From assembly GCA_963750165.1 (NCBI GenBank), contig CAVVPN010000011.1, positions 2,048,001 to 2,112,000 of the forward strand: 64,000 nt of DNA. The letters are read 5' to 3'. The notes beneath the pieces were generated by a model that worked only from the letters and a program-made list of their open reading frames with translations, searched no databases and was not told the origin of the DNA. The translations under genes were made by a program, and so were the position numbers. Of the stretch, positions 1 through 64,000 are shown in pieces; the first letter of the stretch is position 1, and the number at the start of each line of letters is the position of its first letter. The stretch comes from an uncultured Gemmataceae bacterium (lineage in GTDB: Bacteria > Planctomycetota > Planctomycetia > Gemmatales > Gemmataceae).

Positions 1-2286
1 TTCCAGGCCGAGCACGGTCATGCGCTCACGGCGGGCCATGACGGCGTACGGCGTGTTCGCGTAGTCCCTCGTGATCAGATCCCAGGTGCGGCGGACTTCC
101 TTGACCCAGTCCTTGACTTTGCCCTCGGGAATGCTCACCTTATCCCGCGACGCCATGCGGTAGCCGGCGAAGCCAGCCTCCAGCGGCGGCAGCGAGTCGG
201 TGCGAATCTGCGCCAGCAGGTAGTTGTACTCCATCAGATAGATCAGCCGCGACTCCAGCCGGGCCAGCACGAAATGGTAGTTCGCCGTCCAGCGCTTCGA
301 GGTTTCCTTCGCCAGGTGCAGCTTGCCGGCCTCTTTCAGATCATCGAGCGCGCTCTCCAGCGCGAACGCGGCCCGGCCGGGCGCGCCTTGCTTCTCAAAC
401 ACCTGCTTCTTGACCTGCGCGGTGCTGGCGCCGAAGAACACCTCGTCAAAGCGCACGTTGGAACTCTCGTTCAGCGCCTGCACGGCGTCCAGGATGGCCT
501 TCTTCAACTCCGGCGAACTCGCGTCCGCCTGATACTGCTGGATCACCTCGGCCGGCAGCGGCGGCAGGTTGGACACGCGCAGGTCGTCGCGGACACCGCG
601 CCTGCCGCGCACCGGCGGAATCTGATTGATCTCTTCCAGGATACGCTGCACCAGGGCGGCTGCGGCGGCCGGCTGGTTGTTGGGGCCGACCGGCGATGTC
701 TCAATGGTCAGCAGCGCCGGTGCCGCTTCCTCCGGGTTCGGGTCGGCGCCGGCCGCCGCTTCCTTGCCGAACAGCCGGGCCGTCTGTGTCAACTTGTGCG
801 GCATCAGCGTCTTCTGCATGGCGGCGTTGACGCGGTTGGTCAGCAGGTCCATCGGTAGGGGGCTGCTCGCCTCCGTGATGCCGGACGGCTGCGTCAACAG
901 GCTCTTGGCCGCGCCGGTGAACGCCTGCAGGAACAGACTGCCGCTCTCGAATTCCAGGCTCTCCTGCTTGGCGTCGCAGGCCACCAGCACCTGCACACCA
1001 GCGGGCACCTGGCGGATTTTGGCGTCGAAGTCCTCGGTCAGCGCGCCGCCGCCGGGGCGGAGGTTGCCGGCGCCTGGGTTGTGGCGGGCGATGTCCAGCA
1101 CCAGCACCTTCTGCCGGCACTTGCACGCCTTCAATTGGTCGTACACCCACGACAGCTTGATGAGCGTGGCGGCGTCCGCCAGGTCGCCCTCCACCGGCAC
1201 CAGGTACGCCTCCTTGTCGATCTCGATGGCGTGGCCGGTAAACAGGATCAAAATGCGGTCCTGTTCGCGCGAGGTCTTCAAGAACTCAGTGATGGTGCTT
1301 TCGATTACCGTTTTGAGTGGTGGATACGGCTTCACAGTGGCCCGGTCGTTTAGCTCAAAGACCTGCCGCGCGGGGAAGCGCATGCCGCGCGCCAGCTGGT
1401 CGCGCAGCGAGGCCAGGTTGCTGCCGGGGAACTGGTCCCGCGGGTTCGACGGCGCATGGCCCGCGTTCAGTGGATTGGCGTACAGGTAGTCGCTGACGCC
1501 GATCAGCAGCGCCCGCCGCGGAAACGGCGCTTCCTTGGCTGGCCCCTTCTTCGGCGGGTTCTTGACGATCTCCGGGTTCTTCTTCGGCGTATCCTTCTTC
1601 GGCGGATCCTTCTGCACGGGCTCCACCTTGGGCGGATCCTTCTTCGGCTCCACCTTTCTGGGCGGATCCTTTGGCATGGGCGAATCCGGCGGGCCAATCG
1701 GGCCGGCGGTTTTCTTGTTGGGCGGATCCTGCTTGTCGTTCGGCTCGACCTTGGGCGGATCCTGCTTGTCGTTGGAATCGGTTTTCGGCGTGTTGGCGTT
1801 GGCGGGGGGGGACTGGCCGGTCGTTCCCTTGTCGTCGGTTTTCGGGTTTTCCCTGGACTCTTCCTGGGCCTGCTCGCTGGGTTTGTTGGGGTTGAACAGG
1901 CCGGAGAGCTGCGGCCCCAGCGCGACGAAGACAATGGCGGCCAGGGCCAGGACGCCGCCGCAGACCAGGACACCGACCCCCAAACTGCCGCTGCCCTTCT
2001 GCTTGTAGCGCGGCTGGTATGGGCTGGCGTTGGGATTAATGACCGCGTGCTGGATCGAGAACGGATTGGCGGTCACCACCGCCGCCGCGGGCTTCGCCAC
2101 CGGAACGACTGCTGCGCGAACCGGCGCGGCCACCGGCCGGGGCGCCGGCGCGGGCGTTGCTGAACTGGACCGGGCCTGGAAGATGTTGCTGCAGAACTTG
2201 CAGCGCATCGGCTGGGTCACCCATTCGGCCGGGATGCGCAGCACGTTCTTGCAGTACGGACACCTGGCCTGAACCACGGCGCTCAT
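1..2286 (-). CDS. Zn-ribbon + single TM + Pro/Lys-rich linker + caspase-like (peptidase C14 fold) protein; 3' end runs off the window
   Basis: Not in the ORF track because it has no stop in the window. Hand translation from ATG at 2286 stays in frame to base 1: MSAVVQARCPYCKNVLRIP...MRCKFC (Zn ribbon), GVLVCGGVLALAAIVFVALG (TM), DPPK repeats, then RRALLIGVSDY...ILILFTGHA...YLVP...KVLVLDIARH (caspase-fold motifs). Confidence 0.85.
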   Translation of the reverse strand, partial: MSAVVQARCPYCKNVLRIPAEWVTQPMRCKFCSNIFQARSSSATPAPAPRPVAAPVRAAVVPVAKPAAAVVTANPFSIQHAVINPNASPYQPRYKQKGSGSLGVGVLVCGGVLALAAIVFVALGPQLSGLFNPNKPSEQAQEESRENPKTDDKGTTGQSPPANANTPKTDSNDKQDPPKVEPNDKQDPPNKKTAGPIGPPDSPMPKDPPRKVEPKKDPPKVEPVQKDPPKKDTPKKNPEIVKNPPKKGPAKEAPFPRRALLIGVSDYLYANPLNAGHAPSNPRDQFPGSNLASLRDQLARGMRFPARQVFELNDRATVKPYPPLKTVIESTITEFLKTSREQDRILILFTGHAIEIDKEAYLVPVEGDLADAATLIKLSWVYDQLKACKCRQKVLVLDIARHNPGAGNLRPGGGALTEDFDAKIRQVPAGVQVLVACDAKQESLEFESGSLFLQAFTGAAKSLLTQPSGITEASSPLPMDLLTNRVNAAMQKTLMPHKLTQTARLFGKEAAAGADPNPEEAAPALLTIETSPVGPNNQPAAAAALVQRILEEINQIPPVRGRRGVRDDLRVSNLPPLPAEVIQQYQADASSPELKKAILDAVQALNESSNVRFDEVFFGASTAQVKKQVFEKQGAPGRAAFALESALDDLKEAGKLHLAKETSKRWTANYHFVLARLESRLIYLMEYNYLLAQIRTDSLPPLEAGFAGYRMASRDKVSIPEGKVKDWVKEVRRTWDLITRDYANTPYAVMARRERMTVLGLE
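1545..1790 (-). repeat. Low-complexity coding repeat (KDPPK/QDPPK units)
   Basis: ggcggatcct recurs at ~1601, 1631, 1661, 1721 and 1753 on the + strand and encodes the DPP-rich linker. Confidence 0.7.
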
Positions 2287-2491
2287 CACGTCACCCCCGA
2301 CGAAGCCGGCACCGATCCCCCTACGCCCTCGCGCAGGGCAACCCTTCCCCTTTAATAGACGATATTCTAGCCAATTCGGTTCCGCGAAGAAAGTACAGGT
2401 AGCACGGCCTGCCGCGCCAGCTGGTGTGGGTGGTGCCGATGGTAGTATAACATCTGCTGACGCCGCCCCGATCCCGCGGGAGAAGTTCGCC

Positions 2492-3616
2492 ATGTCCACC
2501 GACCTGCAACGGCCCTCGCCGGAACACTTCCTGACGCTGATCCGCCAGCAGCAGCGCGGCCGGCTAAAGGTGTACCTTGGCTTCGCCGCCGGCGTCGGCA
2601 AGACCTTCGAGATGCTCCAGGAGGGCCATCGCCTGCGGCGCCAGGGCGTGGACGTGGTGGTCGGTATCGTCGAGACGCACGGCCGGGCCGAAACCGCCGC
2701 GCTGGTCGAGGGCCTGGAGCAGGTGCCGCGGCGGAGCATCGAGTACCGCGGTGTGGCGCTTGCGGAGATGGACCTGGACGCCCTGCTGGCCCGGCGGCCG
2801 AACGTGGCCCTGGTGGACGAACTGGCCCACACCAACGCCCCGGGCAGCCGTTTTGCCAAGCGCTACCAGGACGTGGAGGAACTGCTGCGCAACGGTATCA
2901 ACGTCATCAGCACGCTCAACATTCAGCACCTGGAGAGCCTGTACGACATGGTGGAGCGGGCCACCGGCGTCAAGGTCAAGGAGCGCGTGCCCGACTACGT
3001 GCTGGGCATCGCCGACCAGCTCGTCAACGTCGATCTGTCCGCCGAGGATTTGCGCGACCGCCTGCTGGCCGGCAAGGTCTACCCGGCGGAGCGCATCAAC
3101 AGCGCCCTGGAAAACTTTTTCACGCAGGAGAACCTGACGCGACTGCGCGAGTTCGCGCTGGAGGAGATGGCCCACCGGCTGGACCGGCGCCGCCAGGAGA
3201 AGAGCGGGCCGCAGCCGAGCGGCTCGGAGCGCGTCATGGTGTGCCTGAGTTCGCAGAGCCCCAGCGCCGAACGGCTGCTGCGCAAGGGCGGCCGTCTGGC
3301 CGACCGGCTGGGCGCACCGTGGTACGCCGTCTACATCCAGACCCCGAGCGAGGCACTGGACCGCATCGACGCGGCAACGCAGCGGCGCATCAGCAACACG
3401 CTGGAGCTAACGACGCAGCTGGGCGGTACGCCGATGCAGTTCAAGGGTGCCGACGTGGTCAGCACCATCGCGGCCTTCGCGCAGGAGTACGGCATCACGC
3501 ACATTGTGCTGGGCCGCAGCCGGCAGCCGTGGTTTCGGCGCTGGTTCGGCCAGTCGCTGCTGGACCGCCTGCTGCAAACCATTCCTGGCGTGGACGTGCT
3601 CGTCGTGGACACCTGA
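2492..3616 (+). CDS. kdpD: Stand-alone KdpD N-terminal sensor domain + universal stress protein (USP) domain; no TM or kinase domain
   Basis: RGRLKVYLGFAAGVGKTFEML, VETHGRAET, LVDELAHTN, KRYQDVEELL, NIQHLESL, RERVPD-like and NFFTQENLTRLRE motifs are typical of KdpD-N. ERVMVCLSS...AFAQEYGITHIVLGRS is USP-like. Start placed at MSTDLQ (ATG 2492). Confidence 0.9.
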   Translation: MSTDLQRPSPEHFLTLIRQQQRGRLKVYLGFAAGVGKTFEMLQEGHRLRRQGVDVVVGIVETHGRAETAALVEGLEQVPRRSIEYRGVALAEMDLDALLARRPNVALVDELAHTNAPGSRFAKRYQDVEELLRNGINVISTLNIQHLESLYDMVERATGVKVKERVPDYVLGIADQLVNVDLSAEDLRDRLLAGKVYPAERINSALENFFTQENLTRLREFALEEMAHRLDRRRQEKSGPQPSGSERVMVCLSSQSPSAERLLRKGGRLADRLGAPWYAVYIQTPSEALDRIDAATQRRISNTLELTTQLGGTPMQFKGADVVSTIAAFAQEYGITHIVLGRSRQPWFRRWFGQSLLDRLLQTIPGVDVLVVDT

Positions 3617-3759
3617 GAAGTTGTGATGGGATGAGTTGGGTTGCTGTCCTGGTTCGTAGTACCGCCTTGAGGCGGTCTTGCGCCTGACTGATCGTGGTTG
3701 CAACGACTACAATAGGCCCGTGCCATTTCGATCACACTGATCGGCAAGGGGGTATACGC

Positions 3760-6234
3760 ATGCTGCGCATCTTCGTCATGCTGGCCATGCTCGGTGTGGC
3801 CGCTGGGCCTAACGAAACGCTCGCACCCTGGGCGAAAAATGCTCATCCGACAGACGCGCCGAAACGCCATGTCGAGAAGATCGCGGTTGGCCGGCACGTC
3901 TACGTCATCCGTCAAGCCGGCACGATGGACGGCAGCAATTGCCGCTCACCCATCGGCGTGGGAATGATGGACGGCCCGCCCATCGAGCAGACCTGGGAGT
4001 CCAACCGCGCGGTGCGACTGGAGAATACGGGGGCAACGGACGTGATCAATCCCTGGCTGGCGAACGGCCGCAACGGCTTCCGCACACTCGATGAGATCGT
4101 GGCGTCGGCCGTCAAACCAGGCATGACGGATCGTGAGAAGGCCCAGGCGCTCTGGTTTCAGGAGATTCGCCATCGCTATCACTGGTCCGGCGACAACAAC
4201 GAACTGGGCGATCCGGTCAAGGTCTTCAACATCTACGGACACAACACCTGCGGCAACGATTCCATCTGCCTGGCGGGCCTCTGGAAGCGGGCAGGGTTGA
4301 AGGTGACGCCCGCACGGGTCGTTGGCCATTGTGTGACGCAATGTTACTTTGACGGCCGCTGGAATCTCTTCGATGGCGACATGCATTCGATGTACCTGTT
4401 GCGCGATAACCACACCGTCGCGAGTGAGCAGGACCTCGTGCGCGACCACGATCTGATCAAACGCACGCACACGCAGGGCATCCTGAACCCGGATCGGCGT
4501 GCGAACGATGAGTGGGAGGCGTCCATTTTCATGTTCGAGGGGCCGCCCGCCGGTGATCGCAATTGCGCCCAGAACACCTCCATGAACATGGTGCTGCGGC
4601 CCGGGGAGGCAATCACCTGGCGCTGGGGGCATACGAATCCAGTGAAGTATCATGGAGAAAAGCCGCGGTATCCCGACACCATCTGCAACGGCCTCTGGGA
4701 ATATCGGCCCGACTTCGGGCGCGACCTTTGGAAGAAGGGGACCGCCTCGGTCGCGGGCGTTCAGACGAAGGGCGGCGAACTGATCGCCGAAGCCGGAAAA
4801 ACCGGCACCATCATCTGGACCATCCGCAGCCCCTACGTCCTTGTGGGCGGCAGGCTCGAAACGGAGGGGAGCGGAGCAAAGTTCGCGCTGTCGTGGGACG
4901 GGAAAACGTGGCTGGAGGCGGGGCCGGACCTGGACAAATTCTTCCCGCCTGCCGGCCCGGCGCGCTACACCTATCGGCTCCGCTGCGAGTTGAACGCTGG
5001 TGCCCGTCTCAAGCGTCTGGGTATCGTCAACGACCTCCAGATGGCGCCGCTGGCGCTGCCGGCGCTGGCGGTTGGCGACAACCAGTTCGTCTACACGGAC
5101 CAGTCTCCCGGCAAGCGGCAGGTGCGCATCACGCACGACTGGGTCGAGCACTCCGCCTCCCGACCGCCCGAAGCTCCCACCACGCCCACGTTCCCGCTGG
5201 ACAAGGCGGAAGCCGAGGGCACCCAGCTTGTGTTCCGCTGGCCGGCGCCCAAAAGCGCCGACGGCATCGCCGATTACCATTTTGAACTCTCGGATCGACC
5301 GGACATGCGTTGGCCGCTGTCGCCGAACTTCTACAGGCTGATCTCGAAGACGGCCGACCGCGGTAAGTCGCAGTTCACGTTGCCGCACGGCGGGCTCCTA
5401 ACAGTGGACCGGAAATACTACTGGCGCGTGCGGGCGAAGAATGCGAAGGGCGTATGGGGCTCCTGGAGCGCGACCTGGAGCTTTACGCCGCGCGGGCCCG
5501 CGGCCCCCACCGACGTTCGCCTCGCCATCGCTCGCGACCGCGGCGCCGCTGTCCTGCGCTGGCAGCCGAACCCAACTGGGCGGAAGCCGGTGAAGTACCG
5601 CATCTACGGCAGCGACGTAAAAGGCTTCACGGTCAGCGACGAACCCTACAAGTCCGTCGTCGGCGTGTCGAAGGTGGTCTCCGCCAATCGGCCGGCCAAT
5701 TATGTGACCGAGGTCGCGGCGACCGAGGCGGTGGTGATCGGCGCGGAGATCAACTTGCCCAACGCGAACCGAGCCTACTACCGCGTCGTGGCCGTGGACG
5801 CGAAGGGGAACCGGAGCGGGCCATCCGATTTCGCCGAGGCGCCGCGGCCGCTCCTCTGGTCGCGTCCCGTCACCGCCGCCCAGGTGGGAGCAGCATACCG
5901 TTATACCCTCGCCGCCATCCGCTCACTCGGCGACCTGCGGACGCGCGTTGTCAACGGCAAGGAAACGATGAACTACTGGGACATCGAGAACCCGCGCTTC
6001 GCCCTTCAGAAAGGGCCTGCCTGGCTCAGGATCGACGAGCGCACGGGAGTGCTCTCGGGCGTTCCGGACAGCCCCGGCAAGGTGGTCATCACCGTGACCG
6101 CCACGATTGACCGAGAAGTTCGCAAGCTGGATGAGCGCGCCCTGAGCTGGGGGCAGGAAAAAACGTTGTCCACGGGTACGCAGAGGGTCGGCGTGGCCAC
6201 GCAGACCTTTACCCTCGAGATCGCGCCGCGCTGA
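3760..6234 (+). CDS. Secreted transglutaminase-like protein with FN3/Ig domains and C-terminal putative-Ig (He_PIG-like) module
   Basis: Signal-like MLRIFVMLAMLGVAA; Cys-His-Asp arrangement GHNTCGND...GHCVTQCYFDGRWNLFD; FN3 motifs YYWRVRAKN..G.W.SWS and YYRVVAVD..GNRS; GPAWLRIDERTGVLSGVP. Confidence 0.75.
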   Translation: MLRIFVMLAMLGVAAGPNETLAPWAKNAHPTDAPKRHVEKIAVGRHVYVIRQAGTMDGSNCRSPIGVGMMDGPPIEQTWESNRAVRLENTGATDVINPWLANGRNGFRTLDEIVASAVKPGMTDREKAQALWFQEIRHRYHWSGDNNELGDPVKVFNIYGHNTCGNDSICLAGLWKRAGLKVTPARVVGHCVTQCYFDGRWNLFDGDMHSMYLLRDNHTVASEQDLVRDHDLIKRTHTQGILNPDRRANDEWEASIFMFEGPPAGDRNCAQNTSMNMVLRPGEAITWRWGHTNPVKYHGEKPRYPDTICNGLWEYRPDFGRDLWKKGTASVAGVQTKGGELIAEAGKTGTIIWTIRSPYVLVGGRLETEGSGAKFALSWDGKTWLEAGPDLDKFFPPAGPARYTYRLRCELNAGARLKRLGIVNDLQMAPLALPALAVGDNQFVYTDQSPGKRQVRITHDWVEHSASRPPEAPTTPTFPLDKAEAEGTQLVFRWPAPKSADGIADYHFELSDRPDMRWPLSPNFYRLISKTADRGKSQFTLPHGGLLTVDRKYYWRVRAKNAKGVWGSWSATWSFTPRGPAAPTDVRLAIARDRGAAVLRWQPNPTGRKPVKYRIYGSDVKGFTVSDEPYKSVVGVSKVVSANRPANYVTEVAATEAVVIGAEINLPNANRAYYRVVAVDAKGNRSGPSDFAEAPRPLLWSRPVTAAQVGAAYRYTLAAIRSLGDLRTRVVNGKETMNYWDIENPRFALQKGPAWLRIDERTGVLSGVPDSPGKVVITVTATIDREVRKLDERALSWGQEKTLSTGTQRVGVATQTFTLEIAPR

Positions 6235-6314
6235 CGCCGCAGCGCGGGAAGACGACTGGCGCGAACCAAGGAAGATAACGATTGTCGCTGTGGGACTGGA
6301 ACAGGAAGAAGACC

Positions 6315-8807
6315 ATGCTCGCACGCTGCGCGATGTTGTGCCCGTACATGCTGCTCCTGATGGCGTGGAGTGGGATTGCTCAGCCAGTGAGCGCCACCGA
6401 GTCGGCGTCGATGCAGAAGCAGGGACCGCGCGTCGATGCGGTCGGCGATCCGCTTCCGAAAGGTGCCGTGGCACGGATTGGGACGCTGCGACTCCGACAG
6501 CCATCCGAAGTGTGCACCGTCGTTTTTTCTCCTGACGGTAAGCTGCTCGCAACAGGAGGACGCTACGACGGCGTGCGACTCTGGGAATCCACCACGGGGA
6601 AAGCACTCCGCTTTCTTCCCGCCAGGGGAGGACAGTGCATTTTCCATCTGGCCTTCTCGCCGGACAGCAAGACGTTGGTTTCCAGTGGCTTTGACGGTGC
6701 CGTGGAAGTATGGGACGTTGCTACCGGCAAGAAAATCCGCCAACTCGGCGTGGATTCTGTTGCTGCCAGGCTTGGCCCGCTGTGTTTCTCCGACGATGGC
6801 AAATGGCTCGCGTTGGCCGAGGGCAGGACCATGCGCGTCTGGGAAACCACAGGCTGGACCGAGCAAAAGCCTCCGCGACCCGAGGGCAAGAAAGTCATCC
6901 TTCCCGCCTTCGCCGGCAAACGCATGTATGTGAGAGGAATTGGAGCCGAATGGGGCAAGGACCACCTCTGGGACCTCGCCGCGCTGGAGCGACAGGTCGT
7001 CCCGGCGAGTTGGGGCACGGGTTGGTGGACCGCTCTTTCTCCGGACGGCAAGCGCCTGGCGGCAACGGACCCGGGAGACACGCTCGTCGTGGTACGCGAC
7101 ATCGCCACCGGGAAAGAGACGCTCCGCCTGGAACCGGTGGTGAAGAAAGGTGCCGCGGTGCGCGCCATCTGTTTTTCGCCCGACGGAAAACTCCTGGCCA
7201 TTGGGGGCTGGGGGATTCCGCTGCGCTGCATCGATCCCGAGACGGGAAAGGACAGGGTGCGCTTCGGCGATCAGGCGGTGGATTACACCACCCAGCTGGC
7301 CTTTTCTCCGGATGGCAAGCGGCTGGCCGTTGCCCGCGGGAACGGCGTCCGGCTCTGGGAGGTCGGCACCGGGAAGGAACTTTTGCCGTCGAGTAGCCAT
7401 ACCCATGGCGTGCGTGCCATCGCGTTTTCACCGAACGGGAAACGGCTTGCCTTCGGCGACGGACACTGGCTGCGCCTGTACGACACGACAACCCACAAGC
7501 AGGTGTGGCGCTTCCCGGAGGAACGGGATCATGGTTACCGAATCGCCTTCGCTGCGGATGGCAAGGCCCTCGTGGCCGGAAGCGTCGCACTCCTTTGCTT
7601 CCATGACACGCTGACTGGAAAAATGACCCACTCCCTGGGGAAGCAGTCGCTCGAACCACATCATTTCGGCAGTCCGGTCGAGTACGGCCTGTACACGCCG
7701 GACCTTGAAAAAGTAGTCTTTCTCCACCTCAACTCGGAAAACGATCCGTACACGACTGTTCTTGTTCGCTCAGCCGCGACCGGAATGGAACAGTTGAAGT
7801 TCAAGCACCTCGGTGGATCGGCAAGTGCCGCGAGCATTTCCCCCAACGGACAGTTCGTGGCAATTGGTTATCTGGAAGGTCCCATTCAGCTTTACCACCT
7901 CACGAGTGGGAAAAGGGCGAATCAACTGGATGTGACCGGGACGGACTGGCACAGACTTGTCTTCGCACCCGACGGCAGAACCCTGGCCACAAGGGACAAG
8001 AAAGGCGCCTTGCGACTGCTGGAGGTAGCCACCGGGAAGACGCGGCTGGTGCTGCAGGGCCCTGGGGCGCGGGACAGTTTCGTCTATTCTCCGGATGGAA
8101 AAGTGCTCGCAACCTGGGGGGACAGGACGGTCCAGTTGTGGGACACGAGTTCGGGTCGCAAGCTTGGTCGGCTGGAGGGGCACACCGGCCACATCAACGA
8201 GGTGGCCTTCATGCCCGGGGGGAGCATCCTGGCAACGGCCAGCGAAGATACGACCATCCTGTTCTGGGAGGTGGCCGACCTGATCCCCAGAGAAAAGCCG
8301 GCTCCGCTCGCCCCCGAGGCATTGACCGCGGCATGGAAAGACCTGGCCGGCCCGGACACGGCGCAGGCACACCGCGCCATGGTTTCCTTCCGCCAGGCGG
8401 GGCCTCAAGCAGTCGCTTTCCTGCGTGAACGGCTTCGGCCGGTGTCCATGCCGGCCGCGCAACAAATTGAGCGCTGGCTCAAGGATCTCGACCATGCGAA
8501 GTTCGCCGTCCGAGACCAGGCGGCCAGGGAGCTGAAGAAACAGATCGACGTTGTGGTCCCCTCGCTGCGGAAGGCGCTGGCTGCTGGCCCATCCCTGGAA
8601 AAGCAGCGGCGCTTGAATCAGCTGATTGCCTTGGCGGAGGAAGGGCACTGGACGCCGGAGGCCCTGCGAACCCTTCGAGCCATTGAGGTACTGGAACAGA
8701 TTGGTTCAGCAGAAGCGCGAACGGCGCTGAAAACGCTGGCCGGCGGCGCGCCGGCAGCGCGGTTGACTCGGGAAGCAAAAACCTCGCTGGAGCGACTGGC
8801 GCGGTGA
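6315..8807 (+). CDS. WD40-repeat beta-propeller protein with C-terminal helical (HEAT-like) domain
   Basis: GDPLPKGAVARIGTLR N-terminal motif; many FSPDGK.LA and .WD..TGK repeats; GHTGHINEVAF...TILFWEV; C-terminal LRTLRAIEVLEQIG. Start is uncertain (6282, 6315 or 6348). Confidence 0.9.
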   Translation: MLARCAMLCPYMLLLMAWSGIAQPVSATESASMQKQGPRVDAVGDPLPKGAVARIGTLRLRQPSEVCTVVFSPDGKLLATGGRYDGVRLWESTTGKALRFLPARGGQCIFHLAFSPDSKTLVSSGFDGAVEVWDVATGKKIRQLGVDSVAARLGPLCFSDDGKWLALAEGRTMRVWETTGWTEQKPPRPEGKKVILPAFAGKRMYVRGIGAEWGKDHLWDLAALERQVVPASWGTGWWTALSPDGKRLAATDPGDTLVVVRDIATGKETLRLEPVVKKGAAVRAICFSPDGKLLAIGGWGIPLRCIDPETGKDRVRFGDQAVDYTTQLAFSPDGKRLAVARGNGVRLWEVGTGKELLPSSSHTHGVRAIAFSPNGKRLAFGDGHWLRLYDTTTHKQVWRFPEERDHGYRIAFAADGKALVAGSVALLCFHDTLTGKMTHSLGKQSLEPHHFGSPVEYGLYTPDLEKVVFLHLNSENDPYTTVLVRSAATGMEQLKFKHLGGSASAASISPNGQFVAIGYLEGPIQLYHLTSGKRANQLDVTGTDWHRLVFAPDGRTLATRDKKGALRLLEVATGKTRLVLQGPGARDSFVYSPDGKVLATWGDRTVQLWDTSSGRKLGRLEGHTGHINEVAFMPGGSILATASEDTTILFWEVADLIPREKPAPLAPEALTAAWKDLAGPDTAQAHRAMVSFRQAGPQAVAFLRERLRPVSMPAAQQIERWLKDLDHAKFAVRDQAARELKKQIDVVVPSLRKALAAGPSLEKQRRLNQLIALAEEGHWTPEALRTLRAIEVLEQIGSAEARTALKTLAGGAPAARLTREAKTSLERLAR

Positions 8808-8959
8808 TCCTACCTGTTGATCGTAAGGCAAATTGCTCAGGAGGACGTTCCAGGCATCCACCCCGAGTTCGCGCATTGCCAGCGGAGCCAGTCTGCGGTA
8901 TTTTTGAGCCGTCGCATCGTCGGAGGCCTCCCAGGGAATATAACCGAGAAGCGTGAACC

Positions 8960-9310
8960 TGGTGTCACGGTGATTGAGAATGGCACCCTCGTTGACGGGA
9001 CCGGCGCCGCGCCAGCGGATCGAGCGCAGGCCGTGGTTGGGTCCCTCGGTTCTGCCATTGCTGGAACGCATCACGAAGTTATTCCCCCGGCGGCCAAGAT
9101 GCTCACGCTGTTCGACCACGACACCCTGCGCGTCGCTGCGGCCTGGGGCGGCGCCGGGTTCATCGACTGGAACGGCATCAATTTCAACGGCCGGCACCAG
9201 GTCCACCCGCGCGTCGTGGGCCGGGTGCTGTTCGCCAATCCGTCGGGCCCGGCTGGGCCAACCCCCAAACCGGCGGCTTCGACGACCCGCGTCTGCGGGG
9301 CCGCGAAGGT
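8960..9310 (+). pseudogene. Mosaic gene debris: amidohydrolase-like N-terminal fragment plus a frameshifted fragment of a planctomycete-type protein
   Basis: TVIENGTLVDGTGAAP resembles amidohydrolase N-termini. LFDHDTLRVAAAWGGAGFIDWNGINFNGRHQVHPRVVGRVLFANPSG continues, after frame changes, as GWANPK/TGGFDDPRLRGR, which resembles DUF6797-type domains (from memory). Confidence 0.45.
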
Positions 9311-9883
9311 CTCCGCAGACGGCAACCTGAGATCTTCGAGATAGGTCTGTGGGTTGGCCTTGCGCCAGCGTGGCGGTGCGTCGTCCTGTGGCCTGGGCGG
9401 CAGTCCGGGGCACACTTCCCGGAGCCGTTGCACGAGTTTGGCCAGGTCGCCTTCGTAGTCATTGCTGCGGAGGAAAACCGACTGCTGTTCGGCGAGCGCT
9501 TCCAGGTTGAAATTGGCCAGCCATTCCTGGTCGGGCATCGCCGTGTTGTCCAGGCGAACGGGAATGACGGTGTTTCCCGACTTCAGGCTGAGCGTGATTT
9601 CTTTCCTCACCCAGTCGTTCTTATCGGACAGGCGCGGGAAGCCTTCTAGCTTTCCCTTGTCAAACGAAGCAGTTTTCCAGCCGGGGCCGATGACCACCAA
9701 CATGACCGGGCAAGATTGTGCGTTGTCCTCAAGCACCTTGGTCCAGACCTCGCCACCTCGGAGTCGGGTTTTATCCCGAAACACGGCAGCCGCACCGAAT
9801 TCTCGCGTCAGGTCGCGGTCCAGGTGAGTGACCTGGTTGTTTGAATCTTTTTCACGGTAGCTAATGAAAATCATGTTTGGCAT
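9071..9883 (-). CDS. TIR-domain (TIR_2-like) protein, probably C-terminally truncated
   Basis: IFISYREKDS...VFRDKTRLRGGEVW...MLVVIGPGW...DWVRKEI...VIPVRLD; GAGGAG RBS upstream of ATG 9883. Sequence after TYLEDLR (~9325) is the antisense of unrelated debris. Confidence 0.85.
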   Translation of the reverse strand: MPNMIFISYREKDSNNQVTHLDRDLTREFGAAAVFRDKTRLRGGEVWTKVLEDNAQSCPVMLVVIGPGWKTASFDKGKLEGFPRLSDKNDWVRKEITLSLKSGNTVIPVRLDNTAMPDQEWLANFNLEALAEQQSVFLRSNDYEGDLAKLVQRLREVCPGLPPRPQDDAPPRWRKANPQTYLEDLRLPSAETFAAPQTRVVEAAGLGVGPAGPDGLANSTRPTTRGWTWCRPLKLMPFQSMNPAPPQAAATRRVSWSNSVSILAAGGITS

Positions 9884-10050
9884 GAACTCGCTCCTCGGCC
9901 GGGTATGCAAGTCGGTATCCACTGTCACTTGCAGTTACCGACTTCGCTGCGCGGCAGACCTGGAGCTTCCAGGGCCAGTTGCTGCGGGGACATGATACGC
10001 CGCGTTGCTTCCTGAGCCAGACGGCACGCACGAGGGGCTGACTGTTGGGG

Positions 10051-13000
10051 TCACCAGCGGAAGAACCGATACGGGTCGTCCCATTCCTCCGGCACGTCGA
10101 GGTAAAGGCCGGTCAGCCAGCGCCGCTCGGACTGTGTTGCCGGCACCGGAGTGCGAAAGCGCTCCAGGACCGGCGTGGCGCTGGGCACCCCCAGGTTGGC
10201 AGTTAACCGGGTGGCGAGGCACGCGATCCGCCGAAACGTGCGACGCAGGTTCATCTGCGTTTTGTGCTCGAACTGCCAGGGGGCGAGCTGGCAGAAGATC
10301 GTGCCGTCGGCCCCGGCCGCCAGGACGCCGTTGCCGACCGGCGCGGCGCCGCCGGTGACCAGCGCAACGGAACGCGGGTCACGGTTGTGAACGTCAGCCG
10401 GGGCGACGCCGGCGAACAGCGAATATACGCCCGGCGGTTCAAAGAACGCGGCGATGTGCTCCTGTTTCTTCGTCGTGACCTTGCCGGGAAGGAATGCCTG
10501 CGCCTCGCCCTGGTCCAGCCCGAACGCCAGCACCCGGCCGCCCGCTTTCAACCAGGCACCGAGCGCCGCGCGGTCGCCGGCCAACTTCGCCCCGCCGCCG
10601 GGGCCGACGATCAACACCTGGTCACCCTGCAATTTGTCTTTGGCGTAAGCGCCGAGCGTGAAGCCGGCGGCTTCGAGATGGCGCTTGCCCGCCGGGTCGC
10701 CGGCGTACAGGGCCGAACGCATCGGCCGCGGCTTCCAGGCAGCCACGTATTGAACCAGGTTGCGCGCCAGCCGCTCGGCCGCCGGGTCGCTTTCGGTGCG
10801 CCCGGTCACGTCCAGCTGGCAGAAGAGCACCACCCCCCGGCCTTCGCGGTACTCCAGCAGCGGGCTGTATTGCAGCGCGTAGCCACCATCGACGACCGCC
10901 AGAAAATCGCCGCGGGCCGGCTTCTCGATCAGCACGGAAGCGACGTTGCCCCGACAGCCGCAGCGCCAGAGGTGGGGCACGTCGATACCGCACCATTGCA
11001 CCGTCGGGCCGTGCCGGGGCCGCATGGTGTAGGTGAGCTGCGGCGGCAGCAGCGTCGCCGCGCCGCGCCAGTCGTGCAGGTGGTCCGCCTTCAGCCCCGC
11101 CAGCAGCGGATGATCGGGCACACGCGGGAACACGTTGCGCAAGCCGTACTCCGTGACGCGGAAACCGAACCGCTGCTCCAGCACCTGCGCCGTCTGCTCG
11201 AAGACGATCACTTTCAGGCCGTCGCGCACCCGATCAACGTTCGGCCCCGGCCCGTCGGGCGTCAGCGCCTCCTTGCCGACGATGAGCACGTCAAATTTGG
11301 CGAGGTCGGTTTTGGCGTCCACTTGCTCGCATTTGAGTCCCAGGCCGGCGAGCAACCTGGCCGTGTGCCCCCGCGGATCGAACAGCGCCACCCGCGCCCG
11401 ACCTGCGGGCCGGCAGGTCGCGGCAACACGTCGATGGTAAACGCATCGGTCTGCGTCTCGCCGGTGCCGAAACGGACCGTCGCCTTGATTGGGTACTGGC
11501 CGGCCGGCAATTTCTTCGGCAAAGCGAAGCGGAGGGGAATGCGTTCCTGCTCGCCGGTCGGCACGGAGATTTTCCTGGTGCCGGCCACTGGCTTGGGCAA
11601 ACCGCAGGACCATTCGCAGACACACTTCACAGTTTGCCGTGAATTGTTGATGATGATGAGCTGCTTCTCGACGGTTTCGCCGGGGAAGAAGTTATGGCCC
11701 TTGCCCGTGAATTCCCCGACCTTGCCGCCGAGGTAGGCGAGCAGCGGCCGGTTGTTGCGGTAGAGGGCTTCCGCCGCGGCGGTGGGCACCCAGTCGGACG
11801 CCGCGTAGTCGGTGGTCATCTGCCCCGGCTGGCGCTGCGTGTAATCGGGACTGAAGCCCGGCTTCTGGAGTTGGTCCCAATCGACCTTGAACACCGTCCG
11901 GCCCTGGTTCGCGCCGTCCTTCCGCTTCCAGAAGACGTGATACTCCCACGGCGAATTGGCCGAGAGGCCCCAGGTGCGATGGGCACGCCAGTTGTCGGTG
12001 AGATACTGGGCGAAGATCGGTTGCCGTTCGTCGAAGTCGCGTGCCCCGACCTGGTGCGGGTAGTCCCAGCGGTGCCAGAGATTGCCCTTTTTGAACTGGG
12101 CCGCCTCAAAGCGGAGGTTCTGCTTCTCGCGCTCGCTGATCCGGTAAGCCTGGTCGCCGAGGAACTGCGCGTTCCACTCGGCCAGGCAGAATTCCCACGG
12201 CACCTTCGCGCTGCCGAACGAGCGCTCCCCTTTGTACCAGCCGCGGTACATGGTCCAGTCCCAGGAGAACGGCACGCCGTACTCGCACAGGAAGACCGGT
12301 TTGACTCCTTTCGTCGCCCAGTGCTCGAACCAGTCGGACATTTCCTGGACCGGCACGAAGTTGGCGTAGAAGTTGACGGTGTGCATCGAACCGAGGTTGC
12401 CCGAGGAGTGGTGGTAGACGATTCGGCCGGGGTCGAGCGCACGCACAATGGCCTCCGCCTTGAGGGCCAGGCCTGCGTTGTTACGCGACCAGGTGTCGCC
12501 CGCGCGGGTCGTCGCGGCCGTCCATCCGGTGCGGGTTCATGTCCTCGCCGTAGCCCGTGGCGTTGTGGCTCATCGCATAGGCCACAACCGCCGGGTGATT
12601 CTGGGCCGCGCGCACGTAGAACGCCGCGTGCCGGGCGTAGCCGTTCTTTTGTTCGGGATTCGGCATTTTCCAGTCATAATGGCCGAAGTGCGGCTGCGAG
12701 AACGCGACCAGCATACCGGCGTCGTCCGCGGCGCGCAGGATGTCCGTGAAGCTCACGTGCGTGCCGGGCTGACAACCGTAGTTGTGCGTGTAGACGAAAT
12801 TGATGCCGAAGCTTTTGAGACGTTTCAGGGTTTCACGGGCGGCTGCATAGGTGGCCGTGCGCGCCCCGATCTGGGCGTTGTCCAGCGGCACCGCCGAGAG
12901 GAAGATGCGGGTGCCGTTGAGGTAAAAATCCTTGCCGTTGATCCAGAACTCGCGGAAGCCGAAACGCACCGGATACGCGGCGTCCATCAGCTTGCCGCCG

Positions 13001-13974
13001 CCGTCCACCAGTGCCACCTCGGCCGTCAACTGATGTTGCGGAGTGTGGAGATCCCAGAGTTTTTTGGGCCGCCACTGCTCCGTGACGCTGACGCGGCCGG
13101 CCGTCAGTTCGCCGGCCTGGAACGGCTTGCTCGTGAACTCGCGAACGCTCTTGCCGTCCTCCCGAATCGTAACCCGCAGAGCGTACCGTCCCTTCGCCGC
13201 GAGGCCGTCGAGCGCGGCGCTGACGGCCAGCGTGCCCTTGCGCACCGAGGTGTCCACCTTCACGTCGGTGACGCGCGCGGCGGGCGTGCTGGTGAGGAAC
13301 ACGTCGCCGCACAGGCCGCGCCGCTCCACCTGGCCCTTGACCTCGCGGGCGGAGTTCGTGTCGTTGTAGGAGAGCAGGACGCCCTTGAGCGGCAGGGCGT
13401 CCACGCGCAGGCTGAGGAGATACTTGCCGCCGGGCTGGCATGCGTTGGAAAGATCGACCTCCGCGGCGGGGAAGCGGACCTCACCGGCTTTCTTGCCGTT
13501 CACGTACACGATGGCGAACGAATTCACGTACTCGACGTGCAGGGCGATGCGCCGGCCGGTCCAGTCCTTGGGGACCGTGATCGTGCGCTGATACCAGCCG
13601 GCGGTGAGGCCGCGCACATCGGCCGCTTTCCAGGCCGGGTGGGCGAACAGGGTCTGGCAATCTTCCTGAATGTAGTTGGCCTTCCCCGGCCAGAACGCGG
13701 GCACCTTGAAGAAGCCCCAGGCGCCGTCGGGCGGCGCCTCGTTGCCGGCCCTGGCGGGCTGGAAGCGCCAGAGGCCGTTCAGGCACATGCGTTCGCGGGT
13801 GGGCGACCGGTCGCGGTGGGCCTTATCGACATCCCAGACCGCCTTGACGCCGGGCGGAAGCGGCACGTCCGGTGTCCTGGGTTGTTGCGCTCCCGAGGAG
13901 CCGGACAAGGCGTGGGCGGCCAGGAAGCACAAAAAGGCATTCAACCATAGCGATCGGTAAATGGTCCACATCAT
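10051..13974 (-). CDS. Secreted glycoside hydrolase family 2-like protein, broken by two frameshifts (~12500 and ~11400)
   Basis: Three ORFs join: LNGLWRF...GWYQRTITVPKDW.GRRIALH...VYVNGK (GH2 N domain), RFGFREFWINGKDFYLNG, NHPAVVAY, KPVFLCEYG, then C-terminal GATase-like parts. Frames join at PRG/DTWSRNN and PQVG/ARVALFDP. GAGGT RBS before MMWT at 13974. Confidence 0.8.
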
Positions 13975-14111
13975 GATAACCTCGAACGTGCGGTGGTCTC
14001 CTGATTCGGGGCGTTCCTTGCCCCGGCGCCTCGTGCGCGGCTGGTTCGAGCGGATCGCGCCTGGGGGTGGGATGGCGGGCACAGCCTGACCAGCAGGGGC
14101 CTGCGCTGTCG

Positions 14112-14275
14112 CAGCAAGGGAGCCAAGGGAGCCAATGTTTTCACACGTCGAGATGCGGCGCCCTGGCCCTGTACGGCTGGCACGGCGCGACAACCACCGG
14201 CGGCGGTTGCCACAGCAAGGGGGCCAAGGGGGCCAAGGGGGCCAGCTTTTTCATACGTCGAGATTCGCGCCTGGC
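14112..14275. repeat. Imperfect ~55-60 bp intergenic direct repeat with 9-bp GCCAAGGG(G/A) subunits
   Basis: cagcaagggagccaagggagccaatgttttcacacgtcgagat (14112) versus cagcaagggggccaagggggccaagggggccagctttttcatacgtcgagat (14213). Confidence 0.6.
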
Positions 14276-14350
14276 AGCGGTGCGCGCCGCTGCCAGGACG
14301 GCTCGGGAGCGCCGGCCTGCCGTTCGTGGTTCACGCAACTGCGAACCGCG

Positions 14351-15112
14351 CTAGATAACAGGCTTCAGAGACCTGCCGCGATTCCGGCGCACAAGGCCGG
14401 TCACGATCAGCAAAGCGCCCCCGATGCTCGCCAGGACCAGCGCGGACGGGGTCGGGACCACGGGACCGCCGCCACCGGGGCCCGGAAACGCCTGCTGGCT
14501 GTTAGTGAACGCCACGGAAGATTGCTCGGTCGTGGGAAATTCGTTTGGCATTCCGTCGAAGAGAAAGGTGAAATGCCCTCCCGGATCAGCCGCAGAGGTG
14601 TATCCGTCCACCGGGTTGTTGTCGGCACCCGTAATATCGATGTTGTACGAACTCGAGGTCGTAATCGGAAGGTAGGACAGGTCGTAGGTCAGCGTGCCCA
14701 CGTCATAAGATCCTGCGGCAAGACCAAATTGGAACGGGTAGTTTTTTCCGGTAACCGGGTTCACATTCGGCGTGTCAGAAACCTGAAACAACGAGCCAAA
14801 TTGCTGCGTTGTCCAACCTCCCTGACTGGATGACTGCAAGACGGTCGAGTTCAGGTTAAAGCTCCATGCGCCATAGTCACCGTTCGGCGACAGCACGAGA
14901 CTACTGGCGCTCACGTCGATTCCGAAAGTCGATGCCTGGAAGCCCGTATCGGCCGGGGTGGTGCTGAACGTGAGATACACCTCGAAGCTGACCGTGTTCC
15001 CCGAGACGGCTGCCGTCCCGAGGGAGAAGGTGGCAAGACCGGCCGCGCAAGGCTGAACCCCACACAGCACGCCTATGACGGCAGCGCACCAAAGCAAGAT
15101 GGAGGAACGCAT
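14351..15112 (-). CDS. PEP-CTERM-type (VPTP variant) exosortase-sorted surface protein
   Basis: Signal peptide MRSSILLWCAAVIGVLCGVQPCAA; C-terminal VVPTPSALVLASIGGALLIVTGLVRRNRGR (PxP motif, TM, basic tail). Confidence 0.8.
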   Translation of the reverse strand: MRSSILLWCAAVIGVLCGVQPCAAGLATFSLGTAAVSGNTVSFEVYLTFSTTPADTGFQASTFGIDVSASSLVLSPNGDYGAWSFNLNSTVLQSSSQGGWTTQQFGSLFQVSDTPNVNPVTGKNYPFQFGLAAGSYDVGTLTYDLSYLPITTSSSYNIDITGADNNPVDGYTSAADPGGHFTFLFDGMPNEFPTTEQSSVAFTNSQQAFPGPGGGGPVVPTPSALVLASIGGALLIVTGLVRRNRGRSLKPVI

Positions 15113-15441
15113 GACTCATGCTCCGTGGGCGTTAAACAGAAGGATACCGCCAGTTGGACCCGTCGCCTATCTCCGGGAAGTAGTATGTTCACAGCTTGGA
15201 CAGGCAATGTCAAGAAAATCCGACGGAGATTTGCCGTCAGTGTGCCGAGCGGCTGGCGCGTCGAGACGGGAGGCCCCCGCGCCGCCGGGCGAGTACCAGT
15301 CCGTCCGGGTTGGTTTCCTCCACCGGCCCGGTGAACCACGGACGTCCTGGCCTTCTTCACGATGCCGTCGTTGCAAAAACCGGACCGGGGAAACTCACGC
15401 CTCTGGTGGTACACGCCGGGTCCACTGCGGCTTTTGTGCTT

Positions 15442-15520
15442 AGGAGGCGCCGAACAACAACTTCGTAGGACGGCTCTCCAGAGCCGTCCTACTCTTGGAA
15501 GTTGTTGTTCGGCGCCTCCT
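15442..15520. repeat. Nested inverted repeat: perfect 23-bp outer arms enclosing a GTAG-initiated REP-like palindrome; may act as terminator or RNA stabiliser
   Basis: AGGAGGCGCCGAACAACAACTTC (15442-15464) pairs with GAAGTTGTTGTTCGGCGCCTCCT (15498-15520). Inner GTAGGACGGCTCT-CC-AGAGCCGTCCTAC spans 15465-15492. Confidence 0.85.
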
Positions 15521-16164
15521 TATGAAAACCACACCTGGCCGAACAGGTTTTTTCCTACGGAAGCCCGTCGTACTTCCTCGATCCCCGCAGCAGAAGAGTC
15601 CTTCCTGAGTGCGTTCACGTCTCGATCTTGTTGCTGCAGCTCCTGTTCGATGAGTTCACGCACTGCCGCAATCTCGGAGGGGTCAGGGCCGCTCTCCTCC
15701 TTGAGATCGTTCAGGAGGACGCCGTGTTCATCCAGCAATAGTTCAAGAAGGTCGAAGTTCCTGCCCGAGAGGAGATGTGCATAGCCAACGGCCCGCTTTT
15801 CAACTGCGCCAAGCAGATCCACGATTGCGGTTGCGATGGTATGAGCGACTGCGGACGATGGACCTCCAGTATCTTCTACTTCCGGCTCTCCCGCTGCCGA
15901 CGAAATGAGTAGCTGCCGGAAAGGCGTTAGCGACTCGGTAACAGACAGAGACGTGTCATTTAGCACGTGCTGCCAGGCGGCATCCAAATCGAGACGAAGT
16001 TTACCCTGCCAATCGACCATCCACGGCACACTCCGCACGGCTCGTTGAAAAACGGGCCATTGTCGTTCGGTGCAGGCCAAGGCAAAGGCAAAGGCGGCAT
16101 TGGCACCCATCCCAGCCAGCGCACGTTCAACATCTTTCAGGTGTTGAACAATTCTCTTGAACAT
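15520..16164 (-). CDS. Candidate cognate immunity protein (helical, DUF416/YjaG-like N-terminus)
   Basis: 214 aa. Starts 3 nt after the toxin stop, with a GGAGGAGG RBS inside the toxin 3' end. FAFALACTERQWPVFQR resembles DUF416-like proteins. Acidic, and visibly lower in GC than the giant gene body. Confidence 0.7.
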   Translation of the reverse strand: MFKRIVQHLKDVERALAGMGANAAFAFALACTERQWPVFQRAVRSVPWMVDWQGKLRLDLDAAWQHVLNDTSLSVTESLTPFRQLLISSAAGEPEVEDTGGPSSAVAHTIATAIVDLLGAVEKRAVGYAHLLSGRNFDLLELLLDEHGVLLNDLKEESGPDPSEIAAVRELIEQELQQQDRDVNALRKDSSAAGIEEVRRASVGKNLFGQVWFS

Positions 16165-16167
16165 GTC

Positions 16168-16600
16168 TCAGCCTCCTCCGATGGGCCTGGTAATTTGCCC
16201 GTGGACAGATTCTGTTCCCGTGATGTTGATGACTCCTGCTGCGTTCTGCCGAGCCTCGCATGCGGTGCAGGCGTAGTGGGTACACGCCTGCCGTGCCCCT
16301 TGTGCTTCACTTCCCAGGTATTGAATAGCACGAGCTTCGGCGTGGTTTCCCGCCAATCCAGCGGCATTGCCTCCTGTCGTCCCCCTGACGAACTCCACAC
16401 CCTCGCCGAAAATCTCGGTAGCCCTGGCACGGGCCAGAACGCCAGGAACTTGTCGGGCCTGGCTCACGACCACTCGACCCGTTGGAGTGACCGTGACGGC
16501 GATCGGAACACCGGTTACTCCGTTCGCCCCGAAAGCGGCGTTGTGGATGCTGTCGGTGGCGGCCTGGAGTTCTGCATTGGTCCACTGGAAGGGTGTTCGT
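16168..16600 (-). other. C-terminal deaminase-like toxin domain (HxE...CxxC)
   Basis: WTNAELQAATDSIHNAAFG...PIAVTVTPTGRVVVS...GNHAEARAIQYLG...THYACTACEARQNAAGV; His codon at 16344-16342, Cys codons at ~16269 and ~16260. Confidence 0.75.
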
Positions 16601-19600
16601 ACTGCTGGAGCAGCATTCCCCGCGGCAGCTCCCCCCTCGGCAGTCTGCAGCGCCCCCCGTTCGGCGGCGCCCGGCAGTTGCGCCCCTTCCCCGGCCGCCC
16701 GTTCGGCGGCGCCCGGCAGTTGCGCCCTTCTTGCGCCGCCGCCTGCTCGACAGCGGCTGGCACTTGCGCCCCTTCCTGCGCCGCCGCCCGCTCGACGGCG
16801 CCTGGCAGCTGCGCCCCTTCCTGCGCCACCGCCTGCTCACCGGCCCCGACCACTTGCGCCCCTTCCTGCGCCACCGCCCGCTCACCGGCCCCGACCACTT
16901 GCGTCCCTTCCTGCGCCACCGCCCGCTCCACCGCCGGCAGTTCGCTGCTCACCGCCGCCGCCACCGTCGGCCGGGCCACCGCGCTCGCTTCCGAGGTGAC
17001 GGCGGCCGTTTCACTGCTCACGGTCGCCACCTCCGCCGTGGCCGTGGCGGCCCTGGCGGAGGCTCGCGCGGACGCGATCCCGATGCCGGTCAGGCCGACC
17101 AGGTCGATCCCAACGTCCACTACCGTAGCGGCCGTGTCGCTGCCAGTCGCGGCTCTGGTGATATCGTAGGTCAGCGTATGCGTCTGCTCACCGGAGATCA
17201 ACTGGCGGAGGCCCGCCTGCGCGTCGTCGATGCCCTTGAGGGCAACCGCCCCGCCGAAGAAGATGCCCACGCCGGTTTCCGCCGTGACCGCGGCGAAGGT
17301 CACTCCGGCGAAGGTCTGCATCACCCCCCCGACGAATTGCATGGCGCCGAAGACACGCGTAAAGAAGGTGCCGAACGGGTTCCCCCCCTGGGGTTGATTC
17401 TGGAAGTTGTTAAAGTTGATCCCGCTGTGGACGACGAGACGGTAGGACTCGCCGGAGTCGGTGGAGTCGTTGTGAACCAGCACCGCCGCGCCGCTCTCCG
17501 GCAGCACGACGAAGTAAGTGTGGTGCGCCTCGACGTGCAGGTTGTAGACCGGCTCCACGTCGCCGTTGGCGAACAGGTCCGTCAGCACGGCCCAGCTGGC
17601 GTCCGGCGTCCTCAGTTCGTCGCCGATGCGCAGGTCGGCCGCCATGACCCAGCCGCGGCCGCGGACATAGAACGGGTGGCGGTAGGTTGCCCGCACCACG
17701 TCGGCGCCGACGTGCAGCGTCAGGAGCTGGGCCGGCGCGTTGTGGAACGCCCGCGCCACCCGACACGGCTCCGGCGCCGCCAGCGGGTCACCGTCCGGCG
17801 CCGCCAGCACCAGGTCGCCCGCCTGCACCTCCTCGATCCGCTTCGCGCCGCCGTCCGCCATCAGCACCAGTGTTCCGGCGGCGAAGCAGTACTGGTAGAC
17901 GAGTTGGTCGCCCATCCCCGCGAAGGCGTCCAGCGACGCCGCGCCAGCGAGAGACCACCCACTGCCCAGATCGCCCAGGCTCGCCGCCACCGAGTCGCGC
18001 GTCAGGGCGTTGGAAAGCGATCCGGACCCGGGTTGAGATTGCGCGGCGATCTGCGTGACCGTCGCCGACCACGGCGCCGCCACGCCGCCCCCCGTCGGGA
18101 TGGTTGGCCCGCTGCCCCAAACCAGGGGCGCGCCGACCGGCGCGAAGTCGAGGCTGCCCGTCGTGCCCGTCCCCTGGTTGCTCGTCTCGACGTAGTGCTC
18201 CAGCAGATCGTAGCGCGAGTTGCCCGAGGCGGTTTGGGTCAGGGCGCCGTCGAGGTAGTTGCCGCCTTGCGCCAGACTGAGCGAGGTGCTCCCCGTGGTT
18301 GCGACCGTGTTCCCGCCGCGCGTCTCGGAGCGGTTGTAGTTGCCGTTCACCGAAGTGGTCCGGGTGAAACCGCCCGTCTGGGTGTTGCTCGACTCCACGA
18401 CGGTCGATCCGTCGGTCCCGGTCACCGTCACCGAGTAGGCGCCGCCCGAGTCGGTCCCGGTCTGGGCGAGCGAATACACGTCGCTGCCGTTGGTGGTCGT
18501 TTGGTAGCTGCCGCTGATGGTGTCTTGCGACTCGGTGGACGTGTAGGTGTTCGTGCCGCTGCCCACCAGGTGGTAGGGGTTCAATCCCGCAGTCAGGTCC
18601 TGCGTGAACGAGTAAGTGTCCGTGCCGGTGGTGTTGACGCTGTTGGTGCCCGTGACGGTGTTGCCCGTGCTCGTCGCGTGGCTGACGTCGGTCGAGGTGC
18701 CCGCATAGGTGAACGGCCCAGACCCGCCGGTCCCGCTCTGGGTCACGGCGGTCGTCGTCGTCGTGTCCATCGTGTTCGACCCCGACCCCGTCACGCTGTT
18801 GCCGCTGACGCTCGACGAAGAATCGACCGTGGTGACGACGTGAACGGTGAACGAGGTCGTGAGGTCATTGCTCGCCGACGATTGGTCGTCGGTCACCGTC
18901 GAAGTGCCGGACGACGTACCGGTGTACGCGCCGGTCAGGTTGTTCCCGGAGTTCGATTGACTCTCCGAGTCGCTCGTCGTCTCCGTCAGAGTGAAGTTGC
19001 CCGTCGGGACGCCGGTGACGGCGCGCGTCGTCGTGCCGTCGTCGGTCGTCTGCACGGCGCTGGTGAAGTCCCCGGTGACGTTGTTGCCCGAGCCGGTGGA
19101 GGTGTCCGTGGTCGTCGTGGTCGAGTTCAGGGTGTAGGGGTTGCCGCGGTTGCCGGTCTCGCTGTCCGTGGTCGTCGTGCTGTCGCTCCCGGTGCTGGTG
19201 TAAGCGCCGGTGACCGTGTTCTCCGTTTGCTGCTGCGTCGAGTTGCTGGTGGTGGTGTCGGTGCTCGTGTCGCTGCCGTCGCTGTAGGTGGTGCTCTGCG
19301 TCACCACGTCGCTGTCGTTCGTCGTCTGCGAACTGGTCATCGCCCCGGTCAGGGTGTTGCCGGACGACTGCGAGTTCGTCGTCGCGGTGTCGGTCTCGGT
19401 GCTCGTGTAACTGCGAGTATCGATCGTCCCCGTTTGCGTGTGGGTCGTGGTCTGGGTCTGGGTGGCCGTCTGGCTGTCGGCGCCGGTGATGCTATTGCCC
19501 GACTCGGTCCCCGACGAGGTGGTGGTGACGGTGTTGGTGTCGGTCAGGTTCTCGCCGGTGTTCGTCTCCTGCCACGACGAGCTGAGGGTGTCGGTGCCGG

Positions 19601-22600
19601 ACGATGTGGTCGAGAACGCGCCCGTGACGCTGTTGCCCGACTCAGACGACTGGGAGTGCGACGTTTCCGTGTGATTGTCGCTGGAGGTTTGCGTCTGGTT
19701 CGTGGTCGTGCCGCTGACGGTCGCCGTCGTGTCCGATGTGGTCGTATCCGTGAGGGCGCCGCTGACAGAGTTGCCGCTCTGCTGGTCCGTCGAGGTCGTC
19801 GTCGCCGTCTGCGAATCGGTCTCCGTGGAGGTCTGGTTCGTGGTGGTCTGGTCCGTCGTCATCGACCCCGTCGTGGTCTGCGTCGTGCTGAAGTCGCGCG
19901 TGCGGTCGCTGCCACTTCCCTGGCTGGTTGTGGTCGCCGTCTGGGTCTGCGTCGTCACTACCGTCAGCGGACCGTTGGTCATGGTCTCGTTCAGAGACTC
20001 ATTGATCGTCGAGGTGTCGGTCGTCTGGTAGGCGCCTGTCTGGCTGTTGCCCGAAAGGGTGTCGCTCGACGTCGTGGTCGTTGTCCCCGTCAGCGTGCGC
20101 GACATCGTCTGGTTCGTCTCGTCCTCGGTGAACGAGGAGGTCGAGGTGCCCGTGTCCGACGAGCTGTGGACGCCGGTGATCGAATTTGCCGTCCCCATGG
20201 AGGTGCTGCTGCTCGTGTCGGTCCCGTCCGACGTCACCGTGTCCGTTTGGTTGGTGTCGGTCTGGTGACGGTGGGTCGTCCCGGTGTTGGAGTCCTGGGT
20301 CGTCGAATCGCCGGTGACGGAGTTGCCCGTGACGGTGCTGCTGTCGTGGGTGCTGTCGGTCGTCGTGATGACCGAGGTCAGGGGATTGTTGGTGTCCGTC
20401 TCGGAGTTGGTGTCCGTGCTGTCGGTCGCGCTGGTCGTGGTGTACGCGCCGGTGATCGAGTTGCCCGACGACGAGGTGGTGCCGCCGTCGCTCGACGAGG
20501 TGGTGATGGCCACGCTCAGCGTTTGGTCGCTGTCGGACTCGGTCCCGCTGGAGGAGTCCGCGAAGGTGTCCGATGACGAGAACGCGCCGGTGATGGCGTT
20601 GTCGGTGCTCTGGGTCATGTCGGTTTGAGTCCCGGACGAGCTGGCCGTCACAGTTATCGTCAGGTTCGTCTCGGTGCGCTGCGAGGTCGTGGCGGTCGTC
20701 GAGGTGGCGGCCGTCGTCGTCGTGCCGAGCAGATCGTTGCCCGAGCCGGACGACGAACCCGTGGTCGAGGAGGTGTCGTGCAGCGTCGCCGTCTGCGTCA
20801 GGTAGGTGAAGGTCTGGTCCTGCGTGGAGTTGGCATTGTTCGTCCCGCTGATGGTGAAACTGCCGGCGATGCGGTTGCCGGAACGGTTCGACGTGTCGCC
20901 AGTGGTCGAGGTGAGCGTGATCGTGCTGACCGGGCCGATCGCGTTGACCTCAGTGGTCGCCTGCGAAGTCGAGTCGGTCGCCGTGACCTGGTAGTCGCCG
21001 GTGACGCTGTTGCCCGTCTCGGTCGAGGACGTGTTCGACGACTCGGTGCCGGTGGTGGTGATGATGTTGACCTGGTTGGTGTCGGTCTGCGACAGGTTGT
21101 CGGAGCTGCTGCTCGTCACCGTGGTCGAGTAGGCGCCGCTGTTGGTGTTGCCCGACGAGTCGGTTTGCGACGTGCTCTGGCCGCCGGTGCGGTGCGCCGT
21201 GCTGGTCAGCGTCTGGTTGGTGAGCGTATCGTCGGTGCTGAAGGTGGACGTGGTCGTGGACGACGAGGTGAAGTCGCCGGTGACGTTGTTGCTGGTGCCG
21301 GTGGTCGTGGTCGTGCTGCTGGTGGTGCCGGCGTCCGTCCTGGTCTCCGTCTGGTTGGTTTGCGTGGCGGACGAGGTCGTGGTAGCGGTCTCGGTGCTCG
21401 CGGTGGTGCTGGCGCCGGTGACGCTGTCGCCCGAGTCGGTGGACCCGGCCGTGTAGTCGGTCGTGGCCTGTGATGTCAGGCTGCGGGTCTGGTCGGTGTC
21501 GGTCTCGTTGGTCTGGGAGTGCCCGCCGGTGGTGGTCGCGGTGGACGTCCAGGCGCCGGTGAGCGAATTCGAGGTGGCCTGGGTCGTGGTGCTGCCGGAG
21601 TCGGTCTGCGTGACGAGCGTGTCGAGCCCCTGGTTGGTCGAGTGGTCGGTGCTGGTCGAGGATGTCGCGGCAGTGACCGTGCGGTCGTCGTCGCCGGTAA
21701 CCGAGTTGCCGGTGGCGGTGCCGCTCGAAGTGGACCCGGACGAGGAGGTGATCGTGTCCGTCAGGGGGCCGTCGGTGGTCGTCCGCGTCAGGCTCTCGGC
21801 GGTCGTGCCCCCCAGCGTGTTGTTGTAGTCGCCGGTGACATCGTTGCCGGTGCTCGTCGTGTTGCTGGTCGTGGTGGTGGTGTCGGCGTAGACGGCGGTG
21901 AGCGCACCGTTGGTGTCGGTGCCGCTGACGGTCGTGGTCTGCGTCGTCGCGCTGGTGGTCGTGAAGTCGCCAGTCACCGAGTTGCCCTGCCGGCTGCCGC
22001 TGGTGCCCGTGGTCACCGTCTTTGCATCCTGAGTCTGGAGCGTCTGATCGGCAACCGTTTCCGCGCGCACGTCGGTCGAACTGCCCTGCGTCTGCTCGTT
22101 CGTGTCGCCGGTAATCGTGTTGTCGTTGAACGTGGTCGTCGTGGACGACGTGAGCTGGCTGATGGTCGCCGAGACATGCAGGTCGCTGATGTCGTGCGTC
22201 TGTGTGCCGCTGCCCGTCGTGGCCGTTGAGGAAGTGCCGGACGAGTCGCCCGTCAACGAGTTCCCGGCGGCATGGTTGTGAGTAGTCGTCGTCGAGTGCT
22301 CGGTGAGCACGCCGGTCGCGCCGGAGTTGGTCGTGGTGTCGGTGCTTGCGACGGTCGTCGTGGCGGAATCGTCATTGACAAAGTCGCCGGTGACCTGGTT
22401 GCCGCTGCCGCTGCTGGTGTCGGTGGTCGTCGCCGTTGTCGTCTGCGTGTCGGTGAGCGTCTGGTTGGTCGTGGTCACCGTGCTGCTGGTCTGGGTGTTC
22501 GACGTGCCGTCGCTGGTGAAGTTGCCCGCGATCTGGTTGCCCGAACTGCTGCTGTTGGAGTTGCTGGTGCTCGTGCCGGTCGTGGTGACCGTCTGCCCCT

Positions 22601-25600
22601 GGTTGTGCTGGGTATCGGTGCTCGTGGTGGTGCCGTTGGTCTGGTCGGTGTTGCTGAAGTCGCCGGTGACGCTGTTGCCCGACGCGGTGGTTGTGTCGGT
22701 GCTGGTCGTGCTGGCGGTCGAGGTGTCGGTGAGTGTCTGATTCACCGTCGTCTGGTTGCGGCTGACGGTGCTCGTCACCGTCCCGCCATTCTGGTAGTCG
22801 CCGGTGACGGAGTTGGACGTGCCGCTGCTGTTGCCGTCGGTGTGGCTGGTGATGGTGACCGTCTCGGTCAGGCCGTGGTTGGTGTCGGTCTCGTCGCGCG
22901 TCGAGTCCGACGTGGACTGGCTCTGCTGCTGCGTGTCGCCCGTGATCGAGTCGCCCTGGCTGGTCGTCGTGGACGTGCCACTATCGGTGACAGTGGCTGT
23001 GCTGGTCTGTGTCTGGTTGGTCGTGTCCACGGTCTTGGTGTCGCTGCTGGTGGTGTTCTGGGTCGCGTTGAACGAGCCGTCGATGGAGTTCCCGGTATTC
23101 GTGGCCGTGGTGGTGACGGTCGCGTCGGTCGTCGTCGTGGAGGTCAGCGTCTGGTCGGCGACTCCCTCCACGTCGTCGGTCGTCGTCGTGGATGTCTGCG
23201 TGGTGTCGAAAGCGCCGCTGTAGGTGTTGGAAGTGCTGTCCGTGTGACTGACGATATGGGACGTGACGTTGCTGTCGGTCGTCTGGGGGTCGTTGGAGCC
23301 GGAGCCTGTCTGCGTCGCGTCGCTCGTCGAGTCTTCCGTGCTGGTGAAGTCGCCGGTGACCGAGTTGCCGTTAGACTGGTCCTGCTTGGTGCCGGTCACG
23401 TCGAGGTGGCTGGTGAACGTCGAAGTCTGGTTGGTGTCGGTCTCGTCCTGCGTCGTCGTCGAATCGACCTGCGACGAGGTGGCGCTGGCGCCGCTGAACT
23501 GATTGCCGGACTGCATCCCGTCGGAGGTCGTCGCCGTGGCCTGGGTGTTCACCACGGTCGTCAGGGTGTTGTTCGTGGTGGTGTCGTCGCGCGTCGTCGT
23601 CGTCTGAGAGTTGAAGGTGCCGCTGAAATCACCGGTGACCGAGCTGCCGTCGTTCTCCGCGTGACGTGTGTTGTCCATCGTGACATCGACGTTCTCGGTA
23701 ACAGACTGGTTGGTGGTCGTCGCGGTCTGGTCGGAGTCCTGGGTGCTGTCGTCCGTGGTCGAGAACTCCCCGGTGACACTGTTGCCGGAGTCGGTCAAGG
23801 TGTCGTCGGTCGTCGTGGACACGTGGTTCTGGGTGCTCACGGTCAGGTTGGTGGTCGAGTCGTCCCGCGTCGTCTCGGTGTCGCTCGTCTGCGTGGCCGT
23901 GAAGTCCCCGGTGATCGAGTTGCCGCTGTTGGTCACGTCCTGGCTGGTCGTGGTGGTGATGGTGGCGGTCCCGGACTGGGTCTGGTTGCTCGATGTCTCG
24001 TCGCGCGTCGAGCCGGCGTCGGCGTGCTGGGTGGTGGTGAAAGCGCCCGTGATGGCGTTGCCCGTGGTGGTGGTCGTCGTGACGTTGTCGCCGGTGCTCT
24101 GCGTGGTCCCCGTCACGGTGAGCGGGCCGTTGGTGGTGGTGTCGGTGCCGTCGGACTGTGAGGTGTCTGTCGCGTCGGTGCTGAAGTCCCCGCTGATCGA
24201 GTTGCCGGTGGTGGTCGTATCGGTGTGGCCGGTGGTCGTCATCGAGCTGACGACTTCCTGAGTCTGGTTGGTCGCGTCTTGGTCGGTGGTGGTGGTGTAG
24301 TCGTTGGTCTCCGTGCGGGAGTAGCTGCCGTCGATGGTGTTGCCGTCGGCGTCAGCGGTCTTGTCGGCGGTGGTCTCGACAGTCGTGTCGGCCGAGGTTC
24401 CCTGGTTGGTGATGTCGTGCTCGGTGGTGGTGTCGTCGGACTCCGTTTGCGACTGGGAGAACTGGCCGCTCAGCGTGCTGCCGCCGCCGGTCCACTGGAT
24501 CTGGGTGGTGCCGCTGCCGGTCATGGTGTCGGTCTGCTGGCCGTTGGTCGTCGTGCCCTGCGACGACGAGGTGTTGGTGGTGATGCCGTCGTAACTGTAG
24601 TTGCCTCCGAGGGTGTTGCCGCTCTTCTCCCAGTCATCAACCTCGGTCGCGTCGGTGGTCGAGTTGGAGGTCTGCGTCTGGTTGGTGCCCGTCACCACGG
24701 TGTGCGTGGTGGTGGTCGTCAGCTGGATGATGTCGAACGTACCGTCCTTCTTGTTGCCGGTGTTTTGCACGTTGCCGGTCGTGCTGGCGTCGCCGACCTG
24801 CTCGGTGTGGCTGCCCTGGTTGTCCTGGGTCGCGTCGTCGTGGGAGGTCGAGTTGAGGCTCTCCTGGTAGTCGTAATTGCCGGCGTAGAGGTCGCCGCTC
24901 TGGGTGAGATCCTTGTCCGCGGACGATGTCACGGTGTCGGAGGTCGTCACCGTCTTGTTGGTCCCGTCGGTCTCGGTCGTTGCGTCGGTGTGCGAGGTGC
25001 CGTTCAGGGAGTAGCTGCCGCCCTGGGCGTTGCCGGTGTTGGTCTGGTCGTAGGTGGTGTGGATGGAGCTGGTCTGGGTGACATCGGACGACTGGTCGGT
25101 CTCGTGCCGCGTCTGTTCCACGTCGGTCGTCGCGTCGGTCATCAGGGTGAACTGACCGGTGAGGTCATTGCCCGTCTTGTCGGCATCGGTGGTGACGGTG
25201 GTGCTGCCCGTGACGTTCGCCGACATCGGCTGGTTGACCTCGTCCCGGTTCACGATGTCCGAGGTCGTCGTCGTGGTCATGCTCAGGGTGTAGGCGCCGG
25301 TGATGAGGTTGATGGTCGCCGCCGTGGTCTCCTGGTCGAGCGTCGTGTTCAGCTCCTGATCGTAGCTGAAGGTGCCGTTGGAGCCGGACTCGCTGACATC
25401 GGTCTGCTGGTTCAGCTGGCGGGTGCGCTGCACGATGCCGGTGGTGTAGTCGCCCGTCTCCTCGATGTTGTCGGTGCTGTCGCTCGTGCCACTGGACGTG
25501 TAGTCGCCGATCAGCGCCTGGTTGGTCAGCTGGGCGGCCAGCTGGCCGGAGTCGGCGCGGATGAGGCCGTCGATTTCCCCCTCCAGGCTGGCATCGACGG

Positions 25601-28600
25601 TGCGGTAGCCCGTGCGCGTGTATTCGGCGTCCTCCGTGGTCATGGAGTTCCAGGTGAACTGGCCGTCGGTGTAACTCTTGGTCTCCTGGAAGGTGGACAG
25701 GCCGGTGGTGTCGCCCGTGTAGGTGTCGGCGATGTCATCGGACTTGATCGGGCCGTCGTTCAGCTGCTGGCCATCGAGGTTGGCGGCGTACTGATGCACG
25801 ACGAAGCCGCTCGCCGAGTAGCCGGTCGCGTCGAACTGGCCGGTGGCGTAAACGTTGTCGAAGTTCAGGATGCCTTTCTGCGCCTTCACCATCTGGGACG
25901 GGGCGCCCTGAACGTCGCCGTTGACCGTGTCGAGGCCGAACCCGTATTCGTACTGGACCTGGCCGTCAACGGTAGCCGTGGCCGTAAAGTTGCCGGTCGT
26001 GCGGTCCATCGACACGAATTCCTTCAGCCCGACCGAGCCCTGAACATAGCTGTTCACGTAGACCATGCTAGGGTCGTCCAGGCGGTTGATGTCCTCTTCG
26101 CTGCTGACGTTGATGACATCGGCAACCGAGACGACGACGGTGGCCACGTTGTTCCTGGTGTCCTGGATCTGGATGGTGATGTCGTACGGACCTTCGTGCG
26201 CGTAGGTGTGGTCGCCAACGACCTCGTAGAAGCCCGCCGCGAGCTGCGACGCCTGCACCATGCCGGTGCTGGTGTTGCCGTCACCCCAGTTGATGGTGGC
26301 GACGAAGTCGCTGGGGCTCGTGATCGCGCCGGTGGGGATGAACTCGGCCAGGGCGGCCCCGTTGGCGCGCCCCAGGCTCTTGTTGTCACTGACGGAGCGG
26401 CCTTCGAGCGTCACCACCACCTCGCCCCACGCGGGCGGCGGCGGCGTCGCCCGGATGATGGCCTGGCCGGAATCGGTCTGGGCCCAGAACGCCACCTGGC
26501 CGGCGGTGTTGACGGGGTCGTAGGTGCTGATGGCCTGCACCGTCCCCAGCCCGGGCAGCATCTCGCCAATGTTCGCCACGCGGTAGTCGCCGTAGAAGTC
26601 GCTCGACGGTAGGATGCCCGGGGCAGACGAGTCGAAGACGAAACTGGCCTCGTGCAGGCCGTCGCGCACGTTGCCGGCGGAGTCCTGCGCCTGGGCCATG
26701 TACACCACGTTGTAATACTTGTGCCCCGCCAGATCGGCCGCGTAGTTGATCCCCAGGCTGGCGTTGTCATCGATGTGGTCGATGGTGCCGACGCCCACGC
26801 CGTTGACGAGAACCTCGTTGGGGTCGAGGTAGCCGTCGCCCGTTTCGCCGACGACCTTTTCGACCGTGCCCGTCATCGGGTCCATCACGTAGATGCCGTG
26901 GCCCTGCAAGTTGCCGACGAAGGCAATCAGGCTGCCGTCGTCACTGATGGCGGCGTTGGGGCCGACGGCGCCGGGGATGGGCTGGGGGGCGCCGCCGGGG
27001 GTGAAGTATTCGGCGACGCCGTTGACGTTCGCCACGCCATAGCCGTTGTCGGCGAGATGGATCGCCTGGATGTTGCTCACCTGGTTGAGCACCGGCGCGC
27101 CCGGATTGCTAATCGGGTTGGGCGGCAGAATGCCGAGGGTGTTCGACAGGGTGAGCGAGGTCAGAGCGACGTTGCCGAGCTTGCCGTTGACGAGATACTG
27201 GTTGCCGTCGTGCAGGCTGCTGCCCCAGCCCGAGATGGCGAACTGGTCTTTGTTGTTGAGCGAGACCGGCGGCATGATGACCGAGAAGTCGTTCTTGAAC
27301 GAGAAGAGGGCGGTCCCGGCAACCACGCTGAGGTACGCGGCCGGGTTGTTGCGGTAGGGCTGGGCGACCAGCGCCCAGGTCGGATCGACCGGCGAGAAGT
27401 AGACGCTGGCCCACACCGGGTTGAGGATCCAGGCGCGCGGCGGCAGTGTGTACGACGCCGTGATGGCGAAGCCGATGGCACCCGGTCCGATGGCCCCGAG
27501 GACGGCCGAGATGTACATGTCAATGAACAGCGGGTTGCCCCAGGTGATGCCCGCCGCCGACAGCCCCATGTCGCCGACCGCCGCCTGCAGGGGGAGGATG
27601 TACTGGCCCTTGAGCGCGTCGGCTCCGTCCCAGGCCTCCGCGTAGGTGAGTATGGCCGGGGCGTAGGTGAGCAGCGGCAGGCCCAACGGCAGCGAACCGA
27701 TGGCCGTCTGCACGCTCATCTGCCGCTCGGCGAACAACAGGTCGTCATCGTTCAGCGACACGTTCTGGGAGAAGGCCGCCGACGGCACGCCGCCCGTGTC
27801 CGGCGGCAACAGGCCGCCGTTAAGCATTCCCGGGGCGACGAGCGATACGGCGCCGGTGGCCTTGGACCAGACATAGATGCTGTCCACATTGTTGGTCTGC
27901 GTCCCCTGGAAGCCGACGTGCCCGTTGTTGTTGATCGACGGCCCCATGCCGAGACTGTTGAAGCCGTTGCTCTGTTTGGCCACGATGTCATAGTTGAAGG
28001 CCGACGCGCCGGAGCGCACGATCAGCGAGACGACGGGGTCGCCGCCGGTGTCGTTCGGGCCGTGGATTTCGTAGTCGAAGGTATCGACGACATCGATGCC
28101 CTCCCGGGCGAACGTCTGCAGGGCCACCGAGTTGGTGGGGTCGTAGGTCCAGCTGCCGTCCCGGTTGACGTGGTAGACGGCGCCATAGTGGGAGAGGCCG
28201 TCGCCAGAGGTCCACAGCCCCGCCGTCTCGCCGAGGTCGGGCGAGGTGGCGCCGACCAGGAGGCCGTTGGCGGCCGGGACCGACAGCACCTGCGCCGCCG
28301 TCGCCCAGTAACCGCGATCAATGCTGGTGTCGCCGGGCACGGGCGGGTCGTCGGCGCCGATCACGGTGATGTGGACCGTGGCCGTCGCCCGCTCGCCGTA
28401 GGCGTCCACCACCGTGTAAGTGAACGTGTCGGTGTAGGTCTGCCCGAGCGGCAGCCAGGACAGGACGGTGCGCGGGTCATACGTGAAGCTGCCGTCGGGC
28501 GCGAAGGTGACGGCGGCGCCGGCGGCGCTGGTAGCCGCGGACACGGACGTGTCCACGACCAGGTTGGCGCCGTTGGTCACGTCCACGTCGTTGCTGAGCA

Positions 28601-31600
28601 CGCCGGTGGCGGCATTGACGACGAGCAGCACTTCCTTGCTGACGGTGTAGTTGTCGTCGTTGGCGGTGGGCGGGTCGGCCACGCCCGTCACTGTCAGCTG
28701 GGCCGTGCCCGATGTCCGGATGCCCTGCGAATCAACGATCTGGTAAGTGAAGGAATCGGCCAACGACTGGCCCGGCGCCAGAGCGCGGACCTGCGGCACG
28801 GCCGAGTCGTTGTACTGGAAGGTGCCGTCGGCATTGAGCGTCACCGTGGCGCCGAGGCTGCTGGTTACGCTGGCGGCCACTGCCTGGAGCGGCGCGTCGC
28901 CGGGCAGGGCGTCGGGGTCGGTGGCGCCAACCAGCACACTCTGACCGCCGGTGCCGTCCTTGGTGATGCTGATGGTGGCGGTTGTCGGCACGGGCGGCCG
29001 GTTGACCGGGCTCTGCACCACGACCTCGACGAAGCCGGTCGCTGTGGCCCCGTAGGGGTCGGTCACCGTGTAGGCGAACTGGTCGGTCACGCGCTGGCCG
29101 GCGGCCAATGCGTTGAGCGCGGCAACCTGCGTCGGGTCGTACAGGATGTGCCCGTTGACCAGGCTCACTGCCGCCCCGTCGGCACTGGTCGCCGCCACCG
29201 AGGTCAGGGTCAGGATGTCGTTCACGTTCGGGTCGTGAGCAGCGGAGAGCGGCACCGACTGGTCAATCGTGGTCGTTGCGCTGGCCCGCAGGTAGAGTTC
29301 GGGCGTGGACGAACTGGGCACGACGGTGCCGGCCGTCGGCGGCAAGTTGGCGCCCTGGACGACGATGTCGGCGGTCGCGGCGCCCTGGTGGCCCTGAGCG
29401 TCGGCGACCGTGTAGCTGAAGTGATCGACGACCTGTTCGCCCTGGCCGACCCCCTGGAAGCGGTTGCCTGCCGTGTAGGTGTAGCTGCCGTCGGTGTTGA
29501 CCTGGACCGTGGCGCCCCAGGCGCTCAGCGTGTCGGCAGCGACGATGTGTAGACCGCTGCCCACGCCGGCAGCCAGCAAGCCCGCGGCAGCGCTGACGGA
29601 CAGCGAGCCGCTCTGGCTGACGGTGAAGTAACTGTCTGCCGCCGGCCCGTGCAGCGCCGCCGGCCCCTGGACCACCAGACTTTGTGTTGCCGTTTCGCTG
29701 GTGCTGGAGTTGGCCGCCTGGACCGACGCGACAGCGGCGCCGGGCGCCGCCGCCGTGCTGAAGCCGAAGGTGAGTTGCTGCCCGGTGGTCAGCGCCGCGG
29801 CCGGGTCAGCCGCCTGCCAGGTCACACCGCCCGACGAGATCGAGACCGACCAACCCGTGGGGGTGACGAGGGAGTCGAAGGCCGTGCCGGCCGGGGCAGG
29901 CACGGTCAGGCTGTTAATGTCCCAGGCGGCGCCGGACGGGCCGCTGACGGTGAAGGTGTAAGCGTATTCGCCTGCCGTCGCCGGGCCGACCGAAGACGTG
30001 ACGGCCCCTTGCGCCTCAGGTCGAGCGTGAAGACGATATCGGTGACGGCGGAAGTCAGGCCGTGGCTGTCCCGGGCGACAAGGTGCAGGTGGTGCGTCCC
30101 TGCCGACAGCGGCGCGCCGTTGATCTCCGCCAATTGCTCGGCACTGAACGTGAAGCTGCCGCCTTGCAAGTCGGGCAGGACGTTGACCGCCGGCGCCGCG
30201 GCGTCGAAGCCGGCGAGGAAGGATGTCAGCGCGCCCTCGCTGGCCACGGTGCCGCTGACCGCGGGCACGCGCACGGTGGCGCCGCCGACCGACTGGCCGG
30301 TGATGACGGGGGCCATCAACGGCCCGCTGGTGATGGTCAGGCTGTACTGGCTGGTGTTGCCGGCGCTGTCGGTCGCCTGCACCACGAGCGTGTTGGGGCC
30401 GGCGGCCAGCGGCACCTGACTGAAGGTGAAGTTGCCGTTGGCGTTGGCGGTGGTCGTCAGCGACGTGCCCACAATCTGGAGCGTCATCCCGGGGTCGGTC
30501 TGGCCGTCAAGGATGGCCTGCGTGGCCGTGGTGTAGTCGGCGCCCTGGACGGGGTCTTGCAGCGACGCATCGAGGTGGAACACCGGCGTCGCCGGCAGCG
30601 TCGTCTTGACGGTCAGCGTCAGCGCCGGCGTCGGGCTGCTGAAGTTGCTGGCCGCGTCTTCGATGATCGCCGTGATCTGATGAACGCCGTCGGACAGCGG
30701 CGTCGAGACGATCTGGGCAACGCCGGTGGAGATGGCCTGCCCGATCATGGTGCTGCCGTCATAGAAGGTCGCCAGGTCGCCGCGTGCCGCGAAGACGCGC
30801 AGGCTCGGGCTGCTGTAGCGCGTGATGTGCGCGAGCGGGTTGACGCCCGTATTGCTGACGGTGAGCAGGTCGGGGGCCGCGGTGGCGGCCGGCGGCGTTT
30901 CGATCAGGGTGAAGCTCAGTTGCACCGGCGCGGCGACGTTGCCGTCCACGTCGGTCGCTTGCAGCGACAGCTGGTAGGAGCCATCGCTGAGCGGGCCGCC
31001 GAACACCTGGGCCAGCAGGGTCGGCGTCAGGATCAGCTGGTCGCCGTTCATGTCCGACGACACATCCACAAAGGACATGCTGTTGATCGATAGCTGCACC
31101 GAGGCCAGCGGGCTGATGTCGTCGATGACGGCGCGCACCGTCGGGTCGGAGGTCGTCGGCGTGCTGCCCGGGACGCGGCTGGTGTCGTTGACCAACCCCA
31201 GGGTGATGGTGGGCGGCGTGACGTTGTGCATCGTCACGTTGATGGTCGAGGTCGCGGTGTTGCCGGCCGCGTCGGTGTCACGCACGACCAGGGTGTTGGC
31301 GCCGCGGTTGACCGGGACGTTGGTGAGCGTGAAGGCGCCGCTGTTGGCGTTCGCGGTCGTCTGGGCCAGGGTGCCGTCCACGGTCACGGTCGATCCCGGC
31401 TTGGCGGTGCCGTTCAGCGTGATCGCCGGGACGGTGACGTTGTTGCCCGAGCCGTACTCGGCGTGCTGGAGCGTCTGGTCGAGCGAGACGCGCGGGGCGG
31501 TGATGCTGCGAACAACCGTGACATCCACTGGCGCCGTGAAGAAGCCGACGTTGCCCGCTGCGTCCAGCGCCACGGCGGTGTAGACGTAGGTGCCCTCGGC

Positions 31601-34600
31601 GGGCGTCAGGGTGAAGGTGATATTGCCACCGCCCGCGGCGCTGGCGACGGGGAGGCCGTTGGCATAAAGGACAACGGTGGTGCCGGCCTCCGCCTCGGAT
31701 GTCTGGAAGACCAGCGTGCTCGCACGGGTGACGAAGCCGCTGCCGCCATTCGGTACGAGGATGCCGGCGGGCGTTGTCAGTGGCGCGGGGGCGGCAGGCG
31801 GTGTGGTGTCGAGCGTGAACGAGACCGTGCTCACCGGCGAGACGTTGCCGAACTCGTCGGTCGCCACCACGCGCACCGAGACGGGGCCGTCGGGGATAGG
31901 GCCGCCCAGGATCGACACGAGGACCGAGGGGGTCAGCGTGAACGCTCCTTCGACGAGCGACGACAGGCTGCCGACGAACGGCGCGCCGTTGACGCTCACC
32001 TGGAAGGCGACGATGCGGCCGGCGTCGGTGACCGTGCCGGCGACGGTCGGGTTGCTGGTCAGGCCATCGGTCGCGGAGGAGCCGGTGTCGTTGACCAGGT
32101 GCATGCTGACGGCCGGCGGCGTCGTGCTGGCCGTGTGGCTGAAGAAGGTCCCCGACTGCTCGCTGGTGTTGCCGGCCGCGCTGACCGCCTGGACGCGGAA
32201 GAAGTTGGTGCCGTACATGACCGGTACGCCGGTCAACTGGAAGTTGCCGGTGGCGTCCGCCTGGACCGTCTCGGCGGGGACGGCGGCCGTGGTGCTGCGG
32301 TAGAGGTTGACGGTCGCCAGGGGCGATGTCGTGCCCACCAGCTTCACCTGGCTGGCTCCGGGCGTCGGCTCCATGACCGTCCAGGTCGGCTGCACCGGCG
32401 GCGTCAGGTCGATCGTGAACGTCAGCGTCGGCGAGGCGGCGCTGACGTTGCCCGCCACGTCCACCGCTTTGGCGTAGACGGTGTGCGTGCCCGCGGTCAG
32501 CGGGCCGACCTTGGCAGTCACCTGGCCGACGGACGCGATCGGACCGACCAGGCTGCCGTCGAGGTAGAAATCGACCTGGGTGCCGGCGGTGCTGGTGGCG
32601 GCGAGGCTGAACATGGTCTGGTTCGTGAGGTTGCCGAGCTGCTGCGTCCCGGCGGCACTGGTCAGGACCAGACTCGGCTCGGACGGGGTTGCCGGCGTCG
32701 CCGTCAACAGGGTGAGGCTGACCGTGACCGGCTGCGACTGATTGCCGAACGGGTCCGCGGCAACGACGGCAACGGTGTGGGCGCCGTCGGGGAGCGTGCC
32801 GCCCGCGGCCTGGGCCAGCAGAGCCGGCGTCAGCCGGAAGGTGCTCCCGGTCACGGCGGCAACATCGTCCACCTGCGCCAGACCGTCCACCGACACCCAC
32901 AGGTGGGCGGTGGGGTAAGCGTCGTTGATGGCGCCCACGATGGTCGGGTCGGAGGTGATGCCGTCAGACAGGGAGATGCCGGTGTCGTTGGCCAGACTGG
33001 CGGCCACCTGCGGCGGGGTGCTCGTCGGCGCCGGCAGCAGCACGGTGGTCGTCGCCGTGCGTGTGTTGCCCAGGAAGTCGGCGGCCGTCATCGCGAACGT
33101 GGTGGTGCCATACGTCAGCGGCACGTTGGTGAACTTGAAATTGCCACTGTTGTCCGCGGTAAGCTGCTGGCCGGTGGCGAGCAGCCTCACCACGGCGCCG
33201 GGCGCCGTCACGCCGGCCAGGTCGATGGACGAGCCGGTCGCCTGGTTGCTGCTGGGCGACACGGCGGATTCGGGAGCCAGGCCAAACGAGGAGATGACTG
33301 GGGGCGTGGTGAGCACGGTGATCGTCAGGGGCGTGCTCGGGGCGCTGACGTTGCCGGCCACGTCCGTGGCGGTCATGGTGAAGGTGTAGGTGCCGTCGCC
33401 GAGCAGGCTGACGTTGATGCTGAAATCGGCCGTGCCCTGCGTGGAGGCGATAACGCTCCCCTGGGCCGTGCCGCTGCTGTAGAGCGTGACGAGGCTGCCG
33501 GGCGTCGCTGTCGTTTCGACGGTGAAGGTCGATTTGTTGATGTATCCCCCGGTGATGGGGCTGCCGCCGGGCACCAGGATCACCGGCGTGGTCGGCGCCG
33601 GCGGCGGGGTCGAGAGGACGTTGAAGTCGATCTCCTGGGTCGGCGTCACGTTGTTGAAGCGGTCGGCAGCGGACAGCACGAACCGGTGCGGGCCGTCGGT
33701 CAGCGGCATGCCCGTCATGGTGGCGATGTCGGTCAGGTTCATCATGAGCCCGCCGGACGAGTTGATGTCGGACAGCAGGTTGACGGGGGCGGACCCGTCC
33801 ATCGACAGGGTGAAACTCATCACGCCGCTGGGATCGGTGACGGCGGCCAGGAACTGCCCGCTGGGCTGCACAAAACCGTCGGGGGGCGCGGAACTGCTGT
33901 TGGCCGGCATGACCGCCGCCACGAGGGTCGGCGGGTAGACATCGGTGGTCTTGCCCAGCTGGCGGTACGCGAGCAGATAGTCGTTGCGGTTGATGACGCC
34001 GTCGCCGTTGAGGTCGTACATCGGGTTGTAATTGGCACTCCCCCGCGTCGCGCCGTAGCGCTGCGTCAACTGGGTAAGGTCCGTTGAAGTGATGTAATCG
34101 GTGCCCAGGTAGTCACCGGTCAGCTGCCAGAACGGCAGCGGCAGGTAGTCGGCGGAGAAGAACGAGCCGCCGGCATCCATCGTGACGGCGCGGTTGGCGG
34201 CGCTGGCCACGGCCGCCTCGCGGATCTGCACCGCGAATTGCCCGTCGCCGGGGAGCAAGCCATCGACGTTGATGGTCAGCGTCCACGTTTGTTCGTTGTA
34301 CGAGTAATTTTTGGCCGGGATCGTCATGGCCTGGCCGCCGGCGCTGACCACCTGCACGTCCAGCACCTGATCGTCGATCACGACATCCTGGTTGAACTGC
34401 ACGGCCAGCGTGTAAATGTGCGAGCGCTGCACGGCCCCACCGTTGATGACAAACGACTGCACACTGACGGGCGTGCTGCCGGCGGCGGCGTTGATGGCGA
34501 CCGGCAGCGACGCCGACACCGACGCCTGGGCGCCGGTGGCCTGCACGGTGGTGGTGGCCGTGACGGTGAGCGTGAAGGAGTCGGCGTACCCGGCCGGCGG

Positions 34601-37600
34601 GTTGAAGGTGAGGCCCGACAACATGGCACGCGTCAGCCGGTAGTGTCCGACACTGACGATGGTGCCGGCGGAGAGCGTGGCGCCGGCCGGCAATCCGGAG
34701 ATGTCCACCGTCACCAGATCCGAGTTGACCGTGTCCTGCGGCACCGCGGTGATGCTCAGCGGGATGGGCGTGTCCTGGTTGCCGTTGGCCGGGGCGACCG
34801 TGAGGGTCGGCGCCACGGCGACCGGCGTCACCGTGACGGTGACCGGCGTCGCGTTGGAAAGCAGGCCATCGATGTTGCGCACGCGGTAGTTGAAGGTGTC
34901 GGTTCCTCGGAAGTAAGTGGCCGGCGTGTACAGCACCTGGCCGGTGGTCAGGCTCACCGTGACCGTGCCGTGCTGCGGGGGCGTGGTGATGACCACGGTG
35001 GTCGGGTCGAGGACGGACCCGGGGGCGGTGTCGTTCTGAAGCACGGCGACGCTGACCGCGGTGTTCTCCGGCGTCGTCACCACGTCGGCGTTGGCCACGG
35101 GGTTGTGCAGCGCGTCGGCAGTGACGAGGATGTCGTCGAGGGTCACCTGGCTGCCGGCGGCGCCGAAGCCGAGCAGGTCGAACGACAGGACGGCCAGTGT
35201 GCCAGGCGCGACGCCGCTAATGTCCAGTTCGATCACGCGGGAGCCAGTGTTTTGGCCCGTGTTGACGATCGTGACCTGCGGGCTGCTGAAGACGGTGCCG
35301 TCACTCTGGACGTTGAGGAAGGCGTCGGTGTTGCCCAGGCCGGCCGCCGTCTGCGTCAGCGGCTGGAGCGAGTGGGCGTCGAGCAGGGCGGCCTCGAAGG
35401 CGTCCGGCGGCTGGTTGGCGGCGGTCCCCAGTGCGGCCGAGACAATCGTGAAGCGCAGCGTGGTCACCCCGGACGGCACGAAGAACGGCTGCGTCAGTGC
35501 CGTGCTGACCTGGCCGCCCTCCTGGAGCGTCGCCGCGCCGCTGGCGACCGTTACCTGGCCGCGCTCCGTCCAGCCGAAGCCGGACTGGCTCGGGTCCGTG
35601 ACGGTGAATTGGCCGTTGGTGATGCCGAAGCCCGGGTTGGTGAGTGGGGCCAGCGGGATCGGGGCGGGCGTGGGAACGTTGGGCGGACTGCTGCTCTGAA
35701 TGGGGTGCAGCGACTGGCCCGAGGCGGTGCCGCCGGAACCACCGCCGGTCGTGCCGCCGCCGGTCGTGCCGCCGCCCGAGGTCGGTGTCCAGACGGTGCC
35801 GTTGCTGCGGGCGAAGTAGGCCGGGAAGACTGGCGCTGCGCTGTCGGCGGTGAAGCCGTAGTTGTACGCCAGCAATTGACGGTCGGCGGAGTCGATGGCG
35901 CCGCTGGCGTCGAGGTCGGCGGCGAAGCTGTAGTTGGCATCGCCCGAGAGGCTGCCGAAGGCGGTAGCCAGTAGCGCGCTATCGCTCCCGTCCACCTTAC
36001 CGTCGGCGTTGATGTCGCCGGCCACATCGACGCTGACGGTGTAGCCGCCGTGGTCGGTCTTCGTCGCGCCGAGGACGCGCAGCAGATAGGTGCCGCCGGT
36101 CGTGACCTGGAACAGGGCGACGGTGCGGTTGCCATCGACGTAACGCGCCAGCGGCTCAAGGCCGACCACGTCCGGCGTCGCCGCCACGAACAGGCTGGCG
36201 TCGCGCGCAATGACAACACGCACGATGACGCTGCCGGTGTTGGTGCTGTGGACTTCGGCGTCGCTGAGGGAGAAGGAGTAGTCCTGCTCGCCGCCGCGGG
36301 GCATGGTCTGCGTGATGGGATGGCCATCGAACTGCAGGGCATCGCCGAAGTCGCCGGTAAGGGGGACGAGCTGGGGCGGCTGTCCCGGCAGGTAGGCCGC
36401 GCTGACGCCAGCTGGGCGGGAGGCAACGCTGAGCGTGCCAAGCGTCGCGTCGTAGCCATAGCGGTCCAGCACGCCGCGCGTGCTGCTGACCACCTCGGCG
36501 AGCTGGCCGGCGGCATCGTACACGTAGTTCACCGTCTCGCCGTTGGGGGCCTGGATGGCGGCGATGCGGCCCTCGGCGTCCTTGACGAAGCGGATGGTCT
36601 CGCCGTCCGCCGCCGTGATGCCGCTGTCGCTGACGTGGAGCACGTGGCCGGTGGCGGTGATGGTCTCGGCAATGCCGTTGGCGCCGATCAGCGCCTGCGA
36701 CCCGTCGGGGGCGGTGAGCGTGTAGCCGGTCGGCCCGAAGAACGGATCGGACGGGTTGTACGCCCGGCCGGTCGCCTGGTCGTAGTAATCATTGCCGCCG
36801 CGGACCAGCAGCGTCCTGTCCGAGGCCAGCTGGTAGCTGACGCCGGCATCGGCCCGCCAGGCGGGGTAGTAGTAGGTCAGCTCGCTCGGCTGGCCGGGCA
36901 GGTTCACCGCGACGGGCTCGAAGGTGTAGCCGGCGCGGCTGCCGTCGGGCAGCGTCAGGTAAAGCCGCGTTCCCTGCTGCAGCGCAGGGTAGTCGCCGAG
37001 GGCCTCACGCCCGGTGAGGGTGAGGTTCGTCTGCAGGGCGACATCGCGGTTGACCAGGCTCCAGCCCGGGCCGAAGGTCGCGACCGCGGCAGGCGCCACC
37101 GAGTTGTACGCGCGCGTCACGCTAACGGTGGCGCCGTCCAGCGTGACGGTCAGGTCGGTGTCGGTGACCTGGACCGCGCTGGGCTTGGAACTGGTCTGCA
37201 CCTCAATGTCGGTTGTGGTGACCGACTGCCGGCCGGCGATGTCGGTGGCCGTCAGGCGCAACTGGTAGAAGCCGTTGGGCAGCGTGCCCGGGTCGATCTG
37301 GGCCAGGGCGCCGTCATTCACCGGAGTGTTGCCGCTCGCGATGGTGGTACTTGTCGCGCTTCCCAGGGTCGCGATGGCCAGCGACCAGGAGTCAAGGTTG
37401 CTGCTGGCCACCGTGCCCATCACGCTGGTGACACCGGCGAGCGGCGCCAGAGCCAACGAGGGATCGAGCGCCACCACGGGCGCCGTCATGTCGGTCGGGT
37501 CGAGCACCTTGAGGACAATCGTGGTGCTGCCGGTCAGCCCGTCGGCGTCGGTGGCAACCGCCACGAGGGTCATCTTGCCCGGCGTGCCGGCGGTGACCTG

Positions 37601-40600
37601 TCCCTTGCCCGTGGCGTCGAGGGCGACCGGCTGACCATCGAGGGTGAGGGTCACGCTGGTGATCGGCGCAACGCTGGAGGCGATGGCGTGGACCGTGACC
37701 ACCGTTCCCTGGGTGACGGGGAAACTCGGTGTCAGCACGATGGTCGCGCTCGGCGGCGTCGGTGTGACCGCCGCGTGGATCAACACCGACTGCATCGTCG
37801 AGAGCGTGCCGTCACTGGCGCTGAAGCGAACCACATAGTCGCCGGCCTGGGCCGGGCCGGGAATCCAGGTCACCAGGCCGGTGGTGGGGTTGAGCGTGGC
37901 CCCTTGCGGCAGGCCCAGCGCCGAGTAGGTGAGCACGTCGCCCACGTCGGGGTCCGTGCCGGCCGCGGAGAAGGTGAGCACCTGCCCGAGCGTCGCCTGG
38001 TGGTTGGGGATGTTCAACACCGGCGGCCGATCAACGTTGTCGATGTGGATCGGCACCTGGATCGCATCGGACAGCCCCGCCGAACTGGTCATCGTGAAGG
38101 TGATCGTGTAGTCGCCGGCCTGGGTGAAATCGGGCGTCCACTGGAACGCACCCGTGGCGGCAGTGAAGGTAGCGCCGGCCGGCACGTTGCTCGCTGTCAA
38201 CTGTGTCCTCTCGCCGCTCGGGTCGGCGCCGACGACGGTGAAGTCCAGTTGCGTGTTCTCTCGGCCGTACTGCCGCGGCACCGGCACCAGGATGGGCGGC
38301 AGGGCGGTGTGGGTGACGACCAGGTTGAACGACGCGCTGCCGGCCTCGGCGCCGTCGCTGGCGCTGACGGTGATGGGGTAGGTCCCGGCCTGACCGTAGG
38401 CAGGCGACCAGGTGAGCTGGCCAGTGAGCGCGTTGAGCGTCGCGCCGTTCGGGAGTCCGGTGGCGCTCCACGTCAGCGGGTCGCTGTTGGCGTCGGAAGC
38501 CTGGAGCTGAAGGTTGAGCGCCGCCCCTTCGGCAACGGTCTGGTTACCGGGTGCGGTCACGACCGGGGTGTTGTCGGTCGTCCGCACGACCAGGGTGAAC
38601 GTCTGCGCCGCGCTCAGGGGTGGCGTGCTGCCGTTGGTCGTGTCAGTCACCTGCACGGTGACCTGATAGGTGCCCGCTTCCTGCGCGGTGGGCATCCAGT
38701 TGAGGACCGCCGTGCCGTAGCTCACGCCAGGCGTCAAGCTGGCGTCGGCCGGCAGGCCGCCGAGCGAAAAGTGCAGCGCGTCCTGGTAGATGTCGGACGC
38801 CCGGGCGGTCAACGTGAAGGCGTTGTCCACCAGCGCCACCTGGCCGTTGATCGGCGCGAGCTGCGGCGGGACGTTGGCCGAGACGATCGTGACCACGAAG
38901 GTGTACGTCGAGGTGAGCGCCGCCGCCGCGCCCTGGTTGCCGCCGGTGTCGGTCGCGTGCAGGGTGAGCGCGTAGTTGCCGGGCTGGTAGATGGTCGGCG
39001 CGAGGTGGAACACGCCGGTGCCGTCGCCGTTGTCGGTAAAGGTGACGAACGGCGGCAGCGGCATGTTGGTCAGCGCGTTGCTCGCGGCCAGCGTGAGCGG
39101 CTGGCCGTTCGGGTCGGTGACTGTCACCGGCACGTCCAGCACCTGCCCGCCGTTGATGCTCACGTTGCTGATCGGCGTGATCTGCGGCGGCCGATCAACG
39201 ACGCGCACACTGATCGGGATGGTGATCTGCACCGACAGGGCCGGGCTGTCGTCGCTGCTGTCGGTGGCGGTGACGGTGATGCTGTACTGCCCTGCCTGGG
39301 TGTAATCCGGGGTCCAGCTAAAGGTGGCGGTTTGCGGATCGTAAGCGGCCCCACGCGGCAGCCCGCTGACCGTGTAGGTGATCGGCGAGACGGCGCCCGG
39401 CGGGTTGAGGCTGCCGTCGGGGTTGCGCGTCGGCAGCACGAAGCCGGGATCGTGCGGGTCGGTGGCGTGGGTCTGGAAGGTCAGGCTCTGCCCCTCGCCG
39501 ACCGTCCAGCCCGGCTGCGGGTCGAACACCGGTAGCGCGGGGGCGACCAGCACGGTGAAGGTGATCGTCTGCGTGACCGTCAGACCGGTGCTGCTGGTGA
39601 CGGTGATGGGCACTGCAATCGGGCCCGAGAGATCGTAGGGAACGAGCCACTGGAAGCGGCCGGTGTTGGCGTCGAGGACGGCCCCTTCCGGCAGGGCGGT
39701 GGTGGAGTAGGTAACCGTGCCGCCGTCGGGGTCGCTGCCGGCGAAGTAGAGAATGAAGCCGTCCCCCTGGCGCACTGTGCGGTCGGGCGGCAGGGTCAAC
39801 GTCGGCGGATGGTTGGCGGGCGCGACCGCGACGGTGAAGGTCTGGCTGACCGTGCTGACGCCGTCGCTGACGTAAATGGTCACGCCGGGGTAGGTGCCGG
39901 CCGAGCCGACGGCGGGCGTCCAGGCGAAGGTGTGGGTGGTCGGCGAGAACGTGGCGCCCGGCGGGAGGTTGTCGGCCCAGTAGACGAGCGGGTCGCCGTC
40001 GGCGTCGGTGGCGCTGACCGGCACCTGCCACGACTGTCCTTCGGTGATCTGCAAGGTAGTCGGGAGCGGGCCGAGCACCGGCGGCGCGTTGCCGCCGGCG
40101 ACGTGGACCGTCCACTGCTGTTTGGTCCAGGCGCCGCGCGTGTCGAAGGCGTACAGGGTCACCGCCGCGTCGGCCGGGCTCTGCGCCGTGGTGGCCCAGG
40201 TGATGACGCCCGTCGAGGCGTTCACGGTCATTCCCGCCGGAGCCTGCTGCAACAGGTAGGCGACGACATTGCCCTGAGTGTCGGTGGCGATTGCCGGATA
40301 GGTGTACGTCTGGCCGGCGCTGACGTTCGCCGGCGGCGTGCTGGTGAAGACCGGCAGGGCATTGTCGGCGGGCGTGCCGATGACGCCGGGCTGGTAGTCG
40401 GCCGTCTCGAAGCCGGGCGTGACGATCTGGACGGTGTACGCGGTGGTCGATTGGCCCGGCGCCAGCTCGACGCCGCCGGGGACGTTGTTGTCCAGGCTGA
40501 TGATCCAGCGGCCGTCGCCGGTGACGCCGGCGGCGCCCTGCGGCGCCCCTGGACGTATTTCGCCGGGTCGAGCGTCAGGAGCAGCGGCAGCAGCAGGTCG

Positions 40601-43600
40601 AAGTCGGCGGTGTTGGTGATCGTCACCTCGTAGCTGAGCGTCTGCGTCGCCCGGTTGAGCTGCGTGTCGGTCAGGTGGATCGAGGCGTAATCCGAGACAT
40701 CGTTGACCGCGGTGAACGTGACGGCATACGGTGCCGCCAGCGGGTAGTTGTTCGTGCCCTTGATGGTATCGAGGATCGTCAATGTGTACTGTTCCGAGGT
40801 CAGCCCCTGGGCCTGGAGCAGGGCGGTGCGCGTCGAGGAGTCGTAGGTGACGCCCACGACCGTGGCGGCCTGGCCGTCGGCTCCGACCAGGGTGTAATTG
40901 GCCGGGTTGGTGACCGAGGCAGTGTCAGTCGTGCTGTCGGCGACCATGTTCTGATCGAAGGTCACCGTGAGCAGCGCCAGCGGCAGGGCGACGACCGCCT
41001 GATCGGGCGGGTTGGTGGCCAGGACGGCCGGGTTGGTGATCGGGTTGAGGACATCGACCTGCGCCGACTGGCTGACGAGCACGCGGCCGTCACTGGTCGT
41101 GAGGACCACGTCGCCGCGCGAGCCGCCGCTGGCGACGGGAACCTGCTGCATCGTGGCAGTATCGACCATTGTCAGGTCGCTGCCGTTGGACCCGCTGTTG
41201 TGGGTGATGAATAGCAGCCCCGCCAGCGCGGTGCCGGCCTGGCCGAAGGCAAGCGAATCGATGGGCGTGTCGAAGGTGAGCATGACCTGGGCGCGCTGGT
41301 GCGCGTCGAACTGCACGACCTGGGTGCGGTCGGGCCAGGTGGTGGCCCACAGCGTGCCATCCGGGGCGAAGGCCAGGCTGGCGACGCGCAGGTTGAGGTC
41401 GCGGCTGTAGGACGCGAATGTGTCGGTGGCCGGGTCGAAGGTGGCGACGCCGGTGGCGGTGCCAACATAGATCAGGCCGCTGGTGGGATTGACGGCCAGG
41501 CCCAGTTCGACAGCGTCACCGAACTGCCCAAGGATGGCCCCGGTGTTGGGGTCGAGCTGGAGCAGCGGGCCGCCGCCGGTTGTCGCCCAGAGATTGCCCT
41601 GCCCATCAAAGGCGAGGTTGTAGATCGGGAACGGCAGCGTGGCCAGCGGTGCCGAGACGGCGCCGCCGGTCTTGCCGACGTGGAACAGTTCGTTGCGGTC
41701 CGGGCCGCCGCTGACGAGGAAGGTGCCGTCGGGCTCCTCGGCCAGTGCCATTGGGCCGATGTTGCCCTCGCTCTGGCCGATGCCGGTCACGAAGGATTGC
41801 GCCTGGAACGGCGCCAGCACACGGGTGTACTCGGAAGCGTTCGCCGTCGGCGGCGCTTCCGGGACGCCCTGCTGCGCCTGCGTGAACAGCGGGTTGGTCG
41901 AGGGGGTTGCGACCGGCGGCGGCGGCTGGCCGAAGTTCGGCGGCGTCGTCGAAACGACCGGCGTGCTGCCGAGGTTCGACCCGGAACCATCGTCGGGCAC
42001 ACTCAGGCCAGCCGGCGGCTGCTCGTGGTTGCCGGCAACGTCGGTCGCCAGCGCCAGGAACTGATACCGGTGGCCGACCTGGCCCATGTAGATCATCTCG
42101 CCGGAGGCGTTGGGAAGGTCGCGCTGCCAGATGGTGTAGTTGCCGCCGTCTTCCGCCACGTACAGCGTCACCGTGGCGACGCCCGAGCCGCCCGTGTCGT
42201 CGGTCGCGTTCCACCTGAGGTCGTAGTTACCGGTGTTGGGAACCTGCGTGACGCTGAGCGTCGTGGTGGGAGCGGTGTTGTCGATGATCCAGGTGAGCGG
42301 CTGGGTGTCCTGCGGCGGGGCGTTGTCAAGGGCGGCGGTGGCCGTCGCGGTCAACGTCGTCCCGGTGGCCGCGGCCGGGTCGGCCTCAACGGTGTAGGTG
42401 ACGTAGCCAGCACCATCCCCCTGGGCGTCGTTGGGCGCCAGCAGCCCCTCGTTCGGGTTTTGCAGCAATTGGCCGGTGAGCGGGTCGATGGCCTGGATCA
42501 ACCACGTGGCCGCGTGGCTCGTGAGGTCCACACCGGCGCTGACGCGCAGGATGAAGCCGTTGGACTGCGTGAAGTCGAAGTCGCCCTGGAAGAGGCTGCG
42601 GCCGGCCGGGATGTTGATCGTGATGTTGCCGATCTTGATGTCGCCGAGCTGGAAGGTCTCGGCATCGACGTTCGGGTCGAGCGGCACGGTGATGCGAATC
42701 TGGTGTGTGTAACTGCTGGCCGACGGATCGTTCTGGAAGTTGACGGTGAACGGCAGCGCCTGGCTGACCGGCACGAAGCCGCCCGTCTCCACGGTGAACG
42801 GGCCGGTCATCGACGCCTCGCCGGCGAAGCTGCCGGCGTTGGCGTAATACTGATCGAGGTTGAGCGGGAAGAAGCTCTGCGTGTTGTCGGGCGTGACGCC
42901 GTTGATGGCGTAATCGGCCGGGATGCCGTTCGCGCGCAGGCCCCAGCTGACCCACGGCACGTAGACGTTGAACGACTCGAACGTCGTCGGCAGCGAGGTG
43001 CCGAGGTTGTACTGGCTGTAGGTCGGCAGGTCGGGGATGGGGTTGGCGTTCTGCAGCAGGCCGAAGATGCCGAGCGAGTTGCTGGTGAAGCTCGGGGGCG
43101 GGTTGGTACTCGGCGCCGTCACGCCGGGGGTGTTGCCGTACCAGGTCTTGACCTCGTTGAAGAAGTCGCTGAGGCTGCCGTCGGTGATGATCTGCTGCCC
43201 CGCGGGGCCGGCGAGGATGCCCGTGGCGAGGGTGGCCACGGCGCTGATGACTTGTGGTTCGGTGCTGATCGGCGGCGCGGTCCCGGTGGGTTGCAGGATG
43301 CCGGTCTGTTCCAGCGAGGCCAGGTACATGTCTTCCCAGGTCGATTGGTCGGCGGCCAATGTGGTCAGCGCCGTTGAGGCGGTCGGGTCCGCCAGGATGG
43401 CCGTGCGCAGCTGGTCGGCCTCCTGCAACTGCATGGTGACGAACTCGTCGGTCGTCAGTGACGTGGCGGCGGCCACGATGTTGAACTGGAACGGCACGAT
43501 CGGGATCTGCAGGAAGTTCGGCACGTCGCCGAAGGTGCTCCAGATCGCGTACAGGCCCGGGTAAATCTTGTCGAGATCCTGCGGGCCGTCCTTGAGGATG

Positions 43601-46600
43601 TCTTCCTGGGCATACTGGGGGTAGGCCGCGTAAATCTCGGCCTTGAGCTGGTCGAAGGCGTGGTCGTGCAGTTGCTGGAGGCCGGGGTAGGTATCGACGT
43701 TGATCGTGAAGCCGGTGAAGCCGCCGGCCGGCTCGTCGATGAGGTAGCCCGAGGTGGCGTCGGTGCCGTTGATGTCGTTGACGGAATTGAGCGTCGCCCA
43801 GGGCAGGTTCTGCACGCCGCCGGTGGTCGGGCCGCCGGCCACGTTGGCTTCGAGGTTCACATACTCCAGGTTGTACAGGAACGAGTTGGTCCCCATCTCG
43901 GGGATGCCAACGACAAAATAGGTGTAGGGGGCGTCGATGTTGCCGAGGTTCTGCAGGGCGACGCTGTAGGTGCCAGTGTCTCCCGCGAAGATGTAGCGTG
44001 GGCCGCCGACGCCGATCGTCACCTCCGGCTCCACCGTCTGCGTCACCAGGAAGCGGTAGGGCATGATCGCCTGGTCGCCGTCCGGGTTCGTGACCGTCAC
44101 ATCGTACAGCCCGTGCGGGGCGCCGGTCAGGTCGAACTCGGCGATGATCTCGGTGGCGTTGACGACCTGATAGGTGACCGGCTCATACTCGGCGAAGCCG
44201 GGCCGTACCAGCTTGACGATGGCCTGGGAGTTGAAGCCGGCGCCGGTGATGGTCGTGGTCACGTACTGCGCGGCGCCGCCGGTGTCGGTCTGCACGTCGG
44301 TGATGGTCAGCGGCACCAGTTGTGCCTCTACCGTGATCGCCTCGCCCGGGTGCGGCATCATGAAGCCGTCGAGCAGGATGTAGTAGACCCCTGGCTGCGT
44401 GCTGGGGATGACAGCCGCCTGCAGGGCGCCGAGCGCCGCCGCTGGAGGCGTCGAAGAGCGTGGTCGTCGGCGCCACGCCGGCCGAGGCGAACAGCTGCAT
44501 GGTGGCCGTCGCGTCGCCGGCCGTGGCCGTCACCTTGAGCGTCTGGCCGGCCGGCACGTCCACCTGGAACAGCCGCTCCTGGCCGCTGTCCAGCGTCGTC
44601 GGCAGCGGCACGCCGAGCACCAGCGGCACCGCCGACAGGTTCACGACGCCGGGCGAGGCGCTGGTGCCGTTCGGCCGATTGGTCCCCTCGTAGACCTGGT
44701 CGAAGATGTCGGTGCGGACGATGACGTAGTACGCCCCCGGCGTCAGCGGCGGGACGTGGGCCGTCAGGGTTTCCGTGTACGACTGGCCCGGCAGGAGCGT
44801 GCCCGTGAACTGCATAGTCCCCACGAACGGGTCGCTGACGGCCCAGCTCGTCGTCGGAGAGAAATACACGGCGTCGGACCAGGTGCCGCTTGCCGGGTTC
44901 TGGCCGGTGTTGGTCACGGTCCAGGTAATGGTCGCCGGCTCACCGACCGTCGCCGCCTGCGGGATCGTGATCGACGAGACCTGCAGGGCGCTGGGCGGCG
45001 GGTAGTCGATGACCAGCGGCACGTCGCTGGGCCGATCATTGTTGACGTAGTTGCTCTCGACAAGGTCGCCCTGGGGGCGCTGCAGCGGCGGGTTGGTGAC
45101 GACGATGACGTAGAACGGCCCGGACAGGCCAGCCGGCAGAGTGAAGGTGTCCGTGACCGAGTAACTTTGGCTGGCGCCCAGGAAGCCGTTGCCGTTGTCG
45201 CCGTGATCCAGCGTGCCCAGGTAGAGGTCGGCCCGGATGTCAAGGTGCGTGTCGCGCGACAGGTAAACGACGTCCTGCCACTTCTCCTGGCCGGGCACGG
45301 TATCGCCGCCGGTGTTGGTGACCGTCCAGGAGACGTTGATCTGGCCGCCAACCGTGGCGTGCGTCGGCGCGGTCAGCGCAGTGACTTGCAGGTCGGGCGG
45401 CGGGGCCAGGACGACCGGCAGGTCGGCGATGGCCAGGTTGTTCCCTTCACCCTGGAACTCCGCGACGCTGCCGCGGGCCAGTTCGCGCGTTGCCTCGGAC
45501 ACCAGATCCCAGGGCGCCAGCGGGTTGGCCGAGTCGAAGACAATGGCGATCTGGTTGAAGCCAACATCGCTGAGGCGGCCGGTCGGGTCAGGCTTGGCCG
45601 CCTTGTCGGTGTAGACGATCAGGTGAAAGTCGCCATTGATGCTCTGCGGCAGCGTCACCATGACCGTCGCCGTGTACGACGCGCCCGGCTGCAGCACGCC
45701 GTTGTGGCCGAAGGCCGTCAGCTGGGTATCGTTCGGATCCAGCGAGTCGTCGTGAGAGAGGTAAATGCCGTCGGTCCAGGAGGAGACGCGCGTGGCGCGG
45801 TTGCCCTCGTTGGTGACCGTGTAGGTGACCGGGATGGTCTGGCCCGAGGTGGCGCCGGCCGGCACCTGCAGGTTCGTGATCTGCAGGTCGGCCTCGCGGT
45901 AGGTGATCTGCAGCGGCTGCTGGTAGCGGTTGTTGGTCGGGTTCTCGTAGGCCCAGTGGGTGAAGAACGAAACCAGGTCGCTGTTGTCGCCGGCATTCAC
46001 CGGCGCGTGGCTGAGCAGGTCGAGCGTCGGGTCGGCGTTGGCGGGCGCGCCCGGCCACCAGCCGGTCATCTCCTGGTACGCCTGGTAGGGGAAGAAGAGC
46101 GGCGACAGGTCGTTGTGGGCGTCGAGGTCGATCCACAGATAATACTGGCTGCCCGTCTCGCCGGTGCCCTGCGGCAGCGTCACCGTGGTGGTGACCACGT
46201 AACTGTCGCCCGGATTGAGCGGCCCCTGCCGCGGCGTGACGACCGAGCCCAGGTAGGAAGCACGGTCGCGGATGAACGTCGAGTCCGCCGTCAGCCACAG
46301 GAAATCAGTCCACGACTGCGTGCCCGACCACACCGGGTTGGTCCCGACGTTCGTGACCGTGTAGCTGAACGTCATCGACTCGCCGGAGTAGTTGACCGAC
46401 GGGATCGACACGTTGGTGATCTTCAGGTCCGCCGGCACGGCCGTTACAGCCGTCGCCTGGTAGCCGGTGTTGTTGGCGGTGGTTACTTCCTTGAGCGGCG
46501 TGAACTGCTGGGAGGGGTCGGGCGGCGGCGGTGAGAACCCGAAGAGACCCGCCAGGTTGGGGCCTGTCTGCGGCGCCGGCGACGAGTTGGCGATGACCAC

Positions 46601-49600
46601 CCAGTACAGACCCTGCGCCGACGGCGACAGCGTGACCGTGAGGCTGGCCGTGTAACTGGCGCCCTCGGCCAACGGGTCGCCGTGCTTGAGCTGTCCCAGG
46701 AAGAACGTGTTCGGGCTGGGATTGTTCGGGTCGAAATTGGGGTTGGGAATGTTGGAGAGGTAGACGCGATCCCCCCAGCCGCCCTGCAGCGCGTCGGCGA
46801 TGCCCTCATTCTTCACGGTCCAGTTGATCGTCACCTGGTTGCCGCCGGCGATCTGCGCCGGTCCCTGCACATTGGTGACGACCAGGTCCGGCAAGGCCCC
46901 CAGGACGATGATCGACTGGTTCTTGTAGTTGTCGTTGTTGATCTGGGTCGGGTCGTCGGGGTTGGTGTTCGTGGCCAGTTCGTCCTGCAAGACGACGCCA
47001 TACGGATCAACCCAGGGCGTGATGTAGTAAGTGCCCGAATCGAGCTGCGCGGGGATCGTGATGTTGACCGTCTGGTCATAGCCCGCGCGAACATCGAGGC
47101 TGCCCGTGTGCGGGACCGATGCGAGCAGCACATCCCCGTGATTGGGGTTGGGCCGGCCCAGCGTCTTCATCAGCCAGATTGTGTCGGTCCAGTTGTTGAC
47201 CAGCGTGGCGCCGGCGCCGAGGTTGGTGACGGTATAGGTCACCGGGATGGTCGCGCCGGCCGTCACCTGCGTCGGCACGATGACATCGCTGGTGACCAGG
47301 TCGGGCAGCGGCAGCGGGTTGACGTAGATCTGCTGGTAGACAAAATCGTGGGCCCCATTGGGCCACTGATCGACCTGATGGTTGTAGTCGGCATCGACGA
47401 TGATGTAGACGTTGCCGCGGAAGCGCTCCGGCACGATGAGGGGGCCGGCCGTGGACTGGTATTCCTGGCCCGGCTCGAGGGCGGACTGGTTGCCGACCTC
47501 GCCGATGAGCAGGGAGCCCGGGTCGATGGTGGTGTCCAGCGACAGGTAAACGCGATCCACCCAGTGCGGCACGTTGGTGGCGACCGTGCCCTGGTTGAGG
47601 ACATCGAACGTGACCGATAGCGCCGAGCCGGCCGGCACGCTGCTGGGGGCCTGGATGTTGACGACCTGCAGGTCGGGCCGCGGTTGGGCGCTGACGGCCA
47701 GCGGGCTCGGGGCCGCCGTCGTGTCATTGGTCACCGCAGTCGAGCCTGCCGGGCCCTCGTACACCGTGGGGTTGGGGTGCGAGTTGTCGGAGCCCACGTA
47801 GTCGGTCGTGACGAAGACCGTGTAGGCGTCGTTGATGTGCGCCGGCAGGGCGACCTGATACGTCCGGGTGTACGAGGTGCCTGGCGCTAGCGGGCCGTTG
47901 GTGGTGAACTGGCCCAGCTCGACGACGGGGGCGCTGCTGTTGCCCGCCTCCTGGAGATAGACGCGGTCCACCCAGGCGCCGTCGGCCTGGCCCTGGCCCT
48001 GGTTGGCAACGGTCCAGGTGACATCAATGGGCGTCCCCTCCGCGGCACTGGTCGGTGCCTGGACCGAAGTGACCACCAGGTCCGGCGTCGGCGGCTGCGT
48101 CACCGGCAGCGCGGCCGAGATGGTCGTGTCGTTGGTGCTGTAGATAAACTCGAACGGGCCGCCGGTGGTGACGACGACGTAGACGTTGCCGGTGATGCCG
48201 TTGGGCACAGCAATCTGTCCGGTGCGCTGATAGCTGCCGTTCACCGCCAGGAAGCCGAAGTGTTCAAACGATGTCAGCGTGCCGGGGATCTGGCCGGTGC
48301 CGTCCGGGTTGGTCGCCAGGTACACCGTATCGTTCCAGTCGCCGATGCTGGTGGTGCCGATGCCCTGGTTGGCGACGGTCCAGGTCACCGTCAGCGGCTG
48401 GCCGGCGTACGCCTGCGGCGGCACGACCACACTGGGGATAACCAGGTCGGCGTAGGGGGCCGGCATGACGTCGAAGAAGCCGGGCTTGGCCGCAACATTG
48501 TTGGCCTTGCGGCCGTACTCGAGTACCTGGTCGTCCGCGTCGGTGAAGACCAGCAAGTGATAATGGCCGGTGAACGCCGGCGGCAGATTGATCGTCTCGG
48601 TCTGACTGTAACTCGTGCCGGGGGCCAGCAGCCCGTTATGCACGTAGGTTCCGAGGACGACATCCTGGTTGCTGCCGGGCGTCGTGTTCGGCGACGCGAT
48701 GACCTCATCGACCCACTGGCTGACCCGTCCCGCCCCCTCGCCGATGTTGGACACGGTCCAGGACACGGTCACCGTTGCCGGGTCGGCGATGGTCTGGTCG
48801 GGGCCCTGCACGTTGCTGGCGGCCAGGTCCGGCTCCAGCGGCAGCGTCAGAGTGATGGGAACGCTGGCAGCGATGGTCGCGGCGTTGGCCGCCTCGGTGA
48901 TGGCCGACCCGCTGTCGGTCTGGACGATCAGGTAGTACGTGCCGGCCGTCTGTGTCTCGTTGAACGGCAGGTTGAACGTCACCGGGACCGATTGCGACGC
49001 GCCCGGCGCCAGCAGCGGCCGATTGCCGCCGCCATCGTAGGTCGCCACCAGCACGGCGCTGCTGTCGATGGACTGGGTCTTCGACAGGTAGACCGAATCG
49101 GTCCAGTTGGTGGGGACGGTCAACGTGCCGTTGTTGTGGACGACCCAGCTCAGGCTGAGGGGGTCGCCGAAGACTGCCGACGTTGCCGACGGCGAGAGCG
49201 TATCGACCACCAGCGCCGCCAGCGACAGGGTGAACGAGGCATGGAAGACATCGTTGATGGAATCGCCGTTGACGCCGTCCTGGTTCTGGTCCATCGCGTT
49301 GCCGGCCAGGTCGTAGACGGTGGGGCCGATGGCCAGGGTGTAAGTGCCGTTGGTGTTCTGCGCGGCGAAGGTGAAGCGATAGGTGTTGCCGCTGACCAGG
49401 AAGGGGTTGCCGACGCTGACCGCATGGCCCAGCGGGTCGGTCAGAGCAATGTCGGCGGGCGTGAAGGTGGCGGCGTTGATCGGTTTGCTGAAGGTGACAT
49501 CCACCGACGCGACCGTGTTGTTGAGCGTGCCGCTCGGCGTCTCGACGGTGATGTGCGCGCCGTGTTTGTCGATGGTCCATGATGCCTGGTAGGCCGTCGG

Positions 49601-52600
49601 CAGCGCGTTGCCCGACAGGTCGGTGATGCCGGTCCCCAGCGTGACGTTGTAGACGCCTTCGACCGACTGGCTCGGGATGTTGACCCGGAAAGTGCGCGGG
49701 TCGAGCTGAGTGACCGTGAAGGTGGCTGGGTCGAGTGTGCCGCCGGGCCCGCTGATGGTCACCTGGGCGCCCGTGAAGGTGTTGAGCGCGATCGGCTTGC
49801 TGAAGCCGACCTGGAACGAGGAAATGTTCTGGTTGGTCGGGCCAGTCGGGCTGAAGCTGGCGACCGCTGGCGGGGTGGTGTCCCGGAGGGTGACGGCGGC
49901 GCTGGCGGCAATGGGCGTGCCCCCTGCTCCCAGGGTGACGGCCCCGTTGGCGTCCGTCTCGACAATCACATAGTAACTGCCGGTGGGGTGGTTGCCGTCG
50001 TAGGGGAGGGTGAAGTTCAGCGACACGTTGTCCTGGGCGCCCGGGGCCAGCAACGGCCGGTTGCCGCCGCCGTTGTAGGTCGCCACCAGCAGCGCGCTGC
50101 CGTCGAGCGTCGCATGGCTGGACACAAAAACGTAATCGGTCCAGTTGGCCGGGACCGCGGCCGTGCCGGTGTTGTGGACGGCGTAGCTGAGCGTGTAAGA
50201 CTGGCCGAAGACTCCCGGCGCCGTCTGCGGCGTGATCGTGTCCACGACAAAGACCGGCAGCGCGACAGTGAACGAGGCGTGGAAGACATCATTGACGGGG
50301 TCGCCGTTGACGCCGTCCTGGTTCTGGTCCATGCTGTTGCCGGCCAGGTCGTAGACGGTGGGGCCGATGGCCAGGGTGTAGGTGCCGTTGGTGTTTTGCG
50401 CAGCGAAGGGGATGCGGTAGGTGTTGCTGCTGACCAGGAACGGCGTGCCGACGCTCACCGCGTGGCCGAGCGGGTCGGTCAGGGTGATGGTGCTGGGCGT
50501 GAAGGTGGCGGCGTTGATCGGTTTGCTGAACGTGACATCCACCGACGCGACCGTGTTGTTGAGCGTGCCGCTCGGCGTCTCGACGGTGATGTGGGCGCCG
50601 TGTTTGTCGATGGTCCATGATGCCTGGTAGGCCGTCGGCAGCGCGTTGCCCGACAGGTCGGTGATGCCGGTCCCCAGCGTGACGTTGTAGACGCCTTCGA
50701 CCGACTGGCTCGGGAAGGTCACACGGAACGTGCGGGCGTCGAGCTGCGTCACCTGGAACGTGGACGAGTCGAGCGTGCCGTTCGGCCCGGAGATGGTGAC
50801 CTGGCTCGGAGTGAATGAGATGCCCTGGATTGGCTTGCTGAAGCCGACCTGGAACGAGGCAATGTTCTGGTTGGTCGGACCCGTCGGGCTGAAGCTGGCC
50901 ACGGCCGGCGGCGTCGTATCCTGGATGGTCACGGCGCTGCTGGCCGCGACCCGGACGCCGTTGTCGGCCCGCGGCACGGCCGAGTAGGCGTCCGCCTCGA
51001 CGATCAGGTAATACGTGCCGGTCACCTGGTTGCCGTTGTAGGGCAACGTGAAATTGAGCGCGACGTTCTCCTGGCCGCCGGGCGCGAGCAGCGGCCGGTT
51101 ACCGCCGCCGTTGTAGGTCGCCACCAGCACCGCGCTGCTGTTGAGCGTCGCCTGGGTGGACAGGTAAATGAAGTCGGTGGTGTTGACGGGCACCGCGGCG
51201 TTGCCGGTGTTCTTGACGATGTAGCTGAGCGCATAGGGGCTGCCGAAGGTCCCCGGCGCTGCCTGCGGCGTGACCGAGCTTACGTTGAAGACCGCGGTGG
51301 GGGGCAGCGACAACGGCAGCACGGTGCTGACGCCGGTGTTGTTGTTCTCGTTGATCTCCGGTTGCTGGTTGTTGATGTCGGTCTGGACGATGAGGTAGTA
51401 GTTGCCCGGCACGACGCTGGTGTTGAACGGCAGCGTAACCTGCTCGGTCTGCGTGTAACTGGCGTTGGCCGCCAGCGGGCTGAAGGTGGCAGCGCTGAAG
51501 GTGCCCAGCAACACGCTGTTGCTGTTCAGCGTCGTGCTGTTCGACAAGTACACGCCGTCGCTCCACTGCTCGCGCCGGGTCGCTGCCGAGGTTCTTCACC
51601 GTCCAGCTGACGTTGATGGTGTCGCCGAAGTTGGCGCTGGACGGCCCGCTCACATTGGTGACGGTCAGGTCGGGGGACTGGAGGTTGATGGCGGCGGTAA
51701 AGGCGGCCGTCATCGGGTTGCCGGCAATGTCGGTGATGTTGGGGCCGACGAGCAGGGTGTAGGTGCCGGGGGCGGTCTGGCCGGTGAAGTGGATCACGAA
51801 GTTGCGGCCCGACCCGGTCACGCTGGTCACCTGGCTGGTCAGGACCACGCCGCCGGGCCCGATGAAGTTGGTGACATCGGCGGTGGTGAACGTCGTGGGA
51901 TCGATGTTTTCATTGAAGGTGATGCCGAGCTGGTTGAACGGCACCGAGGCCTGCAGGGCCGGCGTCTGCGCGACGACGACCGGGCCGGTCTGATCGATGA
52001 CGAAGCTGGACGAGTAGGCGGCGCTCGGCTGCCCCTGGAGGTCGGTGAAGGCGCCGGCGGCGAAGGAGTAGGCGTAGGTCGCCTCGACGTTTGGCACCGA
52101 CAGGCCGAAGACGACGGTGTGGCCGTCGGTCATCGTCACGCCCGTGACGGTGACGCCACTGCCGATGGTCAGATCGGCCGGCGACAGCAGGTCGGCGCGG
52201 ATCGCCGAGGAGAGCGTGACCGTGAGGGTCGTGGGGGGCGTCCTGGTCGGCTGGCCGTCGTAGGGGGTCGTGGCCACGACACTGGGGGCAGGCGTGTTGG
52301 TGGGGAGGGCGCCGGCGATGTTGAGCGTGTAGGCGCCGCCGGCGGTGTCGCGCACCGTGATATTGTCGAGGTCCTCGTCGGCAGTCTGGCCGCCGGTGCG
52401 GGCGCTGAAGGCAGCCCGGCCTTCGTATGGCGCCATCCCCGCCACGAAGTAGTTGTCGATCAGCGTGGCGGCCGGGCCGCCGTTGGGTGTGAGGGTGACG
52501 GTGACGTAGGAGCCGCCGACGCCGGCGGTGATGCGGATCTCGGCGTGGTCGAACTGGCCGTTGGCCAGGTCAAAGGCGGGGAAGAAGTTGCCCAGGATCT

Positions 52601-55600
52601 GGTTGTTGAAGTGCAGCGACACTTCGTTGTTGCTGTTGCCGTCGATGCTCCCGTTGTTGTAGATGTCGAAGCCGACGCCCAGCGAGCCGGGCAAACTCGG
52701 CTCCTCGCCGAAGCCCGGGACGTTCGCGCTGCCCGTGGTGCCGTAGTCGGCAGTGTTCAGCCACGCGAAGCCGAGGCCGTCGGCCTGGCCGCTGCTGGGC
52801 GTCATGCGGAAGTCGAAATCGACCACCGTGGTGGGCGCGGGGCCGACATGGGTGCGGTCGAAGGCGATGGTGTTCAGGCTGTAATACTGCGCGGGCGTGA
52901 GCCGCAGGAAATTGCCGGTCGGGCCGCCCGAGAGGATGGAACTGGCCGTGCCGCCGTTGTTCGCCAGGGTGTAGGGCGTGCCGCCGCCGTCGAAGTTCTG
53001 CGCGGTGTCGGCGGGGCCGACGGCCGTGCTCACGTCGGTGACCACAACCTTGTAGACGCCGGCGTCGCCGACCGGGATAGTGTAGCTCAGGAGGGCGTTG
53101 TAGCCATCGGCAGCGCCGCCGGTGTTGCTGGCGACGAGGTGGCCCGATGGGTCGTACAGGTCCAGGTGCGGCTGGACCTGGTTGACCGGCTCGCCGGGGC
53201 CGCTGCCGGGCGTCGTGGTGGTCAGCACCAATGCCTGGCCCGCACCGCCCTGCACGAGATACTGGTTGGTGTCGCCGCCTTCGCTGCTGAGGGCGCCGAG
53301 CACCTGGTTGTTGAGGCTGATGAGCTGCGGGCCGGCCGGCGCGATACTCGGCTCCAGGGCATAGTCGGCGCCGCGCGTCACCACGACCGTGTAGTTCGCG
53401 GCGGCGGCGCCCGTGATGCGAATCAGGTACGACTGGCCGGCGCCCACGAAGTCGTCAATGCGCTGGTTCCCGAGCGCATCGGTGGTGCCGAGGGCCAGGA
53501 CGTTGCCGTTGGCGTCCAGTAGCGCCAGTTGCGGCGTGACACCGGTCGTTTGCGACCGCAGCACCACACTGGCGGACTGGCCGCTGGCCAGGGTGAACGC
53601 ATACTCGTCGGTGTCGGTCGCACTCGCCAGGCTGCCCACCACCGCCAGCCGGTCGGCCCCGCCCTGCAGCGAGATCGCCGAGCCGTCGATCAACTGGGCG
53701 GTGGCCGGCGTATCATCGGACGGACCGCCGAAGCTCTCGGCTTCAACCGAGGCGTTGAGCGTCGCCGCGACGGTGTAGCCCCCGGACCCCGCCAGGCTGC
53801 TCACCTGAATCGTGTAGGTGCCCGCAGTGGCAACCTGAGCCGATTGCAAGAAAACGGTCTGTCCCGCCGCCGCACTCGCCGTACCCACGATGGAACCGTC
53901 GGGGGCGAGCACTTCGATCTGGCCGCTGAGGGACGGGTCGCTCCCGGCCAGGCGGATGGTGAGCGCCTGACCGGGGTCGAGGTTGAGCGTGTAGCTATCG
54001 ACATTGCCGGCGGCATGGAACCGCCCGGTGGCGGCGCCGGTGAAGACCTCCGAGCCGACCGGGGCGACAGGTTGCAGAGGCGTCGGGAACGGCGCAGTGA
54101 GGTCATCGACGGCGAAATCGACGAGGTAGTTGCCGCCGGTGAGCAGCAGCCCGCGCCGGTCGCGGAAGGCGGTCGCCGACGTCAACAGGGTCAGCGTGTA
54201 ATCGCTCTCGGCCAGGTTGCTGTAGGTGATCGTGGCGACGGTGTTGGTCGGGTCGAAGGTCAGTGAGTCGGGCAGGATGGTCTGGTTGGTGACATCGTTG
54301 GTCAACGGGGCGGCGGCGACGCCGAGACCGGTGGTCGCCATCTGCTTGCTGAAGGTCACGGTGTAGACGAGACTGCTCGTATGCACCTCGTCCCCCTCGG
54401 CGAGCGAACTGGAGACGACCTGTGGCGGCGTGAGGTCGGCATCGAAGGTCGCGGCGAACGCCTGAAGCGGCTGGCCCGACCAACTGGTGAGCACTCCCGC
54501 CCCGATGGCGGCGTGGTACAGGGCGTTGCCGTGGTTGGTGCCGGTGAGGTCGAACGTGAGCGTTTGCGGATCGACGACGGTGACTCCGGCAGCGGCCACA
54601 CCGTCGATGGTCAGGTCCGAGGCCGCCACGGTGCTCAGGAGCACCGGTTGCGACAGATGGATGGTGTAGGTGCTGGGGTAGACGCCAAGGAGAGCGTCGT
54701 CAGACGGTGTGACGGCGGTGGCGGTGAACGGCGCCTCCTGTCCGGTGTAGCCGGTCACCGTCAGGACGTATTCGCCGGGCGTGTCGTCGGCGATGACGCG
54801 CACGGTGTACGGGCCGCTCATCAGGGCGGTGTACACGAGGGAGGAGTTGCGGCCGTCGGCAGCGCTGTTGTCGTCCTGGGCGACCAGGGCGCCGGTCGGG
54901 TCGTACAGCTCGATGCGCGGGTCGAGCTGGTTGATCGGCCCCAGGGGCGTCTGGGTGTTGATGGTCAGCGTGTCGCCGGCGTTGGCCAGGACGCTGTAAT
55001 TGTTGGGCCCACCGCCGGCAGCCAGGGCGGTGTAATCGATGATGTTGTCCAGCAGGTTGTTGGCCTGGGGCTGCGGCGAGTGGAAGTTGGTCGTGGTCAT
55101 GCCGCCGAACATCACCAGGCCGGCGCCCCACTTCTCGTCGGCCAGGACGGTCTGGCCGACCTGATTCGTCAGCAGTGCCGTCAGGTTCGAGCCGCTGATC
55201 CAGGCGTGACTGAAGGAGTTGCCGGTGAACGTGGTGGTGATCGGCGTGAACGGCCCCTGGAAAATCGCCTGCGTCGGGTCAACCGCGGTCACGGTGGACC
55301 CGTAACTGGGGTAGTTGAGGGTGACATCGCCGAAGCCGAAGCTCATGCCACTGCCCTGATTGGGGGCGGAGTCGAGCAACAGGGAGTGGCCGGCGGCGAC
55401 CCAGGACTGCATCAGTGGCAGGTTGGCCTGGAGGAACGTCTGCAAGGCGTTGGCGTCGGCATCGCTGCCGTCGAGATAGACGAAGTCGTAACTGCTGGAG
55501 AACAGGACCGACGGATCCACCGTCTGGAAGCTCGAGCTGCTCCCAGTTGCTGGTCCCGAAGACGGCGTTCATCGCCGTCTCGTTGCTGCTGGAGCCCCAC

Positions 55601-58600
55601 GGATCGCCGGCACTGGAGGTGACATAGGCGGCGTGAACCCGGCTGACGTTGCCCCCGGCGCCGACGCCGCCCGTGTAGCCCAGCGCCACGCCTGTGCGGG
55701 TGATGTCTTGGGCCGTGCTCAACTCGCTGTTGGGCTGCTGGTCGAAGGCGGCGGCGCGGGTGACAATCAGGCTGTACGACGCGCCAGGGTCGTTGCTCAC
55801 GCGCGCGTAGTAGACGCCCGACATCTGCGGCACGAAGTCCGATACCGCCGCGGTCACGTTGCTGTTGTCGGGGGCGCCGTTGGCGAGGAGGTTGCCGGCA
55901 GAGTCGAACAACGACAGTTGCAGGCCAGCGCCGCCGGTCAGAGCCACGGTAGCCGCCTGCCCGGCGGCGAGCGTGAACTGGTAGTAAGTGTCGGTGGCCT
56001 GGGCTGCCGGCACACCGAGCAGCTGAATCTGCGAGACGGCGTAATTGTTGTCGCCGCCTGTCGCCAGGAAGCGCACTGCCGTCGTCGTCACGGGGGTGAA
56101 GGTGTGCCACTGCTGGCCGTCGCTGTAGGGGTAGTCGGGCCGGGAGATGAGTTCGTCATAAGGGATCTGGCTGCTCTCGGACGGCACGTCCCAGAGATCC
56201 TGCCACGTACCGTCCGCGGCGAGGTACTGGAGCTGATACGTGTCGGGGGAGTTGGCCTGGACGTTGGCCCCGCTGAGGACGTAGCTGCCACCCAGGTCGA
56301 TCTCCAGGGTCGGACTGGTGCCGTTCCACCAGACGCCGTCCTGCCAGTAGGCGCCGCGGTAGTACGGGAAGCCGTTGGTGATCGTCGTCAGGTCGCCGTT
56401 GAAGGCGCCGCTGTTGCCCACGTCGATGACGGTCGCGCCGAGGGCGACGTTGGTCGGGGCGGCAAAGGCACCGAGGACGGCCAGACGGTCGGCCGCGCCG
56501 GCCAGCGCGACGGACGAGTCGTCGAGGTTCTGGGCTGTGGCGAGGCTGCTGTCGGCCGCGCCGGGCACCAGGCCGGCTTCCTCGACGGCCGCGTTGAGCG
56601 TGAGGGCAACCTGGTAGCGGCCGGTGCCCGCCAGGCTGATGACGTCGATGGTGTACGTGCCGGTGGTGGCGGCCCCCAGCGTTTCCAGGACGACCGGTTG
56701 GCCGGCCGCCGCCGCGCTGGCGCTGCCGAGCAGGGAGCCTTCAGGGGAGACCAGCGCGAGGGTCGCCTGTTCCGACGGGTCGAGCGGGGTGAAGACGGCG
56801 GTGATGGTTTCTCCCGCATCCACGCTTAGCGTGTACGAATCAGTGTCGTCCACGTTGTTCAGCAGTCCGGGCGCCACCGTGTTGTAGATGAGCGAGCCGG
56901 CCGGCAGATTCGATTGCAGCGGCGTCGGGAAGGGTGTCGTGGTGGCGTCGGTGCTGAAATCGACGACGTAGTCGTTGGGGTAGCCGACGCCCGAGCCGTC
57001 GAGCGGATTCTCGGCCAGGTCGCGCCAGGCGGTGGTGGAACTGGGCAGGTCAAGTTCGTAGGTGCTCTCCGGCAGGTTGGCATAGGTGACGGTGGCCGAG
57101 TTGGTGGCGGGGTCGTAGACGAAGGAACTCGGCGTGTAACTGGTCCCACTGTAGGTGTCGGTGAGCAGCACGTCCTGGGGCCCCAGCCCGGTCGGGTCCA
57201 TCGCCTCGCTGAAGACAACGTGATAGGTCAGCGGCCCGGCGGGTACGACGTCGCCGTTCTGGATCGAGCTGCTGGCGACCGTCGGTAGGACCGTGTCGAT
57301 AATGAACGTCGAGGAGAACGCCGTCACCGGCTGCCCCGAAAGGCTGGTCAGCGCCCCGGCGGGGATGGTGACCGTGTAGGTGCCGTCGCTCGTGTCGAGG
57401 GCGCTGACATCGAACGACAGAGTGTCGGGGGCGACCTGGGTCACCGCCGCGGCGGGCACGCCGTTGACCAGCAGGTCGGAGGCGTCGATGCTGGTCTGCA
57501 GCAGCGGTCGCGAGAACTGGACCTGATACGTGGTCGGCACGATATTGAGGTCCGCGCCGGCGGCGGGGGTGGTGTTGCTGACCACGAAGGGGGCCGGCTG
57601 TCCGGTCGCGCCGCTGACCACGAGCGTGTAATCGCCGCCGACGCTGCCGGCAGCGCGGACGACGGCGCGGTACGTGCCGCCGGCGCCGTCCGGGACGGTG
57701 TAGCTCAACAGGGCGTTGCGGCCGTCGGGGGCGCTGTTGTCGTCGCTGGCGACCAGGGTGCCGTCAGGGGCGTACAGGTCCACGGCGGGGTCAAGGGCGT
57801 TCCCCGGCAAGCCGGGGGAGCTACCGGGCGTCGTGGTGCTCAGGACCAGGTTGTCGCCCGCGTTGGCGGTGAAGGTGTAGTCGTCCTGAAGGTCGTGGGC
57901 GCCGGCGGCCCAGGCCACGGCCTGCTGGAGCAGCTGGTCGGCGGGCCCCGAGCGCAGGTCGGTGGTGGTGTAGTTGGAACTGGCGGCGTAATCCGGCCCG
58001 AGGTAAACGCCGCGGCCGAAGCCCTCCGGGCCGACGACCACGGAAGGCACGCCGGCCGTGGTTCCCAGGACCGTCGCCCCTGGGACCACGGCCGGGGTGT
58101 GCTCGTCCAGCTCGATGTAGTCCTCGCTCACCGTGAACGTGGCGAGGCCAGCCGTGACCGGGTGCGTGGCGTCGGTGATCGTCACCTGGCCGTTGTACGT
58201 GGAGCCGCTGCCGCCGTTCGTGAGGTTGACGGGCAGCACGGCCTGAAGGTCGGCGAGCGTGGTGGTCGAGGCATCGGCAGCGCCCTGGAGGCCCCAGCCG
58301 GTGTCCACGACGCCGCCCCCCGCCGCAACCCACTGATGCAGCGCGGACGCGAAGCTGGCGTATTCGTCGCCGTTGTAGTAGCCGTTGTTGCCGATCACCA
58401 CAACGTCATAGGCGCCCAGTTCGGCCAGGGTGTTGACCTGCGCCGGCGTGACCTCGGTCGCCTGGAAGTTGCCGGAGGCGTTGAGCTGAGCGACGATGGC
58501 CTGATAGCCAGCGTCGTTGCCCGACGTGTTGGTGTCGGTATTCACCACGGCGACCCGCAACGGGCCGGCGTTGACCCCGCGCCCCAGCGAGCCCACGGCC

Positions 58601-61600
58601 TGGTGCGTGAAACTGATGTCCTGGGCGGTGGTGGCGTCCTCGTTCGGCTCGACGTTGAAGTCGGCCCCGCGTGTCACCACCAGCGAGTAGGGGGTGATCG
58701 CCGCGGCACTGACGCGGACGTAATAGTCGCCCGTCACGGGAGCATTCAGGTCGGCGACATAGCCGGCGACGTTGGTCTGCCCCTGTCCCCCCGTTGCCAG
58801 CACATTCCCGGCGGCATCGAGCACCTCAAGCGTGAGCGGGGTGCCAGCGCCGGGCGACGTGGGCGTGACCGCGAAGCTGGCGTACTGGCCCGCCGTCAGC
58901 GTGACGTGGTAATAGTCCACCGGGTCGCTGGGGCCGCCAAGGTTCGGGTAGAAGCTGAGGCCGCTGAGCGCTGATTCGCCGGTGGAACCGACCAGGGTGC
59001 CCTGACCGGTGGTCGGGTCAATCGTGATGAGTGAGCCGTACAAGGGGTAGGAGTTGTTGCCGCCCAGGCCGCCGTAGAGGGTGCCGTCGGGGCCGAACTC
59101 CACGGACGCCACGTCGTCGAAGCCGGTCGGGCCGATCACGGTCGCTTGACCGGTAGCGACGTTGATGGTCACGAGCTGGCTGCCGTCGGAGAGGTAGCCC
59201 GAGGTGATGCCGAAAAGCGTGTTGGTGCCGGGCTGGAAGCTGAGGCCGCCGATGTTGCCGCTCAGACCGGTCTGGCCGATGGTGGTGAAGGCCCCTGTGG
59301 CCGTGTTGATGGTGCCGAAGACACTGGAGCCCGAGCCGCCCTGACCCCCCGAGCGCACTCCATACAGCGTCCCGGCAGCGTTGAATGCCAGTCCGTTGAT
59401 GGTGTTGCCGCTGGCTGAACCGATGACGGTCGCCGCTCCTGTCCGCGGGTCGATGCTCAACAGCGTGGTGCCGGATTCGCCGAAGAGGGTCCCGGTGGGG
59501 CTGATCTTGATGCGGAGTTGCGCGTAGCCGGTGGCGCCGACAGGTGTGGCCTGGCCGGTGTGCGGGTCGATGGTGACCAGCAGTCCGTTGGGGCCGGAAT
59601 TCGGGTAAGGGATCGAGCCGAACAACTGGCCGATCAGATCGCCGTTGAGCGTGCCGACGGTGCCAAGGACGTTCAGCTGGTCGCCGCCGCCCGGCAGGGC
59701 CACGCCGCCGCCGTCCAGGTTCTGCGCCGTGGCGATGCTATCGTCGTCGCCGCCGACGAGGCGTTCCGTCTCCACAGCGGCATTGACAATGACGCGGAGT
59801 GTGTAACGGCCGGTCCCCTGCAAGGCGGCGGCGCTAACGGTGTAGGTGCCACTGGTGGTCACCGCGGCCGTCTCGATCACCGCCGGGGCTCCCGCGACCA
59901 TCCCCTGGGCGGTGGCCACGACCGCGCCCGACGGGTCGGTCAAGGTGACGGCGCCTTGCACGGCACCATCAATGGGGGTGAAGACCACGCTGACCGTCTG
60001 TCCGGCGTTCAGGGGCAGGGTGTAGGAGTGGGTGTCGGGGTCGGCGCGGAAGGCGCTGAGCTGTGTTCCTTCGTAGATGAGCCCGCCGGCAGGCGGGTCG
60101 AGCGCCAGGGGCGTGGGGAAGGGGGCGCTCGTCGTGTCGGCGACAAAATCCACCACGAAGTCGTGCCCGGCCGGGCTGGCCAGCGTGCTGTAGAGCGGAT
60201 TGCCGACGGCGTCCTGGAAGGCGTTGGCGCCGGCGCGCAGGGTGAGCGTGTAGTTGCTGTCCACCAGGCCCTGGAACCCGACCGTGATGCTGTCGGTGTT
60301 GGGGTCGTAAGCGAAGCTGTTGACCGGGACCGTTTGCCCTGACAGGGTGTTGACCAGCGTGACATCCTGGGCGCCGAGGCCGGCCGTGCCGAGGGGCTCG
60401 CTGAAGGTGGCGGTGTAGGTCAGGTTGCCGGACGGCACGACGTCGCTCTCGTTGATCGAACTGGCCGTCACCGTCGGGCCCGTGGTGTCCAGTGTGAACG
60501 TCTCGTCGTAAGCGCTGCTGGCGTCTCCCTGCAGGTCGGTGACGGCGCCCGCCGGCAGGTGAACGGCGTAGGAGCCGTCGCCGCTGTTCAGGTTGGACAC
60601 GTCGAACTGCACGGTGTTGGCGTCGATGACGGTGAAGCCGGTGGCGGGCGCGCCGTTGAGGGTGAGCGCCCCCGGGCTGAGCGACGAGAACAGCAGCGGC
60701 TGCGCGAACGTCAACTGGACCGCGCCGGGGAAGACGGCGAACGTGGCGCCGTCGGTGATGCTACTGGCGGTCACGTTGACCGCGTGCAGCGTGCGGCCGG
60801 CCGTGGCACCGTCGATCTCAAGCGTGTAGTCGCCGACGCCGGTGACGACGGCGACCCGGGCGGTGTAGGCGCCGCCGGCGCCGGTGGGGATTGTGTAGGT
60901 GACCCGGGCATTGCGGCCATCGGGCGCGCCCTCGAAGTTACTGGCGACCAGGTTGCCCGACGAGTCGTACAGTTCCACGATCGGGGCGAGGGTGTTTTCC
61001 GGCTCACCGGGGCCGGCCGTCGGCGTGGTGGTGGTGAGCGTCAGGGTGTCGCCGGCCCTGGCGTTGAAGGTGTGAAAGTCCTGGGTGTCGTTGAGGCCGA
61101 GGATGTTTGGCGTTTGCAAGGTCGCATTGAAGGTGTAGGTGCCCGTGCGGTTGGAGTAGCCGCCGGCCACGATGTAGTAGTCGCCGGCATAGCCGCTGCC
61201 GCTGCCGCCGAAGGTGTAAACGAGGTGCGAGTAGAGCCCGTAGTTGCCGCCGCCATCGTCGTTGTAGGCGAGCAGTTGCCCGGTGTTGTCGTACAGCCAC
61301 TCATAGCTATCGCCGATCGGGCTGCCGGTCTGGCCGGCGAGGTCGTCGAGGGTGAGTGTGTCGCCGGGCGAGGCGTAGATCTTGTAGAAGTCGCGGTCGT
61401 AGGCAGGCGAGACGTTCCCCTGGACCGAGGCGAAGTAGGTGTTGGTGCCCGTCTGGGTGAAGGTGCCCGACAGGTCGTTGGCCTCGGCGATGCTGTCGTT
61501 CGGCTCGGTCTCGCTGGAGATGGGGGGGACCGAGGAAGTGCCGCGGAAACTGCCCAGCGTGACGGGGGTGACGCTGACGTCGTCCGCGGTGGCCCGGGTG

Positions 61601-62502: not shown

Positions 62503-62903
62503 GTGTCGATCTCCTATCAGGCCCCCAGGCTGGCGATGCCGGGGCGTCCTCTGATGGGGACTCCAAGTTGGCGGAGCGCAAAAGTTGAAAGGGAGCCCGA
62601 GTCTGACGGGCTGCGAGTCATGGCGAATCTGAGCGCGCCCGATCCCGATAGGCCCTTGAGAACTCGAACCAGGACGCCGTTGTCGCGCACCTTTTCATGC
62701 GAGAACGAAGATGCGGTGGGGACAAGCTCAAAAAGCCTCAAACAAGGTTACAGAGGCATCCCGCGGCCGGCAACGAAAATCTGACGCAAGAATTCGGACG
62801 CGCAGAACATTCATTTCCTTTTCACATTCCACGAAAAAACCACGAATCGGCGGGGCTTTATTGGTGGAAATCGTTGAAATCGTTGTTTCGGGGGATAACA
62901 TGA

Positions 62904-64000
<1,097 letters not shown>

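Follow-up and report, generated by a model that had tools for sequence, protein, structure and literature searches.

A giant Gemmataceae gene probably encodes a polymorphic toxin with a beta-hairpin carrier and a deaminase-fold tip

We studied a 64,000-nt stretch of DNA (the window; G000:C11:2048001-2112000) from an uncultured Gemmataceae bacterium, whose genome assembly (G000) comprises 9.6 Mb in 12 contigs and is 93% complete. From an ATG at position 62502 to a stop at 16168 on the minus strand, 15,445 codons are spread over seven same-strand frames (Table 1), and the separately translated pieces total 15,433 residues (about 1.58 MDa). High third-position GC (0.89-0.99 in the coding frame) switches frame at five of the junctions; the sixth switch is less clean. 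A sequence-only reading of the window had described a run of about 46 kb and 15,400 codons, and both the codon count and the third-position GC, which follows the frames, bear this out. It had also placed a ribosome binding site (RBS) and a leader at the start. The RBS stands, while the leader stays below the cut-off of the LEPR-XLL model (12.4 vs. 17 bits). Leaders of the LE.R type open 11/16 giant gene chains (15 kb or more) of the host genome, and the leader is a probable export signal. Size and fragmentation are present as claimed, but are less special than proposed: the host genome contains an even longer giant, also broken, that spans about 80 kb (G000:C4:647458-727418, minus strand) and in which six overlapping long frames probably form a single gene of some 26,000 codons.

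Table 1. Features of the locus and its surroundings in window coordinates.
Feature	Position	Strand	Basis or remark
Six long frames	62502-55279, 55568-51099, 51595-44183, 44529-40228, 40924-29906, 30506-16515	-	frame calls
Seventh (tip) frame	end at 16168	-	frame calls
Junctions J1-J6	near 55530, 51577, 44437, 40551, 30017, 16735	-	
RBS AGGAG	62511..62515	-	sequence, 8 nt before ATG 62502
Basic leader ending LEERVLL	62371..62502	-	variant of LE.R leader
Piece 1	55534..62502	-	repeated PPC and Big_5 modules, ThuA-like and galactose-binding-like domains
Piece 2	51579..55529	-	PPC, Big_5, galactose-binding domain (GBD_IRG7_N above cut-off); ends within CARDB domain
Piece 3	44441..51574	-	CARDB array (10 stretches) and Big_5
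Piece 4	40555..44433	-	conserved core and propeller-like region, common to three paralogues
Piece 5	30020..40549	-	He_PIG, Big_9, Big_13 arrays; Dockerin_1 motifs near 36016, 35917, 34015
Thr/Ser-rich repeat (within piece 6)	18176..25826	-	about 55 units of 46 residues, GNSxTGxF turn
Carrier end motif RYxLL...G.LDFxPxGxP	18119..18215	-	conserved among carriers
PT-HINT autopeptidase	17469..17888	-	Cys at start, His-Asn at end
Gly/Ala-rich helices after HINT	17070..17340	-	moderately hydrophobic, best 19-residue hydropathy 1.5-1.7
Short tandem-repeat linker, contains J6	16640..16960	-	
Deaminase-fold tip (predicted)	16168..16596	-	H85-A-E87, C110-x-x-C113; motif span 16258-16344
DUF416-like partner, predicted immunity protein	15520..16164	-	214 residues; ATG 16164, 3 nt past tip stop
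PEP-CTERM-like small secreted protein	14351..15112	-	after partner; tie to toxin system putative
Peroxidase (catalase-peroxidase by eye)	62940-64000	+	flanking gene
WD40 protein	6282-8807	+	flanking gene
TIR_2 protein	9071-9928	-	flanking gene
GH2 glycoside hydrolase	12481-14193	-	flanking gene

For the flanking peroxidase, WD40, TIR_2 and GH2 genes, no tie to the toxin was seen. Among 251 other genomes, a single weak homologue of the PEP-CTERM-like neighbour was found, located on a different contig from the orthologous giant. In the host genome, PEP-CTERM-type small genes lie directly 3' of four giant genes (window 14351-15112; L165, L166, L167), out of 21 such tails found by pattern. One of the small proteins is cohesin-like by eye; Pfam finds no cohesin (0/5), and anchoring of the giant through its neighbour by a dockerin-cohesin pair is at most a conjecture. 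The giant's domains at 55000-55620 and 35200-35700 of the window resemble whole small PEP-CTERM proteins (L093, 52%; L166 and L169, by eye), and sequence likeness of this kind suggests module exchange between giants and small PEP-CTERM genes.

With regard to the six frame breaks, we estimated the break rate of the assembly based on 580 frames that were taken from 400 kb of a related control genome in one contig (G003) and matched against the host genome. For 11 of the 100 well-matched frames (36,807 aligned residues), the best match is frame-switched, where best matches may be paralogues and one switch may be a gene boundary. The affected families include DnaK, RibBA, HemB, MnmE, NuoI and PutA; the reverse test in the control genome gave 0/94. 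If 9 to 11 of these switches are true, a stretch of 46.3 kb should hold 3.8-4.6 breaks, and the six observed are unremarkable (P 0.18-0.32). In the 15 other giant chains, at least 27 breaks were counted over 429 kb; at this minimum rate, the gene should have 2.9 breaks, and six or more would arise with a probability of 0.08.

We also probed each junction with an X at the break and sought homologues that cross it in one frame. Such homologues are found for five of the six junctions. J1 is crossed by L093 (52%), a stand-alone PEP-CTERM protein of the same domain, and by L094 (34%), while J2 lies inside a CARDB repeat and is crossed by sister CARDB repeats. At J3 and J4, the frame continues in three paralogues and in the orthologous giant of genome G049 (75% and 66%), at J5 in the orthologues of G048 (47%) and G049 (36%). 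J6 is located in a G run within a repeated linker unit, the length of which differs from its sister units, and no start codon for the tip frame was found within 150 nt. Here, it is the repeat context only that suggests continuity of HINT and tip. An unbroken full-length homologue was not found, G048 and G049 being broken as well. Homopolymer errors were rejected as the cause of all six breaks, since G runs are present at J4 and J6 only.

These data bear on two alternative accounts. It is unlikely, in our view, that some of the breaks are real, such that a former toxin gene has decayed to a pseudogene or has had its tip silenced via repeat slippage at J6. The six breaks are slightly over expectation, J6 falls within a homopolymer run of a tandem repeat, and G048 is broken near J4, too. 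On the other hand, breaks are about as frequent in conserved housekeeping families of the host assembly, no in-frame stop is found inside any piece over 46 kb, and both tip and partner are intact (the partner being 64% identical to a homologue). Very improbable is an operon of separate proteins, or programmed frameshifts that yield products of varied length. A GTG start codon with an RBS-like word does occur near 2/6 junctions, but both are inside a domain, and the junctions cut domains that are continuous in homologues. The G048 orthologue switches frame within the same ten codons as J4 with equal net shift, yet with different base changes; it also contains many errors, with 5 more breaks over 3,973 aligned residues. 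In G049, J3, J4 and J5 are unbroken, and the nine breaks mapped within pieces 3-6 of G048 and G049 sit at other places.

The breaks are thus most likely long-read indels of this assembly; any single break may nevertheless be real. That the locus is one gene, as the sequence-only reading had proposed by joining the open reading frames, we consider very likely given the one-frame crossings and the frame-switch rate. Its statement that the junctions fall mid-domain holds wherever homologues stay continuous, and applies to the two RBS-like starts as well.

The orthologues in G049 and G048 are collinear with pieces 3-6, with best chunk matches of mostly 40-77% outside the repeat (52-73% identity for piece 3 in G049). 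For pieces 1-2, no match was found in either genome, i.e., the N-terminus is variable. Three paralogues in the host genome share the middle of the scaffold, lack PT-HINT and have dockerin-like or other tails. More than 10,000 residues of the giant are adhesin-type domains common to non-toxin paralogues. The Ig stalk is optional, since it is missing in shorter members of the carrier family. The Ig part of the giant is probably a generic planctomycete surface scaffold that was fused with a shorter toxin carrier. At its end, the G049 giant shows a HINT, a linker, a second HINT and Endonuclea_NS_2, followed by a YezG-like gene, while G048 ends in a HINT and another tip without Pfam match. Homologous stalks with different tips after the HINT, the check that had been proposed from the sequence alone, are therefore found.

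For piece 6, Pfam yields only PT-HINT and its overlap AXH, NCBIfam yields nothing, and the Thr/Ser-rich repeat is matched by neither. This repeat comprises 2,550 residues with a period of 46 (autocorrelation 0.254 vs. at most 0.165 in 50 shuffles), of which 13% are large hydrophobic, 290 acidic and 47 basic. The earlier reading had put the emphasis on the lectin/Ig stalk, for which binding of target cells is a conjecture at most, given that it also occurs in paralogues without HINT and is missing in shorter relatives. The conserved carrier is this Thr/Ser hairpin repeat, which the earlier reading had not singled out. Each unit is predicted to be a hairpin of two strands of about 19 residues, i.e., the array would have about 110 strands. 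An AlphaFold2 model of the last 420 of the 2,550 residues (23 sequences) is an unbroken meander of such strands (pLDDT 87, pTM 0.82). The model superposes on the outer-membrane barrels CymA, FhuA and MtrB (best Z 16.9-18.4, rmsd 5-8 A, 4-9% identity), which shows geometry only, i.e., a predicted curved antiparallel sheet. We rejected a membrane barrel: in contrast to outer-membrane barrels, the sheet is polar on both faces, no strand position outside the turn exceeds 34% large hydrophobic residues, and the strands show no sign of a hydrophobic membrane belt. The strands may wind into a hollow tube that would be extensible, because the repeat length varies from about 1,500 to more than 3,500 residues among relatives. 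A profile of the carrier against solved sequences gave nothing convincing (best E 0.035), and a single-sequence carrier search of longer proteins found nothing.

A profile of the repeat end matches 26/252 genomes of Gemmataceae, including the host, with up to 11 matches per genome that are often clustered (G051, G053, G075, G139). With regard to possible spare tip cassettes, the host has one carrier match only, and 0/400 other genomes sampled from the phylum are matched. Five more carrier proteins were obtained from a protein collection. The members in G139, G167 and G263 are 2,300-4,500 residues long and consist of leader, few or no Ig-type domains, repeat and tip. A period of 46/92 is present in 7/8 relatives' frames measured, the exception being G139. 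Judged by these sequences, the repeat marks a toxin-carrier family.

The scan of frames downstream of the carriers covered 85/98, the remainder being already scanned, short or transposase-like. Tips on other carriers include Tox-GHH and GH-E above cut-off and WHH below cut-off, the latter beside a DUF2262 gene. PT-TG and several HINTs are also found downstream, and P0086 ends in HINT and RES. Two HINTs in series precede the tip in some carriers (L074:16609-18770; P0087), and the P0087 tip is another HAE...CxxC. We further compared 45 carrier ends (46 distinct, one poor alignment dropped; one row assigned by eye). Of these, 33/45 finish in [FY]xD, 2 of them with a HINT within 3 kb, and 12/45 do not, of which 8 have a HINT, in a count where five rows have less than 1.5 kb downstream and kin are not independent. 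The copy in the window lacks the terminal Asp found in most HINT-free copies. As a lead only, this hints at the terminal Asp being a self-cleavage site that HINT replaces. Four copies have neither terminal Asp nor HINT (L141, L142, L143; genome G053) and are followed by TPR or LRR genes.

RHS toxins combine a beta shell with self-cleavage at DPxG. The carrier resembles RHS/YD toxins in its long beta-hairpin repeat and in a closing motif, mostly Asp(-Pro)-ended, just before the variable tip; it differs in the 46-residue period, the strand length of about 19 residues and its very variable length. No RHS_repeat match is found in piece 6, and one short RHS-like stretch below threshold lies 20 kb upstream in piece 5. 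DPxG is absent from the carrier end, i.e., there is no Asp in this copy and the [FY]xD ends are not DPxG. RHS or teneurin shells are not among the 50 best fold matches listed. Tentatively, and as a possible more than a probable reading, the hairpin array could be an independently evolved counterpart of the RHS shell, that is, a hollow, extensible single-chain tube that would house or conduct the toxin, with a self-cutting Asp(-Pro) cap that is replaced by HINT here.

Two further HINT loci were observed in the host genome. On contig C6 (G000:C6:8400-38500, minus strand; L176, L178), a second polymorphic toxin locus has a leader-bearing Thr/Ser-rich carrier and eight HINT cassettes with different tips. 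It was rejected as a member of the same family, having neither the 46-residue period nor a profile match, and is treated as a separate system. At G000:C11:709740-720995 (minus strand; L177), a frame of 3,751 codons has an LE.R leader and contains PT-HINT as well as repeats that look RHS-like by eye; it is broken just past the HINT.

The C-terminus agrees with the HINT, HAE...CxxC and small following frame that had been noted from the sequence: PT-HINT scores 52.5 bits vs. a Pfam cut-off of 27.7. The Gly/Ala-rich helices behind it give a weak DUF4225 match below cut-off, and these hydrophobic helices possibly form a membrane-crossing module. For the 142-residue tip, 81 relatives were found at E 0.001 or better, 74/81 with [HD]xE...CxxC at most 60 residues from the C-terminus. 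E87, C110 and C113 are invariant in 36 tip sequences. DAE replaces HAE in 10/81 relatives (L096, L097, L098). Among the longer tip relatives scanned (n=27), 11 have RHS matches, one has haemagglutinin repeats and two have PT-HINT.

The tip model has a pLDDT of 94 and matches many deaminases at Z 6-7.7, while no match reached Z 8 or a Foldseek E of 0.001. Deaminases dominate both fold searches; the top VIA row, which is tied, is a non-deaminase entry. Look-alikes of the tip in the Atlas reach only 0.83-0.87, and the tip profile aligns to dCMP deaminases at E 0.12-0.33. Of the models for named toxin-deaminase clades (MafB19, YwqJ, SCP1.201, Toxin-deaminase), none passes its cut-off; weak clade matches are seen for dCMP_cyt_deam_1 (12/36 members) and MafB19-deam (2/36). 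Based on predicted fold and motif, the tip appears to be a member of the Zn-dependent deaminase superfamily, and the HINT plus deaminase tip proposed earlier is in this sense supported as a fold. The clade matches point to an unnamed deaminase clade without a Pfam toxin family.

With regard to the partner, ten metagenome loci with the tip were available, of which six have a readable next gene, two are at contig edges and two are broken. A partner homologue (25-64% identity) follows the tip in 6/6 readable loci, and 4/6 of these homologues pass the cut-off of DUF416 (PF04222). The window's own partner has no DUF416 match in the Pfam scan, and reaches 0.95 in the Atlas to clusters with 17-28% of members carrying DUF416. 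The model of the tip-partner complex scores 0.90, compared to 0.01 for the best control, where the mark applied is reached by 116/157 solved pairs and 2/215 mismatched pairs. Complex runs agree in at least 90% of contacts with a partner pLDDT of at least 89, and the modelled interface includes H85 and C110 of the tip. That is, the model supports binding of partner and tip and predicts the partner to sit on the active site. The partner is likely an inhibitor that shields the producer, in support of the coupled immunity gene of the sequence-only reading.

HINT polymorphic toxins are described as an export region, a repeat stalk, HINT, a variable toxin and an adjacent immunity gene, with tandem cassettes (Zhang et al. 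2012, PMC3482391). Going by the gene order, the locus layout fits the definition in the available part of that paper: the giant shares the N-terminal export region (putative here), stalk, HINT, C-terminal toxin and adjacent partner. There, RHS, filamentous haemagglutinin, ALF and tail fibre are named as stalk types, and lengths peak at up to about 3,400 residues; in the giant, the stalk is a Thr/Ser hairpin repeat of 46 residues that follows an Ig scaffold of 10,000 residues. Toxin deaminases have HxE and CxxC on a deaminase fold and are tips of secreted carriers; the helical immunity proteins Imm5 and Imm6 are described for DYW and YwqJ (Iyer et al. 2011, PMC3239186). The giant's tip shares HxE and CxxC with these (MafB19, YwqJ, SCP1.201/DddA, BURPS668_1122, DYW), but fits no clade model, reaches a Z of only 5.2 for DddA and has a DUF416-like partner. 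Since Ig and lectin domains are already noted on deaminase toxins, planctomycete members included (PMC3239186), a deaminase on an adhesin stalk is no novelty in principle. Big and dockerin domains have been described in giant proteins of planctomycetes (PMC11573180), and for giants of Omnitrophota, hollow antiparallel beta tubes about 1,500 residues long have been predicted (bioRxiv 10.1101/2023.11.21.568195). Both share with our gene a length above 10,000 residues and Big, cadherin-like and dockerin domains. Compared by description only, the Omnitrophota tubes differ in their exterior helices and are described, in the available part of the source, without HINT, toxin tips or immunity genes. 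The available part of PMC13483458 does not mention planctomycetes. In literature outside subscription papers and supplements, we found no published description of the repeat or of DUF416 as a deaminase inhibitor. Sequence and predicted structure lead us to propose the hairpin carrier as a new polymorphic-toxin stalk type.

No export gene was seen within the window, as had been stated earlier for T6SS, CdiB and T1SS. The pieces scanned have no Pfam or NCBIfam match to a TPS domain or haemagglutinin repeats, and a CdiB/ShlB transporter search of the host genome found none, but the control genomes were silent too. T6SS sheath genes (C3:940k) and six secretins are located elsewhere in the host genome. 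We rejected T6SS cargo on account of the N-terminal leader and since HINT is reported never to occur with T6SS (Zhang et al. 2012, PMC3482391). In G049, efflux-like outer-membrane and periplasmic adaptor genes (by eye) lie 2 kb past the orthologous toxin locus (G049:C5:61562-65492; L075); a pair of this type was not seen in the window.

Overall, we consider it probable that the locus is a single-gene polymorphic toxin, in which an Ig/CARDB scaffold and a hairpin stalk carry a deaminase-fold tip released by HINT, with the next gene encoding its inhibitor. Domain order, continuity across five junctions, exchanged tips, conserved catalytic residues and tip-partner pairing can be read directly from the sequences compared. 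In the mechanism that we propose, the leader would direct the chain outward via leader-dependent export, not T6SS, and the Ig scaffold would hold it off the cell surface, while the hairpin array, predicted as a sheet, may extend or sheathe the tail. HINT would cut at its final Asn and free about 430 residues, i.e., the hydrophobic helices, the linker and the predicted deaminase. The freed piece could then enter a neighbour via the hydrophobic helices and deaminate DNA or RNA, and the partner, placed on the active site by the model, would block the toxin in kin.

Alternatively, the giant could mainly be an adhesin or matrix filament, with a tip that acts on grazers, phage or signalling, or that is incidental cargo. 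The large adhesin-type share of the chain is in line with this, as are the tails of other carriers, most of which are without Pfam match and several of which are followed by TPR, LRR or WD40 genes. We nevertheless deem it improbable: even on unrelated carriers, the tip still has its cognate inhibitor next to it, which implies a risk to bacterial kin, and sister carriers hold classical nuclease tips and immunity genes.

Under the polymorphic-toxin reading, the new parts are a hairpin carrier, an unnamed deaminase clade and a DUF416-like inhibitor, all of them predicted from sequence and models. The short list of polymorphic-toxin stalk types would thereby gain one member, and the partner pairing suggests a function for DUF416-like proteins. 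The carrier end motif provides a handle to collect many unmatched toxin tips and their partners in Gemmataceae, genes of a kind that residual long-read indels hide from annotation. As a protein architecture, a single chain folded into one soluble and polar sheet with about 110 long strands would be unusual, too. If the array is indeed an RHS counterpart, Gemmataceae would have a new toxin-delivery chassis of their own, attached here to a surface protein of 1.6 MDa. This chassis would come with dozens of tips of unknown kind, and DUF416 would be the family of inhibitors that act on an unnamed deaminase clade. Some giant planctomycete genes would thus gain a concrete job, namely interbacterial attack.

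Follow-up and report, generated by a model that had tools for sequence, protein, structure and literature searches.

Introduction

The systems closest to the locus described here are the RHS/YD-repeat toxins (Rhs proteins of the T6SS, BC component of Tc/ABC toxins), the CdiA/filamentous-haemagglutinin toxins and the giant proteins of Omnitrophota. The stalk of CdiA and filamentous haemagglutinin is a parallel beta-helix. As far as the available part of the source goes, these toxins present a long repeat stalk, a pre-toxin region, a HINT or variable tip and an immunity gene (PMC3482391). RHS containers are reported, in the parts of two sources used here, to have an acidic interior (10.1101/2024.02.26.582050, PMC8636562). 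In Omnitrophota (PVC superphylum), giant proteins are predicted to form a hollow antiparallel spiral of ~1,500 aa, according to the accessible portion of the report (10.1101/2023.11.21.568195). Finally, the roles of planctomycete giant genes are largely unassigned, according to the part consulted of PMC5177795.

We analysed a window, i.e. a whole stretch of 64,000 nucleotides from an uncultured Gemmataceae bacterium, in which a repeat array precedes a HINT domain and a toxin-like tip within a giant gene.

Organization of the locus

The features of the locus, in the order of transcription, are as follows:

16168..62502, minus strand: giant gene split into seven reading-frame pieces, ~46.3 kb and ~15,400 codons in total (from ORFs, Pfam and junctions)
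26118..26426, minus strand: last PKD/Ig-like domain (WGDG..HTY..EGPY), constant N-terminal neighbour of the array (27-row alignment)
25455..26117, minus strand: irregular strands leading into the array, with no canonical turn motif
18264..25454, minus strand: 46-aa beta-hairpin repeat array, ~52 units (hairpins predicted)
18105..18263, minus strand: last hairpin and conserved core (RY.LL...G.LD[YF].P.G.P)
17886..18104, minus strand: low-complexity linker, 73 aa
17466..17885, minus strand: PT-HINT domain (CF...HN; Pfam PF07591, E 6.9e-14, aa 4013-4146)
16974..17465, minus strand: hydrophobic pre-toxin region, with a weak match to DUF4225 that stays below cut-off
16656..16973, minus strand: 15-aa (45-bp) tandem repeats, inside which the reading frame shifts
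16168..16578, minus strand: tip resembling deaminases (G-N-H-A-E ... C-x-x-C), in a different frame from the upstream ORF
15520..16164, minus strand: likely immunity gene, DUF416/Imm6-like, starting 4 bp past the stop codon of the tip

Six frameshifts (three +1 and three -1) break the giant gene, and this frameshifted copy was counted against the best explanation presented below. Relatives carry intact genes of 12,400-13,200 aa, and pieces 3-6 of the window's gene are collinear with the intact ORFs of 13,123 and 13,173 aa of two genomes (G878 and G903). The gene begins with an N-terminus, RRRR..LEER.LL, that we take to be of the planctomycete type, and its stalk is composed of Ig, PPC, CARDB, Big, cadherin and dockerin domains (Pfam). 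Neither haemagglutinin repeats nor a TPS domain matched Pfam in the pieces. The array lies at residues ~1484-3900 (window 25454-18200) of a 4,462-aa ORF (29903..16515, minus strand). The PKD/Ig-like name given to the domain before it is our reading of its motif. The first-pass annotation had placed the array directly before the HINT domain; the order stands, but not the adjacency, as a conserved core of ~45 aa and the 73-aa linker intervene.

The 46-residue repeat

The array consists of ~53 units of 46 aa across ~2,400 aa of the minus strand. Of the 50 units that we delimited by hand, 39 are exactly 46 aa long; ~3 shorter terminal units follow. Autocorrelation is maximal at lags 46, 92 and 138, with an identity of non-T/S residues at lag 46 of 0.100, against 0.031 +/- 0.003 in shuffled sequences (200 shuffles, maximum 0.040). 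Two turns are conserved among the 39 units, loop A (G-N-x-[IV]-T-G-x-[YF]) and turn B (T-[ND]-Q), the most constant residues being G1 (34/39), N2 (34/39), G6 (38/39), F/Y8 (26/39), N26 (29/39) and Q27 (22/39). The lag-46 signal and these motif counts bear out the earlier description of about 50 units with two turn motifs. The runs of ~20 residues between the turns were also rightly seen, but they are not plain T/S/D stretches, as Thr strictly alternates with a mixed residue. Proline is nearly absent (0.4%) and large hydrophobic residues are few (F+W+Y 3.2%), as first noted, in a composition of 30% T and 16% S. The copies are indeed diverged at the DNA level: the mean identity between units is 29% for protein and 47% for DNA (DNA maximum 61%), and Tandem Repeats Finder found no 138-bp array. 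Of 1,475 unit spacings, 1,185 are exactly 46, and no higher-order duplication period was found among the units when looked for.

Searches of Pfam, NCBIfam, PHROGs and the sequences of the PDB brought no match to the repeat apart from one hit at E 0.17, and the ESM Atlas returned just two unnamed clusters, both below 0.9. No account of it was found in a literature search of main texts largely other than subscription papers. By sequence comparison, it is an unnamed repeat of no known family, as first proposed.

A family with the organization of polymorphic toxins

The core profile matches 25 of the 251 genomes of the same bacterial family, with at most 11 matches per genome, and 4 of 312 genomes elsewhere in Planctomycetia; single-core scans of contig collections gave one locus each. 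The repeat profile found no match outside its own genome among 400 phylum-wide genomes. Members present the same order, i.e. an Ig stalk, a PKD-like domain, the array, the core, then a HINT domain or a variable tip and a small gene, beyond which orphan cassettes with other tips are found. The core follows the motif DRY..G.[LM]D[YF]SP.G.PF.DP. Just past it, sequence similarity between members ends and the tips differ, with WHH, AHH, GH-E, RES, SsdA_C, Gln_deamidase_2 and DUF2380 domains; the proposed co-occurrence of the array with toxin tips is supported. PT-HINT is present in 24/58 and 6/14 proteins. The HINT-type member of the window lacks the terminal Asp of the family core, and the loss of this Asp together with a proximal HINT is a single clade event. 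Genes 3' of the tips encode SMI1_KNR4, DUF2262 or ankyrin domains (3 of 10 scanned).

The family therefore shows sequence features of polymorphic toxins: a conserved carrier with hypervariable C-terminal toxin-like domains, a downstream immunity-type gene with orphan cassettes, and a PT-HINT peptidase before the tip. Judging from these sequences, the array is likely the carrier module of a polymorphic-toxin family in Planctomycetia, and an immunity role of the downstream gene is likely.

The tip of the window is weakly similar to dCMP_cyt_deam_1 (E 0.004-0.012, below cut-off) and has no match in the PDB, two marginal matches in 300 genomes and three close homologues; a homologue of this tip (P0162) has an RHS-like N-terminus by eye. 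Its Gx[CH]xE and CxxC motifs resemble those of YwqJ-type deaminase toxins, and the part consulted of a published list places Imm6 together with YwqJ (PMC3239186). The downstream protein matched, in the ESM Atlas, clusters with DUF416 in 17-28% of members (0.95) and a cluster with Imm6 in 18% of members (0.91); it has no match in Pfam or NCBIfam. Unlike YwqJ and Imm6, the tip has no YwqJ match and the downstream gene no Imm6 match in Pfam, and a YwqJ-type deaminase/Imm6 identity for the pair is a lead only.

Predicted fold of the array

Covariation was computed over 1,136 repeat units. The within-hairpin signal has a mean Z of 10.7 at register 55 (i+j=55), against 1.2-3.8 at 12 other registers, and the between-hairpin signal a Z of 4.4 (next best register, 3.8). 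A parallel solenoid like that of insect antifreeze proteins was rejected, as stacking of identical positions shows no covariation (Z 0.5). Two AlphaFold2 models of the array, built from shallow alignments of 20 and 47 rows, have pLDDT of 85 and 91 and contain no helix. The prediction of an antiparallel meander of 20-residue strands is thus strongly supported, and the long hairpins in one continuous sheet suggested at first are recovered by both methods. A disordered, possibly glycosylated Ser/Thr linker, which 46% Thr+Ser and the few hydrophobic residues might suggest, is hardly credible given 0.4% Pro, the regular spacing of 46, the cross-strand covariation and the pLDDT of 85-91. The first-pass annotation had named a known repeat family, predicted disorder or a prevalence in toxin-free proteins as findings that would speak against it; none of the three was found.

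One face of the sheet is 62% T/S, and the other is mixed, with 18% G/A and 19% D/E. V/I/L/M and F/Y/W make up 12% of the Thr face and 21% of the mixed face. Gly1 occurs in 652 of 687 units with an aromatic residue at position 8, vs. 149 of 366 otherwise. Aromatic-over-Gly pairs lie inside outer-membrane barrels, according to the part consulted of PMC5542473. Because the pairing of Gly1 with aromatic 8 resembles these barrel-interior pairs, the mixed face would lie inside a curved sheet. The long hairpins and this pair could also evoke a single-chain beta-barrel pore inserted into the target membrane, but neither face is hydrophobic and we regard such a pore as very improbable.

The best structural matches of the models (Z 14-18) are the ApoB100 beta-belt, SprA, CymA and MtrB. 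Model 1 matches the ApoB100 beta-belt best (Z 18.4, rmsd 12.9, 399 aligned), and model 2 the SprA barrel (rmsd 3.4-4.0 A over 272-301 residues). The SprA barrel has 36 strands. Identity with ApoB100 and the outer-membrane barrels is 3-12%, and the Foldseek TM by query is at most 0.19. Among the top rows of six fold searches, no RHS shell appeared beyond two weak teneurin rows (ranks 44 and 46 in Foldseek, TM 0.04-0.05), which leaves room for kinship.

Does the ribbon close into a tube?

We then considered couplings between distant units. At lag 7, the three highest-ranking of 2,116 position pairs all involve position 26 (26-4, 26-6 and 26-5), and at lag 8 the pair 27-5 ranks first. The 26-6 coupling at lag 7 holds for the HINT-type proteins (13 vs. 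4.1, p 0.001) as well as for the remaining set (7 vs. 2.4, p 0.002), and is not repeated at lags 6, 8 and 9; for the HINT-type proteins, lag 11 scores as well. The lag-7 signal persists when copies are collapsed at 50% identity (14 vs. 6.1, p 0.002), but is not significant at 42% (6 vs. 3.8, p 0.13), and ~7 of the 20 clusters resemble one ancestral event. In addition, among 51 proteins, the NQ turn is present in 10-29% of the last 9 units vs. 41-78% of units 10-24, while loop A persists. The boundary of this loss is thus at 9 units for 7-8 predicted, and its N-terminal mirror gave a mixed outcome.

A spiral tube is suggested by the i/i+7 edge coupling together with the loss of the edge motif in the last 9 units. 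With moderate support from these sequences, turn B of unit i would dock on loop A of unit i+7/8, so that each turn of the spiral would hold 14-16 strands. The support is likewise moderate for a tube with a C-alpha diameter of 31-34 A and a length of 335-375 A for 52 units, and for Thr outside with the acidic face lining the lumen. An open-ended helix would suit the array modules, the shortest and longest of which among 25 proteins measure 1,054 and 3,728 aa, a 3.5-fold difference.

Of the hollow cage or needle proposed at first, the sheet stands, but its coiling was not reproduced by AlphaFold2: the models contain no narrow tube and resemble, by structural fits, a wider, gently curved ribbon. 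Within the same toxin system, the sheet could instead remain open as a ribbon or form a wide ring of ~30-36 strands per turn, comparable to the ApoB belt or SprA, and serve as a spacer or offer a flat, Thr-rich surface for binding. Both models match such wide-curvature sheets and lag-7 coupling fades under the strictest collapsing; yet the models come from the shallow alignments, edge-specific coupling occurs at lags 7-8 in two clades and the NQ turn is lost one-sidedly near the C-terminal end. We hold this alternative to be rather unlikely, though worth serious attention.

The tube could also be a rigid protease-resistant arm, with HINT and tip outside its end, like the C-terminal domain of teneurins or a CdiA filament. 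Tail length correlates with array length when the types are pooled (rho 0.62, n=20), but the two are unlinked within types (0.49, n=9; -0.07, n=11). A folded HINT of ~140 aa may be too large for a lumen of about 22-25 A, and teneurin C-terminal domains sit outside their shell in the part consulted of PMC8636562. Against such an arm, the face that would line the lumen is acidic as in RHS containers (10.1101/2024.02.26.582050, in its available part), and the conserved core stands exactly at the border to the variable tip. We find it improbable.

We favour, at slightly better than even chances, the array as a toxin-family carrier whose hairpin ribbon likely coils, with its edges in contact, into a hollow tube that would hold or channel the C-terminal toxin. 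By analogy with RHS toxins, the giant stalk would be secreted and bind a neighbouring cell, the conserved core would plug the far end of the tube, the tip would be freed by cleavage (by HINT here, and likely at the conserved Asp-Pro in members without HINT), and the downstream protein would shield the producer. More specifically, and only tentatively, we propose a hollow single-chain beta-needle of variable length (~3 nm wide and up to 45 nm long, with 14-16 strands per turn), coated with Thr outside and acidic inside, storing its own toxin or conducting it to a neighbour. After RHS cages and CdiA filaments, it would be a third repeat scaffold of polymorphic toxins, one that evolved independently in Planctomycetia and has an Asp-Pro release site of its own.

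Comparison with known systems

These results offer a function class for some planctomycete giant genes and add an unnamed repeat and a core family to the polymorphic toxins. If the tube is true, it would be a new fold, a water-soluble single-chain beta-tube with a length set by the number of repeats; it would be relevant to the way in which contact-dependent toxins are protected or brought across a gap, and provide a natural template for protein nanotubes. The shortest natural modules, of ~1,100 aa, make the idea testable.

ApoB100 and the large outer-membrane barrels share geometry only with the array, which has no lipid-facing hydrophobic face. The Omnitrophota fold has regular exterior alpha-helices, whereas the array models are helix-free, a distinction drawn from its description with the sequences uncompared; nor does the accessible portion of its report mention it before toxin tips (10.1101/2023.11.21.568195). 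Like the CdiA/filamentous-haemagglutinin toxins, the planctomycete locus has a repeat stalk, a pre-toxin region, a HINT or variable tip and an immunity-type gene; unlike them, its array shows no same-position covariation (Z 0.5).

With RHS/YD-repeat toxins, the family shares predicted hairpin repeats in a continuous curved sheet and a conserved core that ends in Asp-Pro, followed by a variable tip, an immunity-type gene and short orphan modules. It differs by its 46-aa hairpins with 20-residue strands, the absence of the YD motif, a Thr-coated face and a 3.5-fold variation in module length. The array, with its period of 46, has no RHS/YD-repeat match in Pfam or NCBIfam, and NCBIfam gave no match to the RHS-associated core (TIGR03696, DPxG aspartyl protease motif). 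Kinship of the two cores, suggested by eye (RY...G.N.L.Y...DP), was not supported, with an hhalign probability of 0.1% in a shallow comparison of 23 vs. 6 cores. The array would work like an RHS container, yet it fails the RHS sequence tests.

The repeat array and the gene that carries it

The array lies on the minus strand, in an ORF (29903..16515) where about 53 units span residues ~1484-3900. Among 50 units registered by hand, 39 are exactly 46 aa long, and this period is far over chance: the identity of non-Thr/Ser residues at a lag of 46 residues is 0.100, versus 0.031 ± 0.003 in 200 shuffles. These results bear out the first-pass annotation, which described about 50 units of 46 residues and considered the array old; its units share only 29% identity in protein and 47% in DNA, which likewise points to an old array. 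The runs of Thr, Ser and Asp that it reported are not plain: Thr alternates with other residues, filling the odd positions from 9 to 25 and the even ones from 30 to 46.

The array belongs to a single gene of about 46 kb, comprising six large minus-strand ORFs (62502 to 16515) and a small ORF for the variable C-terminal domain (tip). Its pieces overlap where the frame changes (three +1, three -1) and contain Ig, PPC, CARDB, cadherin and dockerin domains (Pfam). Pieces 3-6 are collinear with intact ORFs in two related genomes, G878 (13,123 aa) and G903 (13,173 aa), and a third (G859) has an unbroken ORF of 12,447 aa. The six frame changes may reflect assembly error or decay; on the large contigs of the same genome, a crude count gives a lower density of such changes, ~2-2.7 for every 100 kb of long ORF. 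This genome also has a second giant gene of about 78 kb, split into five overlapping ORFs (G000:C4:647458-725388, minus strand), and six RHS cores elsewhere. Other features of the window are:

62940-64000, plus strand: start of a gene that we take to be catalase-peroxidase-like, divergent from the giant gene
36383-37195, minus strand: RHS-like stretch of ~270 aa, then a dockerin, mid giant gene (Pfam RHS_repeat E 5.6e-4, below cut-off); possibly a remnant of an RHS module replaced by the new array
14351-15112, minus strand: secreted-looking 253-aa protein downstream of the immunity-like gene; no Pfam match, tail presumably PEP-CTERM-like

Local fold

AlphaFold2 predicts strands of 20 residues joined by 2- and 4-residue turns, both for the last 17 units with the conserved ~45-aa core that follows the array (pLDDT 85, 20 alignment rows) and for 16 internal units (pLDDT 91, 47 rows). 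Covariation across 1,136 units, a different method sharing some sequences with the predictions, is strongest in the antiparallel register i+j=55, where Z averages 10.7 within hairpins and 4.4 between them. The long antiparallel hairpins proposed earlier are therefore supported; parallel stacking of units reached a Z of only 0.5.

One face of the sheet is 62% Thr/Ser. The other is mixed (19% Asp/Glu, 18% Gly/Ala), with an aromatic residue at position 8 whose partner is Gly1 of the following unit (Gly1 present in 95% with the aromatic vs. 41% otherwise). According to the available text of PMC5542473, aromatic-glycine pairs of outer-membrane barrels are located inside the barrel; by analogy, the sheet is likely curved with its mixed face inward.

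Global shape

If the ribbon coils into a spiral, its two edges should touch at one fixed lag, i.e. between unit i and unit i+k. Among 2,116 position pairs at lag 7, the top three all link residue 26, in the turn at one edge, to residues 4, 5 and 6, in the loop at the opposite edge; at lag 8, the strongest pair is 27 with 5. The 26-6 coupling at lag 7 recurs in both protein sets. A conserved example lies in the window: unit 32 (automatic count) carries Tyr26-Leu27, and seven units on, Arg4 is present and Gly6 absent; relatives show Arg4-Phe5 at that place. In a spiral, the free edge of the final turn would need no docking motif: NQ-type turns (positions 26-27) represent 10-29% in the last nine units versus 41-78% further in, the loop at positions 1-8 being retained. 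Strand tilt is usually right-handed. Together with hairpin register, L-chirality (numerically checked) and coupling direction, this tilt puts the Thr face outside the tube, in agreement with the aromatic-glycine argument. The proposed tube would be 31-34 Å wide and 335-375 Å long.

Several results weigh against the tube. Once similar units were collapsed, the lag-7 coupling kept P = 0.002 at 50% identity but had P = 0.13 at 42%; of 20 clusters, about 7 look like a single ancestral event. Lag 11 also scores in one protein set, and an N-terminal mirror test gave a mixed outcome. The AlphaFold2 models match wide curves (SprA at an rmsd of 3.4-4.0 Å; ApoB belt at Z 18.4), their shape being deduced from these fits. 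A tubular fold is plausible; we lean slightly towards a narrow tube, and consider cargo inside it a tentative idea, rather less probable than the tube itself. Tail length did not track array length within types.

C-terminal end and putative release site

Downstream of the array, the order is core, 73-aa linker, PT-HINT, hydrophobic pre-toxin stretch, 15-aa repeats, deaminase-like tip and a 214-aa gene resembling DUF416/Imm6. A HINT domain thus follows the array as first annotated, but not directly, the core and linker intervening. The putative deaminase has H-A-E and CxxC motifs and a weak Pfam match. It shares the Gx[CH]xE motif of YwqJ deaminase toxins, alongside which Imm6 is listed in the available part of PMC3239186. 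Its homologue P0162 is 74% identical, with an N-terminus RHS-like by eye; the H of HAE is replaced by D in two of three homologues.

RHS proteins are cleaved at a DPxGL motif (available portions of PMC8636562 and 10.1101/2024.02.26.582050). From 110 anchored cores of the present family (10 others not anchorable, 12 duplicates removed), 72 keep the Asp of PF.DP, none with a HINT within 110 aa. The Asp is missing in 38, with a HINT right behind in 31; one of the other seven was mis-anchored and actually has Asp. All 31 HINT-proximal members form one clade (SH-aLRT 98; quick tree, 93 rows), so that Asp loss with a proximal HINT is a single event. This pattern is compatible with a putative Asp-Pro cleavage having been superseded by HINT in that clade. 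Four core copies of the genome G415, which has 10-11 core matches at several loci (contigs C2, C4, C6, C12), have neither Asp nor proximal HINT; in P0049 and P0155, a divergent core without Asp-Pro or HINT precedes an HNH-like tip.

Family distribution and organisation

A three-unit repeat profile matched 21 of 251 genomes of the same family but none of the 400 sampled across the phylum; among 1.84 billion representatives, it matched 126. The core profile matched 25 of the 251 genomes, 4 of 312 from other families of the class, and 35 proteins, one labelled Fimbriiglobus ruber. Further labels are Stieleria, Rhodopirellula, Pirellulales, Planctomycetales or Planctomycetota. Among 20 proteins looked up, all those with an organism label were planctomycetes (14 had none).

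The 126 repeat matches include 42 with the core and 54 whose sequence stops within the repeat. By eye, the remaining 30 are out-of-frame fragments or proteins whose core is divergent or whose tip resembles HINT or a toxin, with no clear non-toxin C-terminal domain among them. PT-HINT is present in 24/58 and 6/14 proteins of two sets (Pfam). Co-occurrence of the repeat with HINT/toxin tips is supported. Homology among members stops immediately past the core, the tips being unrelated to one another; WHH, AHH, RES, SsdA_C, Gln_deamidase_2 and DUF2380 were named by Pfam, most tips having no family. At several loci, tandem short cassettes (few repeats, core, new tip; GH-E match in 1 of 4 tips) are followed by small genes, 3 of 10 scanned matching SMI1_KNR4, DUF2262 or ankyrin. 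Judged from sequence, this organisation is that of polymorphic toxins.

P0004 and P0087, one Asp-type and one HINT-type, seem by eye to agree in their WHH-nuclease tip and C-terminal region, which suggests tip exchange between subtypes. PKD-to-core lengths of 25 full modules cluster at ~1,800 (4 proteins), 2,660-2,880 (9) and 3,180-3,340 (4), which may reflect kinship or preferred turn numbers.

Comparison with known systems

The repeat, unrecognised at first pass, is not described in the available main text of the literature searched, including PMC3482391, PMC5177795 and PMC11573180. Repeat and core form a real family, apparently unnamed. Profile comparison showed no similarity between its core and the RHS core. 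The family would work much as RHS toxins do, but neither repeat nor core is RHS; it differs from CdiA in the sheet topology of the array, and from the Omnitrophota tubule, as described in the available part of 10.1101/2023.11.21.568195, in lacking helices. It is probably a new variant within polymorphic toxins.
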